The notes beneath the pieces are model-generated. The model ran no database searches and had not been told where the DNA came from. It saw nothing but the letters and a program-made list of their open reading frames with translations. A stretch of DNA of 64,000 bases from positions 14,276 through 78,275 of the IMG/VR virus record IMGVR_UViG_3300020474_001461; one strand, 5' to 3'. Shown here piece after piece: positions 1 to 64,000 of the stretch. Every line of letters starts with the position of its first letter. The stretch's first letter is position 1. Source of the DNA: a virus. Both the position numbers and the translations under genes were made by a program.

Positions 1-272
1 CTTGTTGTTTGGTCACAATGAATCCAACTTCTATCTCTTGATGTTGTAAACTGATATGCTCCTGTATACTCTTCACTACCCCAATATACGATATCACCCC
101 AATGTGGTGATATTACACCATTGATTACTTCTTTTATGGAATCGTTTAGGAATGATTTAGTTCGGGGGCCTGGATAATTACCTGTAACATTGAAATCTTG
201 TTCTAATGCAAACTGTCTTACTTCATCGACATTACTATAGAACTCATCTATGATAAATGCGTTTAGTCTCAT
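1..272 (-). CDS. 2OG-Fe(II) oxygenase-like protein (DUF6445-like), partial, runs off window; not in ORF track
   Basis: Manual translation MRLNAFIIDEFYSNVDEVRQFALEQDFNVTGNYPGPRT...SWIHCDQT; IIDxFY, NYPGxRT and HxD motifs. Confidence 0.65.
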   Translation of the reverse strand, partial: MRLNAFIIDEFYSNVDEVRQFALEQDFNVTGNYPGPRTKSFLNDSIKEVINGVISPHWGDIVYWGSEEYTGAYQFTTSRDRSWIHCDQTT

Positions 273-288
273 AACTTCTTTCTTAATA

Positions 289-432
289 TTAAATCGTTCT
301 AAATCTTCTCGATGAATTCCAATAAATTCTTGGAGTTGCTCCTAAGAACTTTTTTCTACTAACTCTGTCATTGAATTCGTTACGGGTTTGATTTAGTTGT
401 GTATTTCCGTTTTGTTGTTCTTGATTAATCAT
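289..432 (-). CDS. small hypothetical protein (47 aa), below ORF-track cutoff
   Basis: MINQEQQNGNTQLNQTRNEFNDRVSRKKFLGATPRIYWNSSRRFRTI* fills the gap between neighbours. Confidence 0.6.
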   Translation of the reverse strand: MINQEQQNGNTQLNQTRNEFNDRVSRKKFLGATPRIYWNSSRRFRTI

Positions 433-439
433 TACTTTT

Positions 440-1354
440 TTACATATATTGTGTTATAGCATCAGGAGCGTTATTCTTTATCCAATTATAAAGTTTATTT
501 TTCCAAATCTTTTCAGGTAATATACTACCACCTTCTTTCTTTACAGGTAAAGATAAAAATCCTTTTGCGATTCCATCAACTTCATTTCCATCTGCGTCTT
601 TATATTTTATTGTATGTTCAGGGTTGTTAAGAATCACATCTACTCTACCATTTAAACCTTTTGGCATCGCCTTTGTTACAAGACCCCAAACAGTATTTGA
701 TGCACCTTCGTGAGTTTTTAGTAAAGTATCTTCAGGTACCATTCTCTCTCTTGTCTTGTTGTTTTCCATTGCAGTTACAAAGTTAGTAAGAACCCATGTT
801 AAATGGATATTTTCAGATTTGTATCCTGCTTTTTCTAACTTAGGAATTACACCTGAAATATCCGTAACTTTTTTCGCTGTAATATCAAACATAATGTTAG
901 GAAGTGTCTCAGGGTTATTTTTACCTACCAATAGTGTTTCTAATGAACTATCTTTAATACCCATTGCTTTTACTAACATATGTAATGCTGTAACGTGATT
1001 AGGTTGTTTTAGGTTTAAATTTCTTAGTTGGAATCCCTGTGCTTGTATACTTCTAATGTTTTCTATTTCACTTGCTGGTATATTTTTACTATACTTTTTT
1101 AAGATTCCGTCTATATCAAGTTTACCTAATCTATTTAGAATCTGTAATTGTTTTTTCATTTTATCGACATCACGAACCTTGAACATTTCTCTGTCTAAAA
1201 AGTGTTTTGATGCGAATCCTTTACCTGAACCTGCTCCACCTGCTAAAAAAACTACCTGACCGTATGGTTTTCTGTTATTGTAAACCATTAACTTTTCGTC
1301 AAGTTGTTCTTCGTTAATTACTTCTAATATGAAATCTTTTATATTCCAACTCAT
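440..1354 (-). CDS. P-loop kinase (zeta-toxin/AAA_33-like), probable internal head protein
   Basis: VVFLAGGAGSGKG Walker A, downstream IMFDIT; N-terminal ILE/INE/LDE motifs. Confidence 0.65.
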   Translation of the reverse strand: MSWNIKDFILEVINEEQLDEKLMVYNNRKPYGQVVFLAGGAGSGKGFASKHFLDREMFKVRDVDKMKKQLQILNRLGKLDIDGILKKYSKNIPASEIENIRSIQAQGFQLRNLNLKQPNHVTALHMLVKAMGIKDSSLETLLVGKNNPETLPNIMFDITAKKVTDISGVIPKLEKAGYKSENIHLTWVLTNFVTAMENNKTRERMVPEDTLLKTHEGASNTVWGLVTKAMPKGLNGRVDVILNNPEHTIKYKDADGNEVDGIAKGFLSLPVKKEGGSILPEKIWKNKLYNWIKNNAPDAITQYM

Positions 1355-1533
1355 TTCTTAACTCCGTTGTACGGAAACATCCTATTTAACTTTTCACGTC
1401 TCTTGTCACACCCGCAATCATCTGCTCCTGCGACCTCTGCGATTTTCTCAGCCAACTTATCTAATTTTGTTGCTGATGTGATTTTTGCTATGGTATCACC
1501 TAAACCTTTTGATGGTATGTTAGTTTTCTTCAT
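1351..1533 (-). CDS. small phage protein with CGC motif
   Basis: KGLGDTIAKIT...DCGCDKRREKLN; translationally coupled to neighbours. Confidence 0.6.
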   Translation of the reverse strand: MKKTNIPSKGLGDTIAKITSATKLDKLAEKIAEVAGADDCGCDKRREKLNRMFPYNGVKK

Positions 1534-1765
1534 AGTAGTTCACTTCCACATTAAATCCATTTTCAATAAATAGTTCAAAATAATGTTCAACGATAATTTC
1601 ATCACCTGTAAATATATCACAACCACCTGTTCTATGAACTATATCTGCTATTGACTGACCTTGGGTGGTCGGATATGACAGATATTTTTTTAGTATATTT
1701 ATCACGTCAATAAAACTATTCTTATTATCATTCAATAATCTTAAAGTTTTTTTGTTTGTTGTCAT
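1520..1765 (-). CDS. clpS: ClpS-like Clp protease adaptor
   Basis: LRLLNDNKNSFIDVINIL...IADIVHRTGGCDIFTG matches the ClpS core LxNDDxNTFxxV...VHxxGxxxVxTG. Confidence 0.65.
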   Translation of the reverse strand: MTTNKKTLRLLNDNKNSFIDVINILKKYLSYPTTQGQSIADIVHRTGGCDIFTGDEIIVEHYFELFIENGFNVEVNYYEEN

Positions 1766-1962
1766 AAATCGTAATAAACTACTTTTTCTATATCGTACTT
1801 GTTTTTAAACTTTGTGATGTAAATTGGAACCTCGACTTCGTGACAAATCTCTGCTTCTACTTTGGTTCCACCTGGCTCATCTGTTACTACATATAAAATT
1901 TTGTTACCTAATTCTTTAGTACTCGATAAGAAATCATCAAGACTTTTTACTACTATTTTCAT
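1762..1962 (-). CDS. hypothetical protein (probable start ATG 1962, MKIVVKS)
   Basis: ORF coupled to flanking genes. Confidence 0.5.
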   Translation of the reverse strand: MKIVVKSLDDFLSSTKELGNKILYVVTDEPGGTKVEAEICHEVEVPIYITKFKNKYDIEKVVYYDL

Positions 1963-2146
1963 TTGTTCTCTCCAACATATCCATGAGTTGTTGAACGTGT
2001 TTACACTTTTCGTAATCCTCAACGGATTCATAGTGTTTTAACATTTTCGTTAATACTCTTTTTTTAGTAGACTTGTCAATATAAGTTGGGTTGTACAACA
2101 ATATGTCGTAAACCTCATCAATCGCTTTGTCTACATAGTTATCCAT
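1937..2146 (-). CDS. small protein with UVR (UvrB/C)-like motif
   Basis: HYESVEDYEKCKHVQQLM resembles the EDYExAAxxRD UVR motif. Confidence 0.5.
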   Translation of the reverse strand: MDNYVDKAIDEVYDILLYNPTYIDKSTKKRVLTKMLKHYESVEDYEKCKHVQQLMDMLERTNENSSKKS

Positions 2147-2172
2147 AAATATATTTTGGAAAGTTAATAAAA

Positions 2173-2556
2173 CTATAATTTACCCACTGCTTCAGAAAAA
2201 ATCCACCCTAAAAGACCAATTAGACCACTAAATAGTACCCAAAGTGCTCTTGATACTGTAGATTTCCACTCTTGAAGTTTTTCTAATTCATTTTCTAATT
2301 CTAAAATTCTTTCAGGAACTTGTTCCATGTCTTCTCTGACTTCAGTGTTTTTGTTCACTCTGACTATGACTCCGTTATCAGGATTTAGTAGTGTATACTT
2401 GATGTCGGATAAGTCCTCTTTAATATCTGTATAATTTTCTTTCATCTCGGTAATTGTTGTCTCCATTCGTTTTAACTCACCATTTGGGAGTTTATTTTTC
2501 ATAGACGACAATTCCTCAAGAATATTTTCTAAAATGTCTTTATTCGTAGTTGCCAT
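2173..2556 (-). CDS. coiled-coil protein with C-terminal transmembrane helix
   Basis: Heptad-rich body; ALWVLFSGLIGLLGWIF. Confidence 0.6.
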   Translation of the reverse strand: MATTNKDILENILEELSSMKNKLPNGELKRMETTITEMKENYTDIKEDLSDIKYTLLNPDNGVIVRVNKNTEVREDMEQVPERILELENELEKLQEWKSTVSRALWVLFSGLIGLLGWIFSEAVGKL

Positions 2557-2571
2557 TGTGTACCCTATTTG

Positions 2572-3141
2572 TTATAAATATGTCTTCGACAACTCTTCTA
2601 TATGATTTTCTATTAATTTCTTTTTTTGACTTGATGTCAGGTGTTCAACTGCGAGTACAGATTTGATTCTTACATCAGGATATTTTCTTTGTAACTGTTG
2701 TACTGCTCTTACATTTTTAAGTGAATCATCCATAAATGCAATATCAGTATAACCTTTTGATATATGTTTTTCAATCCAATCTGCTTTATCTTTAGGATTG
2801 TTACTTGCTAATGTGACAGGATATACGTCCAATCCGTATTCATCTTTAAAAAACTTTCTGATTGGGAATCCTAATGCTCTTGCTGTAAGTATCGTAACCT
2901 TTTTATTTGGGTTTTTTAACATTTGTTGGAGTAACTTGAAGTTTTTCTTAATTACTTGGGGGTTGTTCAACATACTGTTAAAATCTCTGAAGTCGAACTC
3001 ATCACCTCTTTTTGGTTTATATTTTGCATATTGAGAAGGTGATAAAGTTGTTTCTTTTCCATCTTTATGTTTTACATAGATGTATGCTACACTTTTTGCA
3101 AGTGTATCATCAAAATCAAAAACTCTTAATATTCTACCCAT
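2572..3141 (-). CDS. HAD-superfamily phosphatase (polynucleotide/RNA-repair HAD-like)
   Basis: VFDFDDTL motif I, ILTAR motif II, K, FMDDSxKN motif IV. Confidence 0.75.
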   Translation of the reverse strand: MGRILRVFDFDDTLAKSVAYIYVKHKDGKETTLSPSQYAKYKPKRGDEFDFRDFNSMLNNPQVIKKNFKLLQQMLKNPNKKVTILTARALGFPIRKFFKDEYGLDVYPVTLASNNPKDKADWIEKHISKGYTDIAFMDDSLKNVRAVQQLQRKYPDVRIKSVLAVEHLTSSQKKKLIENHIEELSKTYL

Positions 3142-3157
3142 AATTTATCCTTTAGTA

Positions 3158-3189
3158 TAAATATACGAAATTTTTGGTAATTTTCCAAA
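3158..3189 (-). promoter_or_regulatory. Bacteroidota-type -33/-7 promoter overlapping a late TATTTATA motif
   Basis: Minus strand TTTG-N20-TATATTTA(TA). Confidence 0.65.
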
Positions 3190-3212
3190 TATTTTAACAC
3201 TTTTTAACAGTA

Positions 3213-4016
3213 CTATTTTAATCTGGCTCTAAATGGGATGTCGTTTTCTCTCCAAAACGCATTTAACATACTATGGAAGTTCTTGATAAGTTCTACTGCT
3301 TCTTTTTTCTTTTGAGGTGTGTTGGTATCTAATCTTCCTTGTGGAATGATTCCTTTTGTAAATTGACTGATTTTAAAAATACCGACCTCATTTAGGTCTT
3401 CACCTTCTTTTTGGTAAGTATTTCTACCATGTAAACATCTACCATCTAATGTTACAGGGCCTGGACATTTATCTCCTTTATTATCATAATAAATTTCTTT
3501 GATTTGATTAATTCTGTTTGTTTTCTTGAAAGTTTCTTTATCAAATATCAAATCATCATCTACCATTAGAATCATTAACTGTCTACCAAATTTTTTGTCA
3601 TCTTTCATAAAAGTAAACATTGGTGCGTTCTTTCTTGCCCATTTATACCACAACGCTGATAATATTAAAAACATTTTAGTAGAATCACCTTTTTGTTTTA
3701 ACATCATCTTTTTAACCATTTTTCTATTCTTGTACACCCACTTTTTGAAATCCATATATACAAACTCATTTGGAGTGTCCATAGGTATTGGTCTTTGTTC
3801 ATTTATTGATTCATCTTGTGGCATATCTTCAGGGAATTCTACTTCTATAGATTCTTTTACGATTCTAAAGTTGACTACTTTCCTACCATTGATTGTTGGC
3901 ATACCATAATCGTCCTTACCGATTGATTTAACGGTAGTTCTTTTGTTTTTGAACCTACCTGTTAAAATCGTATCCCCAACCTTTATAGGTAATACTATGT
4001 TTTCGTTTAGTTTCAT
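3213..4016 (-). CDS. hypothetical modular protein, probable internal head protein
   Basis: Segments separated by LNE/INE motifs (MKLNE, SINE, DLNE). Confidence 0.6.
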   Translation of the reverse strand: MKLNENIVLPIKVGDTILTGRFKNKRTTVKSIGKDDYGMPTINGRKVVNFRIVKESIEVEFPEDMPQDESINEQRPIPMDTPNEFVYMDFKKWVYKNRKMVKKMMLKQKGDSTKMFLILSALWYKWARKNAPMFTFMKDDKKFGRQLMILMVDDDLIFDKETFKKTNRINQIKEIYYDNKGDKCPGPVTLDGRCLHGRNTYQKEGEDLNEVGIFKISQFTKGIIPQGRLDTNTPQKKKEAVELIKNFHSMLNAFWRENDIPFRARLK

Positions 4017-4394
4017 TTATTTGATTTTCTTTAAAATAGGTTCAATATCTAATGCTATCGTATATTGTTCTTTATGTCTGTATTCGATAGGAACAAATCT
4101 TTGTTTTGTTTTCTTTGATGCGAACTCTGCTAATTGTTTAGTGATATCATCTTTTGATATACTACCCAAAGTATCAATCTTATCCAAGTCTTTTGAACTC
4201 TTTGGAATACAAATTAAAGTTGGACCTTTACCTAAGTAATCAGCATTAACATAATTAAAATTAAACTCAACATATTGAGATGGTAGTTGTGAGTCTTTTG
4301 CGTTTGATGTTAATACAACCTTTGCTTTTCCATAAAACATCACTTCGTTTAATGGTTGTTTTCCTTCGTTCAATATGTCTTTTAATTTTATCAT
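4017..4394 (-). CDS. hypothetical protein, probable internal head protein
   Basis: N-terminus MIKLKDILNEGKQPLNE. Confidence 0.6.
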   Translation of the reverse strand: MIKLKDILNEGKQPLNEVMFYGKAKVVLTSNAKDSQLPSQYVEFNFNYVNADYLGKGPTLICIPKSSKDLDKIDTLGSISKDDITKQLAEFASKKTKQRFVPIEYRHKEQYTIALDIEPILKKIK

Positions 4395-4400
4395 AATTTT

Positions 4401-4940
4401 CTAATTTAATAAATACCCGTAAGGTGTTGCGTCTATATCCAATCCTATTGGATAGTTTTCTAATCTTAAATCAACACTCATATTTCTTTGAATGTATGGA
4501 TTGTAAAACTGACCTACGGCAGTTAAACAAATTAATCCATTGTGTACATCCATTACTTGAACATCATTCCAAATAATATATTCTTGGTCGCCTGGTATTT
4601 CAACACCTGCATATTTGTTATCAGGATTTTCCCAAGTGTATTGTCCGATATCTAATAACGCTCCATTATCATCTGCGTCTGAATCTAAACAATACAATGC
4701 GAAATGTTGTCTGTCCAATCTTGGTTCTCCATCATCTACTTGTAGATAAAGGATAAATATTTTCTTGATAGTATCACCGTATTTTATACCACCAAATGTT
4801 TTGATTTGTGCGTATCTATCATTTGGGTCAAAAGACTCACCATCAAGTGAAATCTCTAATACAGGTTCTAATATCTCTTCCTTTTCACAGGAAATAAATA
4901 AAAATGACAAAACACTTAAAAATACTAATAATTTTTTCAT
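4401..4940 (-). CDS. lipoprotein, probably surface-exposed
   Basis: SPII signal MKKLLVFLSVLSFLFIS-C followed by EKEE. Confidence 0.7.
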   Translation of the reverse strand: MKKLLVFLSVLSFLFISCEKEEILEPVLEISLDGESFDPNDRYAQIKTFGGIKYGDTIKKIFILYLQVDDGEPRLDRQHFALYCLDSDADDNGALLDIGQYTWENPDNKYAGVEIPGDQEYIIWNDVQVMDVHNGLICLTAVGQFYNPYIQRNMSVDLRLENYPIGLDIDATPYGYLLN

Positions 4941-4965
4941 ACTAATTTCTCCTACGATATAAATA

Positions 4966-5613
4966 TCATAACCTTTTCATTTTATTTAGATAATCATACA
5001 TTGAATATCCTAACTTCATACCGAACTTTGAATCGGTCTCGTAATGTGCTCTTCCAATATTTCTACTTCTTGAAATATCTCTACCCAAATTCATGAAATT
5101 ATACTCATGGTCAGGGTACATATCTGACATTACTTTCGCTATAAGTATTCCTTGACAGGAATGACCACTTGGATATGATGGGGTGTTCATTGACTCCATA
5201 TATGCTTCTTTTCCAATATCAATCTTTACCAACGGGTGGTCAGCAATTTGATATGGTCTTGGTCTATTATAGTGAATCTTTAGTGTTCTTGTGAATATTC
5301 TACTGTCATCTAATAGTTGGTCTACCAAGGATTGGGGAAAATCTAATCCTTGTATATCGCAGTAGTTTTTAAATACTTTGTCAATAGCATCCATTTCTCT
5401 GACAAAATCTATATCGTGAGGAAGGTCACTTAACTTCCTTAATTCTATTTTTACTTTTGATGAATCATTCTGAGGTGGTGGGTTACCTTTGAAATACTCA
5501 ATAGGGAATCCTTGAAGAAGGTTTGGTTTTTGATTTATTACCTTTATATCCTTCTTTCTTGGTTCATCCATGAACCTCATGGATTTTAAACTGAGTATAT
5601 CACCTAATTTCAT
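4966..5613 (-). CDS. PAP2/vanadium haloperoxidase-superfamily acid phosphatase
   Basis: KxxYNRPRP, PSYPSGHS and SRxxxxxHYxxD motifs. Confidence 0.8.
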   Translation of the reverse strand: MKLGDILSLKSMRFMDEPRKKDIKVINQKPNLLQGFPIEYFKGNPPPQNDSSKVKIELRKLSDLPHDIDFVREMDAIDKVFKNYCDIQGLDFPQSLVDQLLDDSRIFTRTLKIHYNRPRPYQIADHPLVKIDIGKEAYMESMNTPSYPSGHSCQGILIAKVMSDMYPDHEYNFMNLGRDISRSRNIGRAHYETDSKFGMKLGYSMYDYLNKMKRL

Positions 5614-5753
5614 CTCCCTTGGCCTCTGTATGGTTTTTTATAGTGTTTACTGTTTTTACCCTTTGACGTTTTTGTCTTAGAGTGAATACCTGGCCTCTTC
5701 TTCTTAGGTTTATCGTAATAAGTAGAGGTACCAAATCCTTTCGCTTTTGCCAT
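5610..5753 (-). CDS. small very basic protein (47 aa), not in ORF track
   Basis: MAKAKGFGTSTYYDKPKKKRPGIHSKTKTSKGKNSKHYKKPYRGQGR*; ATGA overlap with the next gene. Confidence 0.7.
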   Translation of the reverse strand: MAKAKGFGTSTYYDKPKKKRPGIHSKTKTSKGKNSKHYKKPYRGQGR

Positions 5754-5767
5754 TTAATGCAACCTTT

Positions 5768-6175
5768 CTAAAACTGTGAAGCGGACTTGAGTTCATCGAT
5801 GTGTTCTTGTAACTCTTGTAAGTCAACAGGACACTCTAAATCTAATCCCGCTTTATACATTTCTTCTTTTATACCATCTTTGAATACTATAATGGTCGGT
5901 GCCATTCGTATTCTATATTCTTTTTTAGCGTTTGGTGCTTTTGATATATCAATTCTGTAATAGTGAGTTATTCCTTCAACTTTATCCCAATCTTGGAATG
6001 CGTTTGCGTCATTAAACTTTGCCCAAAACTCAACTATAACAATTGACATTTCATCGTCACCAAATGCGGACTTTTCATGGATTTTATCATCAAAATTACT
6101 ATCTGTTATCCAATCTTGTCCAAATACGTTACTAAAACTCATTAATAACGATATTAAAAAAACTATCTTTTTCAT
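5768..6175 (-). CDS. secreted thioredoxin-fold protein lacking CxxC
   Basis: Signal peptide, VIVEFWAKFN where Trx has WCxxC, cis-Pro loop MAPTIIVFKDG. Confidence 0.7.
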   Translation of the reverse strand: MKKIVFLISLLMSFSNVFGQDWITDSNFDDKIHEKSAFGDDEMSIVIVEFWAKFNDANAFQDWDKVEGITHYYRIDISKAPNAKKEYRIRMAPTIIVFKDGIKEEMYKAGLDLECPVDLQELQEHIDELKSASQF

Positions 6176-6186
6176 GCTAACCTATT

Positions 6187-6471
6187 TTAGTTATTCTTTT
6201 GTATCTCGTACAATCTCTCATCTATCTTATCGAGTTTGTCTTTGATTTCATCTACATCATCTTGAGTATCTAAAATTGTCTGGCGAATTAATTCGTCCTT
6301 TAAATCATACTCAGTTCTGTCTATAACAGGCTCAGGTAATTCCTTTGCCTCTTGAATGTCACCCTGTAAGGTGAACCACATTCCAATAACTGTTGCTAAA
6401 GTAAATAAGATTACCCCGATTGTTTTTAAATCGAGGGTTATTTTTGTTTCTTCTGATACTTGCTTTGCCAT
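6187..6471 (-). CDS. single-pass membrane protein with coiled coil
   Basis: TM IGVILFTLATVIGMWF; acidic coiled coil. Confidence 0.6.
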   Translation of the reverse strand: MAKQVSEETKITLDLKTIGVILFTLATVIGMWFTLQGDIQEAKELPEPVIDRTEYDLKDELIRQTILDTQDDVDEIKDKLDKIDERLYEIQKNN

Positions 6472-6488
6472 AACAAATCCTCTTAATC

Positions 6489-7742
6489 CTATCTAAATGT
6501 ATAATTTATACCAAATGTTGTAATGAAAAATTTAGAATCCCACATTTGAGTATATTCACCTTCTGCAAATAACCCGATTGATTTTCCGATTTTCCATCCA
6601 AAGTTTGCACCTGCTTGGTAATCCCACCACTGTTCACCTTTTGCTGCGTCTGCTAACCCATATTGGTCCCAATCGTTTCTGTATAAGTAAGATAGAGGAA
6701 CTCTTCCTTGTTCATCTGTATCACCCATTACATACTTGTGATATGGTAAAAATGCTGAACCGTATAGGTGTAACCAAAAGTTTGACTTGTAGTGATAGAA
6801 ATCAAAACCTACAACTGGCGATATCAATCCAAATTCTGAGGTGTTACCTAATATTTCTTGGTTATATCTTGAAATCAGTCTTTTGTAAGGACCATCTCTA
6901 AATTGCAAATCCGAAGATGCGACTCTTCTTCCTTCAGGGTCCCACCAAAAATAACCACCTATGTTTTCTTCTTCACCTGAAATTGGATTGAAGATTGTTG
7001 TGGTATAAAATGCGTCTTGGAATCCATACTCATATGCCAACTCATACCAATAGTTTTCTTGGTTTCCGTCTCCGTCCAATGCACTTACCCAAATCTCATA
7101 TGGATTAACTCCATAAACTCTTTCGTGAGTTCTAAATGCTGCACCTGCTGATATAGAGAACTTTTTACCGATTGGTAATCTTCCTCTTACTTCTGCTGCA
7201 CTATAGTTAAAGTCAAATGCACCTTGATATCTTTGTTCAAGTTTTACGATATGGTATTTACCTGTATGTCTAAGGAAGTATCTTAGGTTTTCCCACTCTT
7301 CACCTCTTCTTCGTTCCTTCTCAAAGTGGAATAAGTATTCCCAACCTTGAACTGCTGAAGTTGGTGCGATTAATGCGTTTTGTCTTTCTAAGTTTTGGTC
7401 ACCTGTCCAAAAGTTACCTGGCTTTCTTTCATATCCAAAACGACCTAATTTACGAATACCGAAGCCGATTCTGTAATCCGATGGAAAGTATTCAGTAACA
7501 TCTACTACTTCAGGTACATCGTAGATACCTTGTCCATCAGGAGTTCTGATTAGATATTTCTTATCTGAACTTTCATAAGGTGCTCTATAATCACCAGCTC
7601 CATATACTGTTGCGTATTTGAAGAAGTTATCATAGAAAGTTTTGAATATTGGTTTTTTGTCTTTCTTTTTTTCATCTTGTGCATTTACACCTGCTGGTAT
7701 AATCATCAAGATAATCATCAAAATTGATAATAAATTTTTCAT
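6489..7742 (-). CDS. exported protein, probable outer-membrane beta-barrel
   Basis: SPI signal ending AGVNA|Q; alternating aromatic strands; C-terminal TTFGINYTFR beta-signal-like strand. Confidence 0.55.
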   Translation of the reverse strand: MKNLLSILMIILMIIPAGVNAQDEKKKDKKPIFKTFYDNFFKYATVYGAGDYRAPYESSDKKYLIRTPDGQGIYDVPEVVDVTEYFPSDYRIGFGIRKLGRFGYERKPGNFWTGDQNLERQNALIAPTSAVQGWEYLFHFEKERRRGEEWENLRYFLRHTGKYHIVKLEQRYQGAFDFNYSAAEVRGRLPIGKKFSISAGAAFRTHERVYGVNPYEIWVSALDGDGNQENYWYELAYEYGFQDAFYTTTIFNPISGEEENIGGYFWWDPEGRRVASSDLQFRDGPYKRLISRYNQEILGNTSEFGLISPVVGFDFYHYKSNFWLHLYGSAFLPYHKYVMGDTDEQGRVPLSYLYRNDWDQYGLADAAKGEQWWDYQAGANFGWKIGKSIGLFAEGEYTQMWDSKFFITTFGINYTFR

Positions 7743-7764
7743 CGTGGTTCTTTACCCTTCTCTT

Positions 7765-8013
7765 CTACTTTTTAGCGAACTTTTCTAACCCTGCAATCCC
7801 AAAACAACCTAACGTTACAAATACAAAAGAATTGTATATAAACTCGTTGATTACTAAGTCTTTTCCAAAGTAACCTGTAGCAAGGTCAAAGAATGCGAAT
7901 AACGTCATTACTGCAAATGACATGAATCCAATCACGTTTTTTTCATTGATATCGTTGTCATCTTTAAAAATGTCTTTAAATGCCATCCATTTTCTCCTAA
8001 TATATTTTATCAT
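7765..8013 (-). CDS. two-TM holin-like protein
   Basis: Two hydrophobic helices, basic C-terminus, adjacent to endolysin. Confidence 0.55.
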   Translation of the reverse strand: MIKYIRRKWMAFKDIFKDDNDINEKNVIGFMSFAVMTLFAFFDLATGYFGKDLVINEFIYNSFVFVTLGCFGIAGLEKFAKK

Positions 8014-8060
8014 AATATAACCTTTTTATAACTTGTTACTAATATAAATAGTCTGTTTTT

Positions 8061-8942
8061 CTACAAACTTACTAACATATCCAATAATTCCTCTTGTGGG
8101 AACATATCGAATTTATCTTTACGAGTATTGGTGTGTGTCCACATACCTTTTACTCTTCCATAATATGCGTCTTCATTGAATTCAAATCCATCTGCACCTT
8201 TTTGTTTTACTTCTTCTACAAGACCTTTTCTTACATCGATATTATCTCGTTCTGCAATCCATAAAATCCATAGTCTTAATGCTTCAATTTGTTTATCTGA
8301 ATATCTATGCCAATGTTTAAATCCTCTAAATGGTTTGTCCAAAGACACCATTTGTGATTCATGTGCAGTTGTTCCTGCATATGTTTTTCCATCTTTCAGA
8401 TATCCAAAGTTATTTACCTCAATACCAACAGAATGTGTATGCATATGTTGTGAACCATTTTTACCTAAGTGCCATCCGTAGTGTCCTTCAGGAAATGCCT
8501 GAACCATTACTCCGTCATATGTTTCGTCATTACCTTTTATTGATTGTCCACCTAATACGAATTCAGTTGCTACTGCACCTCTACTATCTCGACCCCAATG
8601 GTCAATAGTTCTATATGGATTCTGCCATCCCGCTGTATGATGTAAGAATACATACTCTTTGTTAGTTATTCCACTTTTGTATTCACCTACAGGTAAATAA
8701 TGTCTATTAACTACTAATCCGTTTTCTGTTGTGAATGTTTTCTCAGAATCATCAGTAGTAGCAAGACCCATAGAATCCCAAGTGGAAGGACCAACAATAC
8801 CATCAGGAACCAAACCATTGGCTTTTTGAAACTCCTGAACTGCTTTTTTAGTTCCTTCACCGAATATACCATCTGCTCCTATTTCTAAAAATTCTTGTAA
8901 ATCTTTTACTTCTTGTCCTCTCGAACCTACTCTAAGTATCAT
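8061..8942 (-). CDS. endolysin: peptidoglycan-binding domain plus Amidase_2 N-acetylmuramoyl-L-alanine amidase
   Basis: LRVGSRG...DGIFG...FQKANGLVPDGIVGPST; LHHTAG, SVGIEV, THTNTRKDKFD. Confidence 0.85.
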   Translation of the reverse strand: MILRVGSRGQEVKDLQEFLEIGADGIFGEGTKKAVQEFQKANGLVPDGIVGPSTWDSMGLATTDDSEKTFTTENGLVVNRHYLPVGEYKSGITNKEYVFLHHTAGWQNPYRTIDHWGRDSRGAVATEFVLGGQSIKGNDETYDGVMVQAFPEGHYGWHLGKNGSQHMHTHSVGIEVNNFGYLKDGKTYAGTTAHESQMVSLDKPFRGFKHWHRYSDKQIEALRLWILWIAERDNIDVRKGLVEEVKQKGADGFEFNEDAYYGRVKGMWTHTNTRKDKFDMFPQEELLDMLVSL

Positions 8943-9263
8943 TTATTTCCTCTTTTTACGACCTGCACAATGAGCTTTTTGAGAAAAACCTTTTGGATTG
9001 TTACAGTCTATTGATTTTTTATATTTGTCTGACCATTTCTCATCAATCTTTTTGATGAGTTCTTCTAACTGTTTGTATAAGGATTCCTTTTTACTTGGAA
9101 GTCCTTTATGTTTAGTTGAAGCATATTTTTTAATATCTGACTTGGACATTCTCTTAGCCGTATCTCTAACATCTTTAGAAACATCAGATGGTTTTACATC
9201 ACCTTTTTTCAAAGCATATACAAGACCCATATATTTCTGTTGTTGTTTACTTGTTGACGGCAT
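8943..9263 (-). CDS. DUF3008-like basic protein, probable head protein
   Basis: PSTSKQQQKYMG...ASTKHKGLP plus EKWSDKYKKSIDCNNPKGFSQKAHC module; late motif and SD upstream. Confidence 0.6.
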   Translation of the reverse strand: MPSTSKQQQKYMGLVYALKKGDVKPSDVSKDVRDTAKRMSKSDIKKYASTKHKGLPSKKESLYKQLEELIKKIDEKWSDKYKKSIDCNNPKGFSQKAHCAGRKKRK

Positions 9264-9275
9264 AAAATCTCCTTA

Positions 9276-9467
9276 CTAATAAATATGGACAAATTCTAAT
9301 GGAATGGTCCATTTCATATCAAAAGGGTCGTTAACGTCTACTTCGCCCTTTTGTTCGTTGAGTGATAAAAGAGTCACTTTCTCTCCCTCTACGAGACTCC
9401 CCCTGAAATTCGAGAAAGTTTTGGTCATTATTATTTTTTTTCCTACGTTTTCTTTTAATTTGTTCAT
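9276..9467 (-). CDS. small beta-rich hypothetical protein (start 9467 or 9428)
   Basis: ORF with SH3-like pattern; overlaps 9331-9531 in another frame. Confidence 0.45.
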   Translation of the reverse strand: MNKLKENVGKKIIMTKTFSNFRGSLVEGEKVTLLSLNEQKGEVDVNDPFDMKWTIPLEFVHIY

Positions 9468-9531
9468 AGTGTTCGTTCTCATAATATTCATCATCATCGA
9501 AGTCTATACTCCGAATATCAATCTTACCCAT
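9331..9531 (-). CDS. small charged hypothetical protein
   Basis: Coupled to the upstream gene; acidic then basic tract. Confidence 0.45.
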   Translation of the reverse strand: MGKIDIRSIDFDDDEYYENEHYEQIKRKRRKKNNNDQNFLEFQGESRRGRESDSFITQRTKGRSRR

Positions 9532-9769
9532 TTTTAATTACCTTTAAGTTTTTGATTTTATCTAAGAATTCTTCTACAGAATAGTTTTTGTTTTGTTCAT
9601 CTTTAATTTTGACTTCTGTAAGTGTATCAGGATACTTTTCTACCAATCTTTCAAGAATTCCAAACCCTTCTTCAGTCCAAAAATTCTTGAACGAAACTTC
9701 ACCTAAGATGTTTGTTGAATAGTCAACATCTTCTTCTGTATCTTCTGGCAGTAGTATAAAGTATCTCAT
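9524..9769 (-). CDS. hypothetical protein
   Basis: Coupled ORF (ATGA overlap). Confidence 0.6.
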   Translation of the reverse strand: MRYFILLPEDTEEDVDYSTNILGEVSFKNFWTEEGFGILERLVEKYPDTLTEVKIKDEQNKNYSVEEFLDKIKNLKVIKNG

Positions 9770-10944
9770 AGTTTTATCAACTCATTTTCATAGTATTTTA
9801 TTTTATTAACCTTTATATTAAATATGTCCAATTCAAACTCTCCGATTTCAATTTCGTTAGAATCAAAGATTTCTGCCCACTTTTGGATGTATGTAAACGA
9901 TTGATTTGAAAGTCTATTTGCGTCAAAACTTATCTCAATATCTGAATCAATATCTACATTTATTCTTTTAGTTAAATCAAACTGAGTATTTGGTTGTTCC
10001 AATTTTATATAACTCTCAATGATATCTTTTGGTAAATCTGTAACAATTCTATCACACCAAGGTTCTAAAATATTTAACATTTGTGAATTACAGTTCTCTA
10101 CATTAAACTGAATATCGTATTTATGTGGAACCTCAGGTAACATAAATTCATCATGTTTTACAAAATGACCCCATTTTCTAATAAAATTCCTTGTTGACCT
10201 CTGATTTTGTTTTAACCATTCATCTGATTCTTTACCTACTTCAGTTAATGTTGGATTGAATCTTGACCCTCTACAAGTCATGTGATATACAAACCCGTCC
10301 CAAACTTGAATCAAATCATATCCATTTAGTAAAAATCTATTAAATATATCAGAATCCTCTTTTGATTGTGGTGCATACAAAGGGTCGTGTCCACCGATTG
10401 ATGTAAAGTCTTCTTTATATAAAAACCAAGGTGCAAATATACCTTTTGTAATTTTAGTTTTACTTGTAAACTTAGGAATCTCTATAAGAAGTTCTTCTTC
10501 CAAGAAATCTTCTGGCTCAGTTTTACCGTCCCAAAGAATTTTTTCAGGACCATCAGGATGTAGTGGTGGTTCAATACGAGTCCAAGAAACTACTGTTTTT
10601 GGTTTTAGATTCTTTATCAATGATTCTAATGCGCCTGGACAAAGGTACATATCTGCGTGATAGATTCCAACAACTTTTGTAGTTGCTACTTCATTAATCA
10701 ATCTATCATATAAGATTGTATGTCCTAATCTTGTAGGTCCATCATTTCTAATAGCTTTGAAGTTTGGGTCTTTCTTCATCATCTCTTGACACCATTCCCA
10801 AGTTCCATCTGAACTAAAGTCGTCCGCTACACAAATGTGTGGTTCAGGACCACCATTTTTTCTAATTGATTCGTATGACCACTTTAGATACTTTAAATTA
10901 TCTCTTGATGGTTGAATAAAACTAATATCACTTTTAGTTAACAT
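9766..10944 (-). CDS. GT2-family glycosyltransferase
   Basis: ADDFSSDGT, HADM, GGHDP...EDSD. Confidence 0.85.
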   Translation of the reverse strand: MLTKSDISFIQPSRDNLKYLKWSYESIRKNGGPEPHICVADDFSSDGTWEWCQEMMKKDPNFKAIRNDGPTRLGHTILYDRLINEVATTKVVGIYHADMYLCPGALESLIKNLKPKTVVSWTRIEPPLHPDGPEKILWDGKTEPEDFLEEELLIEIPKFTSKTKITKGIFAPWFLYKEDFTSIGGHDPLYAPQSKEDSDIFNRFLLNGYDLIQVWDGFVYHMTCRGSRFNPTLTEVGKESDEWLKQNQRSTRNFIRKWGHFVKHDEFMLPEVPHKYDIQFNVENCNSQMLNILEPWCDRIVTDLPKDIIESYIKLEQPNTQFDLTKRINVDIDSDIEISFDANRLSNQSFTYIQKWAEIFDSNEIEIGEFELDIFNIKVNKIKYYENELIKL

Positions 10945-11755
10945 AATCTTTTACCTTTTTAATTAAATCATCATATGTTTTCACATGATTTATTTTTTGA
11001 CCTGAAAGTTTAGGAAAGAAGGTTTCATACGCTTTATGTTTCACTTCATAACCCTCGACACCATAAATGATACCTTGTCCACCAAAATACGCACTCAAGG
11101 CAGAGTTACCACCTTGAGTTGATATAAAATGATTACAATTTGACATTACTGCCATTTGTGTGGTGTTGTAATCTAAGTTATATTCTTCTGCGTAATTTTG
11201 CATGGTCGGAATACTCATCTCTCTTACCAATTCTCTATCTCCGAATTCTTCTTGTGGTGTATCATCATTTACTATATTATTTGTATATGGTCTATTGTAA
11301 ATAATATTAAATTTATCTTTACATAATTCAAATATCCATCTTAGTACATCGACACTAAGATAGTTTACAGGACCTCGTCCCCATTCATTTTGAATTTTAT
11401 TTGAAACCACTAAAAATGGTTTATCTTTTTTTATTTGGAATCGTTCTAAATAATATGATTTCAAATCAGGTGGTGACCATTTGTCTTCCCACATCAGTTT
11501 ATCACCAACAACAGGTCTTGAAAAAACACCTGCTACATGATTATGTGGTCTGTAATAAGATTTACCATCGATTACTAATTCAAAAAAAGTATGTCTACTC
11601 TTATACTTTTCAGTTACTTTTATGTTTGGATACAATAAAGACGAACCCTTCGCTGATATAACTTCAACATCATGTCCTTGTTCTTTATACCAATTTACTA
11701 AAGGTAATCCTGCGAACAACTCGTAACCAAATTCACCACTAATCTCAAACTTCAT
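10934..11755 (-). CDS. putative GT-B glycosyltransferase
   Basis: GEFGYEL N-terminal loop, CNHFISTQGGNS C-terminal motif; glycan island context. Confidence 0.5.
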   Translation of the reverse strand: MKFEISGEFGYELFAGLPLVNWYKEQGHDVEVISAKGSSLLYPNIKVTEKYKSRHTFFELVIDGKSYYRPHNHVAGVFSRPVVGDKLMWEDKWSPPDLKSYYLERFQIKKDKPFLVVSNKIQNEWGRGPVNYLSVDVLRWIFELCKDKFNIIYNRPYTNNIVNDDTPQEEFGDRELVREMSIPTMQNYAEEYNLDYNTTQMAVMSNCNHFISTQGGNSALSAYFGGQGIIYGVEGYEVKHKAYETFFPKLSGQKINHVKTYDDLIKKVKDYVN

Positions 11756-12611
11756 ATAATTCTTTTATATATTGTTCTAATCTATCTTCAGGTTTCCAAC
11801 TGAGTCTTGATATTGCTTCATCATTCTCTCTAAGTGTTTCTCTGTAGTTACCATATTGGTCTTCTACATATTCTTTAGAACCACCACCGTATTTAATAAA
11901 CCAATCAGATACTTCGTTTATACTGTAATTCTTTCCACATCCTAATTCCCATGCGTCTTCGTGTTTATGAGCAAAGAATCCTACTTTTATTAGTCCATCT
12001 ACAATATCAACTACATGAGTAAAATCTCTTCTTTGTTCACCATCACCAACGATTGTTAATGGTTGGTCGTCTTCTATTTGTCGTCTCCAAATACCAATAA
12101 CTGCTGCCCAATCACCTTCAATAACTTCATATGGTCCATACACATTGTAAAATCTACAAATCTCTATATCCATATTATATGTTTTTTTATACATCTTACA
12201 AACCTCTTCACCAAGATACTTACACGCGGCGTATGGTGATTGATATGGGTCATGATGTTTTGATGATGAACCTGCATAAACTACTTTTGTGTTTGTCTTT
12301 CTTGCAAACTCTAAAATCTTTTGAGTCCCACCTGTATTTACATTAAATGTATATGATGGATTTTTAAATGATGGTTGTATTCTTGATAACCCTGCTAAGT
12401 GATAAATCAAATCAAACTCTGAAAATTCAAGGTCGTGGTATCTATCAAAGTCTACAACAGACATTTCGATGTATTTACAACCCTGTATGTGATTTTCTTT
12501 ATGTCCTGTAGAGTAATCATCAACTGATGTTACACTATGTCCTTCTTCAATCAATCTTTCAATCAAGTTTGTTCCTACAAAACCTGCTCCACCTGTTACT
12601 AATATATTCAT
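11745..12611 (-). CDS. NAD-dependent sugar epimerase/dehydratase (extended SDR)
   Basis: TGGAGFVG, YAACK, NVYGP, RDFTHV. Confidence 0.9.
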   Translation of the reverse strand: MNILVTGGAGFVGTNLIERLIEEGHSVTSVDDYSTGHKENHIQGCKYIEMSVVDFDRYHDLEFSEFDLIYHLAGLSRIQPSFKNPSYTFNVNTGGTQKILEFARKTNTKVVYAGSSSKHHDPYQSPYAACKYLGEEVCKMYKKTYNMDIEICRFYNVYGPYEVIEGDWAAVIGIWRRQIEDDQPLTIVGDGEQRRDFTHVVDIVDGLIKVGFFAHKHEDAWELGCGKNYSINEVSDWFIKYGGGSKEYVEDQYGNYRETLRENDEAISRLSWKPEDRLEQYIKELYEV

Positions 12612-13507
12612 AATAATGGTATCCTATTAGGGTTATTTGTTCCTTCTATTGGTTTTACAAAAGTTTGGTCGTCACTATCAGGTAACCTACCCCACTTGTT
12701 AATAAACTTTCTTGCGTTTTTTGATTCTGATTCCTGTTGTCTTTTAGATTTAGAATTCAGTTTATCTTTTGCTTCATCTCTAAAATGAGAACCTCTTGCT
12801 GAAAAATGATATACAATTGACTTGGATGACATAATAAACTTATATCCTTCTAATTGCATTCTAATAAACAAATCCATATCATCATATGACGCAGGTGCGA
12901 ATAGTGGGTCGTTACCACCAATCCAAACATAGTCTTCTTTTTTACAGAAGAATCCTGCTCCACCACCTTTTCTTACACGAGTCTCATCCATTGATGAAAG
13001 TTTCTGAGACCAATCATCAAACCACTCCTTGTCAAAGTTATGATGGAATTCACCAAACTCATCTGTTGATACAAATACAGTTCCTGGCCTATAATCAGGG
13101 TCATTTGGAAATATCTTAGGTTGGATTCTAAATGATGATGCGATTATTCTATCAACTCCATCACCTTCTTCTACAATCTTTTGTAACTCTAAATCTTGAT
13201 TTGGTGATATCCACATATCAGAGTGGATTATATTTACATACTCGGTTTCTGATTTGTCAACACAAAAGTCCATACCACCACCAATTCCTCTTGGTACATC
13301 ATTGTGTTCTATAAAACCTTTTAGATTCTTATCCTCTTGCATTAGATTAAGTAACCATTCATCTGTACCATCAGTACAATTCTCTGCGTGAATCACAATC
13401 GGTTGGTCTTTGTAATATGCATTCTTTCTTACCGATTCGTAAGCAAGTTTTACATAATCAAGATTATTATTTGTTGATATACAAGTTGTTATTGGACTTT
13501 TTCCCAT
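12608..13507 (-). CDS. GT2-family glycosyltransferase
   Basis: ENCTDGT, HSDM, GGND...DDMD. Confidence 0.8.
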   Translation of the reverse strand: MGKSPITTCISTNNNLDYVKLAYESVRKNAYYKDQPIVIHAENCTDGTDEWLLNLMQEDKNLKGFIEHNDVPRGIGGGMDFCVDKSETEYVNIIHSDMWISPNQDLELQKIVEEGDGVDRIIASSFRIQPKIFPNDPDYRPGTVFVSTDEFGEFHHNFDKEWFDDWSQKLSSMDETRVRKGGGAGFFCKKEDYVWIGGNDPLFAPASYDDMDLFIRMQLEGYKFIMSSKSIVYHFSARGSHFRDEAKDKLNSKSKRQQESESKNARKFINKWGRLPDSDDQTFVKPIEGTNNPNRIPLL

Positions 13508-14472
13508 ACGTCTTTCCAATTAAAGTTTCTTCCCTGTTTCATAAAGTTATACGCGTTCAACTTTGACATTTCACTCGCTACTTTATACCAATTATTTGAT
13601 TTTCGTTGTTCATTAATATCATCCCCAACCTCATCCTGTACATATAATCTTTTCTTTGGATGTTCTCTATTATGAACTAACAATATATTCTTTACAATAT
13701 ACAAAGGAATTTGATTATTTCCAAATAATGTTAACATTTTATTCATTAATGCTGTATCTTCGTGAGTAAAGAATACACATTTAGGTATATTTACCCCACT
13801 TCTTACAAGTTCAGATGACATTACTAATCCACATCCATTAAATTTATAATCATATGTTGATTCTATATGTGGTGATTCAGTTTCAGAGTTTATCTCTTCC
13901 ATTTTATCATAACCCATATAACATCTTGTTCCATACCACGCATGTGCGTCTCTTGGTAAATCAGTTAATTTTGGGTGTTCCAATGGTTTCCACGAATCAT
14001 CCCACATTTTACAAGTAGAAAAGAATCCTAAATACTTTGGAGTTTGTTCTTTTACTGCTTCATGTAATGATAACATAGTTTCAATCGCCTGTGATGGTAC
14101 TAACATATCAGACTCACCCCAAAATAGTATATCTACTTTTTCACAATAATGTTCATTAAAATCTCTTCTGTAATCTGCGATGGTATATAAGTTTTGTTCG
14201 GCTCTCATATCTAACTGATAACCCTTATTTAGAATCTTAGTACAAATTTTTGAAAACTTTTCTCTAATGTAGTACATAGGTGTTACATCATTTGTTAAGA
14301 ATTTTTCTCGTAAAAAATTTCTTGACATTTTTTCTAAATCTTGATTTGTAACCAAACATAAATCAATTAAGACCTTATCTTTTTGGTTACCTATTGATTT
14401 GACTAAGGAATCTAAATATTCCTCGACCATATCAATCTCATACCACTGTACTAAACAACCTACTGCTATCAT
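13489..14472 (-). CDS. putative GT-A glycosyltransferase
   Basis: WGESDM DxD-like motif, HEDTA; island context. Confidence 0.55.
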   Translation of the reverse strand: MIAVGCLVQWYEIDMVEEYLDSLVKSIGNQKDKVLIDLCLVTNQDLEKMSRNFLREKFLTNDVTPMYYIREKFSKICTKILNKGYQLDMRAEQNLYTIADYRRDFNEHYCEKVDILFWGESDMLVPSQAIETMLSLHEAVKEQTPKYLGFFSTCKMWDDSWKPLEHPKLTDLPRDAHAWYGTRCYMGYDKMEEINSETESPHIESTYDYKFNGCGLVMSSELVRSGVNIPKCVFFTHEDTALMNKMLTLFGNNQIPLYIVKNILLVHNREHPKKRLYVQDEVGDDINEQRKSNNWYKVASEMSKLNAYNFMKQGRNFNWKDVWEKVQ

Positions 14473-15290
14473 ATCTCTACTCTTGGAATTCCTTCATAGC
14501 CAGGATTTCTATCAGAATTAATTTCCCATTGAATACCTTGTTCTTTCAACCAATAGTAAATACCTTTTGATGCTTTTGCTACTGATTGTATTTCTCTTGG
14601 ACCCATTGATGTTTTTGCATACACAATCTTTTCGTGTTCATCACCATAAAAGTGTTCTTGAAATACTCTTTGTGTATCATCTTCAGTTCCTTTTTCAAAA
14701 GTTGATAAATCACCAATATCCCAACCAATAGTTACTATCTTTTTACAACCTAAATACATTGCTAATGGAAGTGCCATTTCATACATAATACCGGGCCCCC
14801 AAGGTTGGTTGAATCCATATTCAGGGTGGTCTAACTTCATAGTATCCCAATCTTCTCTTTCTGATAATGAATGAATCATTTTGTTAGGACCAACCCCACC
14901 ACCCGTATTTGGATTGTTTCTAAATATTGGTATAAAAATATCTGATTCTAAATTATTATCAAAAATCATTTGAGGATGGAATTGTTCAAATATTGCCCAT
15001 GTTATGATTGATTTATTATTTGTCCAATCATATGGTGCAAAGTTACACCAATTTAGTAAATGAAAGTCGGCGACCTCTTTTAAGAAGTCGTAAGACTGTT
15101 TGATAGGTAAACATAGTTTATCTCTTAAGAAGTCTCTAAGTTCTTCTTTTGTGTATCTATTTAGTGATGGACCACCTGCTATTATATATGCAGTTTCACC
15201 TTCATACTGATTCTTTAATACTTTTAATCTGTCTTCGGGTTCTTCTAATTTTAGAAGTTCTTCTCGTAACTTACTTGTTTGTGATTTCAT
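14469..15290 (-). CDS. DUF115/Maf (MptE-like) sialyltransferase-fold protein
   Basis: TAYIIAGGPSL; LAMYLGCKKIVTIGWD; HFY. Confidence 0.7.
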   Translation of the reverse strand: MKSQTSKLREELLKLEEPEDRLKVLKNQYEGETAYIIAGGPSLNRYTKEELRDFLRDKLCLPIKQSYDFLKEVADFHLLNWCNFAPYDWTNNKSIITWAIFEQFHPQMIFDNNLESDIFIPIFRNNPNTGGGVGPNKMIHSLSEREDWDTMKLDHPEYGFNQPWGPGIMYEMALPLAMYLGCKKIVTIGWDIGDLSTFEKGTEDDTQRVFQEHFYGDEHEKIVYAKTSMGPREIQSVAKASKGIYYWLKEQGIQWEINSDRNPGYEGIPRVEI

Positions 15291-15672
15291 TAAATTGTTT
15301 TAATGTCTGTTCCCATGATTCAAACCTAATTCCTCTGTCATCTATATAACAGACTGCTCTTGGTTTTTCACAAGTTATTTCTTTTATATAATTATCAATT
15401 TCATATTTAGTTAACCACTCCCATATTAGTTCTTCACCTGTTTTACCATTTACAAGTGGTCTATCGGGTTTTACTTTTGCAGTAAATAAAACTATATCGT
15501 ACCCTTGAGACTTAAACCACTTGATTGCGTCTAATGAACCCTCAATAGGTGGGTCGTATACAGTTCCATCGTGAAACCCTTTTGAATTACCGTGAACTAC
15601 ACCATCAAAGTCTATTGCGACTTGATAGTTGTTTTCGTGGTGTTGCATTTTATCATACTCATCTATATTCAT
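15271..15672 (-). CDS. HAD-family phosphatase
   Basis: AIDFDGVV, LFTA, EKP, YIDDR. Confidence 0.8.
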   Translation of the reverse strand: MNIDEYDKMQHHENNYQVAIDFDGVVHGNSKGFHDGTVYDPPIEGSLDAIKWFKSQGYDIVLFTAKVKPDRPLVNGKTGEELIWEWLTKYEIDNYIKEITCEKPRAVCYIDDRGIRFESWEQTLKQFNEITNK

Positions 15673-16355
15673 TTTGTCCTTTTATTGAAAACATCACCCT
15701 TTCTATATGAGTAAGAACCATATATAAACTTTCTTGGTGAGTTTGTATTAAACTGTTTAGAGACTGAATGATATGAATCAGGAGTAGATAAGAAAAATAC
15801 TCCTTTGTTTTTCTTTGCTTCTATTGTTTTATGTACAGGTAATGCTTTTAAATCCCATATTTGTTGGTCTAATTTACTTAGACTGTCAGACGAGTGGATT
15901 AAAAAATCACCACCTTCCCAATCCTTATCATTAAAGAATATTAAGAAGTTCCAAATTCTTTTATCTGTGTCTCTGTGAATCTCCCTCACATATCCGTCTG
16001 TTGCAGAAGACCAATCGATATGTAAAAAACTATCGGTCTTCAATGAACTATCACCTGTGATAACACTTCCCCAATCTTTCAACTCATCATCATAATAGTT
16101 GACAAAACTATGGAATACATTATCATCATTTAGATATTCATAAAACTTTTTCCAAGTAGGCGCAGTTTCTATCCAAGACGGAAACTTTGAACTATTTGAA
16201 TTCATCTTTTTTCTACCACCCATCACTGTTCCTTCTGAAGATACATCAGGGAACTCTTGTATAAGATTCTCAAGTGTTTCTTCGTCAAAACAATTTTCTA
16301 CCTCTATAATAGGGTATGGATAGTCAGTAGAATTTCCTTCGTTAAAATTAATCAT
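15669..16355 (-). CDS. 2OG-Fe(II) oxygenase
   Basis: IHRD...GGDF...YHSV...RKFIY. Confidence 0.8.
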   Translation of the reverse strand: MINFNEGNSTDYPYPIIEVENCFDEETLENLIQEFPDVSSEGTVMGGRKKMNSNSSKFPSWIETAPTWKKFYEYLNDDNVFHSFVNYYDDELKDWGSVITGDSSLKTDSFLHIDWSSATDGYVREIHRDTDKRIWNFLIFFNDKDWEGGDFLIHSSDSLSKLDQQIWDLKALPVHKTIEAKKNKGVFFLSTPDSYHSVSKQFNTNSPRKFIYGSYSYRKGDVFNKRTK

Positions 16356-16740
16356 ATTTTTGATATATTTTTTCTTCAAAGAATTCTGAATTTAGTAAAT
16401 GGTTTATTTCTTTCTTCTCTGCTGCTCTTCTGTCATTTGTGTAATAAACCGCTCTTGCGTATTCAATGAATTCTTCATTAAACAATTTCTCTTTTTCTAA
16501 TAATCTAACTGAATCTTCTATAACCCACATTTGACCATTTGTCTTTTTGAGTCTACTATAGATTTCTTTCAGTTCATCTCCACCATTATCCCAAAATGGT
16601 TTCAATTTATCTTGTAAATAATTAAGTTCATTTTGAATGTTCTCTCTCTGAACTTCATCTTTTACATTTTCAAGTTTTATTTCAAGGATTGATAACTTAT
16701 CGAATGCGTCACCAATCGGTGTTTTAATTTCTATCGCCAT
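16348..16740 (-). CDS. DUF6165-like helical protein
   Basis: GDAFDKLSILEIK...WVIEDSVR...ARAVYYTNDRR...EEKIY. Confidence 0.65.
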   Translation of the reverse strand: MAIEIKTPIGDAFDKLSILEIKLENVKDEVQRENIQNELNYLQDKLKPFWDNGGDELKEIYSRLKKTNGQMWVIEDSVRLLEKEKLFNEEFIEYARAVYYTNDRRAAEKKEINHLLNSEFFEEKIYQKYD

Positions 16741-17659
16741 ATTTTAACATTTTATTTATTCCGTCTTCTAAACATACAAAATTTTCATAACCTATACAAC
16801 TTTTTAACTTAAAAAGTGATGGTTTTCTCCATTTTGTATCGTTAGACCACGCAGGTTTGTACTCTACTTTAAATTCTTTATCCATTATTTGATGTATAAC
16901 CATCGCCAAATCATGAATAGTAATCTCTTCATCAAATCCAACATTTACTATTTCGTTAGATGTTTTCAAAATTAAATCAGAAACAATATTAGCATGGTCT
17001 GTCACATAACAAAAAGACCTTGTTTGATTTCCATCACCATATAAGTAAAAATCTTCATCTGATTTGATTCTTTCAATAAACTCAGGAATCACTTGACCAT
17101 AACCACCTGTTGCCATTCTTGGACCATAAGTGTTAAAAGGTCTAACTATCAAATACTCTTTTCTTTTTTCATCTGCCCATAATCTTACTAAGAACTCACC
17201 CATACCTTTTGAAGACGCGTAAGAGTCTCTATTTGCAGATGGATGTAAAATCATAGGTTCTGTTTCTTCAGTTGGAACAATTGGTGATGGTCCATAAATT
17301 TCAGATGATGACGCATATACTACTTTTGTTACTGAAGGTGTACATGCGTTCAATACATTCTGAGTCATTAAGATATTATGATTACAGACTTTAAATGGAA
17401 TATCATAAAAATATCGTGTTCCATTTATTGCTGCGTAGTGAACAACTACATCGAACTGATGTTCTAACATAAATTCTTTTATTGGTTCACTATAAACTAA
17501 GTCTAACTCTTTGAATGTAAAGTTTTCATGAGTTGGTAAGTTACTTACCTTTCCTCTGAAAAAGTTATCTACTCCAACGACTTCGTGACCACCATCTAAT
17601 AATGAATCACAAAGATGTGAACCTAAGAATCCTGCTGCTCCTGTTACTAATATTTTCAT
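16724..17659 (-). CDS. UDP-glucuronate decarboxylase-like extended SDR
   Basis: TGAAGFLGSHL, ASSSEIYG, YASSK, FNTYGPRM, QTRSFCYV. Confidence 0.85.
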   Translation of the reverse strand: MKILVTGAAGFLGSHLCDSLLDGGHEVVGVDNFFRGKVSNLPTHENFTFKELDLVYSEPIKEFMLEHQFDVVVHYAAINGTRYFYDIPFKVCNHNILMTQNVLNACTPSVTKVVYASSSEIYGPSPIVPTEETEPMILHPSANRDSYASSKGMGEFLVRLWADEKRKEYLIVRPFNTYGPRMATGGYGQVIPEFIERIKSDEDFYLYGDGNQTRSFCYVTDHANIVSDLILKTSNEIVNVGFDEEITIHDLAMVIHQIMDKEFKVEYKPAWSNDTKWRKPSLFKLKSCIGYENFVCLEDGINKMLKYGDRN

Positions 17660-18459
17660 ATTTCGTATCTCATTCCTTTTGGTACTGTTTTTATAAACTT
17701 ATCATTTTCTTCATCGATAAATCTAAAAATGTCTACATCAATATTATATTTCTTACAGAGCACTTTCATTGCTTTTGTATCTTTAGGAAGACACATTCCA
17801 CCATAACCACCAAACTCTTTATTTACATTTAAGTAATGACCTTCACCAACACCATGAAATAAAAATGCGTCTTTGATTGAATCATAGTTTGCACCAAAAT
17901 GTTCTGCTACTTTATGGAATGAGTTTGCAAATGTGATTCTCATCGCTTTGTATGTATTTGAAAAATACTTCATAAGTTCTGATTCTATGATTGACATCTT
18001 AACTTTGTGGAATGGTAATGAACCGTGTGATTTTACAATCAAATCATAGTTTTCATCACTATCAGTACCAACAACTAAAATATTGTTATTGTATACGAAG
18101 TCTTGATATGCACATCTTTCTCTCAGGAACTCAGGTACAAAACACATATTAAGATTTGGATATTCACTCATCAATCTTTGTGTAGTGCCAGGTTCTATTG
18201 TACTCTTAAGTGCAACAAGACCTTTATATTCTAAATCACTAAGTTGACTTATTACAGAATTTACTGCTGTTAAATCACATTCTTGATTCGGACCTGTAGG
18301 AGTTCCAACTGTGATAAAGTTAATTTCTGTATCTAACGTATCTTCTATTGAAGTCTCAGGTATTTTTATATCATACCCAACCACCTCGTGTCCGATGTAT
18401 TCAAATCCTTTTGATATTGCAGAACCTACTGCTCCGATTCCTATAACTCCTAATTTCAT
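17656..18459 (-). CDS. UDP-glucose/GDP-mannose dehydrogenase family, lacking C-terminal domain
   Basis: GIGAVG, KSTIEPGT, PEFLRE, KYFSN, GGMCLPKD. Confidence 0.85.
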   Translation of the reverse strand: MKLGVIGIGAVGSAISKGFEYIGHEVVGYDIKIPETSIEDTLDTEINFITVGTPTGPNQECDLTAVNSVISQLSDLEYKGLVALKSTIEPGTTQRLMSEYPNLNMCFVPEFLRERCAYQDFVYNNNILVVGTDSDENYDLIVKSHGSLPFHKVKMSIIESELMKYFSNTYKAMRITFANSFHKVAEHFGANYDSIKDAFLFHGVGEGHYLNVNKEFGGYGGMCLPKDTKAMKVLCKKYNIDVDIFRFIDEENDKFIKTVPKGMRYEI

Positions 18460-19139
18460 ATTAGTGTTTCCGATATTTCCCATAAATAATTCCATTTGTT
18501 TTTATGCCATTTTCCGGCTTTTATATATTCTATGATTTGGTGATGTATCATCATAGGGTCAAAGTAATGTTGTTTACAATACAAATGACCGTATAATGGT
18601 ACTTGTGACCCATCTACCACTGAATCTACAAGGTTCATAAAACTTCCCTCATAAACATGAATCTCTTTTGCTTTTTGTAATACTTTAGTGTAATCTAATA
18701 TATGTCCCCATCTACCATCAAGATTTATTACAGGTAAATCAGGATTCTCAAAATAGTTCTGATTGATAGGACTCATTTTTCTAAATACATTATCGTGTGC
18801 TCTTTCGTGTATTATAATATAATCCTCACCGTGTTCTTCAACTAATTTTTCATACAACTTATCTTCTTCTTCAGGTCTTCTGTTCCAAGTTAACTCTCTC
18901 CAATTAGGACCCTCTACTCCATCTATAAAATTTAGTTTAATAGTATTGTCTTTTGCTCCTGTTCCAAACTGAATGTTTTCTGTATCATTATACAATACCT
19001 TAAATAATGGAAGGAGTCTACCTTGTTGAACATCTAAGTAAACCATATCGTATTCTTTACAATACTTTTCTTTAATTACTGATGACAACATAAGTCCGTC
19101 ACCAACACCACCTGCGTGTACTATCCTAATTGCGTTCAT
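18456..19139 (-). CDS. putative glycosyltransferase-like protein
   Basis: GGVGDGL N-terminal loop, AKEIHVYEGSF; island context. Confidence 0.45.
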   Translation of the reverse strand: MNAIRIVHAGGVGDGLMLSSVIKEKYCKEYDMVYLDVQQGRLLPLFKVLYNDTENIQFGTGAKDNTIKLNFIDGVEGPNWRELTWNRRPEEEDKLYEKLVEEHGEDYIIIHERAHDNVFRKMSPINQNYFENPDLPVINLDGRWGHILDYTKVLQKAKEIHVYEGSFMNLVDSVVDGSQVPLYGHLYCKQHYFDPMMIHHQIIEYIKAGKWHKNKWNYLWEISETLI

Positions 19140-20833
19140 GCTAATAATTTCTCTACTAATTCTATATCTTCGGGGTAGTCAACTGCGACTGTACTCCCGT
19201 CCAATCTAACCATTTTAATCTTATATCCCATTTCAATGAATCTATCAATTTCAATATCTTCTTGAAATTCAAGTGGGGTTTTCTTTCCGTAACTCCAAAA
19301 TGCTTTTAAGTGGTCTCTGTTGAATCCGTAGATACAAACTTGTTTCATTGGATTGGTTGGAAGACCTTCCTTTAAGCCAGGAAGTGGATTTCTTGAACAC
19401 CAAATCAACTCATCATTTAGATTTGTTATTACTTTTGGTATTTTTTTATCTTCTACATTTTCATGTTTGTTCAAAGGTGCCATACAGTTTATGATATGAT
19501 TTGGATTCTCTATCATTTTGTCTATCACCTTTTGTATATCATTAGAATTTAACATTGGTTCATCACCTTGAATATTGATGATAAAATCTGCGTCAATCTC
19601 TAATGCTGCTTCTGCTACTCTGTCTGTTCCTGTTGGACAAGAGTCTGATGTTAATACTACTTTGTATCCGTGACTTTTTACTAAGTCTACAATTTCTTCA
19701 TTTTCTGTTGCGATATAAACATTATCTTTACCAACAGCATTTTCTGCAATCCCGGCGACCCAAATAATCATTTCGGTCCCAAGAATCTTGGCGAGTGGTT
19801 TGCCAGGAAATCTACTTGATTTGTATCTCGCAGGTATAACCACCGCAACCTTTGGTTCAATCACCTTTTCAATCTTTTCAGAATCAAACCTAAGGGAATC
19901 AGGTATTTCCAATAAAATATCTTCGATTCTATTAGGGTTCAGATGTGACTGTTGTAGATTCTGAGGATACAGTGGGTGGATGTGTTTTAATCCACTAACC
20001 ATATAATTGTGTGTGAATCCCCACTTGTGTGTTTCCATCAACGGGGTCATCCACTTTCTAATCACGTCTTGAAGAGGTTTACAGTTATACGTTTTGTTTC
20101 CCTCACCGTACTGATAATATGTGACGAGTTGTTCTGTTTTGACATTACCGACACCTCTACCCATTCCAAGAAGAGTTCCATCAATCCAAGTTGCTCCTTC
20201 TTTTTCTGCCGATAAACAGTTTGCAAAAGCAAGACCAAGATTGTCGTGTGTGTGAACTCCAACCTCACAACCGAACTCATTAAACAACTTCACTAATTCA
20301 GTTGTTCTATCAGGTGTAAGATTTCCGTAGGAATCCGCAAAATATAATGCGTCAAGTTTTAATTCGTTTAGTGTTCCAAATTCTTTTATTTCAGAATCAC
20401 TCAGTAACGAGATACCCATAAGATTAATTACTAATCGATATCCTTTTTTGTTTATGTATTCACCGATTTGTTTTGATAATTCAATCTCGGAATGTTTGAT
20501 TGCAAGTCTACAAATCTCAAATGGTGAATCACCAAATGGATTTATACAATCATCAATCAACGAAAAATCTACTCCACCATCTTTGATGAAATCTTTGGCG
20601 TCAATCATAAATGCAAGTTTTACGTTTACGGGAAGTCTATAATCTAATACGTCCCAAATAAACCTATCGTTACATTTACGATACTTACCACCTTTTACTG
20701 GCGACTTGTAACCTAACTCGATTACGTCAACCCCCGATAAATCACATGCGCTAATAAGGTCTTTGACCATTTTGGTATCAAAGTCCCAATTAGTATAGTA
20801 ACCACCGTCTCTTAATGTACAATCTAATAACAT
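19136..20833 (-). CDS. fusion of HMGL-like (DRE-TIM) aldolase and KdsB-type CMP-ulosonate synthetase
   Basis: N-terminal LDCTLRDGGY, HTHDNLG, GMGRGVGN; C-terminal IPARYKSSRFPGKPL, TGTDR, QGDEP, VDYPED. Confidence 0.85.
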   Translation of the reverse strand: MLLDCTLRDGGYYTNWDFDTKMVKDLISACDLSGVDVIELGYKSPVKGGKYRKCNDRFIWDVLDYRLPVNVKLAFMIDAKDFIKDGGVDFSLIDDCINPFGDSPFEICRLAIKHSEIELSKQIGEYINKKGYRLVINLMGISLLSDSEIKEFGTLNELKLDALYFADSYGNLTPDRTTELVKLFNEFGCEVGVHTHDNLGLAFANCLSAEKEGATWIDGTLLGMGRGVGNVKTEQLVTYYQYGEGNKTYNCKPLQDVIRKWMTPLMETHKWGFTHNYMVSGLKHIHPLYPQNLQQSHLNPNRIEDILLEIPDSLRFDSEKIEKVIEPKVAVVIPARYKSSRFPGKPLAKILGTEMIIWVAGIAENAVGKDNVYIATENEEIVDLVKSHGYKVVLTSDSCPTGTDRVAEAALEIDADFIINIQGDEPMLNSNDIQKVIDKMIENPNHIINCMAPLNKHENVEDKKIPKVITNLNDELIWCSRNPLPGLKEGLPTNPMKQVCIYGFNRDHLKAFWSYGKKTPLEFQEDIEIDRFIEMGYKIKMVRLDGSTVAVDYPEDIELVEKLLA

Positions 20834-20884
20834 AGGAAATTGTTAAATTTTCTTTTGACACACATATCGTTTCCAAAAACGCGA

Positions 20885-21508
20885 TTACACAAGGGTATCG
20901 TAATACTCATTTTGTTTTTCTTGTTTTTTGATATCTTTTGGGTGTAACAATGCGAACTCTTCTAAAGAAGGTAAGTTAGAAATAGTATCATATCCTTCGA
21001 TTTTCTCGTGTACCTTGTTTACCCAACGAATGGTATCTGATTTTTTATATATTCTCCACTGAGGGTCTGGCCAATTAATCCAACCTTTTTCATCAACTCT
21101 CCATCCCCACTTTTGGATATGTTCTTGGGTCAAACCTTCTACCGTGTTTATTCTTGGAACAAGAACTACATCAACCTCATTCATTTTTAAAATGTCAGGT
21201 AAGTTCTGTATCAATACTTTACTTGGTATTTCATCTGCGTCAATCTGAAAAATGTAATCACCGTTACATAAATCAGTCAACTTGTTTTTCCAATCACCGA
21301 AGTGACCATCAAATTTATCTTTATACCATACGAATGCGTTGTTGACAGATTTAGCTCTTAAGAACTCCTCTATCCCCTCATCACCTTTTGATTCGTCAAA
21401 TAATATTATAACCTCGTCTTCTCTTCTTTTATATTTTAAGATGTGAGGTAAAAGTGATTGTATTTCTACAAACTCATTACATACGGTTATTGCGTAACTT
21501 ATTTTCAT
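20885..21508 (-). CDS. GT2-family glycosyltransferase
   Basis: ISYAITVCNE, QIDADE, WPD.Q.R, VHE. Confidence 0.8.
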   Translation of the reverse strand: MKISYAITVCNEFVEIQSLLPHILKYKRREDEVIILFDESKGDEGIEEFLRAKSVNNAFVWYKDKFDGHFGDWKNKLTDLCNGDYIFQIDADEIPSKVLIQNLPDILKMNEVDVVLVPRINTVEGLTQEHIQKWGWRVDEKGWINWPDPQWRIYKKSDTIRWVNKVHEKIEGYDTISNLPSLEEFALLHPKDIKKQEKQNEYYDTLV

Positions 21509-21517
21509 AATTTAATT

Positions 21518-22036
21518 TTATAGTCCTACGGGTGGTACATCTTGTCTCGTGTCCAAATCCGTATCATCTTTTCTAATTTGTTCTTGTTGTCTTCTTTTCG
21601 CTGCAGGTTCAATTAAATCGAAGTTACCATAATCATAGTTGTAAACTATAACCGAAGTAACATTTTTTTCAACCAAAGTTCTATAACCAACTTGAAGTTT
21701 TTTATTCTTGATAACTCCTGAATAAAATGCTTTAGACGCTTCTTCTATTCTTAGTTTAGTTAAATCTAACTTTCTGATTCCTTTAGTGGTACTAAATACC
21801 TCGTCTAAATCCTCTGCTAATTCTTTAAAATCTTGTGGTTTACAATGTTTCAAGTCTAAACAATGAAATCTCATTTTAAAGTCGGGTTGTAAAACAAATA
21901 CAAAATAGTCTCGTTGAACTCCATCTTTTTTTCTGTATCTGATTTTTGCAACCATTCCCCTTTCCAACTTTGACTTATTAAGTTTGGTTGGGTCTTTCAT
22001 ATTACTTCTATGTCTACTTGTGTAATCCGACGCCAT
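21518..22036 (-). CDS. hypothetical protein, weak resemblance to T4 gp2 DNA end protector
   Basis: FVFVLQP...CLDLKH...YRT pattern only. Confidence 0.4.
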   Translation of the reverse strand: MASDYTSRHRSNMKDPTKLNKSKLERGMVAKIRYRKKDGVQRDYFVFVLQPDFKMRFHCLDLKHCKPQDFKELAEDLDEVFSTTKGIRKLDLTKLRIEEASKAFYSGVIKNKKLQVGYRTLVEKNVTSVIVYNYDYGNFDLIEPAAKRRQQEQIRKDDTDLDTRQDVPPVGL

Positions 22037-23328
22037 TATTTTTTCTTCAATTTAGGTAATTTTAAAGTGACCTGTTGTGGTCCCTGACCTGCTTTATACT
22101 CATCAAGTATTTGTGACAACTTTGTTGCCATATGTTCTTTGGTAAAGTTGGTCTTTACATAATGTCTATTCTTTCTTGACATTTCCAATGCTTTTTTATA
22201 CTTATCGTATATTGTTTTCATCGTACCTGTTGCCTGACCATAATTCACTTTGAACCACTTACTACCTTCTTGGAACCATTTATTTCTTGCTGATGGATGT
22301 ACTTCTTTTAATTCACCACCAAGTAAAAAGTTATACTCAGGATGTAAAAAGTCTAAGTGACCACTCCACCCTGATGCGATAATAGGTTTACCACTAACAC
22401 ATGCTTCAAGTAGTGGTCTACCAAATCCCTCACCATGAGTAAATGATACATGAGATTTTACCTTTGGATGGTTGTATAACGAGTTCATTTCTTCATCTGT
22501 CATATCCCCATCAAGAATGTATATGTTTGGAAGTTTACCACTCATACCATCCATTTCTTTTATTTTTTCAATTCTTTTTTTGATTTCAAGTACACTTGTT
22601 ATACAAGGTTTTCCAAGAGAGGTTTTTAGTATTAACGCAGGTTGTGATTTTTTATTAAAACTACTTGTCTTAAATGTATTCAAAAATGCGTGTATTAATG
22701 TTGAGATACCTTTTCTATCTTCACCCAACTCACCCTGTAACCAATGTCCTACAAATAAGAAACAAAACTGTTCAGGTATTTCTGATAATGTTTTTTCTAC
22801 GGTTTTTGATATTGGTTTTTTATTATCATATATGTCTGTATCATAACCTTCAAATAAAACTTCGACAGGTTTTTCTATTTTTAGTTCACCTAATTTTTGT
22901 TTTGTTTGGTCATTGAGTTTATCATACACTGCTTTTAAAGTTGTTTTTGAGTGTTCTGATGATACTATATTCAAGTCCATTCTATTACAACCCTCAATAA
23001 AATCTGCGGTTGCGTCTGATGATTCAATCACTGCGGATACACCAACATTAAAATGACCAACAGGTTGAAACTCATTTGGAATTGTTATTTGAAACCAAAC
23101 ATCAGGTTTTTGTTCTAATTTAGGTATAATCCTTGAAGATAAATCTTTATCATCGGGTGTTAATGCATTCATACTTAAATCACCCCACCTTTGAGATAGA
23201 ATCTTTATATCCCACTCATCACCTTTTTCTTTTAGTAAAGCTCTTACAAAGTCTCTACTTCTTGAACCATAACCACTTCTTGTAGCAATGGGACAACTAA
23301 CTACACATAACTTTTTTATACTTTCCAT
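22036..23328 (-). CDS. GT4-like glycosyltransferase
   Basis: SGYG; GEGFGRPLLEA..SGKPII. Confidence 0.85.
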   Translation of the reverse strand: MESIKKLCVVSCPIATRSGYGSRSRDFVRALLKEKGDEWDIKILSQRWGDLSMNALTPDDKDLSSRIIPKLEQKPDVWFQITIPNEFQPVGHFNVGVSAVIESSDATADFIEGCNRMDLNIVSSEHSKTTLKAVYDKLNDQTKQKLGELKIEKPVEVLFEGYDTDIYDNKKPISKTVEKTLSEIPEQFCFLFVGHWLQGELGEDRKGISTLIHAFLNTFKTSSFNKKSQPALILKTSLGKPCITSVLEIKKRIEKIKEMDGMSGKLPNIYILDGDMTDEEMNSLYNHPKVKSHVSFTHGEGFGRPLLEACVSGKPIIASGWSGHLDFLHPEYNFLLGGELKEVHPSARNKWFQEGSKWFKVNYGQATGTMKTIYDKYKKALEMSRKNRHYVKTNFTKEHMATKLSQILDEYKAGQGPQQVTLKLPKLKKK

Positions 23329-24740
23329 AAGTCAAATCTTTTTCGTGGTTTCCAATTTTCAAAACAACCATCTATTGCTTCAATAAACTTTTCACCCATT
23401 TTTTCTGATGCCATATCACCCTCACCTACTACAAACTCGTGACCTAACATACCAACTCTTGATACTTCGTCTCTACCCATTTGGAAAAAACTATCGAGTT
23501 GTTCTGTTATATCATATGAGTCACATCTATCATCGTATATATAAGGAGTAACAGGTGAACCCTGTAATGATAAATTTGTTGGCCATACAGGTTTTACCCA
23601 TTCACCGTGTTCTAATTTATCTTTCCATTTTCTCCAATCATGAAGTGACCCAATTTCAACATAGTCTTCTTCTGTAAGTAATTTACCATCTTTTCTAAAA
23701 CCACATTGGTCTTGTAGACCACCTGTAACATTTACGATTATAGGAGTACCCGCTCTTAATGCTTCACAAGAACCTAATCCAAACCCTTCGTTAGATGCGA
23801 CATTTAAAACCACATCACACGCATTATAATATAAATTCAGTACATCGGTTGGCCACGCGTCTTGAACAGTTGGAAGTTTTGTAAACTTATAATGACCATA
23901 TTTACCACAGTGTTTGATAACTTCTGTTAAATCTGTACCATTATCATCAACCTGTTGAGTATGTAAAAGTAACATCATTTTTTTATCAGGATTCTTTTCT
24001 GCGAATCTACTAAATGCTTCAACTACATCACCTGGCACTTTTCTACGAATATTTCTATTATTCCAACCAACAACAAAATCATATTGTTCTAATTTAAACT
24101 GTTGTTTGAAATCAAGTAATTTCGGGTCCATATCTGATAATGGTTTAAATAATGGTGAAACACCATGAGGAATATACTTATGGTTCCAATCTTCTTTTGC
24201 TAATCCTGTTTTTTGAAGTGTTCTTTTATTAATACCATAAGTTTGTTTTGATATACCTAATAACAAGTCACAACTTGCGTAGAATGGTGCGTTCCATAGT
24301 GGGTCAGGAAGTGAGTCCCAAATGTTATAATACATAATTGGACAAATTTGTCTAATTTCGTTTTCCATTTCATATAACCATCGCCAGAATCTTGGGTCTG
24401 TAAAGTGTAAGATTGCGTCAGGTTTTTCTATGTTGATTAATTCTCTTAATATGTCGGGATTACCATAACCCGTATTACAATATATCTTTACACTTGCGTC
24501 TTTGATTCCTGTAGTCTTTCTAACATCATCGTCTAATATGAGTTGTTTACCTGATTCAGGATGTTTTAACGCTGCTCCTAATTGTACCCAATCATATTTG
24601 TGTACGGTTGACAATACAATCTCTTTTGATTGTGTTGCGATTCCACTATGTAATCGTAAATCGTCTGAAAGTAAAAGTATCTTAGGTTTCTTAACTTTGT
24701 CCTTAGATACCTTTTTTAGTTTTGGTAGTTCTATACTCAT
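23316..24740 (-). CDS. GT4-like glycosyltransferase
   Basis: NRNIRRK; NEGFGLGSCEA..GTPII. Confidence 0.85.
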   Translation of the reverse strand: MSIELPKLKKVSKDKVKKPKILLLSDDLRLHSGIATQSKEIVLSTVHKYDWVQLGAALKHPESGKQLILDDDVRKTTGIKDASVKIYCNTGYGNPDILRELINIEKPDAILHFTDPRFWRWLYEMENEIRQICPIMYYNIWDSLPDPLWNAPFYASCDLLLGISKQTYGINKRTLQKTGLAKEDWNHKYIPHGVSPLFKPLSDMDPKLLDFKQQFKLEQYDFVVGWNNRNIRRKVPGDVVEAFSRFAEKNPDKKMMLLLHTQQVDDNGTDLTEVIKHCGKYGHYKFTKLPTVQDAWPTDVLNLYYNACDVVLNVASNEGFGLGSCEALRAGTPIIVNVTGGLQDQCGFRKDGKLLTEEDYVEIGSLHDWRKWKDKLEHGEWVKPVWPTNLSLQGSPVTPYIYDDRCDSYDITEQLDSFFQMGRDEVSRVGMLGHEFVVGEGDMASEKMGEKFIEAIDGCFENWKPRKRFDLWKV

Positions 24741-24787
24741 CTGTAACTTCTTCTTTTATTTAACTATAAATATACAAAAAAAATTAA

Positions 24788-25132
24788 TTAAATCCTATTA
24801 TATTCATCAGAAATTCTAACAATATCATCTTCACCGAAATATGTACCTGTTTGAACTTCTATAAATTCAACGGGTTCATCTGTTTCGTTCCATGCTCTGT
24901 GTCTTGCTCCTAATGGTATTTTAATTGTCTCACCATATTTTCTGAATACCTTTTCGTCATCTAAAACGATTGTTAACTCACCTTTTATCACGGTCCAACA
25001 TTCCTGTCTTTTGTGATGATATTGATAGGACAACTTTCTGTGAGGTTCTACGGTAATTCTTTTTACTTTTGTAGTGGGGTCATCTAATAATACCTCGTAT
25101 CTACCCCAAGGTCTATATTCTATTTCATTCAT
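24788..25132 (-). CDS. mannose-6-phosphate isomerase type II C-terminal cupin
   Basis: RPWG, LSYQYHHKRQE.W, EVQTG.YFGEDDIVR. Confidence 0.85.
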   Translation of the reverse strand: MNEIEYRPWGRYEVLLDDPTTKVKRITVEPHRKLSYQYHHKRQECWTVIKGELTIVLDDEKVFRKYGETIKIPLGARHRAWNETDEPVEFIEVQTGTYFGEDDIVRISDEYNRI

Positions 25133-26121
25133 AATCTTAAAGTATTTTTAAAATTTTCAGTCCAAGTATCTACTTGGTATTTTTTAACTTTTTCTTGTTG
25201 TTTCTTTACCAACTCAATTCTTAAATCAGGATTATTACATAAGTTTTCGTATTTTTCTAAAAACTCTTCAGTTGTTTTAAATCTAAGTTCATCAATTACA
25301 AATTCTCTATATGTTGTTGTGTCGTTATCGTGAACTAAATATGTAAGTCCTGAAAAGATACCTTCCATTAGTGAATATCCAAAGGTATCAACTTTTGCGA
25401 ATGATAATCCAAAACCTGATTCACTTAATAACTTTAAATAAACCTCTTTAGAATGGTTAAAATAAAAGTTCTTAAAATCTTTTTGAACTTTACCTATATA
25501 TGTGGTTGAACCTTGTGGACATGCTATTGTTATTTTATCTTTCAGTTCATTTGGTAACTCAAGTAACATATCAACATTTTTATCTTTCATCAATCTATGA
25601 GAAAATAAAATCTTATCATTAATAATTGGTTCTTGAATATTCATATGAACAGGTAAACCTAATACGTCTACATCATATGGAACTCTATTTTTCATTAATT
25701 GTGAACCAACTATGGTTTGTTTAGACATTGACATGATAGCATCTTCATAATCAATGAACTGTTTCTGTTGACCTATTGCTCCATCTTGATGATTAGTAGC
25801 ATGTACAATACCACCAAAAATGTTTGCGAATCCTGCATTTTGAATATCAAGTGAAAAGTCATCTAATAGATTACAATAAAATACTTTTTTAATTTCGTTT
25901 TTTCTTAACTCGGGTAATAAGTCTGAAATATATTTGTGTAGTTGTGATTTTCCTGGCAGATAACTATCTTCACCAAATTCATATTCTCCTGTAAAAAAGT
26001 TATAGTATTTATCAGGTACAAAAAATATCTTTGATAGTAACTGATTCAGTTCTACTGCCCACTTATGATTAAAGAAGTGAGGTATAAATGCTATTGTACT
26101 AAACTCACTTTCTACTTTCAT
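25129..26121 (-). CDS. GT-B glycosyltransferase (FxHR type)
   Basis: ILFSHRL.KDKN; DTFGYSLMEG. Confidence 0.65.
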   Translation of the reverse strand: MKVESEFSTIAFIPHFFNHKWAVELNQLLSKIFFVPDKYYNFFTGEYEFGEDSYLPGKSQLHKYISDLLPELRKNEIKKVFYCNLLDDFSLDIQNAGFANIFGGIVHATNHQDGAIGQQKQFIDYEDAIMSMSKQTIVGSQLMKNRVPYDVDVLGLPVHMNIQEPIINDKILFSHRLMKDKNVDMLLELPNELKDKITIACPQGSTTYIGKVQKDFKNFYFNHSKEVYLKLLSESGFGLSFAKVDTFGYSLMEGIFSGLTYLVHDNDTTTYREFVIDELRFKTTEEFLEKYENLCNNPDLRIELVKKQQEKVKKYQVDTWTENFKNTLRL

Positions 26122-26390
26122 AACTCTTGTTGCATTTTAAGAAACGCCTTTACTTTATACAATAATGAACAAAATATTGCCAACCCCATTCCACCGATAA
26201 ATAATCTTACATTTTCAGCAAATGGTTTGAATGCAAATCCATAAACCAACATGGCTACCATATCAAACCCAACCATTCCACCTGCGATACCTAAAATCAT
26301 ATCTTGAAACCTTTTACAAAGTATTACTATTAAATTAGTAATTTGATATAATAGTATAAATGAACCTAAACCTAATAAAAAATCTTCCAT
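26118..26390 (-). CDS. three-TM membrane protein
   Basis: Hydrophobic helices. Confidence 0.55.
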   Translation of the reverse strand: MEDFLLGLGSFILLYQITNLIVILCKRFQDMILGIAGGMVGFDMVAMLVYGFAFKPFAENVRLFIGGMGLAIFCSLLYKVKAFLKMQQEL

Positions 26391-26393
26391 ATC

Positions 26394-26789
26394 TTATTGA
26401 ACAAAACTTGCTTTTTTCTTCCACCTATTTAACAATCTGTTAAAGTGATTAAATTCTTTTCTTGTTATTTCACCAAAGTAAACTATCTTATCTGAATTGT
26501 GAACAATACAGTCATATTGGTGAAGTGGTTGTGTTGGATGATATGGTTTGTCATAATACTCATCTTCCATTCCGCTATATAAAGTTCTTGATGTATTTGC
26601 AGGATTATACTCTATATATTTCATATTCATTTCTAAAGAATATTTTCTAACCCATTTTTCAATACCATCTTTTTTACCCCTTGTAACTATGATTAGGTCA
26701 TTTCCAAACTTTTTATTTAACTTGAAAATTATATCTTTTATCTCTACTCTATTTTCATACGTCTCGTGACCTATCAACGCTACTCTCAT
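26394..26789 (-). CDS. SLOG/DUF2493 (YspA-like) protein (probable start 26789)
   Basis: MRVALIG, IVTRG..DGIE, IVHNSD.IVYF. Confidence 0.5.
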   Translation of the reverse strand: MRVALIGHETYENRVEIKDIIFKLNKKFGNDLIIVTRGKKDGIEKWVRKYSLEMNMKYIEYNPANTSRTLYSGMEDEYYDKPYHPTQPLHQYDCIVHNSDKIVYFGEITRKEFNHFNRLLNRWKKKASFVQ

Positions 26790-27285
26790 ACTTGACCAAT
26801 TCTTTTTGTACTTTCTTCCAATACCTTTTAGTTTGCTTTTTCTGTAATCCCTTCGGACCACCGTTCCAACACCTTGCGATTTCTTCATATGAACTATTTT
26901 TGTGATAATAATTGTAAATTACATAAAACATTTCTATTGACTTTGTTTCACTCCATCGGTCTTCTAACGTATAGAATTTATCAGAGTCAAATTTGTGAAG
27001 TAATCTATTTACTTCATTGACCATTATAGGTCTTATTTGTAAAACACCAACCGCTTCTTCTCTTTTGGCGTATGCGTTTGGATTACCTTCTGATTCCACC
27101 TGTATCATAGAATGAATCAAATCTGAAATATCTCTCTCAGGTACTTTGAGAATCATGGGTACTGTTTCCACCTTTAGTTCTTTAATCGGTTTAGGGTCAA
27201 GACTTATTACAGGACTTACCCTTGGATTTAATTCTTTACTTGAACTAACAAGAAGTAAAGAAACCCAAAACATTAATATTCTCAT
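26755..27285 (-). CDS. lytic transglycosylase (SLT/lysozyme-like) with N-terminal anchor
   Basis: MIQVESEG, AVGVLQI, WNGGP. Confidence 0.75.
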   Translation of the reverse strand: MRILMFWVSLLLVSSSKELNPRVSPVISLDPKPIKELKVETVPMILKVPERDISDLIHSMIQVESEGNPNAYAKREEAVGVLQIRPIMVNEVNRLLHKFDSDKFYTLEDRWSETKSIEMFYVIYNYYHKNSSYEEIARCWNGGPKGLQKKQTKRYWKKVQKELVKYESSVDRSRDV

Positions 27286-27286
27286 A

Positions 27287-28228
27287 TTATATTCTTATAC
27301 GTTCTTTTTTGTTACACAATTCACTATCTTTGAAAGGACACCATTTACAGTTTTTACTGTTTTTACCTGCTAATGCAGGAAACTCACCAACTGTATTGTA
27401 TGTCCCATCATCGTTAAAACTACTTTCAATAAATTTGTTAAAATTATTTACTATCTTATTTAACGTAGGTTTACCGTGAGGTGGTACAAATTCTTGTACC
27501 CTTTTTTGTGCAAACATTGCCTCTTCCCATAACTTTCTTTTTACGATAAAATACCTTACTTGTATTCTATCTAATGGATAACCATACTGTTCTGAGAAAA
27601 ACTTTTTGTATAAAACTAATTGTGCGGTTTTTGTTTTGTCCGCTTTCTGCCACTTGTTCCAACCTCTTGTTGATGTTTTGATATCCCATATTTCAATGTT
27701 TCCATCACTATCTTCAAATACCAAGTCAAGGAAACCTTTCATCATGATTTCACTATCATCTGATACGGGATAATAAATAGGTAATTCTACACCAACAAGT
27801 TTCATATTACGAGTTGAAAAGTATGCAGACCGATTCTTTTTTAAGAAATCGAGTATTTGTATACCATCATCATAGAACTCATTCATTTCACTACGAGTGG
27901 TAAACTTAATTCCGTATATTGCCATGGTCTTTTTGTACTCTTTAGTCATTTCTTCTAACAAGAGTCCATTAAGGTCCATTTCATTTGCTTTTGTTGCAGA
28001 GTCATTATACATAACCTGTAACCAAGATTGTATAGTCTCATGCATTGCTGTACCAAATAATAAATGTATAGATGGGTCAAAGTCTTTATGACCATCCATA
28101 TAAGTTAGTTTCCACTGTTTAGGACAGTTTGCCCACATTGTATATTGTGAGTAAGAAACCTTCTTATCATCTTTTCCCTCTTTGTGTACGGGAAAATTAA
28201 ATATATTGGATACCATTGATTTTTTCAT
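27287..28228 (-). CDS. PD-(D/E)XK nuclease (RecB/Cas4-like with Cys cluster)
   Basis: SYSQ..CP, GTAMHE, GFLDL, DIKT, QLVLY, CKWCPF...C. Confidence 0.85.
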   Translation of the reverse strand: MKKSMVSNIFNFPVHKEGKDDKKVSYSQYTMWANCPKQWKLTYMDGHKDFDPSIHLLFGTAMHETIQSWLQVMYNDSATKANEMDLNGLLLEEMTKEYKKTMAIYGIKFTTRSEMNEFYDDGIQILDFLKKNRSAYFSTRNMKLVGVELPIYYPVSDDSEIMMKGFLDLVFEDSDGNIEIWDIKTSTRGWNKWQKADKTKTAQLVLYKKFFSEQYGYPLDRIQVRYFIVKRKLWEEAMFAQKRVQEFVPPHGKPTLNKIVNNFNKFIESSFNDDGTYNTVGEFPALAGKNSKNCKWCPFKDSELCNKKERIRI

Positions 28229-28233
28229 CTACC

Positions 28234-28265
28234 TAAAGATAATAAAAAGACTTGGAATTACCAAA
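28234..28265 (-). promoter_or_regulatory. Bacteroidota-type -33/-7 promoter
   Basis: TTTG-N20-TATCTTTA. Confidence 0.65.
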
Positions 28266-28292
28266 TCTTTTATGTTAATAAATTGTTAAATT

Positions 28293-28703
28293 TTACTTAG
28301 CCCACTTCTTTCTTTGGACTATCTGTGCTATAACCCCATAAACACTCATATCTTCGTATGTATCTTGAATATTCTCACCAACTTCATCAGGTTGACCTAA
28401 AACTACTAATTGTTTTAGTCTTTGGATTTTATCGTTCATTCTAAACCATAAACCTGTTAGTGATATTTTTATTTCATCATCAGTATCTAATTGAGAACCA
28501 ACTGAAATGTTATCAGGTCCGTAATTTCTTTGTTTTTTACAGAATGTCTCATACATTTCTTCTTGAATCTTTTTAAATTCAGCTGTAGTGTTTGGGTATA
28601 ATCTTTCACAATATTCTATTGCAGATTCTTCTACATTCCTTTTTTCCTCTCTTTCACCTGTCCACTCAACTTTATTTTTTCTTTCTTTTATTACTTCAGC
28701 CAT
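28293..28703 (-). CDS. nucleotide-modification-associated domain protein (DUF1599/Nmad1-like)
   Basis: KKQRNYG..NI, RMNDKIQRL, E..DTYEDMSVYGVI. Confidence 0.7.
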   Translation of the reverse strand: MAEVIKERKNKVEWTGEREEKRNVEESAIEYCERLYPNTTAEFKKIQEEMYETFCKKQRNYGPDNISVGSQLDTDDEIKISLTGLWFRMNDKIQRLKQLVVLGQPDEVGENIQDTYEDMSVYGVIAQIVQRKKWAK

Positions 28704-29128
28704 TTCTTTATTTCTTTATCTTCTATACCGTATTTTTTTATGATTTCGGTAATCTCATCTTTTGTTAGTATGTCAAGATATCCTATGATTTCTCTTTGAG
28801 ATACTTCATAGTATTTTGACAAGTAGTTTAAGACATTTTCATTGTACTTACCTTCTTTTTTACCTTTTATGTACTTATCCCATGTCTTTTTCTGTGGAAG
28901 AACGTCAAAATATAATTTGTACACATCTCGGGGTTTGAGTTGACCAATAGTATGTTTTTGTAACTCGTTTACCAACTCAATAAGATTAAGATTCATTGAC
29001 AACCATCTATTTACAATAAATGGTGAGAATGTTTTCTTATCCATATCAGATAGAGTATTCCATGGAACCTTTTTTTCTTTGATTCCCGAAATATGTTCAA
29101 ATATTGTTTTAGTCTTCTTTGTCACCAT
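28691..29128 (-). CDS. clamp loader small subunit (gp62-like)
   Basis: FSPFIVNRWLS...ELVNEL...LSKYYEVS; next to gp44-like gene. Confidence 0.7.
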   Translation of the reverse strand: MVTKKTKTIFEHISGIKEKKVPWNTLSDMDKKTFSPFIVNRWLSMNLNLIELVNELQKHTIGQLKPRDVYKLYFDVLPQKKTWDKYIKGKKEGKYNENVLNYLSKYYEVSQREIIGYLDILTKDEITEIIKKYGIEDKEIKKWLK

Positions 29129-29393
29129 TAATCAGTTCTTTTGGTGTAAATTTTGGATGAACTGTACCACAATTGTTACACAATACAACGGGTATCGGTA
29201 ACATTGATGCTACACCATTTGGTGATTGTACTGCTGGTACTTCTTTATACATTGTTACTTCGTCAAAGAAGATACCACCACATTCGGGACAATCTACAGT
29301 AGGTAACTTTCTTGGGTCTAATTTTAGACCTACCTGTTGTTGATTTGGTTGCCCACCTAAGTTTACAACTTTTCCTTTTCCTTTTTTTGCCAT
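29109..29393 (-). CDS. zinc-ribbon protein
   Basis: CPECG...CNNCG. Confidence 0.65.
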   Translation of the reverse strand: MAKKGKGKVVNLGGQPNQQQVGLKLDPRKLPTVDCPECGGIFFDEVTMYKEVPAVQSPNGVASMLPIPVVLCNNCGTVHPKFTPKELINGDKED

Positions 29394-29395
29394 AA

Positions 29396-40089: not shown

Positions 40090-40101
40090 AACTAATTTTT
40101 C

Positions 40102-41097
40102 TTAAAATATGTCGTCCCAATCTTCACCTTCATTTGCCTTGCTATAATCAGTAGGTCTGATAGCGAAGAAATCCGTATGTGTTTGTCCACCTGTTAAATG
40201 GTAGAACCAATCTAATTCTGATGCTGACTCGTCATCATAGTCTGTAATGACCTCATCATATCCTAATTCTTTGTATTTTTCGTTTATTCTTCTTTTGATA
40301 AAGTTTTTAAGGTCTTCTTTTTTGAGATTTTCTAAATCACCTTTTTCAAACATTTTATCAATAAATTTTAGTTCCAAATCTAACATAGTTTCTGCTGCCT
40401 CTCTAATTACAGGTTTTGCGTCTTCTATTAGTTCGGGATACTCATTACACATATGTCTAAATAATTGAATACCCATTTTAGAGTGTAATGATTCGTCTCT
40501 TACACTCCATTTCATTTGTTGACCAATACCTTTTAGTCTGTTTCTCATTTGGAATGAGTAAAGTACTGCGAATGAAGAATAAAGTGCTACTCCTTCTGCA
40601 AATGCACTAAATATAGCAAGAGACCTTGCTACTTCAGTTCTTGCCTTTGGATTTGTTTTTAAATCCTCAAAAGTATAATCTGATGATACTTCTGCTAATG
40701 TCTCAAATCTTTCTGCTGTTGCAGGTTCGTGTAAAAATGCTTCAAAGTCTTCTAAACCTAATGATTCGTTTAGATATGAATATGCTGTTGCGTGAATGGT
40801 TTCTTGTGAACCAAACATCATTGCCATCTGTTTTATTTCATGTTTTGGAAACCAATGTGTTACCATAGTTGTCCAATAATCCGATACTGCACATTCAGTT
40901 TGAGCAAACCCAAGTAATATATTACCAACTAAGTGTTTTTCCTCAACTGACAAATTTTCATTCCAATCTTTGATGTCACCCTGCATAGGGATTTCTGTAT
41001 GTAACCAAAATGCTTGTGCTTGTTTTAACCAACCTTCTGTATAGTATTGTGGATATTCAAATGGTTTAAAGGGTATACGATTGTCAAATAATCCCAT
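40102..41097 (-). CDS. nrdB: class I ribonucleotide reductase beta subunit
   Basis: QETIHATAY, EGVALYSSF, RDESLH, DFF. Confidence 0.93.
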   Translation of the reverse strand: MGLFDNRIPFKPFEYPQYYTEGWLKQAQAFWLHTEIPMQGDIKDWNENLSVEEKHLVGNILLGFAQTECAVSDYWTTMVTHWFPKHEIKQMAMMFGSQETIHATAYSYLNESLGLEDFEAFLHEPATAERFETLAEVSSDYTFEDLKTNPKARTEVARSLAIFSAFAEGVALYSSFAVLYSFQMRNRLKGIGQQMKWSVRDESLHSKMGIQLFRHMCNEYPELIEDAKPVIREAAETMLDLELKFIDKMFEKGDLENLKKEDLKNFIKRRINEKYKELGYDEVITDYDDESASELDWFYHLTGGQTHTDFFAIRPTDYSKANEGEDWDDIF

Positions 41098-41158
41098 AAT
41101 TTCTTAAATTAATTTTTAGAGTTATACTTTTGTTTTAGTCGGTGATAATATATATGAT

Positions 41159-42517
41159 TTAAAAATCAATATCACCCGACATTTCCTTATATTTTTGCGC
41201 TAATTCTTTTCTTACTAAACTCTCCCCCTGTTTCATTTGACTTGTAGTCTTTCTACCATCAATGGAATCATCATTATAAATGTGAATTTGCCCTGTCGAA
41301 AAGTTTGCTTTAGATGGGAATGTCATTCCATCAGGTCCAAACCTATTTTTTATTACATGCCACCTACCTGTACCTGCGAGTTTGTCTTCTATTTTACGAG
41401 ATAATGATACAACAAAATCTGCTGTCATCATCTTTGAAAACGAACCTGCTATCTTAGTACCTGTAATTATGTCATCTTCTGCACCACTTCTATTAATTTG
41501 TGATGCTGTATAAACAGGTACTTCATATTCACCTGCCATACCACGAAGGTCTTCAATAATTTCTTCTAACTCTTCGTGTCTTTTTTCTTTTGTAGGACCT
41601 CTCAATAAATCTGCATAATCAACTATTACTACATCAGGTCTTTTACCTTGTAGTATCATCTTGTCCATATGTGCTTTTAGTGATGTTACACTGGCGGTTT
41701 TGGTTGGATAGTGTTTTACGACTAAATCACCTGACACAGACCCAACTGCTTTGGTCACATCTTCCATGTTGTATTTCAGATTTGCAACTGCAACTCCACT
41801 CAATACCGCATCATACCTCTGACCAACATAACCTTCATTTAATTCAAGGGTATAGTGTGCGACCACTTTACCCTTCTTCATCGCGTTTACTCCAATGTTT
41901 ATTAACGACCATGACTTACCAATACCTGGCGGTGCTGCGAATAAAATTAATTCACCCTTCCCGAAACCACCTTGTGTAATCTCATCAATAACTTGCCACC
42001 CTGTTGAAACAACGTTTCTAACAGTGTCTTCATACCTTTCTACTATCATAGATTTATATTCATGACCGATATCAGAATCTTGACCAGCTTTCATTGCTGT
42101 ATCAATGTTCTTTTTAATCATATCATATTTACCACTTTCTAATAAAGGTACTGAATCTAATATTGCGTTCTTGATAGATTGATTTTTACAAAAGTCAAGA
42201 ACTTCTTGTTTTACGAATTCTAAGTCATCACTTTCTAAATGATTCCACGCAAACTTTAGTGTATCAATAACAGAAGTTTTTAATACCTCTCGTTCTATTG
42301 AATTAATTTTAACTTTAAGAACATCTAAAGTTGGCATTTTCTCAAACTCGTTCATATATTTTAGAATGGTTCTAACTAACCACTCTGCTGCTTCAGAGTC
42401 AAAATATTCAGGTTTAATAATATCATATATTTGTCTCGTAAAAGACCTATCTGATAATATAGATGATATTACCTTATTCTGAAATGTTGTACTAAACCTT
42501 GACCCTAACTTTTCCAT
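41159..42517 (-). CDS. DnaB-like replicative helicase (gp41-like)
   Basis: APPGIGKS, TLE, VDYADL, ASQINR, KNRFG. Confidence 0.9.
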   Translation of the reverse strand: MEKLGSRFSTTFQNKVISSILSDRSFTRQIYDIIKPEYFDSEAAEWLVRTILKYMNEFEKMPTLDVLKVKINSIEREVLKTSVIDTLKFAWNHLESDDLEFVKQEVLDFCKNQSIKNAILDSVPLLESGKYDMIKKNIDTAMKAGQDSDIGHEYKSMIVERYEDTVRNVVSTGWQVIDEITQGGFGKGELILFAAPPGIGKSWSLINIGVNAMKKGKVVAHYTLELNEGYVGQRYDAVLSGVAVANLKYNMEDVTKAVGSVSGDLVVKHYPTKTASVTSLKAHMDKMILQGKRPDVVIVDYADLLRGPTKEKRHEELEEIIEDLRGMAGEYEVPVYTASQINRSGAEDDIITGTKIAGSFSKMMTADFVVSLSRKIEDKLAGTGRWHVIKNRFGPDGMTFPSKANFSTGQIHIYNDDSIDGRKTTSQMKQGESLVRKELAQKYKEMSGDIDF

Positions 42518-42522
42518 AAACT

Positions 42523-42553
42523 ATAATATACAAAATTATTTCTTAATATCAAA
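42523..42553 (-). promoter_or_regulatory. Bacteroidota-type -33/-7 promoter
   Basis: TTTG-N19-TATATTAT. Confidence 0.55.
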
Positions 42554-43588
42554 ATGATTTCTTAGATTATTTTCCAAAATGTTAAAAGAATTTCTTAACC
42601 AAGAATCTACATTTGCAAATGCTGTATATAATTTATCATACATAAACATTTTTTTAAATTCTATCATATTCAACCTATTACCTTCAGAATCCATAATTTC
42701 TCTAACATTTGATTTTATAGAAGATGATATTTCAGGGTCGTGTAATTGCATTAACTTATGATTTAACTCTATAATATCAGTATTTTCACTTAGTTTTTTT
42801 GACAACTTATCATCACACTCTGTAGAACATTTCTCAATGAATGTGTCTAAAGAAAGTTCATTTTCACCTAAAAAGGTCATTTTTTTCTCTATTGTCTTTA
42901 TACCAATACCGTTTACACCTTTTATATTATCCGATTTATCACCCATCAAACATCTGTAAAATATTAGATTTTGAGGAGTAACACCATACTCTTCTTTTAC
43001 CATTTCAGGAGTATAAAGTTTTTTCTTAGTTAATGCGTAAACAGAAACTCTGTCATCTACTAATTGTAAGAAATCTTTGTCTGATGAACAGATTGTAACT
43101 TCATTCTCAAAATAATGATTAGCAAGATATGCGATTATATCATCTGCTTCAACATAATCTATATATGTTAGTGATAAAGGTAGGATTTGTAAATATTCAA
43201 TCAGTCTACTGAATTGTTTTCTCATCGACACTTCTTGGTCTTCTAAGTCTTCGTATCCTGCTAATCTATTTAGTTTGGTTAAACCCTTTCTACCTTCTTT
43301 ATATCCCTTGTGTATTTGTTTTCTTCTATTAGAACCACCCTTACCATCAAATACTATAACAACACGAGTGGGTTTTAATGTACGGATTATTGAGGCGGTG
43401 GACAAGAGAAACCCCGTCACACCACCACAATGTTCACCGTCATCATTGAGTGCAGGAACTGCTCCAAAACATCTAATGAACTGATTAAGTCCATCGAGTA
43501 TTAAAACTCTGTCGTTTAAAGATTCATCTTTTACTTCGTTATGTTCTATACTTACTTGTTTAAGGAGTTCCTTATATCTGTTATTCAT
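42536..43588 (-). CDS. 5'-3' exonuclease / flap endonuclease (T4 RNase H-like)
   Basis: LDGLN, VFDG, YK.GR, EADD, SSDKD, GDKSDNI.GV.GIG. Confidence 0.9.
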   Translation of the reverse strand: MNNRYKELLKQVSIEHNEVKDESLNDRVLILDGLNQFIRCFGAVPALNDDGEHCGGVTGFLLSTASIIRTLKPTRVVIVFDGKGGSNRRKQIHKGYKEGRKGLTKLNRLAGYEDLEDQEVSMRKQFSRLIEYLQILPLSLTYIDYVEADDIIAYLANHYFENEVTICSSDKDFLQLVDDRVSVYALTKKKLYTPEMVKEEYGVTPQNLIFYRCLMGDKSDNIKGVNGIGIKTIEKKMTFLGENELSLDTFIEKCSTECDDKLSKKLSENTDIIELNHKLMQLHDPEISSSIKSNVREIMDSEGNRLNMIEFKKMFMYDKLYTAFANVDSWLRNSFNILENNLRNHFDIKK

Positions 43589-44708
43589 CAAAACTTGCTA
43601 CTTCAACGTTATCAATATTTGCTTCTGCACTCGATTCTTTGTAAGACATAATATATGAATTACAAATTTCATTGTAGATACTATCTTTCAACTCAGGTCT
43701 ACTATCTAATAAGTCATCCCAAGTTTTTGCTTGGAACTTTAGTTCCTCACCTGTTTCTTTATCTACATAGGTATACCAAGCTCCACTCTGAGATACTAAC
43801 TTATATGTTTTCATCATATTTAACCATGAACCATAATTGTCAATACCTCTATCAAAGTAGATATCAAAATCAACTGAACGTAATGGTGGACCCATTCTGT
43901 TCTTTATCACTTGTGCTCTTGTTTTGATACCAACTACTTGGTCTACTCCACCTATTTTAGATTTAAGTTGTCCCATTGATTTTAACCTAATTCTACAAGA
44001 AGAGTGGAATGCGATTGCTTTACCACCACTTGTAGTCCAAGGGTCACCAAAAGAAACACCTAATCTTGTTCTTAGTTGGTTTGTAAAAATTAAAGAAATT
44101 CTCTCTCTACCAATCAAGTTGGTTACTTTTCTCATTGCTTTCGATATAATGATTGCTTTTTGAGTTGCGTAACCTGCTTGGTCGTAATCTGCTGAGATTT
44201 CTACTTTAGTCGATGCCCCTGCGACTGAATCTACAACTATCGTAACTAATTTCTTTTTATCTGACGACCTTACTGACTCTATAATAGAATCAATGGCTTC
44301 AAAAATATCTTCAACTGTTTCAAGAGGGACGTATAACATCGTTTTAATATCAACACCAATCGCTTCTAAAAACTCCATATTACATGCGTTCTCAGTGTCT
44401 ATATAAACACCAAGACCACCTTGTTTTTGAGTATCTGCTATTGCATGTGCTGCTAATAAAGATTTACCACTTCCTTCTAATCCTGTAATTTCAGTAATTC
44501 TACCAACAGGTAATCCACCATTTGGTCTGTTTGAAATTGCAAGGTCTAACATTGGTGAACCTGAGGACACCCACCCGTCAAGGTCGGTGGGTGTTTGTTC
44601 ACCCCCATCTAAAAAGTATGCAACTTTGTGGTTGGATTTAAACTTTTTGTTCAGGTTGTCAGCCAAGATTGAAGATAGTTCGTCACGAACATTCTTTTTC
44701 TTTGCCAT
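43581..44708 (-). CDS. recA: RecA/UvsX recombinase
   Basis: GLEGSGKS, IDTE, VDSVA, NQLR, TSGG.A..F. Confidence 0.9.
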   Translation of the reverse strand: MAKKKNVRDELSSILADNLNKKFKSNHKVAYFLDGGEQTPTDLDGWVSSGSPMLDLAISNRPNGGLPVGRITEITGLEGSGKSLLAAHAIADTQKQGGLGVYIDTENACNMEFLEAIGVDIKTMLYVPLETVEDIFEAIDSIIESVRSSDKKKLVTIVVDSVAGASTKVEISADYDQAGYATQKAIIISKAMRKVTNLIGRERISLIFTNQLRTRLGVSFGDPWTTSGGKAIAFHSSCRIRLKSMGQLKSKIGGVDQVVGIKTRAQVIKNRMGPPLRSVDFDIYFDRGIDNYGSWLNMMKTYKLVSQSGAWYTYVDKETGEELKFQAKTWDDLLDSRPELKDSIYNEICNSYIMSYKESSAEANIDNVEVASFDE

Positions 44709-44710
44709 AT

Positions 44711-45472
44711 TTAGTCGTTAAATAAGTCGTCAAATGCCTCTTTCACATTACTCGCAGGAGAGGTAGCTTCAGTTTTCTCAGTAACTTCTACTTTAGGTTC
44801 TTGTTTCTTATCAGTAACTTCACCTGTATCTAACCATTCTTTTAACATTCCTTCCATTTCTTCATAAGAAACTTTTTTAAATAATGAAGGAAGTTCAATT
44901 TGGTCTTTAGAAGTATCTAATACATTCTTATCTTCTGATATAGGAGTTGTATTAGGTTTTACTCTGATGTAAGTTTCAGGATAAGTTTTTCCTAACTCTG
45001 CTGCTGTTTTAAATTCAACAGTGATATCTCTACCATTTACAGGGTCAGTTAAATCACCATAATCAGGGTCAGCGAAGAATCCAAGAAGTTCTTGGTATAC
45101 ATTCTTACCGAATCCCCAAAACTTAACACCTTCTGATTCCTCACCTCTTACTAAGACAGGAACATAAGTTCTCATCTTTGGAGTAAGTTTTCGTGAAAGT
45201 TGATAGTCGTCTCTATTCCCTGTTGACCTTAGTTTTTCTGCAAACTCTAATAAAGGGTCTGCCTCACCATGAGAACTTGGACTGATAATGTTCTTACCAC
45301 CAAATCCAAAATGGAAATAAAGTTCAATGAACGGGTTAGAGGGATTGTGAACGTAAGGAAGAATCCTTACTTGTTGTTTACCTGGCTGTGGTTTCCACAG
45401 ATTATCGGTTTTTGTAACTTTTGTTTGAAGCGAGTTCAAACGGTTTCTAATTGCATCTAAATCAATTGCCAT
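44711..45472 (-). CDS. single-stranded DNA-binding protein (gp32-like)
   Basis: WKP..G..VRILP, DP..GRD, acidic tail FDDLFND. Confidence 0.8.
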   Translation of the reverse strand: MAIDLDAIRNRLNSLQTKVTKTDNLWKPQPGKQQVRILPYVHNPSNPFIELYFHFGFGGKNIISPSSHGEADPLLEFAEKLRSTGNRDDYQLSRKLTPKMRTYVPVLVRGEESEGVKFWGFGKNVYQELLGFFADPDYGDLTDPVNGRDITVEFKTAAELGKTYPETYIRVKPNTTPISEDKNVLDTSKDQIELPSLFKKVSYEEMEGMLKEWLDTGEVTDKKQEPKVEVTEKTEATSPASNVKEAFDDLFND

Positions 45473-45512
45473 AATTTTACCTTTTTTAATTATTATTTAT
45501 TTATGTTAGTCA

Positions 45513-45544
45513 CTAATATACAACATTTAGTTGACAAATCCAAA
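45513..45544 (-). promoter_or_regulatory. Bacteroidota-type -33/-7 promoter
   Basis: TTTG-N20-TATATTAG; late motif also at 45583-45590. Confidence 0.65.
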
Positions 45545-45618
45545 TGTTTTTTCATTTTTTTTTAATCTTTCAATTCTACTTATATAAATATCAAAATATA
45601 ATTAGAAAACGTAGATTT

Positions 45619-46488
45619 TTAGAGGTATTTTAGTCTTGGTTTTACGGTCCACCAACTACTGTCTATAAACCTATGAATACTTTCTTTACCATAGAATTCA
45701 TCCACTGCTTTTTTGACCCCTGTATGACCACCCATATTAACATCGTAGTCATTTCCTGCCATAATTCCACCGTGTTTTAGTTTACGATTGTAAAGTTCTA
45801 TGTCAGTTCTTACATCTTGATATTCATGAGACGCGTCAATGTATATAAAATCAAAATCGTTATCCATAAATTGTTGATATACTTCTTGACTATATCCTCT
45901 GACTACATTAACCCGATTCATACCATGATTATTTTTATGGTCTCTCCACTCAATCAGATTTTGACCACATCTGTAAAGTACATTGTCCCAAGTTTCTGAA
46001 AATTTTTCATTTGCTTCTTCAGGACCTTCCCACGGGTCAATAATGTATAATTCATCAAAAATACCTGAAGACATCATCATCCTCGCTGCTTCACCCATAT
46101 AGGAACCTATTTCTAATGCTTTTCTATATCTTGGTCTTTCTTTTTGTTGAGGATGATTTAGAGGTCCACTTCCTGCTTGAAAAAAGTCTTGTGTATTAAA
46201 GTGATAATGAGTTTTTTCTAATAAATGAACCATACCAAACCAATGGTTGTTATATTTAATACCTCTCCACTCTTCAGGTGGATTAAATCTTAAACTCCAT
46301 CTATTTGGATTTATTTTTCTTGGGTCTACGAAGTCTTTACCTCTACCACCAACAGGACGGTGATTGAATCCGATAGGTTTGGTCGTTTTAATATTAGGAA
46401 TATCGTTTCCTTCTTCGTAAGGTGTCATTTCTTTGACTGTATAGACGTGTTTCCACTCTATATCATCAAGACTTTCCTGATTTATCAT
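45619..46488 (-). CDS. class I SAM-dependent methyltransferase (Methyltransf_24-like)
   Basis: LEIGSYMG, IDPW, FIYIDASH.Y, GG...GNDY. Confidence 0.8.
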   Translation of the reverse strand: MINQESLDDIEWKHVYTVKEMTPYEEGNDIPNIKTTKPIGFNHRPVGGRGKDFVDPRKINPNRWSLRFNPPEEWRGIKYNNHWFGMVHLLEKTHYHFNTQDFFQAGSGPLNHPQQKERPRYRKALEIGSYMGEAARMMMSSGIFDELYIIDPWEGPEEANEKFSETWDNVLYRCGQNLIEWRDHKNNHGMNRVNVVRGYSQEVYQQFMDNDFDFIYIDASHEYQDVRTDIELYNRKLKHGGIMAGNDYDVNMGGHTGVKKAVDEFYGKESIHRFIDSSWWTVKPRLKYL

Positions 46489-46495
46489 AACTTTT

Positions 46496-46885
46496 TTAAT
46501 TTACGTTTACTATCCTGAATAAACTTGTCTTTAATACTTTAAATCCATCACCATCTGTTAGAATCATTGAGTTTCTATAATCTTCCCAATTTACCATATA
46601 ACTTTTATCAACGATACCACCATTTAAGTGTGCAATCAAACTATTTAATGCATTTATCGTGTATAATGTGTTTGATTCCTTTTTACGATGTGTTAATATC
46701 GTATTAGGTAAAAACTTATTGTTTGGACTTGGTATAATATTGTAACTCACAACTAATTCTTTTGATGGACTTAATTTCAATATAAATATTTTTCTACTAT
46801 ATAGTTCAAATGAACCATTAACGGATTCAAGAATGTTCTCAAACTCAGATTCATTGGTAAATGTACATAACAATTGTGTTCTCAC
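46496..46885 (-). CDS. hypothetical protein (GTG start)
   Basis: QLLCTF...HRKKESNTLYTINALN. Confidence 0.65.
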   Translation of the reverse strand: MRTQLLCTFTNESEFENILESVNGSFELYSRKIFILKLSPSKELVVSYNIIPSPNNKFLPNTILTHRKKESNTLYTINALNSLIAHLNGGIVDKSYMVNWEDYRNSMILTDGDGFKVLKTSLFRIVNVN

Positions 46886-46900
46886 TCATTCTCTCCGATT

Positions 46901-48817
46901 TTACTCTTCACCATAAACATCACTTTGTGCTTTTTCAAGTCTTTTTGCAAATGATTTTTGATTTAATATCATTTCAAACTTAAATTGACCACCATATCCT
47001 CTACCATCTTCTCTAACTTTGATATCTGCTACAGGAAATATTTCACCCGATGCTTCAATTTTATATCCAACATATGGTAATGACATTTTAGGTTCACCAT
47101 TTTTATCAAATGCAGGTTCACCATTTTTATCTGTTAATTGTTTTGGTGGTTCTGCAACTAAGTTTTCTTTTAACTTTTCATAATCACTCGTTCCAAATAT
47201 TTTTTCCATTGTTTTCTTATCCAATGAATTTGGTCCGATAGCCATTGTTTCTTCACCATCTGATACTGCTTTTAGTGGAAACTCTTTTCTAATATCATTC
47301 AACATCCCTTCTTTCATTTTTGGGTTGTCTACAATTGCTTTTACTGATTTTTTACAGAATTCGACATGATTCTTATCATCGTTATCTTTTATTTCTTGAG
47401 CACTACTATTACCATTCTTTGCCATCTCTTTAATAGATGTGAATAATACATTTTGTTTATCTCTTGAATTACCTTCTAACGCCTGGTCTAAATTAATACC
47501 CTTAGATTCCATTAAATTTCTGATTGGTTGACCTTTATCTGATTTTATGAAATCTTCTACTTCTTTTCTATTGTTTTTAACAAAGTCAATATTTCTTTGT
47601 CTGGCTTTACTTCTATAAACCTTTTGATTAATTTCATCAGGTAAATCTTTATCCCATTCTTCAAAAGAACCTGCACCTGAATTTAAAAAGTTTACTTTAG
47701 TAGATTTCTTCAATGAAATTTCATCCATTACCTCAGTACCATCTGACTTTCTAACTTTCATGTACATATCGGTTGAAAATCCTTTGTTTTTCTCGTAATC
47801 TGATAGTCCCATTGCCTCAACATCTTTTTTAGTATCCCACGCAGTAGCCACTATTTCGGCACCTTCACCATATTGGTCAGTAATTCTATCTCTAATTGCT
47901 TTTCTACTTTGTTTAGTAGCCTCAATCCAACTTTTGGTAACAATTCTACTACCTTCTTTTTCCATAGAAGGATTGTTTTCAATTAATTTTTGTTCATGGT
48001 CTAATAAACTATTAGAGAACGATTCAAATTCTTCATCACTCATTGATGTACCCATCATTGTCATAAGTTCACCTGCTTGAGCACTAATTTGTCCCGCACC
48101 GCCTGGAATATCACTAAAATGTTTCCACTTGGTTGCTTTACCTTTTGGTTGTGAGTTCATCATTCTTTCCAAAGCAGTAAAATATTTTTTTGGAAACTTA
48201 GCATTTTTAATCAAATCTTTAGGTAATTCATATGGTGGTGGTGGAATTGGATTTGCCAACTGTTTGTTTCTTTCACTAAATTCCTCATCACTTGGTGGTA
48301 AATCTCTCTGATATTCTTCGGTTTTTGAAGGGTCACCTTGTTTTAAACTTTTATTCTTATCACCTACATACCCATTTTCTTGTGGTTTTGATTTTTTCGT
48401 TTCACCATCTTTAGATTTTGCCTTTTCTACTTCACCTTTTGATGGAGTTGTATGTTTAGCTGGATTTGGGTTTTTTACCTTATATACATTACCTGTCTTT
48501 ATGTTTTTGACATAAGTTTTTTCTTCAATATCTTGTTTTTTATTTTTGAGGTGTCGTTCTCTTTCAGCTGCGGTCATCATATCAAGTTTTTCACTATCAA
48601 AGTCTTTTTCCTCACCTGTTTCTTTTTCTTTCCCTGATGTTTTTTCTATTTCTTGTAAAAATTCGTATGCAAAGTCTTCGTCAACATATTCTGACAAAGT
48701 TTCGTATAGAGATTTTAAGAAGTCTTCAGTATAGATACCTTCGACTAATTTAATATCTATTTTAGACCAAACCTCTTTTAATATTTTATCTATGAATTTA
48801 GAATGGGTGTTTCTCAT
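46901..48817 (-). CDS. large protein with putative PD-(D/E)XK nuclease core, possible virion protein
   Basis: AGELMT...STDMY...EISLK; LxE-rich N-terminus; late motif upstream. Confidence 0.5.
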   Translation of the reverse strand: MRNTHSKFIDKILKEVWSKIDIKLVEGIYTEDFLKSLYETLSEYVDEDFAYEFLQEIEKTSGKEKETGEEKDFDSEKLDMMTAAERERHLKNKKQDIEEKTYVKNIKTGNVYKVKNPNPAKHTTPSKGEVEKAKSKDGETKKSKPQENGYVGDKNKSLKQGDPSKTEEYQRDLPPSDEEFSERNKQLANPIPPPPYELPKDLIKNAKFPKKYFTALERMMNSQPKGKATKWKHFSDIPGGAGQISAQAGELMTMMGTSMSDEEFESFSNSLLDHEQKLIENNPSMEKEGSRIVTKSWIEATKQSRKAIRDRITDQYGEGAEIVATAWDTKKDVEAMGLSDYEKNKGFSTDMYMKVRKSDGTEVMDEISLKKSTKVNFLNSGAGSFEEWDKDLPDEINQKVYRSKARQRNIDFVKNNRKEVEDFIKSDKGQPIRNLMESKGINLDQALEGNSRDKQNVLFTSIKEMAKNGNSSAQEIKDNDDKNHVEFCKKSVKAIVDNPKMKEGMLNDIRKEFPLKAVSDGEETMAIGPNSLDKKTMEKIFGTSDYEKLKENLVAEPPKQLTDKNGEPAFDKNGEPKMSLPYVGYKIEASGEIFPVADIKVREDGRGYGGQFKFEMILNQKSFAKRLEKAQSDVYGEE

Positions 48818-48829
48818 AACAATAAATAT

Positions 48830-50053
48830 CTAAATAATTGTATTAACCATGTTTCCGTAATTATTACCTGATTCGAGTTCAGTAGGAAACCCGTCTTTTT
48901 CCATTATTCGTTTAACTTCTTTTATATATTCAATGTCACTTTCGTGTCCATCAAATAGAATAGAATCGTATGTATATAACACGGGTAGTGTTTTTTGACC
49001 CATATTCGTTCTACTCAATTTATCTAATATAAGTATGTTTCTTTCTGTCTCAACCGATTGTAATATATAATTAAACAACTTATTTTTATTAAGTTTTTCA
49101 TCAAATTTTATTTTTCTTTGTAAAATCGGTGTAACAACTTCACGATTTCTTAAAAAATCCATCCATAGTGAATTTATATAATCAGATGTTTTCTTAAAGA
49201 ATGGAATATCGTAGTATTCATCTTCCACTCCACCATATAGTTGTCTAAATGTGATTGCTTTTGCGTCTTTGATATCTGCACCATATTGGTCTGCTAACCA
49301 TTTGTGTGCTTTCACATCTAATGGTATGTCGACTCCAATCAATTTTCCAATTAGTCTAATATGATATCCATCAAAATCAAGTTGATACAATTTACCCCCA
49401 TCAAATCGTGATACAAATCGGTCCCTAATACCACCTTCTTTTTTTAATGCTGCGTAATTAGTCCCACCAAAAGTGTTTGATGGTCTTGATGTTGTTGTAA
49501 GTGAATTATATTGAGTGTATTCTAAACCTGATTCAGTTGACAATCCATTCTGTTCTATCCATTGTAATCCTTTTGAATAAAGTTGTGAGAATTTAGAAAT
49601 TTTTACATCACCGTAAAATTTCTTCCAATCTTTAAATTGTTCATAATGTTTCCATATAGGTATCAAGTCATTTGCTCTTGGTGCGTTTCTTCGTCTGAAT
49701 ACAGTGTAAATACGTTTCTCTTCTACTTCAAAGTCTTTATCTTGCCAAAACAGTGACATTTCAACATCGTACATATTTGGTAAGAAATCATAATGATACA
49801 AGAATTCTTTTAGACCAATAACCCATACTTCCTTAAATTGACTAAAATCAACCTTTTCCTCTACTTTATCTGAATCTATATTATGGTAGTTTATAAAGAG
49901 GTCTAAGACACCATCTGATAAAATGATGGAAGATATCCTTGAGAGATTAGAATGTCTCTCTAAACTCGTTAAAATAGGGTATACGAGTATCTTTTCCCTA
50001 TTAAGTTGGGATATATGTTTCCTTAACTGTTTTGGATTATCTACAATCTTCAT
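48830..50053 (-). CDS. minimal family A DNA polymerase
   Basis: TTSRPS, LDFDGYHIRL (motif A), AKAITFRQLYG (motif B), NYILQS, LYTYDSILFD (motif C). Confidence 0.75.
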   Translation of the reverse strand: MKIVDNPKQLRKHISQLNREKILVYPILTSLERHSNLSRISSIILSDGVLDLFINYHNIDSDKVEEKVDFSQFKEVWVIGLKEFLYHYDFLPNMYDVEMSLFWQDKDFEVEEKRIYTVFRRRNAPRANDLIPIWKHYEQFKDWKKFYGDVKISKFSQLYSKGLQWIEQNGLSTESGLEYTQYNSLTTTSRPSNTFGGTNYAALKKEGGIRDRFVSRFDGGKLYQLDFDGYHIRLIGKLIGVDIPLDVKAHKWLADQYGADIKDAKAITFRQLYGGVEDEYYDIPFFKKTSDYINSLWMDFLRNREVVTPILQRKIKFDEKLNKNKLFNYILQSVETERNILILDKLSRTNMGQKTLPVLYTYDSILFDGHESDIEYIKEVKRIMEKDGFPTELESGNNYGNMVNTII

Positions 50054-50059
50054 GCGTAA

Positions 50060-50091
50060 CTAATATACGAAACTTTTACTAATTATCCAAA
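50060..50091 (-). promoter_or_regulatory. Bacteroidota-type -33/-7 promoter
   Basis: TTTG-N20-TATATTAG. Confidence 0.65.
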
Positions 50092-50322
50092 TCTTTTGTC
50101 TGAAATCGTATAATTGTAAAGTCTACCACAATCATCATCTTCATCTACAAGATTTTCGGTTATTGTTAGGTAGTCGGGTATAATGTTTTTTAAACCTTCT
50201 ATATCAATAGTACTCCAATACCCGAATCTTATTGTTAATCCATCTGATTCATACCCAATTTCAAAATCAGATGAACCGTACCATTTTTTAATTTCTTTAA
50301 ATATCTTATATCCTAATCTCAT
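50083..50322 (-). CDS. hypothetical protein
   Basis: ORF in early operon. Confidence 0.55.
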   Translation of the reverse strand: MRLGYKIFKEIKKWYGSSDFEIGYESDGLTIRFGYWSTIDIEGLKNIIPDYLTITENLVDEDDDCGRLYNYTISDKRFG

Positions 50323-50323
50323 A

Positions 50324-50641
50324 TTAATATCCTATAAATTCTAAATCAACTTTTTCAACTAATCCTTTTTCAACATAATAAGGATACTCTTCATTCAACC
50401 AATAGTTTTGAACATTGTAAATTTCATCGTGAACATCTGCGTAAAGTTCATCGATACTATATGAGTCACCATATTGAATACCACCACAAAGAACCATCAG
50501 TTCATTAAGTTTATCAAAATCATTTTGATGTTTTACAATAGATTTTTCGATATTTTTTTTCATCATATCTGCTACCTTGTCATTATGGTCATACATTTCT
50601 TTTGACCAAGGTTTTGTAATTTTTATTCCGTATTTAATCAT
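50324..50641 (-). CDS. hypothetical protein
   Basis: ORF in early operon. Confidence 0.55.
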   Translation of the reverse strand: MIKYGIKITKPWSKEMYDHNDKVADMMKKNIEKSIVKHQNDFDKLNELMVLCGGIQYGDSYSIDELYADVHDEIYNVQNYWLNEEYPYYVEKGLVEKVDLEFIGY

Positions 50642-50651
50642 AATTTTTATT

Positions 50652-50870
50652 TTATCTGTACATTGTTACAAAAGAACCGAACTTATTATCGAACACTTTG
50701 ATTAGATTCTCATAATCACCACTTGTCATTTCATTCATTAGTGGTTTAAATGGAATATCAAATTCTCTACATAATCTTTTAGCCAAACCTAAGATTGCGT
50801 AAGCGTTACCATCGGGTCCTGTTAAATCGATTTCGATTCCTACTTTTTTATTTTCTTTTGATTTTATCAT
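50652..50870 (-). CDS. small phage protein (probable start 50870)
   Basis: IDLTGPDGNAYAILG...MTSGDYENLI; promoter lies inside the longer tracked ORF. Confidence 0.6.
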   Translation of the reverse strand: MIKSKENKKVGIEIDLTGPDGNAYAILGLAKRLCREFDIPFKPLMNEMTSGDYENLIKVFDNKFGSFVTMYR

Positions 50871-50889
50871 ATCTCTTAATCTTACACTA

Positions 50890-50921
50890 CTAATGTACGA
50901 CAATTAATTGATATATCCAAA
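50890..50921 (-). promoter_or_regulatory. Bacteroidota-type -33/-7 promoter with upstream TTAACA repeats
   Basis: TTTG-N20-TACATTAG; TTAACA x3 at 50929-50955. Confidence 0.65.
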
Positions 50922-50951
50922 TTTCTAATGTTAAATTTATGTTAAATTTTG

Positions 50952-51527
50952 TTAAATTCTTGCGAATTCTGAGGGATTACTTAAATACCTGTCTAAGAAT
51001 GGCATTTGTGTTTTTTTTAAGAGTATAGTTCTTCTATTTGTGTCTACAATACCACTGATTCCGTTAAAATCATTTAAAGGACCTGATATTTTCCATTTTA
51101 AGTCGACCCTGTGATAATTTGGGTTTTTAAAACTAAAACCTTTTTTATTTACTTCAAATATAATCTGACTTCCCTTTTTTGATAAAAAATATCTCACTAT
51201 ATATCCTGTATCATAATCTTCTTGAGTTGGTATTGGATATGATGGGTCGGGTGTAACCAACGCAGGTTCATAATCATCTATTTCTTTTATTTTATTGTAT
51301 TGAAAAGTTCTATTGATACTTGCATTTGTTAGATTTTGGAAACGTACTAATTTTACAGACTTACCTTTTATATATTCGGGTTGTGTAAATACCTCACCTG
51401 TATTTGTGTAAACATGATATTGTCCAACCCATTCCATACCATCTTCAGACATCCATTCTTGTCCTGATGTATACAGACCTTGTCTCTGTGCTCCTTTTGG
51501 ATAGTATATTCTTTGTCTTTTACTCAT
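50952..51527 (-). CDS. tail/baseplate-region protein
   Basis: Last gene of the tail operon; YTSGQEW..WVGQYH. Confidence 0.5.
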   Translation of the reverse strand: MSKRQRIYYPKGAQRQGLYTSGQEWMSEDGMEWVGQYHVYTNTGEVFTQPEYIKGKSVKLVRFQNLTNASINRTFQYNKIKEIDDYEPALVTPDPSYPIPTQEDYDTGYIVRYFLSKKGSQIIFEVNKKGFSFKNPNYHRVDLKWKISGPLNDFNGISGIVDTNRRTILLKKTQMPFLDRYLSNPSEFARI

Positions 51528-53305
51528 TATTTATTTACCATCATTAAACCTGTTACAGTCGTTGTCCAATCACCTGCACTAAAATCGTTTGCTATCTTTG
51601 TTACTACAAAAAATATATTCGCCCCTTGCATTCTTGACGGTAATCTGTCTACTGTAAAACCATCACCGTATTTAGGGCCATCATAACCATCAAATTTTAC
51701 AGTTGCTTCTAAACTATACGTTAAAGTTGGCATTACATTTAGTCCTTGAACATATGTTTTTAATGCTGATTTTGCGTTTGTTACATCATCTTCACTAATT
51801 CTATCACCAAGACCATCTTTTGCTTTTTGTAGTGGGTCACCATCACCTTCTGAAACATTTTCGTTACCGTCTTCAGGTTCTCTGTAACAACCTTTATACA
51901 ATTTATTTAACTGTGCACTATATTTACCCGACATTGCTGCATTGGTTGCAAGTGCAATCATATCCGAATCTAAATTAGATGAAAGTGATACTTCTCTAAT
52001 ACCACTTTCAAATCCATTTGTAACTGATATTTTTGTGAATGAGTTCCCTATACTGTTTCCTCTATTGGCTATAAACAACATTCCATCTTGGTCGGGGTCT
52101 GAATAAAAATATAAACGAATGTAACCACCTGAACAATCTTTTATCTTATTAAAGATTTTTTGTAGGTAAGCCATTGTTGATACTGCTTTTTCTTTATTGT
52201 CACCACCGTCCTTAGAAGTACTTGGTGGATTTTTTAATTCATCGTATTGATTTTGTAAGTAAGGTATCGATAAATATATATTTGATTCAGGACTACTACC
52301 ACCTGAAATTCCTGTAAACTTTGCTTTAGTACCATAATTAAGTGAATCATCACTATGTGATAATAACATTGTATATGGGTCAGCTGAAAATACTTTTGAA
52401 TCTATATTTCCACCATCAAAAGCTATATCAAATTCAAACGGACCTTTACTAAATACTTTTCCTTTTTGTGCATTTGAATTTATGAATCCTATTAAACTTT
52501 GTAAACTTACAAAATCCATTGATTCCCTATTAGTTCCCCAAAAGTTTGACCAACCACCTTCGTCTTGTATATGTTTTACCGTTGCGAATGCACCTTGTAA
52601 TGGTCCTTGACCACTATAATCCTGACCCTCACCTGCTGATGCTTCAGATGTGTTTAATGTAGATACCGCGGTTAAACCACTGATTATATCGGTTGGAATA
52701 ACTTCTGATTCTGATTCGGGGTCTGTATACTTTAGATTTTTTATTCCTAAACCTTTACCAAAAATTAAATCAGCTCCTTTTACACCATCTGTCATACCAC
52801 CTAATTTTATGGTACAGTCATAAGATAAATCTTGATTGATTGAAAAGTCAAATCCTGTAACATCACCTGTTACTGAAGTTGCTGTACCACCAACCCATCC
52901 TATATCTACTACACATCTATGTCCTGGCGTAAAAAAAGTTTTATCAATACCGTCAAAGTCATTTTTATTGTATACTTTAACTACTACACTTAATTCAAAT
53001 AACATTGCGTCTGAAAGGTCTTGTCCACCATCATTAGCCATTGATACAGATTCTAAAACAGGTTTTGGAGTTAATCTTGAACCTTCTGTTCCTAATACTT
53101 TTGAATGTACTTGTTGAACGTCACTTTCAATAGTTTTTATTGAGCCAGGACACCCCTTAACGTATTCACCGTCTGTTCTTTTAATGTATCTTATTTTTGC
53201 GTATGCTCTTCTGTGGACTCCAACTCCCTTTCCTATTCTTGATGAAGGAGTTTCCATAAAGTCTGAAGGAAGAGGTAATTTATTTGCACCTAAACTCAAA
53301 CCCAT
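51527..53305 (-). CDS. putative baseplate hub protein
   Basis: Position after the LysM gene; C-terminal FVVTKIAN..DWTTTV beta pattern. Confidence 0.55.
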   Translation of the reverse strand: MGLSLGANKLPLPSDFMETPSSRIGKGVGVHRRAYAKIRYIKRTDGEYVKGCPGSIKTIESDVQQVHSKVLGTEGSRLTPKPVLESVSMANDGGQDLSDAMLFELSVVVKVYNKNDFDGIDKTFFTPGHRCVVDIGWVGGTATSVTGDVTGFDFSINQDLSYDCTIKLGGMTDGVKGADLIFGKGLGIKNLKYTDPESESEVIPTDIISGLTAVSTLNTSEASAGEGQDYSGQGPLQGAFATVKHIQDEGGWSNFWGTNRESMDFVSLQSLIGFINSNAQKGKVFSKGPFEFDIAFDGGNIDSKVFSADPYTMLLSHSDDSLNYGTKAKFTGISGGSSPESNIYLSIPYLQNQYDELKNPPSTSKDGGDNKEKAVSTMAYLQKIFNKIKDCSGGYIRLYFYSDPDQDGMLFIANRGNSIGNSFTKISVTNGFESGIREVSLSSNLDSDMIALATNAAMSGKYSAQLNKLYKGCYREPEDGNENVSEGDGDPLQKAKDGLGDRISEDDVTNAKSALKTYVQGLNVMPTLTYSLEATVKFDGYDGPKYGDGFTVDRLPSRMQGANIFFVVTKIANDFSAGDWTTTVTGLMMVNK

Positions 53306-53308
53306 AAC

Positions 53309-53614
53309 TTAATCCTGTTTTTTATTTATTTCGTTATATTCTTCTATAATGATTTGTGGATTTTCAGGAATTCTGATTTGTTTTCCTGCTTTTACATTTA
53401 AACTTCCTAAACCAATTTTATTTGCTCTTGCAAGTATCCACCATAAAGATGGGTCTTTGTAATATTCATATGCAAGATTATCAAGTCTATCCCCTGTTCT
53501 AGCAACAATATATGTATCACCAATACTTGGTGGTATTAGTGGATATCTTACAGTTTCAGAATATCTTCTTTGACCTGCTTTTTTAATAACGTCTATTTCA
53601 GTATATCTTTTCAT
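53309..53614 (-). CDS. LysM-like baseplate wedge protein (gp53/gpX-like)
   Basis: GDRLDNLAYEYY.D..LWWILARAN..G.QIRIP. Confidence 0.8.
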   Translation of the reverse strand: MKRYTEIDVIKKAGQRRYSETVRYPLIPPSIGDTYIVARTGDRLDNLAYEYYKDPSLWWILARANKIGLGSLNVKAGKQIRIPENPQIIIEEYNEINKKQD

Positions 53615-53619
53615 AATTA

Positions 53620-56442
53620 TTAACTTCTAATATCTGTATTGAATGAAAATACTTTTTCACTATCATATTGATGTAGGTCGTTTCCAAGGATTGTACATCC
53701 AACCCCTATTTCGATTCCCATAGGTAATCCATATTCTATATCCCACGCAGTTTCATCAGAATATGTGTATGATAATGATGTTAGTATCATTGGTGTTTCT
53801 TCATACAAATGACCAATTGTTAATAATAACTCTCTATTACCATCTTCACCTGGCGCGGTATACCCATTACTAAGATAATCAGGCATTGTATAAGTAGATA
53901 ATCTTTCTAACTTTTTCCAAATCGGTTTCATTTCCGCTCTTGAAGTTGGATAAACTTTAAAATTAAAACTGATATCTCTTTTAAATGTATCATAAACATA
54001 TACAGGTTCTGCTCTACCACTATATTTTATTTCAGTATAACTTGGTGAGAAGTTTTCTGCTAAACCTGCTATAGTTCCTCTAAATTGTATTCTACTACCC
54101 TCTGTTCCTTGTTGGAATATCATATTTACTAAATCATCACCTGTTTCACCAATTCCTAAACTTTGTATTTCGTCTGCGGATTGGAAGTCTGATATATTTT
54201 CACCATACTGATTTATTTGAGAACGAGTTTTATTATCTTTTTGTCTCATCTGACCTGAATCAGGGAATCCAAATCTTTTCTCTATCTTGTCATCATTATT
54301 ATCAGACCATGACTTTTCAGGTTTAACATCTTTTTCTTGTCTAAAGTCTGTTAAACTACTTGGGTTTTTGTGTCTATCTTTTGATATTTTACTAATTATT
54401 CCATATGATATTGCTGAATAATCTGCGATATCAGGTTGACTATCAGTAAAACCTTCTGATTTAAGACGTGTAGTATTATCTATTCTACTTGATGACTCTT
54501 CGGTGATTTGACTTGCAACACCAAATTTTGAAAGTTCGTCTTCATCAGTTAAAGGAACTGATTTTTCATAAAGTTTTTCAACTTCTTTACTTGTATCAGT
54601 TTCTTCAAAAGGATTAAATTTAGAACCACCTTTTTCTATCTTTTGTTTATGATATGTTTTTACAGTTCTTTCATTTTTATCTGTACTTGATTCTTTTCCA
54701 ACATTTATTTTTGTAAATCTTTCAACTTCTGTATCAAGTTCTGTTTTATACGACTCACCATCTGTAATAGTTTCCTCGTATGTTTTCATAGCTAAATCAA
54801 ACGGATTGAATCTGATTTTAAAGTTTACTTCTGAATTTCCACCGTTTTCATTTCCGAAATCTATAGATGAATTATCAATACTATTATATTTTCTTGTAAT
54901 ATTAGTAGTTCCTAAACCATATACAGAACCAAAACCACCTTGATATGATTGCCAAGTAAATCCTGTTGGAGTACTGTCATTACTTATATTTAATTTTTTA
55001 GGTTCAAGACTACCATCACCATATAATGATTTTAAATCTTCAGTATTGTTTATTACTTCTTCTAATGGGTTACCTATTTTGAAATATTTTAATGCTGCTT
55101 CTTTGGCTAAAGACACTCCACCTCTATCAGGACGTAATCCTGTATGTTGACCACCTATCGTAGCTAAAAGATTATCAGGTTTCCATTTAGTATCAAATTT
55201 TTGACTTTTTTGTAATCCTACTTGTTTTGCTGCCCAAGTTAATCCTCTTGGAGTCAATAAAAACTCACTTATTCTTAATACATCTAATGCTGCTCTTTCA
55301 GTTGAAGTTAATGCTCCACCTCTAATAAAAGATGTAGAACCGATTCCACTTACTTGTGGTTCACCTTTTTTAGTTTGGATACCTCTTATAATAAAAGGTT
55401 GTTTGATTGGTGACCTATTAAATGAATCATTCTTAAGATTAAACTTATTGTATGTATCTTTTAAAACACTGTTTGAATAAAATGCACCTAATCCTGTATC
55501 ATTGTCTAATCTTATTTGATACTTTGTATCGTCTACATTACCAATCAAAGAAGTACTACCATCAAAATTAGTACGAGTTGGGTCTATACCAACAAATTTA
55601 GTATCATCTACAGTTGACATAAATGGTGAAAATCCAACTGCTTTATCGTTAGTAAAGAAATCAACTTTTTTACCTACCTCAAAACCTTGTGATTCTAAGT
55701 TTCCACTAAACGTGAAATCATTTGGAGTTGTTTCACCCTTAAATCTATCACCTTGTGTTATATTTTTTCTATCTGTCTCACCTAAGAATTTAGAAGACCT
55801 GTCTGATTCAACAGGTGTAGTTTCACCTAAGAATTTAGAAGACCTGTCTGATGAATTTGGTGTGGTCTCACCTAAAAATTGTTGAACAAATTTAAAATTA
55901 TTAGGAGTTGTTTCACCTTTGAACTTATCACCCTGAGTTGCGTCATTAGGTGTTGTTTCACCTTTGAACTTATCACCTTGAGTTGTTTCAGTTGGAGTAG
56001 TTTCACCCTTAAATTTGTCACCTTGAGTTGCTTCGGTTGGAGTTGTTTCACCTTTGAACTTATCACCCTGAGTTGCTTCAGTTGGAGTAGTTTCACCTTT
56101 AAACTTATCACCTTGAGTTGCATCGGTTGGAGTAGTTTCACCTTTGAACTTATCACCCTGTTTTATAGGAGTGGTTTCTGTTTGACCAAGAAATCTTTCA
56201 AGAAGTGACATTCTTGTAGGAGTTGTCTCACCTTTGAACTTATCACCCTGTTTTACTTCATTTGGTGTTGTACCAACTTTTTCAGGAGTTTGTTTTGGTG
56301 ATTGTACTTTTTTATTTTGTACCTTATCAGACAAAGGAGTAGTACTGAAAGACGTTGGTTTTGGTCTTTCTTTATTACTCAATGGTTCTGATTTAGGTTT
56401 TCTAAATTCAGACAAATTTGATTTTAAATCTTTTAATGCCAT
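53620..56442 (-). CDS. tail-tube initiator/baseplate-like protein with N-terminal 14-aa repeats
   Basis: C-terminal GRAEPVYVY..FKRDISFNF...ILTSLSY...WDI (gp48/54-like); repeat tract. Confidence 0.6.
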   Translation of the reverse strand: MALKDLKSNLSEFRKPKSEPLSNKERPKPTSFSTTPLSDKVQNKKVQSPKQTPEKVGTTPNEVKQGDKFKGETTPTRMSLLERFLGQTETTPIKQGDKFKGETTPTDATQGDKFKGETTPTEATQGDKFKGETTPTEATQGDKFKGETTPTETTQGDKFKGETTPNDATQGDKFKGETTPNNFKFVQQFLGETTPNSSDRSSKFLGETTPVESDRSSKFLGETDRKNITQGDRFKGETTPNDFTFSGNLESQGFEVGKKVDFFTNDKAVGFSPFMSTVDDTKFVGIDPTRTNFDGSTSLIGNVDDTKYQIRLDNDTGLGAFYSNSVLKDTYNKFNLKNDSFNRSPIKQPFIIRGIQTKKGEPQVSGIGSTSFIRGGALTSTERAALDVLRISEFLLTPRGLTWAAKQVGLQKSQKFDTKWKPDNLLATIGGQHTGLRPDRGGVSLAKEAALKYFKIGNPLEEVINNTEDLKSLYGDGSLEPKKLNISNDSTPTGFTWQSYQGGFGSVYGLGTTNITRKYNSIDNSSIDFGNENGGNSEVNFKIRFNPFDLAMKTYEETITDGESYKTELDTEVERFTKINVGKESSTDKNERTVKTYHKQKIEKGGSKFNPFEETDTSKEVEKLYEKSVPLTDEDELSKFGVASQITEESSSRIDNTTRLKSEGFTDSQPDIADYSAISYGIISKISKDRHKNPSSLTDFRQEKDVKPEKSWSDNNDDKIEKRFGFPDSGQMRQKDNKTRSQINQYGENISDFQSADEIQSLGIGETGDDLVNMIFQQGTEGSRIQFRGTIAGLAENFSPSYTEIKYSGRAEPVYVYDTFKRDISFNFKVYPTSRAEMKPIWKKLERLSTYTMPDYLSNGYTAPGEDGNRELLLTIGHLYEETPMILTSLSYTYSDETAWDIEYGLPMGIEIGVGCTILGNDLHQYDSEKVFSFNTDIRS
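55720..56255 (-). repeat. 42-bp coding tandem repeat (TQGDKFKGETTPxx), about a dozen near-exact and degenerate units
   Basis: Recurring plus-strand tttcacc(t/c)tt(g/a)aacttatcacc; variant units SDRSSKFLGETTP. Confidence 0.9.
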
Positions 56443-58787
56443 TATACTGCCCTACTTTGTCTTGAACGTTGTACTCTTGTTATTTCACTAATAACTTTAC
56501 CATCGACAACTATTTGTATTGGTTGTCCTGCTATATCACTTCTAAGTCCTTTTAATTCACTAACTACGTCTGAGTCACCACCTTCATCACCACCACCAAA
56601 GATTCCACCTAATGCTCCACCAAGTGCAAGTAGTGCGGGTGCTGCTACTGATAACGCGAGTAACATTCCTAATATAGGAAGTGCTGCCATTCCTGCATAT
56701 CCCATTATTCCTAATCCGGCTGCGATTGAAATTAATCCTGCTCCAACCATTAGTAATGGACCTGCTACTTGACCTAATGTCGCAAGACTTTCAACCATAC
56801 CGTCCATACCCGAATCACCCAACATTCCAAACGCCATTGCTGCGGGTATTAATGCTAATCCTAATATCATTAATGCTGCCGCCCCTGCTATGACAAATGG
56901 AGCAATAAATCCAAGTCCGGCTGCTGCTAATGCAAGTAGAGGTAACATTATAGAGAAGGCAATCATTTTACCAACATCTACATTTTCTAATAAACTAAAT
57001 GCGTATGCTGCTGGTATCAATGCGACTGCTACTATTCCAAGTGCGAGGGCACCCATAATTACGTTTCCTGCCACATTAGCTATTAATGAGAGAGTTGCAC
57101 CTAAGATACCCATTGATACTGAGAATGCTAACATTTTAACAGGGTCAACATCACCTAATACTTCCATTGCTACTGCAAACCCAACACCTAATATTGCTAC
57201 AACCCCTGCTAAAGTTAATGCACCTAATAATGTCTTACCTGCTCCTTTTGCGAATGCCTGTAGTCCATCTCTTAATCCTGTTAAGAATGATTTAATACCA
57301 CCTGCTTTTTTAGGGTCAACATCACCATCTATTTTAGGTGTTTCTATTTTTGGTTTTTTACTCATGCCAGGAATTAGGTTTTTAAAACCCATATCTTTAC
57401 CTTGCATTTTGTTCATGATAGCCATTTGAGCAACCGCTCCTGCAAATGCTGTTCCGATATTTAAACCAAAACTACCAACTTTACCCATAATTTGTGCAGT
57501 TTTTGCATCTGCTTCTGCTAATGCCTGAAGTTCTTCAGTACTCATAGTTGGGTTTTCTGCTTTCAATCTTGCGAATTGTTCTTGTTTAACCACCATGTCA
57601 GAAAGACCATCAACGTTTGTACCCATCAATGCTGCGACTGCTTCTTTTTCTTTTCTATTCATTTCACCGAATCGTTCAGCATCTACACCTGCTTGTTTTA
57701 ATGCTTGACCCATTAGTTCCATACCTTCGGCTTCATCACCAAATTCAAATGCCATCGCGGCGTCTCTAAATGCACCTGCTGAACCTGCAATATCATCCAT
57801 ACCCATCGCTCTTACTTTCATTTCTGCTCGTAAAGAGGTTTCAATGTTTAAGAGATTACCTGACATCTCTTCCATCTGAGCCATTGTGACACCCTGTCTT
57901 TGTAATTCTGCTGTTTTCTTCGCAAGATTCTTTAATTCTTCTGCTGATGCTCCAACAAGTAATCCTGCCGAACCTGCCATTTGTTTAAATAATGCACTTG
58001 CATTAACACCTTCTTTAGTTGCGATTGCTCTAATATCATCGGTAAGGTCTGAACTATTCTGTGCTGTTTGTTCAAATATTTCGTTTAATTTAACTGAGTT
58101 CGCTGCGTCACCTGTTAGTGCTGTTAGTTCTGCAATATCTTTTTGCATTTGTGATGTGATACCTCGTGTCGTTCCAAAGAAATCACCTGCGTCTTTTGCT
58201 GCTGCTGATAATCCTTCCACACCATAGAGTAAACCTTCAATACTAATTGCTGCTCCAAGTGTTTGAAAACCTAATCGTGTCGCTTCATCTGCTGAGGTAC
58301 CCATGTTTGTATAAAGGTCTTTTGCAAGACCCACGGTATTATTCATTACATCACCAAGATATTCTATTGCTTTAGTTGTTGCTACAATACCAACACCGAT
58401 TGCACCACCTTGTTGAAATGCTTTGACAAATTCATTGTTCATTCCTGACGCGTCTTTTAATTTGTCGTTAAGGTCATCCATTAACCCTTTTCGTTTTTCT
58501 TCAAGTTTCATGATGTCTCTTGTAGTTGTGAGTTCATCAATCATTTCTTGATTTATATCAGTCTTAGTTTTTGCTTGTTCAAGTAATAATTCGTTGATTG
58601 CTTCGTCTAACTTTTGGATACCGTCTGCAGATTTAATTCTATCCTGCAACTTACTGTCAAGGTCGATTGCAATTTCAATCGCCCTTTCGTTTTCCATATT
58701 CGTACCTTCAACAATACCTTTTAACTTTTCAGCAAGGTTTATTTGTTCAATGTACGCTTGTTTTTTTTGTTTGTTAGACTCTGCCAT
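56442..58787 (-). CDS. tape measure protein
   Basis: Helical Ala/Gly-rich, hydrophobic C-terminal repeats, IQIVVDGKVI end; position after chaperone. Confidence 0.8.
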   Translation of the reverse strand: MAESNKQKKQAYIEQINLAEKLKGIVEGTNMENERAIEIAIDLDSKLQDRIKSADGIQKLDEAINELLLEQAKTKTDINQEMIDELTTTRDIMKLEEKRKGLMDDLNDKLKDASGMNNEFVKAFQQGGAIGVGIVATTKAIEYLGDVMNNTVGLAKDLYTNMGTSADEATRLGFQTLGAAISIEGLLYGVEGLSAAAKDAGDFFGTTRGITSQMQKDIAELTALTGDAANSVKLNEIFEQTAQNSSDLTDDIRAIATKEGVNASALFKQMAGSAGLLVGASAEELKNLAKKTAELQRQGVTMAQMEEMSGNLLNIETSLRAEMKVRAMGMDDIAGSAGAFRDAAMAFEFGDEAEGMELMGQALKQAGVDAERFGEMNRKEKEAVAALMGTNVDGLSDMVVKQEQFARLKAENPTMSTEELQALAEADAKTAQIMGKVGSFGLNIGTAFAGAVAQMAIMNKMQGKDMGFKNLIPGMSKKPKIETPKIDGDVDPKKAGGIKSFLTGLRDGLQAFAKGAGKTLLGALTLAGVVAILGVGFAVAMEVLGDVDPVKMLAFSVSMGILGATLSLIANVAGNVIMGALALGIVAVALIPAAYAFSLLENVDVGKMIAFSIMLPLLALAAAGLGFIAPFVIAGAAALMILGLALIPAAMAFGMLGDSGMDGMVESLATLGQVAGPLLMVGAGLISIAAGLGIMGYAGMAALPILGMLLALSVAAPALLALGGALGGIFGGGDEGGDSDVVSELKGLRSDIAGQPIQIVVDGKVISEITRVQRSRQSRAV

Positions 58788-58801
58788 TATACCCCTCTAT
58801 A

Positions 58802-59044
58802 TTATATAACACCTAATGAATGTGCTTTTCTAAGAGATTGTTGTAGTTTTCTTATTGCGTCTTTTTGTTGTGGGTTTTTTACTTTTTCTATTTTTGAGTC
58901 TATTTCATTATCAATCTTGTCGATATTCTTTCTTAGTCTCATTTTTTTGAAGATATCAAAGATACCTTCGTCTAAACCATACGCGTCAAATATCTTTTTT
59001 AAATCTGATTCTTTAATAGTTTTCATAGGAATTCCTTTGTTCAT
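58802..59044 (-). CDS. small hypothetical late protein
   Basis: IKE/LDE motifs; own TATTTATA motif at 59049-59056. Confidence 0.55.
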   Translation of the reverse strand: MNKGIPMKTIKESDLKKIFDAYGLDEGIFDIFKKMRLRKNIDKIDNEIDSKIEKVKNPQQKDAIRKLQQSLRKAHSLGVI

Positions 59045-59059
59045 ATGTTATAAATATGT

Positions 59060-59083
59060 AAAAACCCAACATTTACGTTGGGT
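59060..59083 (-). terminator. intrinsic terminator
   Basis: ACCCAAC-loop-GTTGGGT followed by a U-run on the minus strand. Confidence 0.7.
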
Positions 59084-59088
59084 CTATA

Positions 59089-59310
59089 CTATCTTCTTGG
59101 AGTTCTTGATTTAGCTTTTCTCATTTCCTTATCATGATGTTTCTTTTCTTCCTTCTTGAATTCAATTATTTTCTGTATATAAAACTCTCTTACCCAAACA
59201 GGAAAGTTATAAACATCACTAAAATTAAATCCACCATTTCCGTGATAAATAAGGTCGAAGATTTGAGAATGTAACTGCTTTCTATAGTTAATTGTTAGGC
59301 CAAAAAAACC
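59089..59310 (-). CDS. start-less gp51/'T'-like chaperone extension, probably reached by frameshift; not in ORF track
   Basis: GFFGLTINYRKQLHSQIFDLIYHGNGGFNFSDVYNFPVWVREFYIQKIIEFKKEE...RR*; no ATG/GTG/TTG until the last 11 codons. Confidence 0.7.
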   Translation of the reverse strand, partial: GFFGLTINYRKQLHSQIFDLIYHGNGGFNFSDVYNFPVWVREFYIQKIIEFKKEEKKHHDKEMRKAKSRTPRR

Positions 59311-60166
59311 CGATATCCATAGGAAGTGTCATTTCTCTCCCTTCCCCGCTTTCCTCAGAAATAAACTCAAATGTTAAATCAATATCGGGAGTAACTTTTG
59401 TTATATACGCTCTGAGTGCTCTTGAATCCACCGCAAATAACTCGTTGTCCACAAAATGGTTGATGTCTTTTTGTTCTTCTGAACCATCTATTGATAAAAT
59501 TGTATTCTTCAATCTTGTAGTTAACTGTCTTGAAGTCATATCTTTAATTTTACGATTTGCTTTCTTCAGTGATTCTACTTGATGTTTTACTTTTCTTTCT
59601 TTTGACTCATTCATAGCCATAAAAGTAATTTTTCTCTTTGATTGGGGTAATGTGAACTCAAATTCATTTTTATTTGGTTCTGTTTGATTAGACCCATCAT
59701 ATGGTTTGTTTTCAAATTGTGTTAAATCAATATTTTCTTGTTGTTTAGTCCCTGGCCTTGTTGGGTCTTCTACTTCTACTTTGTAGTCTTTACCATATCC
59801 AAGAATTCTTGCTGCAATCATAATTGCGTTCTTGTCACCTGTTACTAAATCTGTATAATTTATTGATTCACCTTTATCATTACCTATAACTAAAGATTTA
59901 AACAATCTGTCTAATACTGTTCCATCTTTAATATATGATTGGGTTGTTAAGATATCTTCCTCTTTTGCAGTCATATATTTCATTTCTATTTTACCTGTTG
60001 AGAGAGGGTTATCTTTTGGATAGATTAAACCATTTGACGGTAAATCTATGATTTCTGTAGGAAATTTGTAATCACGAATTTGTTTTGATTCGTGTTCCTT
60101 TTTGACTTTTTCTACCAACTCCTCGTTAGAAAGAGGGTAATCGTCAGTTAATTTTTGATTTGCCAT
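59288..60166 (-). CDS. tail assembly chaperone / T4 gp26-like baseplate hub assembly protein
   Basis: IDLPS.G..Y, MTAKEEDIL, GD.NAIMIAAR..GYG; ends GFFWP. Confidence 0.75.
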   Translation of the reverse strand: MANQKLTDDYPLSNEELVEKVKKEHESKQIRDYKFPTEIIDLPSNGLIYPKDNPLSTGKIEMKYMTAKEEDILTTQSYIKDGTVLDRLFKSLVIGNDKGESINYTDLVTGDKNAIMIAARILGYGKDYKVEVEDPTRPGTKQQENIDLTQFENKPYDGSNQTEPNKNEFEFTLPQSKRKITFMAMNESKERKVKHQVESLKKANRKIKDMTSRQLTTRLKNTILSIDGSEEQKDINHFVDNELFAVDSRALRAYITKVTPDIDLTFEFISEESGEGREMTLPMDIGFFWPNN

Positions 60167-60234
60167 AATAAAACTCGTTTTATAATTTGTTGTACTGTAC
60201 TATAATATATATGAAATCGCAAAATAATTAATAC

Positions 60235-60260
60235 AAAAAACCCCCAAAAAGATGGGGGTT
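60235..60260 (-). terminator. intrinsic terminator
   Basis: AACCCCCA-loop-TGGGGGTT plus U-run. Confidence 0.75.
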
Positions 60261-60284
60261 AATGTTTTTTGAAGATTTTTAGTG

Positions 60285-60548
60285 TTATGCCCAAGTATAA
60301 CTTCCTTCTGAACCATTTAAGATTGCTCCTGATTCTTTATCCTCAGGTACATCTGCGTCATCCATAGTGATTTTATCTCTTCCGATATAATCCCAACCAT
60401 CAGTAGGTAGTTTCATTTCAGCTGTTTCCTCTGAAATAGTAAAGTGGGTTGCTGCTTCACCACCATTATCTTTATCTACCCAAGTGTAACCGTGACCAAA
60501 CCACTCTACAACGTTATCTTCTTTACGTCTTACTAAATTGTATGCCAT
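60285..60548 (-). CDS. hypothetical protein
   Basis: AGGAG SD; flanked by terminators. Confidence 0.6.
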   Translation of the reverse strand: MAYNLVRRKEDNVVEWFGHGYTWVDKDNGGEAATHFTISEETAEMKLPTDGWDYIGRDKITMDDADVPEDKESGAILNGSEGSYTWA

Positions 60549-60609
60549 TTTAAACTCCTATATTGGTTAACCATATATTGTATACAGTAATAAGTATATA
60601 ATTAAAAGT

Positions 60610-60634
60610 AAAAAACCCACCGATTGGTGGGTTT
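60610..60634 (-). terminator. intrinsic terminator after the tail tube gene
   Basis: AAACCCACC-AATC-GGTGGGTTT plus U-run. Confidence 0.8.
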
Positions 60635-60663
60635 CAATTTTTATTATTAAAGTAATATTATGA

Positions 60664-61152
60664 TTAGTATTGTAAAATTGCGTAATCGTAAGTAAGTGTC
60701 ATTTCTACTGTTGCTAAGTCTTCACCTGTATAATCCATGTCAGAGAAGTTTGCTGATTGAATGTAGGCACCTTTTAATGTCCACTCTTCTACTTTATCAC
60801 CAACAGGACCCAAACTGTTAAATGTGATGTCTTTTTTGTAGAAGTCAGAGTATCCATCTCTACCTGTTACTGATTCATGGTGTAATCTAACCCACTCCAT
60901 TACTGCTTGTGCCGCTGACGGTACTACAGGGTCATATAGAGTGATTGCCAAATCTTGCCATTCTGAACGACCTTTAACATATCTTCTTACGTTAATGTGG
61001 TCGATTGTCACTTTACCATTCTGAATCTCAGGTCTTGCTGACGTTTTAATTAAATACGCAGGTATTCCTTCGATGTACATGATGAACCTATTTGACATTT
61101 TAGGTTCAAAGTTCGTGAACATAATTTCTGTTGGGTCTAATAATTGTGCCAT
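60664..61152 (-). CDS. tail tube protein (gp19-like)
   Basis: EPK..NRF, W.D..ITLYD, YKKD, EEWTL.GA, LTYDYA. Confidence 0.9.
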   Translation of the reverse strand: MAQLLDPTEIMFTNFEPKMSNRFIMYIEGIPAYLIKTSARPEIQNGKVTIDHINVRRYVKGRSEWQDLAITLYDPVVPSAAQAVMEWVRLHHESVTGRDGYSDFYKKDITFNSLGPVGDKVEEWTLKGAYIQSANFSDMDYTGEDLATVEMTLTYDYAILQY

Positions 61153-61176
61153 TTATGTCTCCTATTATCTCTTTCT

Positions 61177-61184
61177 AATAAATA
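61177..61184 (-). promoter_or_regulatory. putative late promoter TATTTATT
   Basis: Shared motif upstream of structural genes. Confidence 0.55.
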
Positions 61185-61200
61185 GTCTTTTTTTTATTTT

Positions 61201-63615
61201 TTATCCTTCAGGGAACGCTGCACCTGTTGGTAGTACGTTGAAATCAAGTACTATAAACTCTGCAGTTTTCGCTGGTTGTATAAATATCTCACCTTTTAAG
61301 ATGTTTCTATCAATCACGTCAGGTGTATTGTTTGATTCATCCATGATAACACGGAATGCGTAAAGACCTTGTCTTTGTTGTACTGATTCTAAGTAAGGAT
61401 TAACGATACTTAAGAATCTGTTTCTTGTCGCTGCCGTATTGTTCTCGAAAATTAGATATCTTGAAGATGATGCTATGAACTTCTTCAATGCTATTAACAA
61501 TCTTCTTACATTTATTCTGTCAAGTGCACTTGGTTTTGCTTGGAGTGTTTTTTGTCCAAATACAGTTGCTCCTTGGCCAGGAAATGTTGCGATTGGGTTA
61601 ATTCTATTTTCGTATAATGTGTCTCTTTCAGTATGAGTCAATCTTGATTTAACTTCGATTACGTTTGGTAATCCACCTCTGTTAAGACCTGCTGGTGCGA
61701 ACCATGGTTCTGCAACTGCGTCATTAAATGCTATAACGCCAGGAATAACAACACTTGGTGGTACCCAAATTGGTTTATTCTTGTCTGTATCAAGTATTTT
61801 AACCCATGGATGGTAAGTACCAACGTAGTTTGAGTCAAATGAACTTAATGAGTTAACTACTGTAGATATTGAATCTTGATATGCTCCTGCGTCCATTACA
61901 TAGAATGCGTCTTGTCTATCTTCAACCATATCTTTTGCAAATGTACTTACTGAAGAGTGTAATCTATTGATAACACCTGGCAGTACTAACATATTTAAGT
62001 CATACTCATCAGGATTTGATAATGCGTTAATTGCTTTTCTATATGCTACCGTTCCTGCTGCAGTTGCTCCTGATAGGTCAAAACCTTGTGAGTTTCCTGC
62101 TACAATGTTTGAACCAACATATACTGTTCTGTTTGGTTCAAATCCATCGAATCCACCTTGGAAAGGTACTAAGAATTTTTTATTATCTATAATTCCATCA
62201 TTCAATGCAATCGCTGCTCCGTTTGAGATACAGTTACTTAATAAGAACTTACTACCAACTGTAGTTGAACTTGCGTCAGGAGTTGGACTTAAGTAGTTTA
62301 AGTTATCTGTAGTTACGAAGTCGTATGAATATCCTAAGAATGCTCTCTTATTAAATTCACCACTTATAGATTGTGTTAAATTGTATGTTGGTGATGGTAA
62401 AGTTGCTCCACTTGGAAGTGGTGATGTTACTTTTGCAAATCCAAATGGTACAAGAGTTGAATTCATTGCTCCTGAATCCACATCACTGTCAACTTCTACT
62501 CTAATATTTACAGATGCGTTTGGATAGTCACCATTTAAGATTACTTTTCCATTTGCGTCTATTTGAATCTCTTTGTCACCGATAATTCTCTTAATATAGT
62601 TTGGTGAGTTAGGGTCTAAGTTAACACCTGAGAACTCTTCTACAATATTTGGTCTTGTATCAGTATCTTGTACTGTTTGACCGAATACAGAGTTAGGAAT
62701 CTTAGAAGTATCTACTCTTCTTACTATTACTGAGAATGTACCGTATTCAGAACCAGGCACCTCTGATGCTGGTTTGATATCTCTAATACCTATTTTAAAT
62801 TCATAGTTTGTTGGGTTACCGTGTGATAACGTGTGGAATCTAAATAGGTTTTTAGTAACACCTGATACATCTTGTGATATAATATAAGGTGTTGTTGCGT
62901 GTGAGTATGCTTTTGTATAATCTATACTTGAATTAGAAATTGTCAATCTTACTTCTTCACCCGTTGCGAATGATTGAGATGCGAATGTACTAAATTCATT
63001 GTATAAATATGCATATTGACCATCGTTTTTAGGAGAGAAACCGAATGTCTTAGCTATATAATTGTTTGCCGTGGGATTTAATGAACCTGTTGGTACTGCT
63101 AATTGTGCTGATGCTGATAATACACTGATTCCGGCTGATGCACTTAAATATAGAGCGAAATTAGATGCTGATACTTCAGGTGTTGGTGCACTTGCAGAAC
63201 CACTTAAGTTAGTGATTACAGATTTATCGAGTGACCCTGTAGAGTTTACATTGTTTGCAAACGCCACTTTAGTAGTTGGGTGTAATACCGCTGCTACCTT
63301 CACACCTGCAGATGATGATATACTTAAATTTAATGTTTGTACATTATATCCACTTGCACCTAAAATTCTTACTATTGTTGCAGTTCCTGCTTCTTCTAAA
63401 TAAGATTGTGCTGTATATGGTAAATATGAATCTTCAGTTAATCCACCAAATACTTGTTGAAATTCTTGAAAAGATTCTACCTTCGTTGGTACGAATGCAG
63501 GACCTTTAATACTTTGTCCTACTAACGCTGCACCTATTTCACCTATCCCTTGAGGTAAAAATGAGAGGTCTTTCTCTCTTGTGAATACGCCTGGACTAAC
63601 AATTCTTTCTGCCAT
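61201..63615 (-). CDS. contractile tail sheath protein (gp18-like)
   Basis: SPGVFTRE.D, WFAPAG..RG, INPI, GQKTL, DRINVRRL, DESNNTP.VID, AEFI. Confidence 0.95.
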   Translation of the reverse strand: MAERIVSPGVFTREKDLSFLPQGIGEIGAALVGQSIKGPAFVPTKVESFQEFQQVFGGLTEDSYLPYTAQSYLEEAGTATIVRILGASGYNVQTLNLSISSSAGVKVAAVLHPTTKVAFANNVNSTGSLDKSVITNLSGSASAPTPEVSASNFALYLSASAGISVLSASAQLAVPTGSLNPTANNYIAKTFGFSPKNDGQYAYLYNEFSTFASQSFATGEEVRLTISNSSIDYTKAYSHATTPYIISQDVSGVTKNLFRFHTLSHGNPTNYEFKIGIRDIKPASEVPGSEYGTFSVIVRRVDTSKIPNSVFGQTVQDTDTRPNIVEEFSGVNLDPNSPNYIKRIIGDKEIQIDANGKVILNGDYPNASVNIRVEVDSDVDSGAMNSTLVPFGFAKVTSPLPSGATLPSPTYNLTQSISGEFNKRAFLGYSYDFVTTDNLNYLSPTPDASSTTVGSKFLLSNCISNGAAIALNDGIIDNKKFLVPFQGGFDGFEPNRTVYVGSNIVAGNSQGFDLSGATAAGTVAYRKAINALSNPDEYDLNMLVLPGVINRLHSSVSTFAKDMVEDRQDAFYVMDAGAYQDSISTVVNSLSSFDSNYVGTYHPWVKILDTDKNKPIWVPPSVVIPGVIAFNDAVAEPWFAPAGLNRGGLPNVIEVKSRLTHTERDTLYENRINPIATFPGQGATVFGQKTLQAKPSALDRINVRRLLIALKKFIASSSRYLIFENNTAATRNRFLSIVNPYLESVQQRQGLYAFRVIMDESNNTPDVIDRNILKGEIFIQPAKTAEFIVLDFNVLPTGAAFPEG

Positions 63616-63652
63616 TATTTTCTCCTAAATTAAAATCTTTGGTTTACCTTTA

Positions 63653-63660
63653 TATAAATA
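63653..63660 (-). promoter_or_regulatory. putative late promoter TATTTATA
   Basis: Shared motif upstream of structural genes. Confidence 0.55.
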
Positions 63661-63685
63661 CTCCAAAAATTTTGAAAACGAATAC

Positions 63686-63967
63686 TTATTTGTTAGGTGT
63701 GAACTGATTTGTTGTAATATCGTAAGTTCCCTCACCATATTTTTCTCTTAATCCACTTGCTAACGTTTGTTCTTCTACTTTTAATTCAGAGTAAGATTTC
63801 ATCAAATTTATCTTTTCTTGTTTTAAATTTGAAAACTGCGTTTCAAGGGTGTTTACGTCAATTTCTATTTCACCCAATCTTGCTGTTATTTGTAAAACCT
63901 TTGTCTGAATATCTTCAATTTTATTCTTCTCTTCTTTTGAGAATTCTTTAATAACTTTTTCTGCCAT
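63686..63967 (-). CDS. coiled-coil hypothetical protein
   Basis: LGEIE...KYGEGTYDI..FTP; late motif at window edge. Confidence 0.65.
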   Translation of the reverse strand: MAEKVIKEFSKEEKNKIEDIQTKVLQITARLGEIEIDVNTLETQFSNLKQEKINLMKSYSELKVEEQTLASGLREKYGEGTYDITTNQFTPNK

Positions 63968-64000
63968 AACATTACTTTATTTTAACTTACTTATATAAAT

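What the first reader, a model, noticed from the sequence alone, without database searches (positions are those of the whole stretch)
169..63594. Every CCNGG overlaps a GpC: footprint of a context-specific cytosine modification that shields restriction sites
Seen: all 32 CCNGG sites found by eye read GCCNGG on one strand (plus-strand starts 169, 1871, 3460, 4591, 5689, 7417, 10634, 13083, 14500, 14791, 18188, 19377, 19751, 19803, 24031, 25952, 33980, 37832, 41925, 45381, 47482, 48102, 52923, 53145, 53849, 57367, 59751, 61577, 61739, 61976, 62753, 63590). Thirty are Pro-Gly dipeptides, where CCNGG cannot be avoided. In each, either Gly uses the otherwise rare GGC or the preceding codon ends in G (GAG, AAG, AGG, GTG, CTG, ACG, CCG, CAG, GCG, GGG), against a strong A/T third-position bias. 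Free CCNGG is almost absent. CCGG behaves the same (18514, 19752, 56716, 56917, 63131 are all CCGGC; 14791 lies within GCCCGG). The only CTAG spotted (53499) reads GCTAG on the minus strand. Known: modifying a C in a recognition site blocks many restriction enzymes, and phage C5-methyltransferase/TET/glycosyltransferase clusters with GpC preference have been reported. Inference: this phage modifies C in GpC (or GCC/GCY) context and has recoded unavoidable sites so their outer C falls in that context, a coupled modify-and-recode anti-restriction strategy. Caveats: AGCT also looks depleted, which argues against blanket GpC protection, and no C5-MTase or TET/JBP gene is in this window.
Basis: partly seen in the sequence, partly recalled or inferred. 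Interest (0 to 1): 0.9.

Follow-up and report, generated by a model that had tools for sequence, protein, structure and literature searches.

The report
GpC-shielded restriction sites in marine phage
This uncultured marine T4-like phage has erased every copy of several restriction-enzyme target words except copies whose outer C sits directly after a G, which points to an unidentified protective mark on G-C steps of its DNA.

Summary
All 32 CCNGG sites in the window (37 of 37 in the 78-kb contig) carry a 5' G or a 3' C. A protein-preserving codon shuffle expects 42 unflanked sites; there are none.

The purged word is wider than CCNGG. It is CYRG (CCAG/CTGG, CCGG, CTAG). The contig has 0 unflanked copies against about 327 expected, while GpC-overlapped CCAG/CTGG and CCGG sit at expectation. 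GATC, which no GpC can overlap, is absent (0 against 168).

At unavoidable Pro-Gly codons the phage supplies the G or C itself: 16 of the contig's 19 GGC codons follow Pro.

Relatives purge other words (CTAG, CATG, CGTC, CTNAG) with the same GpC exemption. The cultured relative Mel-JY01 purges CCAG and CTAG with no exemption. So the exemption most likely belongs to the phage DNA: a GpC-context modification.

No writer was found. C5- and N4-methyltransferase, TET/JBP and DpdA families were not detected. The Mom/DruA genes of sister lineages are missing here.

The scan had already noted this rule on related phage genomes.

The parts
1..64000 (.). Window-wide signature: 59 CYRG sites, 50 with a GpC on the outer C (class A), 9 with a GpC one step out (class B), 0 free. 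GATC 0, GGAGG/CCTCC 0, CTAG 1.
   Evidence: nulls. Non-CCNGG CCAG/CTGG sites, all class A, start at 1075, 3223, 6280, 6815, 7594, 7694, 9745, 10512, 20698, 21067, 24384, 29234, 38466, 39864, 41691, 42084, 47601, 48460, 57011, 61272, 61692, 62769.
169..173 (-). CCNGG, coding TAT CCA GGC (Pro-Gly); rare GGC supplies the C; class B
1871..1875 (-). CCNGG, GAG CCA GGT; preceding codon supplies the G; class A
3460..3464 (-). CCNGG, TGT CCA GGC; class B
4591..4595 (-). CCNGG, ATA CCA GGC; class B
5689..5693 (-). CCNGG, GCCAGG on the coding strand; outside my ORF calls; class A
7417..7421 (-). CCNGG, AAG CCA GGT; class A
10634..10638 (-). CCNGG, TGT CCA GGC; class B
13083..13087 (-). CCNGG, AGG CCA GGA; class A
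14500..14504 (-). CCNGG, AAT CCT GGC; class A (CTGGC)
14791..14795 (-). CCNGG/CCGG, GGG CCC GGT; its CCGG is class B
18188..18192 (-). CCNGG, GAA CCT GGC; class A
19377..19381 (-). CCNGG, CTT CCT GGC; class A
19751..19755 (-). CCNGG/CCGG, GCCGGG on the coding strand; not a Pro-Gly frame; class A
19803..19807 (-). CCNGG, TTT CCT GGC; class A
24031..24035 (-). CCNGG, GTG CCA GGT; class A
25952..25956 (-). CCNGG, CTG CCA GGA; class A
33980..33984 (-). CCNGG, AAG CCA GGA (in PolB); class A
37832..37836 (-). CCNGG, TTT CCT GGC; class A
41925..41929 (-). CCNGG, CCG CCA GGT; class A
45381..45385 (-). CCNGG, CAG CCA GGT; class A
47482..47486 (-). CCNGG, CCAGGC, not in the Pro-Gly frame by my ORF call; the only avoidable class B site
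48102..48106 (-). CCNGG, ATT CCA GGC; class B
52923..52927 (-). CCNGG, ACG CCA GGA; class A
53145..53149 (-). CCNGG, TGT CCT GGC; class A
53849..53853 (-). CCNGG, GCG CCA GGT; class A
57367..57371 (-). CCNGG, ATT CCT GGC; class A
59751..59755 (-). CCNGG, AGG CCA GGG; class A
61577..61581 (-). CCNGG, TTT CCT GGC; class A
61739..61743 (-). CCNGG, ATT CCT GGC; class A
61976..61980 (-). CCNGG, CTG CCA GGT; class A
62753..62757 (-). CCNGG, GTG CCT GGT; class B
63590..63594 (-). CCNGG, AGT CCA GGC; class B
18514..18517 (.). CCGG read as CCGGC; the same holds at 56716, 56917 and 63131
53499..53502 (.). The only CTAG of the window and contig, read as CTAGC
30318..31808 (-). 496-aa GT-B glycosyltransferase between clamp loader and sliding clamp. 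Candidate DNA-modifying enzyme. It occupies the slot that holds a DruA-type GNAT in sister lineages.
   Evidence: No Pfam hit. AlphaFold2 pLDDT 88.8. Foldseek finds the GT-B fold; top hits include SenB and the phage HY126 glycosyltransferase, E about 1e-8 to 1e-9. Distant homologue beside PolB in G3-G6. No homologue in 50,697 GenBank phage records.
28293..28703 (-). DUF1599 / 'nucleotide modification associated domain 1' protein next to the clamp loader. Among the most conserved genes of the family.
   Evidence: Pfam 24 bits, just under the cut-off. 68-80% identity in G3-G6. More than 6000 homologues in metagenomes. Structure prediction poor, pLDDT 53.
35311..38040 (-). 2OG-Fe(II) oxygenase (35311-35868), UDP-galactopyranose mutase (35865-36977) and GT2 (36952-38040) just upstream of PolB. 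The last two are specific to this lineage.
22036..24740 (-). Two GT4-type glycosyltransferases conserved across the whole family
45619..46488 (-). Methyltransf_24 protein beside gp32 (PHROG labelled 'DNA methyltransferase'). Patchy distribution; absent from the complete genome G003.
9766..21508 (-). Largely lineage-specific sugar-nucleotide and glycosyltransferase cluster: GT2s, two epimerase/dehydratases, UDP-glucose dehydrogenase, aldolase fused to a CMP-ulosonic-acid synthetase, Maf-like protein, 2OG oxygenase

Best explanation
The DNA of this phage, and of its whole family of uncultured marine T4-like phages, most likely carries a modification on the G:C pairs of GpC steps. The modified base is probably the cytosine and the group probably small. 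This mark blocks many restriction enzymes when it falls on the outer C of their site. Sites the mark cannot cover are removed by synonymous recoding. In this lineage those are CYRG (CCAG/CTGG, CCGG, CTAG), CCWGG, GATC and GGAGG/CCTCC. Where the protein forces a site (Pro-Gly = CCN GGN), the phage instead creates the GpC, either with a G-ending codon before Pro or with the otherwise almost unused Gly codon GGC. Shown: the sequence rule, its strength, its maintenance by selection, its recurrence with other motifs in relatives, and its absence in a cultured relative. Inferred: that the cause is a chemical modification, which base carries it, and who writes it. The writer is unidentified and could be phage-encoded (I favour this) or a conserved host enzyme.
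For: (1) In the contig, free CCAG/CTGG is 0 against 213.7 expected, free CCGG 0 against 21.6, free CTAG 0 against 91.4. GpC-overlapped CCAG/CTGG is 51 against 47.4 and CCGG 5 against 6.0. (2) At forced Pro-Gly sites the classes are A 24 (null 2.5), B 10 (null 2.1), F 0 (null 29.4). 16 of 19 GGC codons follow Pro, and 13 of those 16 follow a residue that has no G-ending codon. (3) The rule is maintained. A near relative (G001, 181 kb, 89% nucleotide identity) has 5 free CYRG against about 840 expected. Of 23 CYRG sites gained or lost between the two genomes, 22 are GpC-overlapped, although free-flank one-step precursors outnumber flanked ones 5528 to 1823. (4) Only the G at -1 matters; all four bases occur at -2. 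(5) The same exemption appears with other motifs in other lineages. CTAG in G3: 62 of 114 shielded against 6 of 226 free; G4 and G5 behave likewise. CATG in G6: 232 of 201 against 46 of 565. CGTC/GACG in G4: 61 of 72 against 8 of 382. CTNAG in G5: free 0 of 238. CGWCG in G1: 7 of 12 against 0 of 58. (6) Negative control: Microcystis phage Mel-JY01 purges CCAG equally in both classes (0.23 against 0.26) and CTAG completely (0 of 18 and 0 of 47). (7) GATC, which no GpC can overlap, is simply absent. (8) Phage GpC-specific cytosine modification is a known strategy (PMC8256090).
Against: No modification has been observed; public runs holding this DNA are kept only as contigs. No plausible writer is encoded. 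PF00145, PF01555, PF01702, PF12851 and PF02086 give no match in the relatives searched, which include the 94%-complete G001 and the complete G003 and G006. In this contig itself only PF00145, PF12851 and PF01702 were searched, also without a match. The only ThyA homologue is an ordinary thymidylate synthase. The Mom x2 and DruA genes that sister lineages carry in the replisome operon are absent from this contig and from G001. The shield is not universal. CCTCC shows no exemption (1 against about 10 expected). CATG in G4 shows none. Some sites with an internal GpC are still purged: AAGCTT 3 against 28 in G1, GTGCAC 1 against 16 and CTGCAG 7 against 28 in G5. Shielded CTAG is still depleted in this lineage (contig 1 against 18.2; G001 16 against 56). 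GpC itself is scarce (1206 against 1423 in the null; simple O/E 0.59). Sites with the GpC one step out (CCAGGC) are used at forced positions but avoided elsewhere (1 against 13 in G001), which needs an extra assumption: partial protection, or a second enzyme specific for CCWGG.
Confidence: 0.6

Rival explanations
1. There is no modification. The host restriction enzymes themselves do not cut sites preceded by G; for example, one enzyme would recognise HCYRGD. G-flanked sites are then simply not targets.
For: HCYRGD is a proper degenerate 6-bp palindrome. Enzymes with H/D positions exist (Bsp1286I, GDGCHC; from my own knowledge). No writer gene was found.
Against: At least six different motifs in five lineages would each need an enzyme with the same 'not G at -1' rule. 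Mel-JY01 purges CCAG and CTAG with no flank rule. HCCAGGC matches HCYRGD, yet it is the form chosen at forced sites. A GpC that counts both on the site edge and one step out fits a mark on a dinucleotide better than protein read-out.
Confidence: 0.2
2. The mark exists but is written by a conserved host GpC methyltransferase, not by the phage. Progeny always carry it, and it shields against the strain-variable restriction enzymes of the same host group.
For: This explains the missing phage writer and the persistence of the rule in a lineage that lost Mom/DruA. It also explains the family-wide rule with lineage-specific motif sets.
Against: Bacterial dinucleotide GpC methyltransferases are not known; M.CviPI and the phage enzymes are viral (PMC8256090). 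The hosts are unknown and probably differ between lineages that are 53-97% identical in PolB. Nothing here tests this idea.
Confidence: 0.15
3. Self-avoidance: the phage carries its own site-specific nuclease for host DNA breakdown and has removed that enzyme's sites from its own genome.
For: The near relative G001 has a lineage-specific 155-aa PvuII-like endonuclease next to thyA (27.5 bits). The contig encodes a non-specific endonuclease and a PD-(D/E)XK nuclease.
Against: One nuclease cannot explain five or more unrelated purged words or the family-wide GpC rule. The PvuII-like gene is absent from G3-G10, which show the rule. CAGCTG itself is not purged (9 in G001, 4 in the window).
Confidence: 0.04
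4. Composition or codon-usage artefact, or a context-dependent mutation bias, with no selection on sites.
For: GC is 33%, skew is strong and GpC is scarce.
Against: The null keeps each gene's protein and codon usage and still expects about 327 free CYRG against 0. Only the G/C flank is exempt. Mel-JY01, of similar composition, shows no such pattern. Both orientations of CCAG are purged on a one-strand genome.
Confidence: 0.01

Closest known systems
Restriction-site (short palindrome) avoidance in virulent phage genomes
   Same: Short restriction-type words are strongly depleted against a protein-preserving null, in a lineage-specific way (GATC, CTAG, CCGG, CCWGG, CATG and others).
   Different: Here avoidance is conditional on the flank. 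Copies overlapped by GpC sit at or near expectation while all others are gone. Unavoidable Pro-Gly sites are recoded to create the GpC.
Phage C5-methyltransferase / TET (5mYOX) / glycosyltransferase hypermodification of GpC cytosines (Burke et al. 2021, PMC8256090; Pyle et al. 2023 preprint)
   Same: The inferred target context is the same (GpC; GpC[C/T] is the commonest known specificity). The proposed role, protection from host nucleases, is the same. Many glycosyltransferases are encoded.
   Different: No C5-methyltransferase and no TET/JBP gene was found in this contig, in a 94%-complete near relative or in complete sister genomes. The exemption also covers GCA and GCG in relatives.
Phage Mu Mom / DruA-type GNAT DNA modifiers
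   Same: Sister lineages G002-G006, G008 and G010 carry two Mom-family genes (150-166 bits) and one DruA gene inside the replisome operon. Mom is a context-specific, post-replicative anti-restriction modifier.
   Different: These genes are absent from this contig and from G001, where the rule is strongest. Their slots hold a GT-B glycosyltransferase and a Glf/GT2 pair. Mom modifies adenine, not a GpC pair.
T-even type cytosine replacement with glycosylation (glucosyl-5hmC in T4; arabinosyl-5hoC in RB69, DLP3, HY126; PMC13326640)
   Same: The phage is T4-like with a GT-B glycosyltransferase in the replication module. Foldseek's top hits include the HY126 glycosyltransferase. Sugar-nucleotide genes, including a UDP-galactopyranose mutase, are present.
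   Different: There is no dCMP hydroxymethylase or hydroxylase; the single ThyA homologue is a normal thymidylate synthase. Wholesale replacement of C would not give a GpC-specific exemption or leave so many sites needing to be purged.

Membership tests
Restriction-site avoidance in phage genomes | Depletion of short restriction-type words beyond what protein sequence and codon usage explain | tested here: met
   GATC 0 of 168, CTAG 1 of 111, CCAG/CTGG 61 of 268, CCGG 6 of 27.5, CCTCC 0 of 59.5
Restriction-site avoidance in phage genomes | The motif set differs between related lineages, as expected for host-specific pressure | tested here: met
   CYRG in this lineage only. CATG in G4 and G6, CGTC in G4, CTNAG in G5
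Phage C5-MT/TET/GT GpC hypermodification | Cytosine-5 DNA methyltransferase gene (PF00145) | tested here: not met
   No match at E<=1 in the contig or in G001-G005. No PCQ+ENV motif pair in G1 or G3 ORFs.
Phage C5-MT/TET/GT GpC hypermodification | TET/JBP dioxygenase gene (PF12851) | tested here: not met
   No match in the contig or in G001-G010. The 2OG oxygenases present match the prolyl-hydroxylase-like family PF13640.
Phage C5-MT/TET/GT GpC hypermodification | Modified cytosine in GpC context in virion DNA | not testable with these tools
   Only inferred from the flank rule. Public runs are held as contigs.
Mom / DruA GNAT DNA modification | Mom (PF25680) or DruA (PF14236) gene | tested here: not met
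   Absent from G000 and G001; present in G002-G006, G008 and G010. tblastn of the G3 proteins against the contig and G001 finds nothing.
T-even type cytosine replacement plus glycosylation | ThyA-homologous dCMP hydroxymethylase or 5-hydroxylase | tested here: not met
   None in the contig. The one PF00303 gene per relative scores 300 bits, and its best PDB matches are thymidylate synthases at E about 1e-71.
T-even type cytosine replacement plus glycosylation | GT-B DNA glycosyltransferase | tested here: inconclusive
   The 496-aa protein has a confident GT-B fold. A phage DNA glycosyltransferase (HY126) is among the top hits, but it does not stand out from other GT-B enzymes.
7-deazaguanine (DpdA) DNA modification | tRNA-guanine-transglycosylase-like DpdA (PF01702) | tested here: not met
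   No match in the contig, G001, G003 or G005
N4/N6 DNA methyltransferases | PF01555 or PF02086 domain | tested here: not met
   Not searched in this contig itself. No PF01555 match in G001, G003 or G005. No PF02086 match in G001-G010. The Methyltransf_24 gene at 45619-46488 is patchy and absent from the complete G003.

The most novel reading that the evidence does not exclude
An abundant family of marine T4-like phages marks GpC steps of its DNA with a chemistry or enzyme family not yet described, with no C5- or N4-methyltransferase, TET, DpdA or ThyA-type synthase. In this lineage the writer could be a replisome-embedded GT-B glycosyltransferase, a 2OG oxygenase or the DUF1599 protein. The genome has co-evolved with the mark, so its restriction-site map reads out the mark's specificity.
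Probability: 0.35. Interest if true: 0.9.

Novelty: new variant of a known kind. Interest (0 to 1): 0.78.

Why it matters
If a GpC mark exists, it belongs to phages found in marine metagenomes of at least nine studies from 2014 to 2025. None of the enzyme families currently used to predict phage DNA modification would write it. The flank-conditional purge is also a general, purely computational way to detect a context-specific DNA modification and read its specificity in uncultured viruses. In addition it reveals the restriction specificities of unknown hosts, here an apparent CYRG activity. The idea is directly testable with native long-read data or with simple digests.

Tried and rejected
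- ThyA homologue as a 5hmC/5hoC synthase: rejected, because it is a canonical thymidylate synthase.
- Methyltransf_24 gene beside gp32 as the family writer: rejected as universal, because it is absent from the complete genome G003 and from G002.
- Mom/DruA GNATs (a lead from earlier scan notes) as the writer: real and conserved in sister lineages, but absent from this contig and from G001, where the rule is strongest.
- PvuII-like nuclease of G001 as the cause of the purge: rejected. It is lineage-specific, CAGCTG is not purged, and it cannot explain the family-wide rule.
- DUF1599 structure: the AlphaFold2 model was too poor (pLDDT 53) for a fold search. Searches of PDB sequences and of the ESM Atlas were uninformative.
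- A base requirement at -2 (a longer modification motif): not found.
- Sequencing runs: the window is held in many marine metagenomes, but only as contigs, so no signal of modification can be read.
- Megablast of 24 kb of the window against GenBank phages found no match.
- The Iyer et al. 2013 paper on Nmad domains is not held in the library.
- The host was not identified.

Full report
**What the window is.** The window is bases 14276-78275 of a 78,275-bp linear IMG/VR viral contig that CheckV rates 41% complete. GC is 32.8% and almost all genes lie on the minus strand. It encodes a T4-like replication and tail module. Identified parts include a family B polymerase, clamp loader, DnaB-type helicase, RecA/UvsX-like recombinase, gp32, ribonucleotide reductase, tail sheath and tape measure. 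The nearest cultured phage is Microcystis phage Mel-JY01, at only 48% PolB identity.

There are many uncultured relatives:
- G001 (180,769 bp, 94% complete) matches the contig at about 89% nucleotide identity.
- G003 (178,233 bp, complete with terminal repeats), G004, G005, G006, G007 and G009 lie at 82% to 55% PolB identity.

The window's DNA is held in marine metagenomes of at least nine studies from 2014 to 2025, but only as contigs.

**Checking the observation.** All 32 listed CCNGG sites exist, there are no others, and each has G at -1 or C at +5. The full contig has 37 of 37. I shuffled synonymous codons within each gene 1000 times, which keeps every protein and each gene's codon usage. 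The null gives 50.3 +/- 3.7 CCNGG, of which 42.4 +/- 3.8 are unflanked. Observed are 37 and 0.

By my ORF of the 32 sites are Pro-Gly codon pairs. GGC is used 19 times among 1637 Gly codons, and 16 of those 19 follow Pro. Of those 16, 13 follow a residue that has no G-ending codon (His, Tyr, Cys, Ile, Asn, Phe). Where a G-ending codon exists, it is usually the one used.

**The unit is CYRG, not CCNGG.** The 4-mer table shows CCAG/CTGG at 61 against 268 expected, CCGG at 6 against 27.5, CTAG at 1 against 111 and GATC at 0 against 168. Every one of the 61 surviving CCAG reads GCCAG, CCAGC or CCAGGC. CCAG, CTGG, CCGG and CTAG together are the degenerate palindrome CYRG.

I sorted sites into three classes:
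- Class A: a GpC falls on the outer C.
- Class B: a GpC lies one step out (CCAGGC).
- Class F: free of any such GpC.

In the contig, CCAG/CTGG gives A 51 (null 47.4), B 10 (5.3) and F 0 (213.7). CCGG gives A 5 (6.0) and F 0 (21.6). CTAG gives A 1 (18.2) and F 0 (91.4). So GpC-overlapped CCAG/CTGG and CCGG sit at neutral frequency while all other copies are gone; only CTAG stays depleted even when shielded. All four bases occur at -2, so the determinant is the GpC dinucleotide. GGAGG/CCTCC is also absent (0 against 59.5), with no exemption.

**Forced and avoidable sites.** Pro-Gly always contains a CYRG.

| Site type | Genome | A obs (null) | B obs (null) | F obs (null) |
|---|---|---|---|---|
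| Forced (Pro-Gly) | contig | 24 (2.5) | 10 (2.1) | 0 (29.4) |
| Forced (Pro-Gly) | G001 | 64 (8.7) | 28 (6.8) | 1 (77.6) |
| Avoidable | contig | 33 (68) | 1 (5.5) | 0 (297) |
| Avoidable | G001 | 111 (196) | 1 (13) | 4 (761) |

The ranking is therefore A better than B, and B much better than F. Class B is tolerated only where nothing better can be encoded.

With a 5' G the Pro codon is CCA 14 times against CCT 3. With GGC it is CCT 10 times against CCA 6. In both cases the commoner choice is the one that gives class A.

Pro-Gly itself is depleted at the protein level. Observed over expected is 0.53 here and 0.54 in G001, against 0.72 in G003. Gly-Pro is not depleted.

**Ongoing selection.** The contig and G001 align over 64.7 kb at 89.4% identity. 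Of 23 CYRG sites present in only one of the two, 22 are class A. Yet one-step precursors with free flanks outnumber flanked ones 5528 to 1823. In G001, four of the five free sites lie in the last 1.7 kb of the contig. That stretch may be foreign or chimeric.

**Why the exemption looks like a property of the phage DNA.** The CYRG purge is specific to this lineage: G003 has 361 free CCAG. But G003 shows the same exemption for CTAG, 62 shielded (null 114) against 6 free (null 226). Other lineages purge other words with the same exemption:
- G005: CTAG 0.55 shielded against 0.02 free; CTNAG free 0 of 238.
- G006: CATG 232 of 201 shielded against 46 of 565 free.
- G004: CGTC/GACG 61 of 72 shielded against 8 of 382 free; CTAG 0.70 against 0.01.
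- G001: CGWCG 7 of 12 shielded against 0 of 58 free.

Mel-JY01 has similar composition and also purges GATC, CTAG and CCAG. It shows no exemption: CCAG 0.23 shielded against 0.26 free, and CTAG 0 of 18 and 0 of 47. That many unrelated enzymes sharing a 'not G at -1' rule is unlikely. A mark on GpC explains all of it, including why GATC has no survivors: no GpC can overlap its C.

**Limits of the shield.**
- CATG in G004 is purged whatever its flank, and so is CCTCC here.
- Some sites with an internal GpC are still depleted: AAGCTT 3 against 28 in G001, GTGCAC 1 against 16 and CTGCAG 7 against 28 in G005.
- AGCT is at 0.37 in the contig.
- Shielded CTAG is still depleted in this lineage: contig 1 against 18.2, G001 16 against 56.
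- GpC itself is scarce: 1206 against 1423 +/- 13 in the null, simple O/E 0.59.

A small group such as a methyl, which blocks only enzymes that contact that base, fits these limits better than a bulky glycan. This is inference.

**The search for a writer.** The families searched gave no match:
- C5-methyltransferase (PF00145): none in the contig or in G001-G005.
- N4/N6-methyltransferase (PF01555): none in G001, G003 or G005.
- Dam (PF02086): none in G001-G010.
- TET/JBP (PF12851): none in the contig or in G001-G010.
- DpdA (PF01702): none in the contig, G001, G003 or G005.

The single ThyA homologue of the relatives is an ordinary thymidylate synthase. Methyltransf_24 and FkbM-type genes are patchy.

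Earlier notes of this scan suggested a Mom/DruA-type GNAT writer, so I tested that. G002-G006, G008 and G010 do carry two Mom-family genes (150-166 bits) and a DruA gene inside the replisome operon. This contig and G001 lack them. In their slots sit a 496-aa protein, between the clamp and the clamp loader, and a UDP-galactopyranose mutase/GT2 pair upstream of PolB. The rule is strongest in this lineage and still acts on new sites. So Mom/DruA cannot be its writer here.

The 496-aa protein folds confidently as a GT-B glycosyltransferase (pLDDT 88.8). Its Foldseek top hits include the glycosyltransferase of phage HY126, an arabinosyl-5hoC phage, but these do not stand out from other GT-B enzymes. 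It has distant homologues next to PolB in G003-G007. It has none in 50,697 GenBank phage records, Mel-JY01 included.

Genes shared by the whole family include two GT4 glycosyltransferases, a PD-(D/E)XK nuclease and a very conserved DUF1599 ('nucleotide modification associated domain 1') protein. Mel-JY01 has these too. No gene's distribution matches the exemption cleanly: G007 and G009 show only weak exemption. The writer is unresolved, and a conserved host enzyme cannot be excluded.

**Comparison with what is known.** Restriction-site avoidance is textbook, and GpC-specific phage cytosine modification by C5-MT/TET/GT clusters is published (PMC8256090). Four things are different here:
- The avoidance is conditional on the flank.
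- Forced Pro-Gly sites are recoded to create the GpC.
- An apparent CYRG restriction specificity is revealed.
- Every known writer family that was searched for is absent.

Earlier agents of this scan reported the same rule on related phage genomes. I derived the CYRG rule before reading those notes. Their Mom/DruA lead was tested here and fails for this lineage.

**Verdict.** The best explanation is a GpC-context DNA mark with an unknown writer, at confidence 0.6. The main rival is intrinsic flank discrimination by host nucleases, at 0.2.

Noticed in passing
L093:12930-14469 (G003 32930-34469) and L094:770-1960 (G003 40770-41960): Sister lineages carry two Mom-family genes and one DruA-family GNAT inside the replisome operon. 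They lie upstream of PolB and between the clamp and the clamp loader. In this window's lineage those slots hold Glf/GT2 and a 496-aa GT-B protein instead.
   Followed up: yes
L087:16763-17230 (G001 116763-117230): A 155-aa PvuII-like restriction endonuclease (27.5 bits), specific to G001, sits next to thyA with no recognisable methyltransferase partner. PvuII's protective methylation site is the C of a GpC (from my own knowledge), so a GpC mark would cover it. G001 keeps 9 CAGCTG sites.
   Followed up: partly
G001 179000-180769 (L090/L091): Four of the five free CYRG sites of the 181-kb relative cluster in the last 1.7 kb of its contig. That stretch also holds lineage-specific ORFs, so it may be recently acquired or chimeric.
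   Followed up: no
window 9766-21508: A sugar cluster of about 12 kb, largely specific to this lineage. It holds GT2s, two epimerase/dehydratases, a UDP-glucose dehydrogenase, an HMGL-type aldolase fused to a CMP-ulosonic-acid synthetase, a Maf-like protein and a 2OG oxygenase. The glycan's target (DNA, virion or host surface) is unknown.
   Followed up: partly
whole contig (G000): GpC is scarce overall: 1206 against 1423 +/- 13 in the codon-shuffle null, simple O/E 0.59. Yet it is obligatory beside every CYRG. A cost of the mark, or a nuclease aimed at marked or unmarked GpC, could explain this.
   Followed up: no
window, whole; also G001: GGAGG/CCTCC is completely absent (0 against 59.5 in the contig; 1 in 181 kb of G001) but normal in G003 (44). 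There is no GpC exemption for it. The cause could be an asymmetric restriction target or avoidance of Shine-Dalgarno-like words.
   Followed up: partly
L134 (Mel-JY01 50001-100000): The cultured Microcystis phage Mel-JY01 shares the replication-module order, DUF1599, the GT4 pair and the nuclease. It also purges GATC, CTAG and CCAG, but CCGG and CGCG are several-fold over-represented. It carries a SAM synthase in the same module.
   Followed up: partly
L001:4430-6025, L001:12801-13445; L088:7166-7603: The contig encodes a GroEL-type chaperonin and a sulfotransferase. An APS-kinase-like P-loop protein is conserved in the family. Together the last two suggest sulfated glycans.
   Followed up: no
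window 48830-50053: A 407-aa family-core ORF with no Pfam hit contains, by eye, a PolA-type motif B-like stretch (AKAITFRQLYGG).
   Followed up: no
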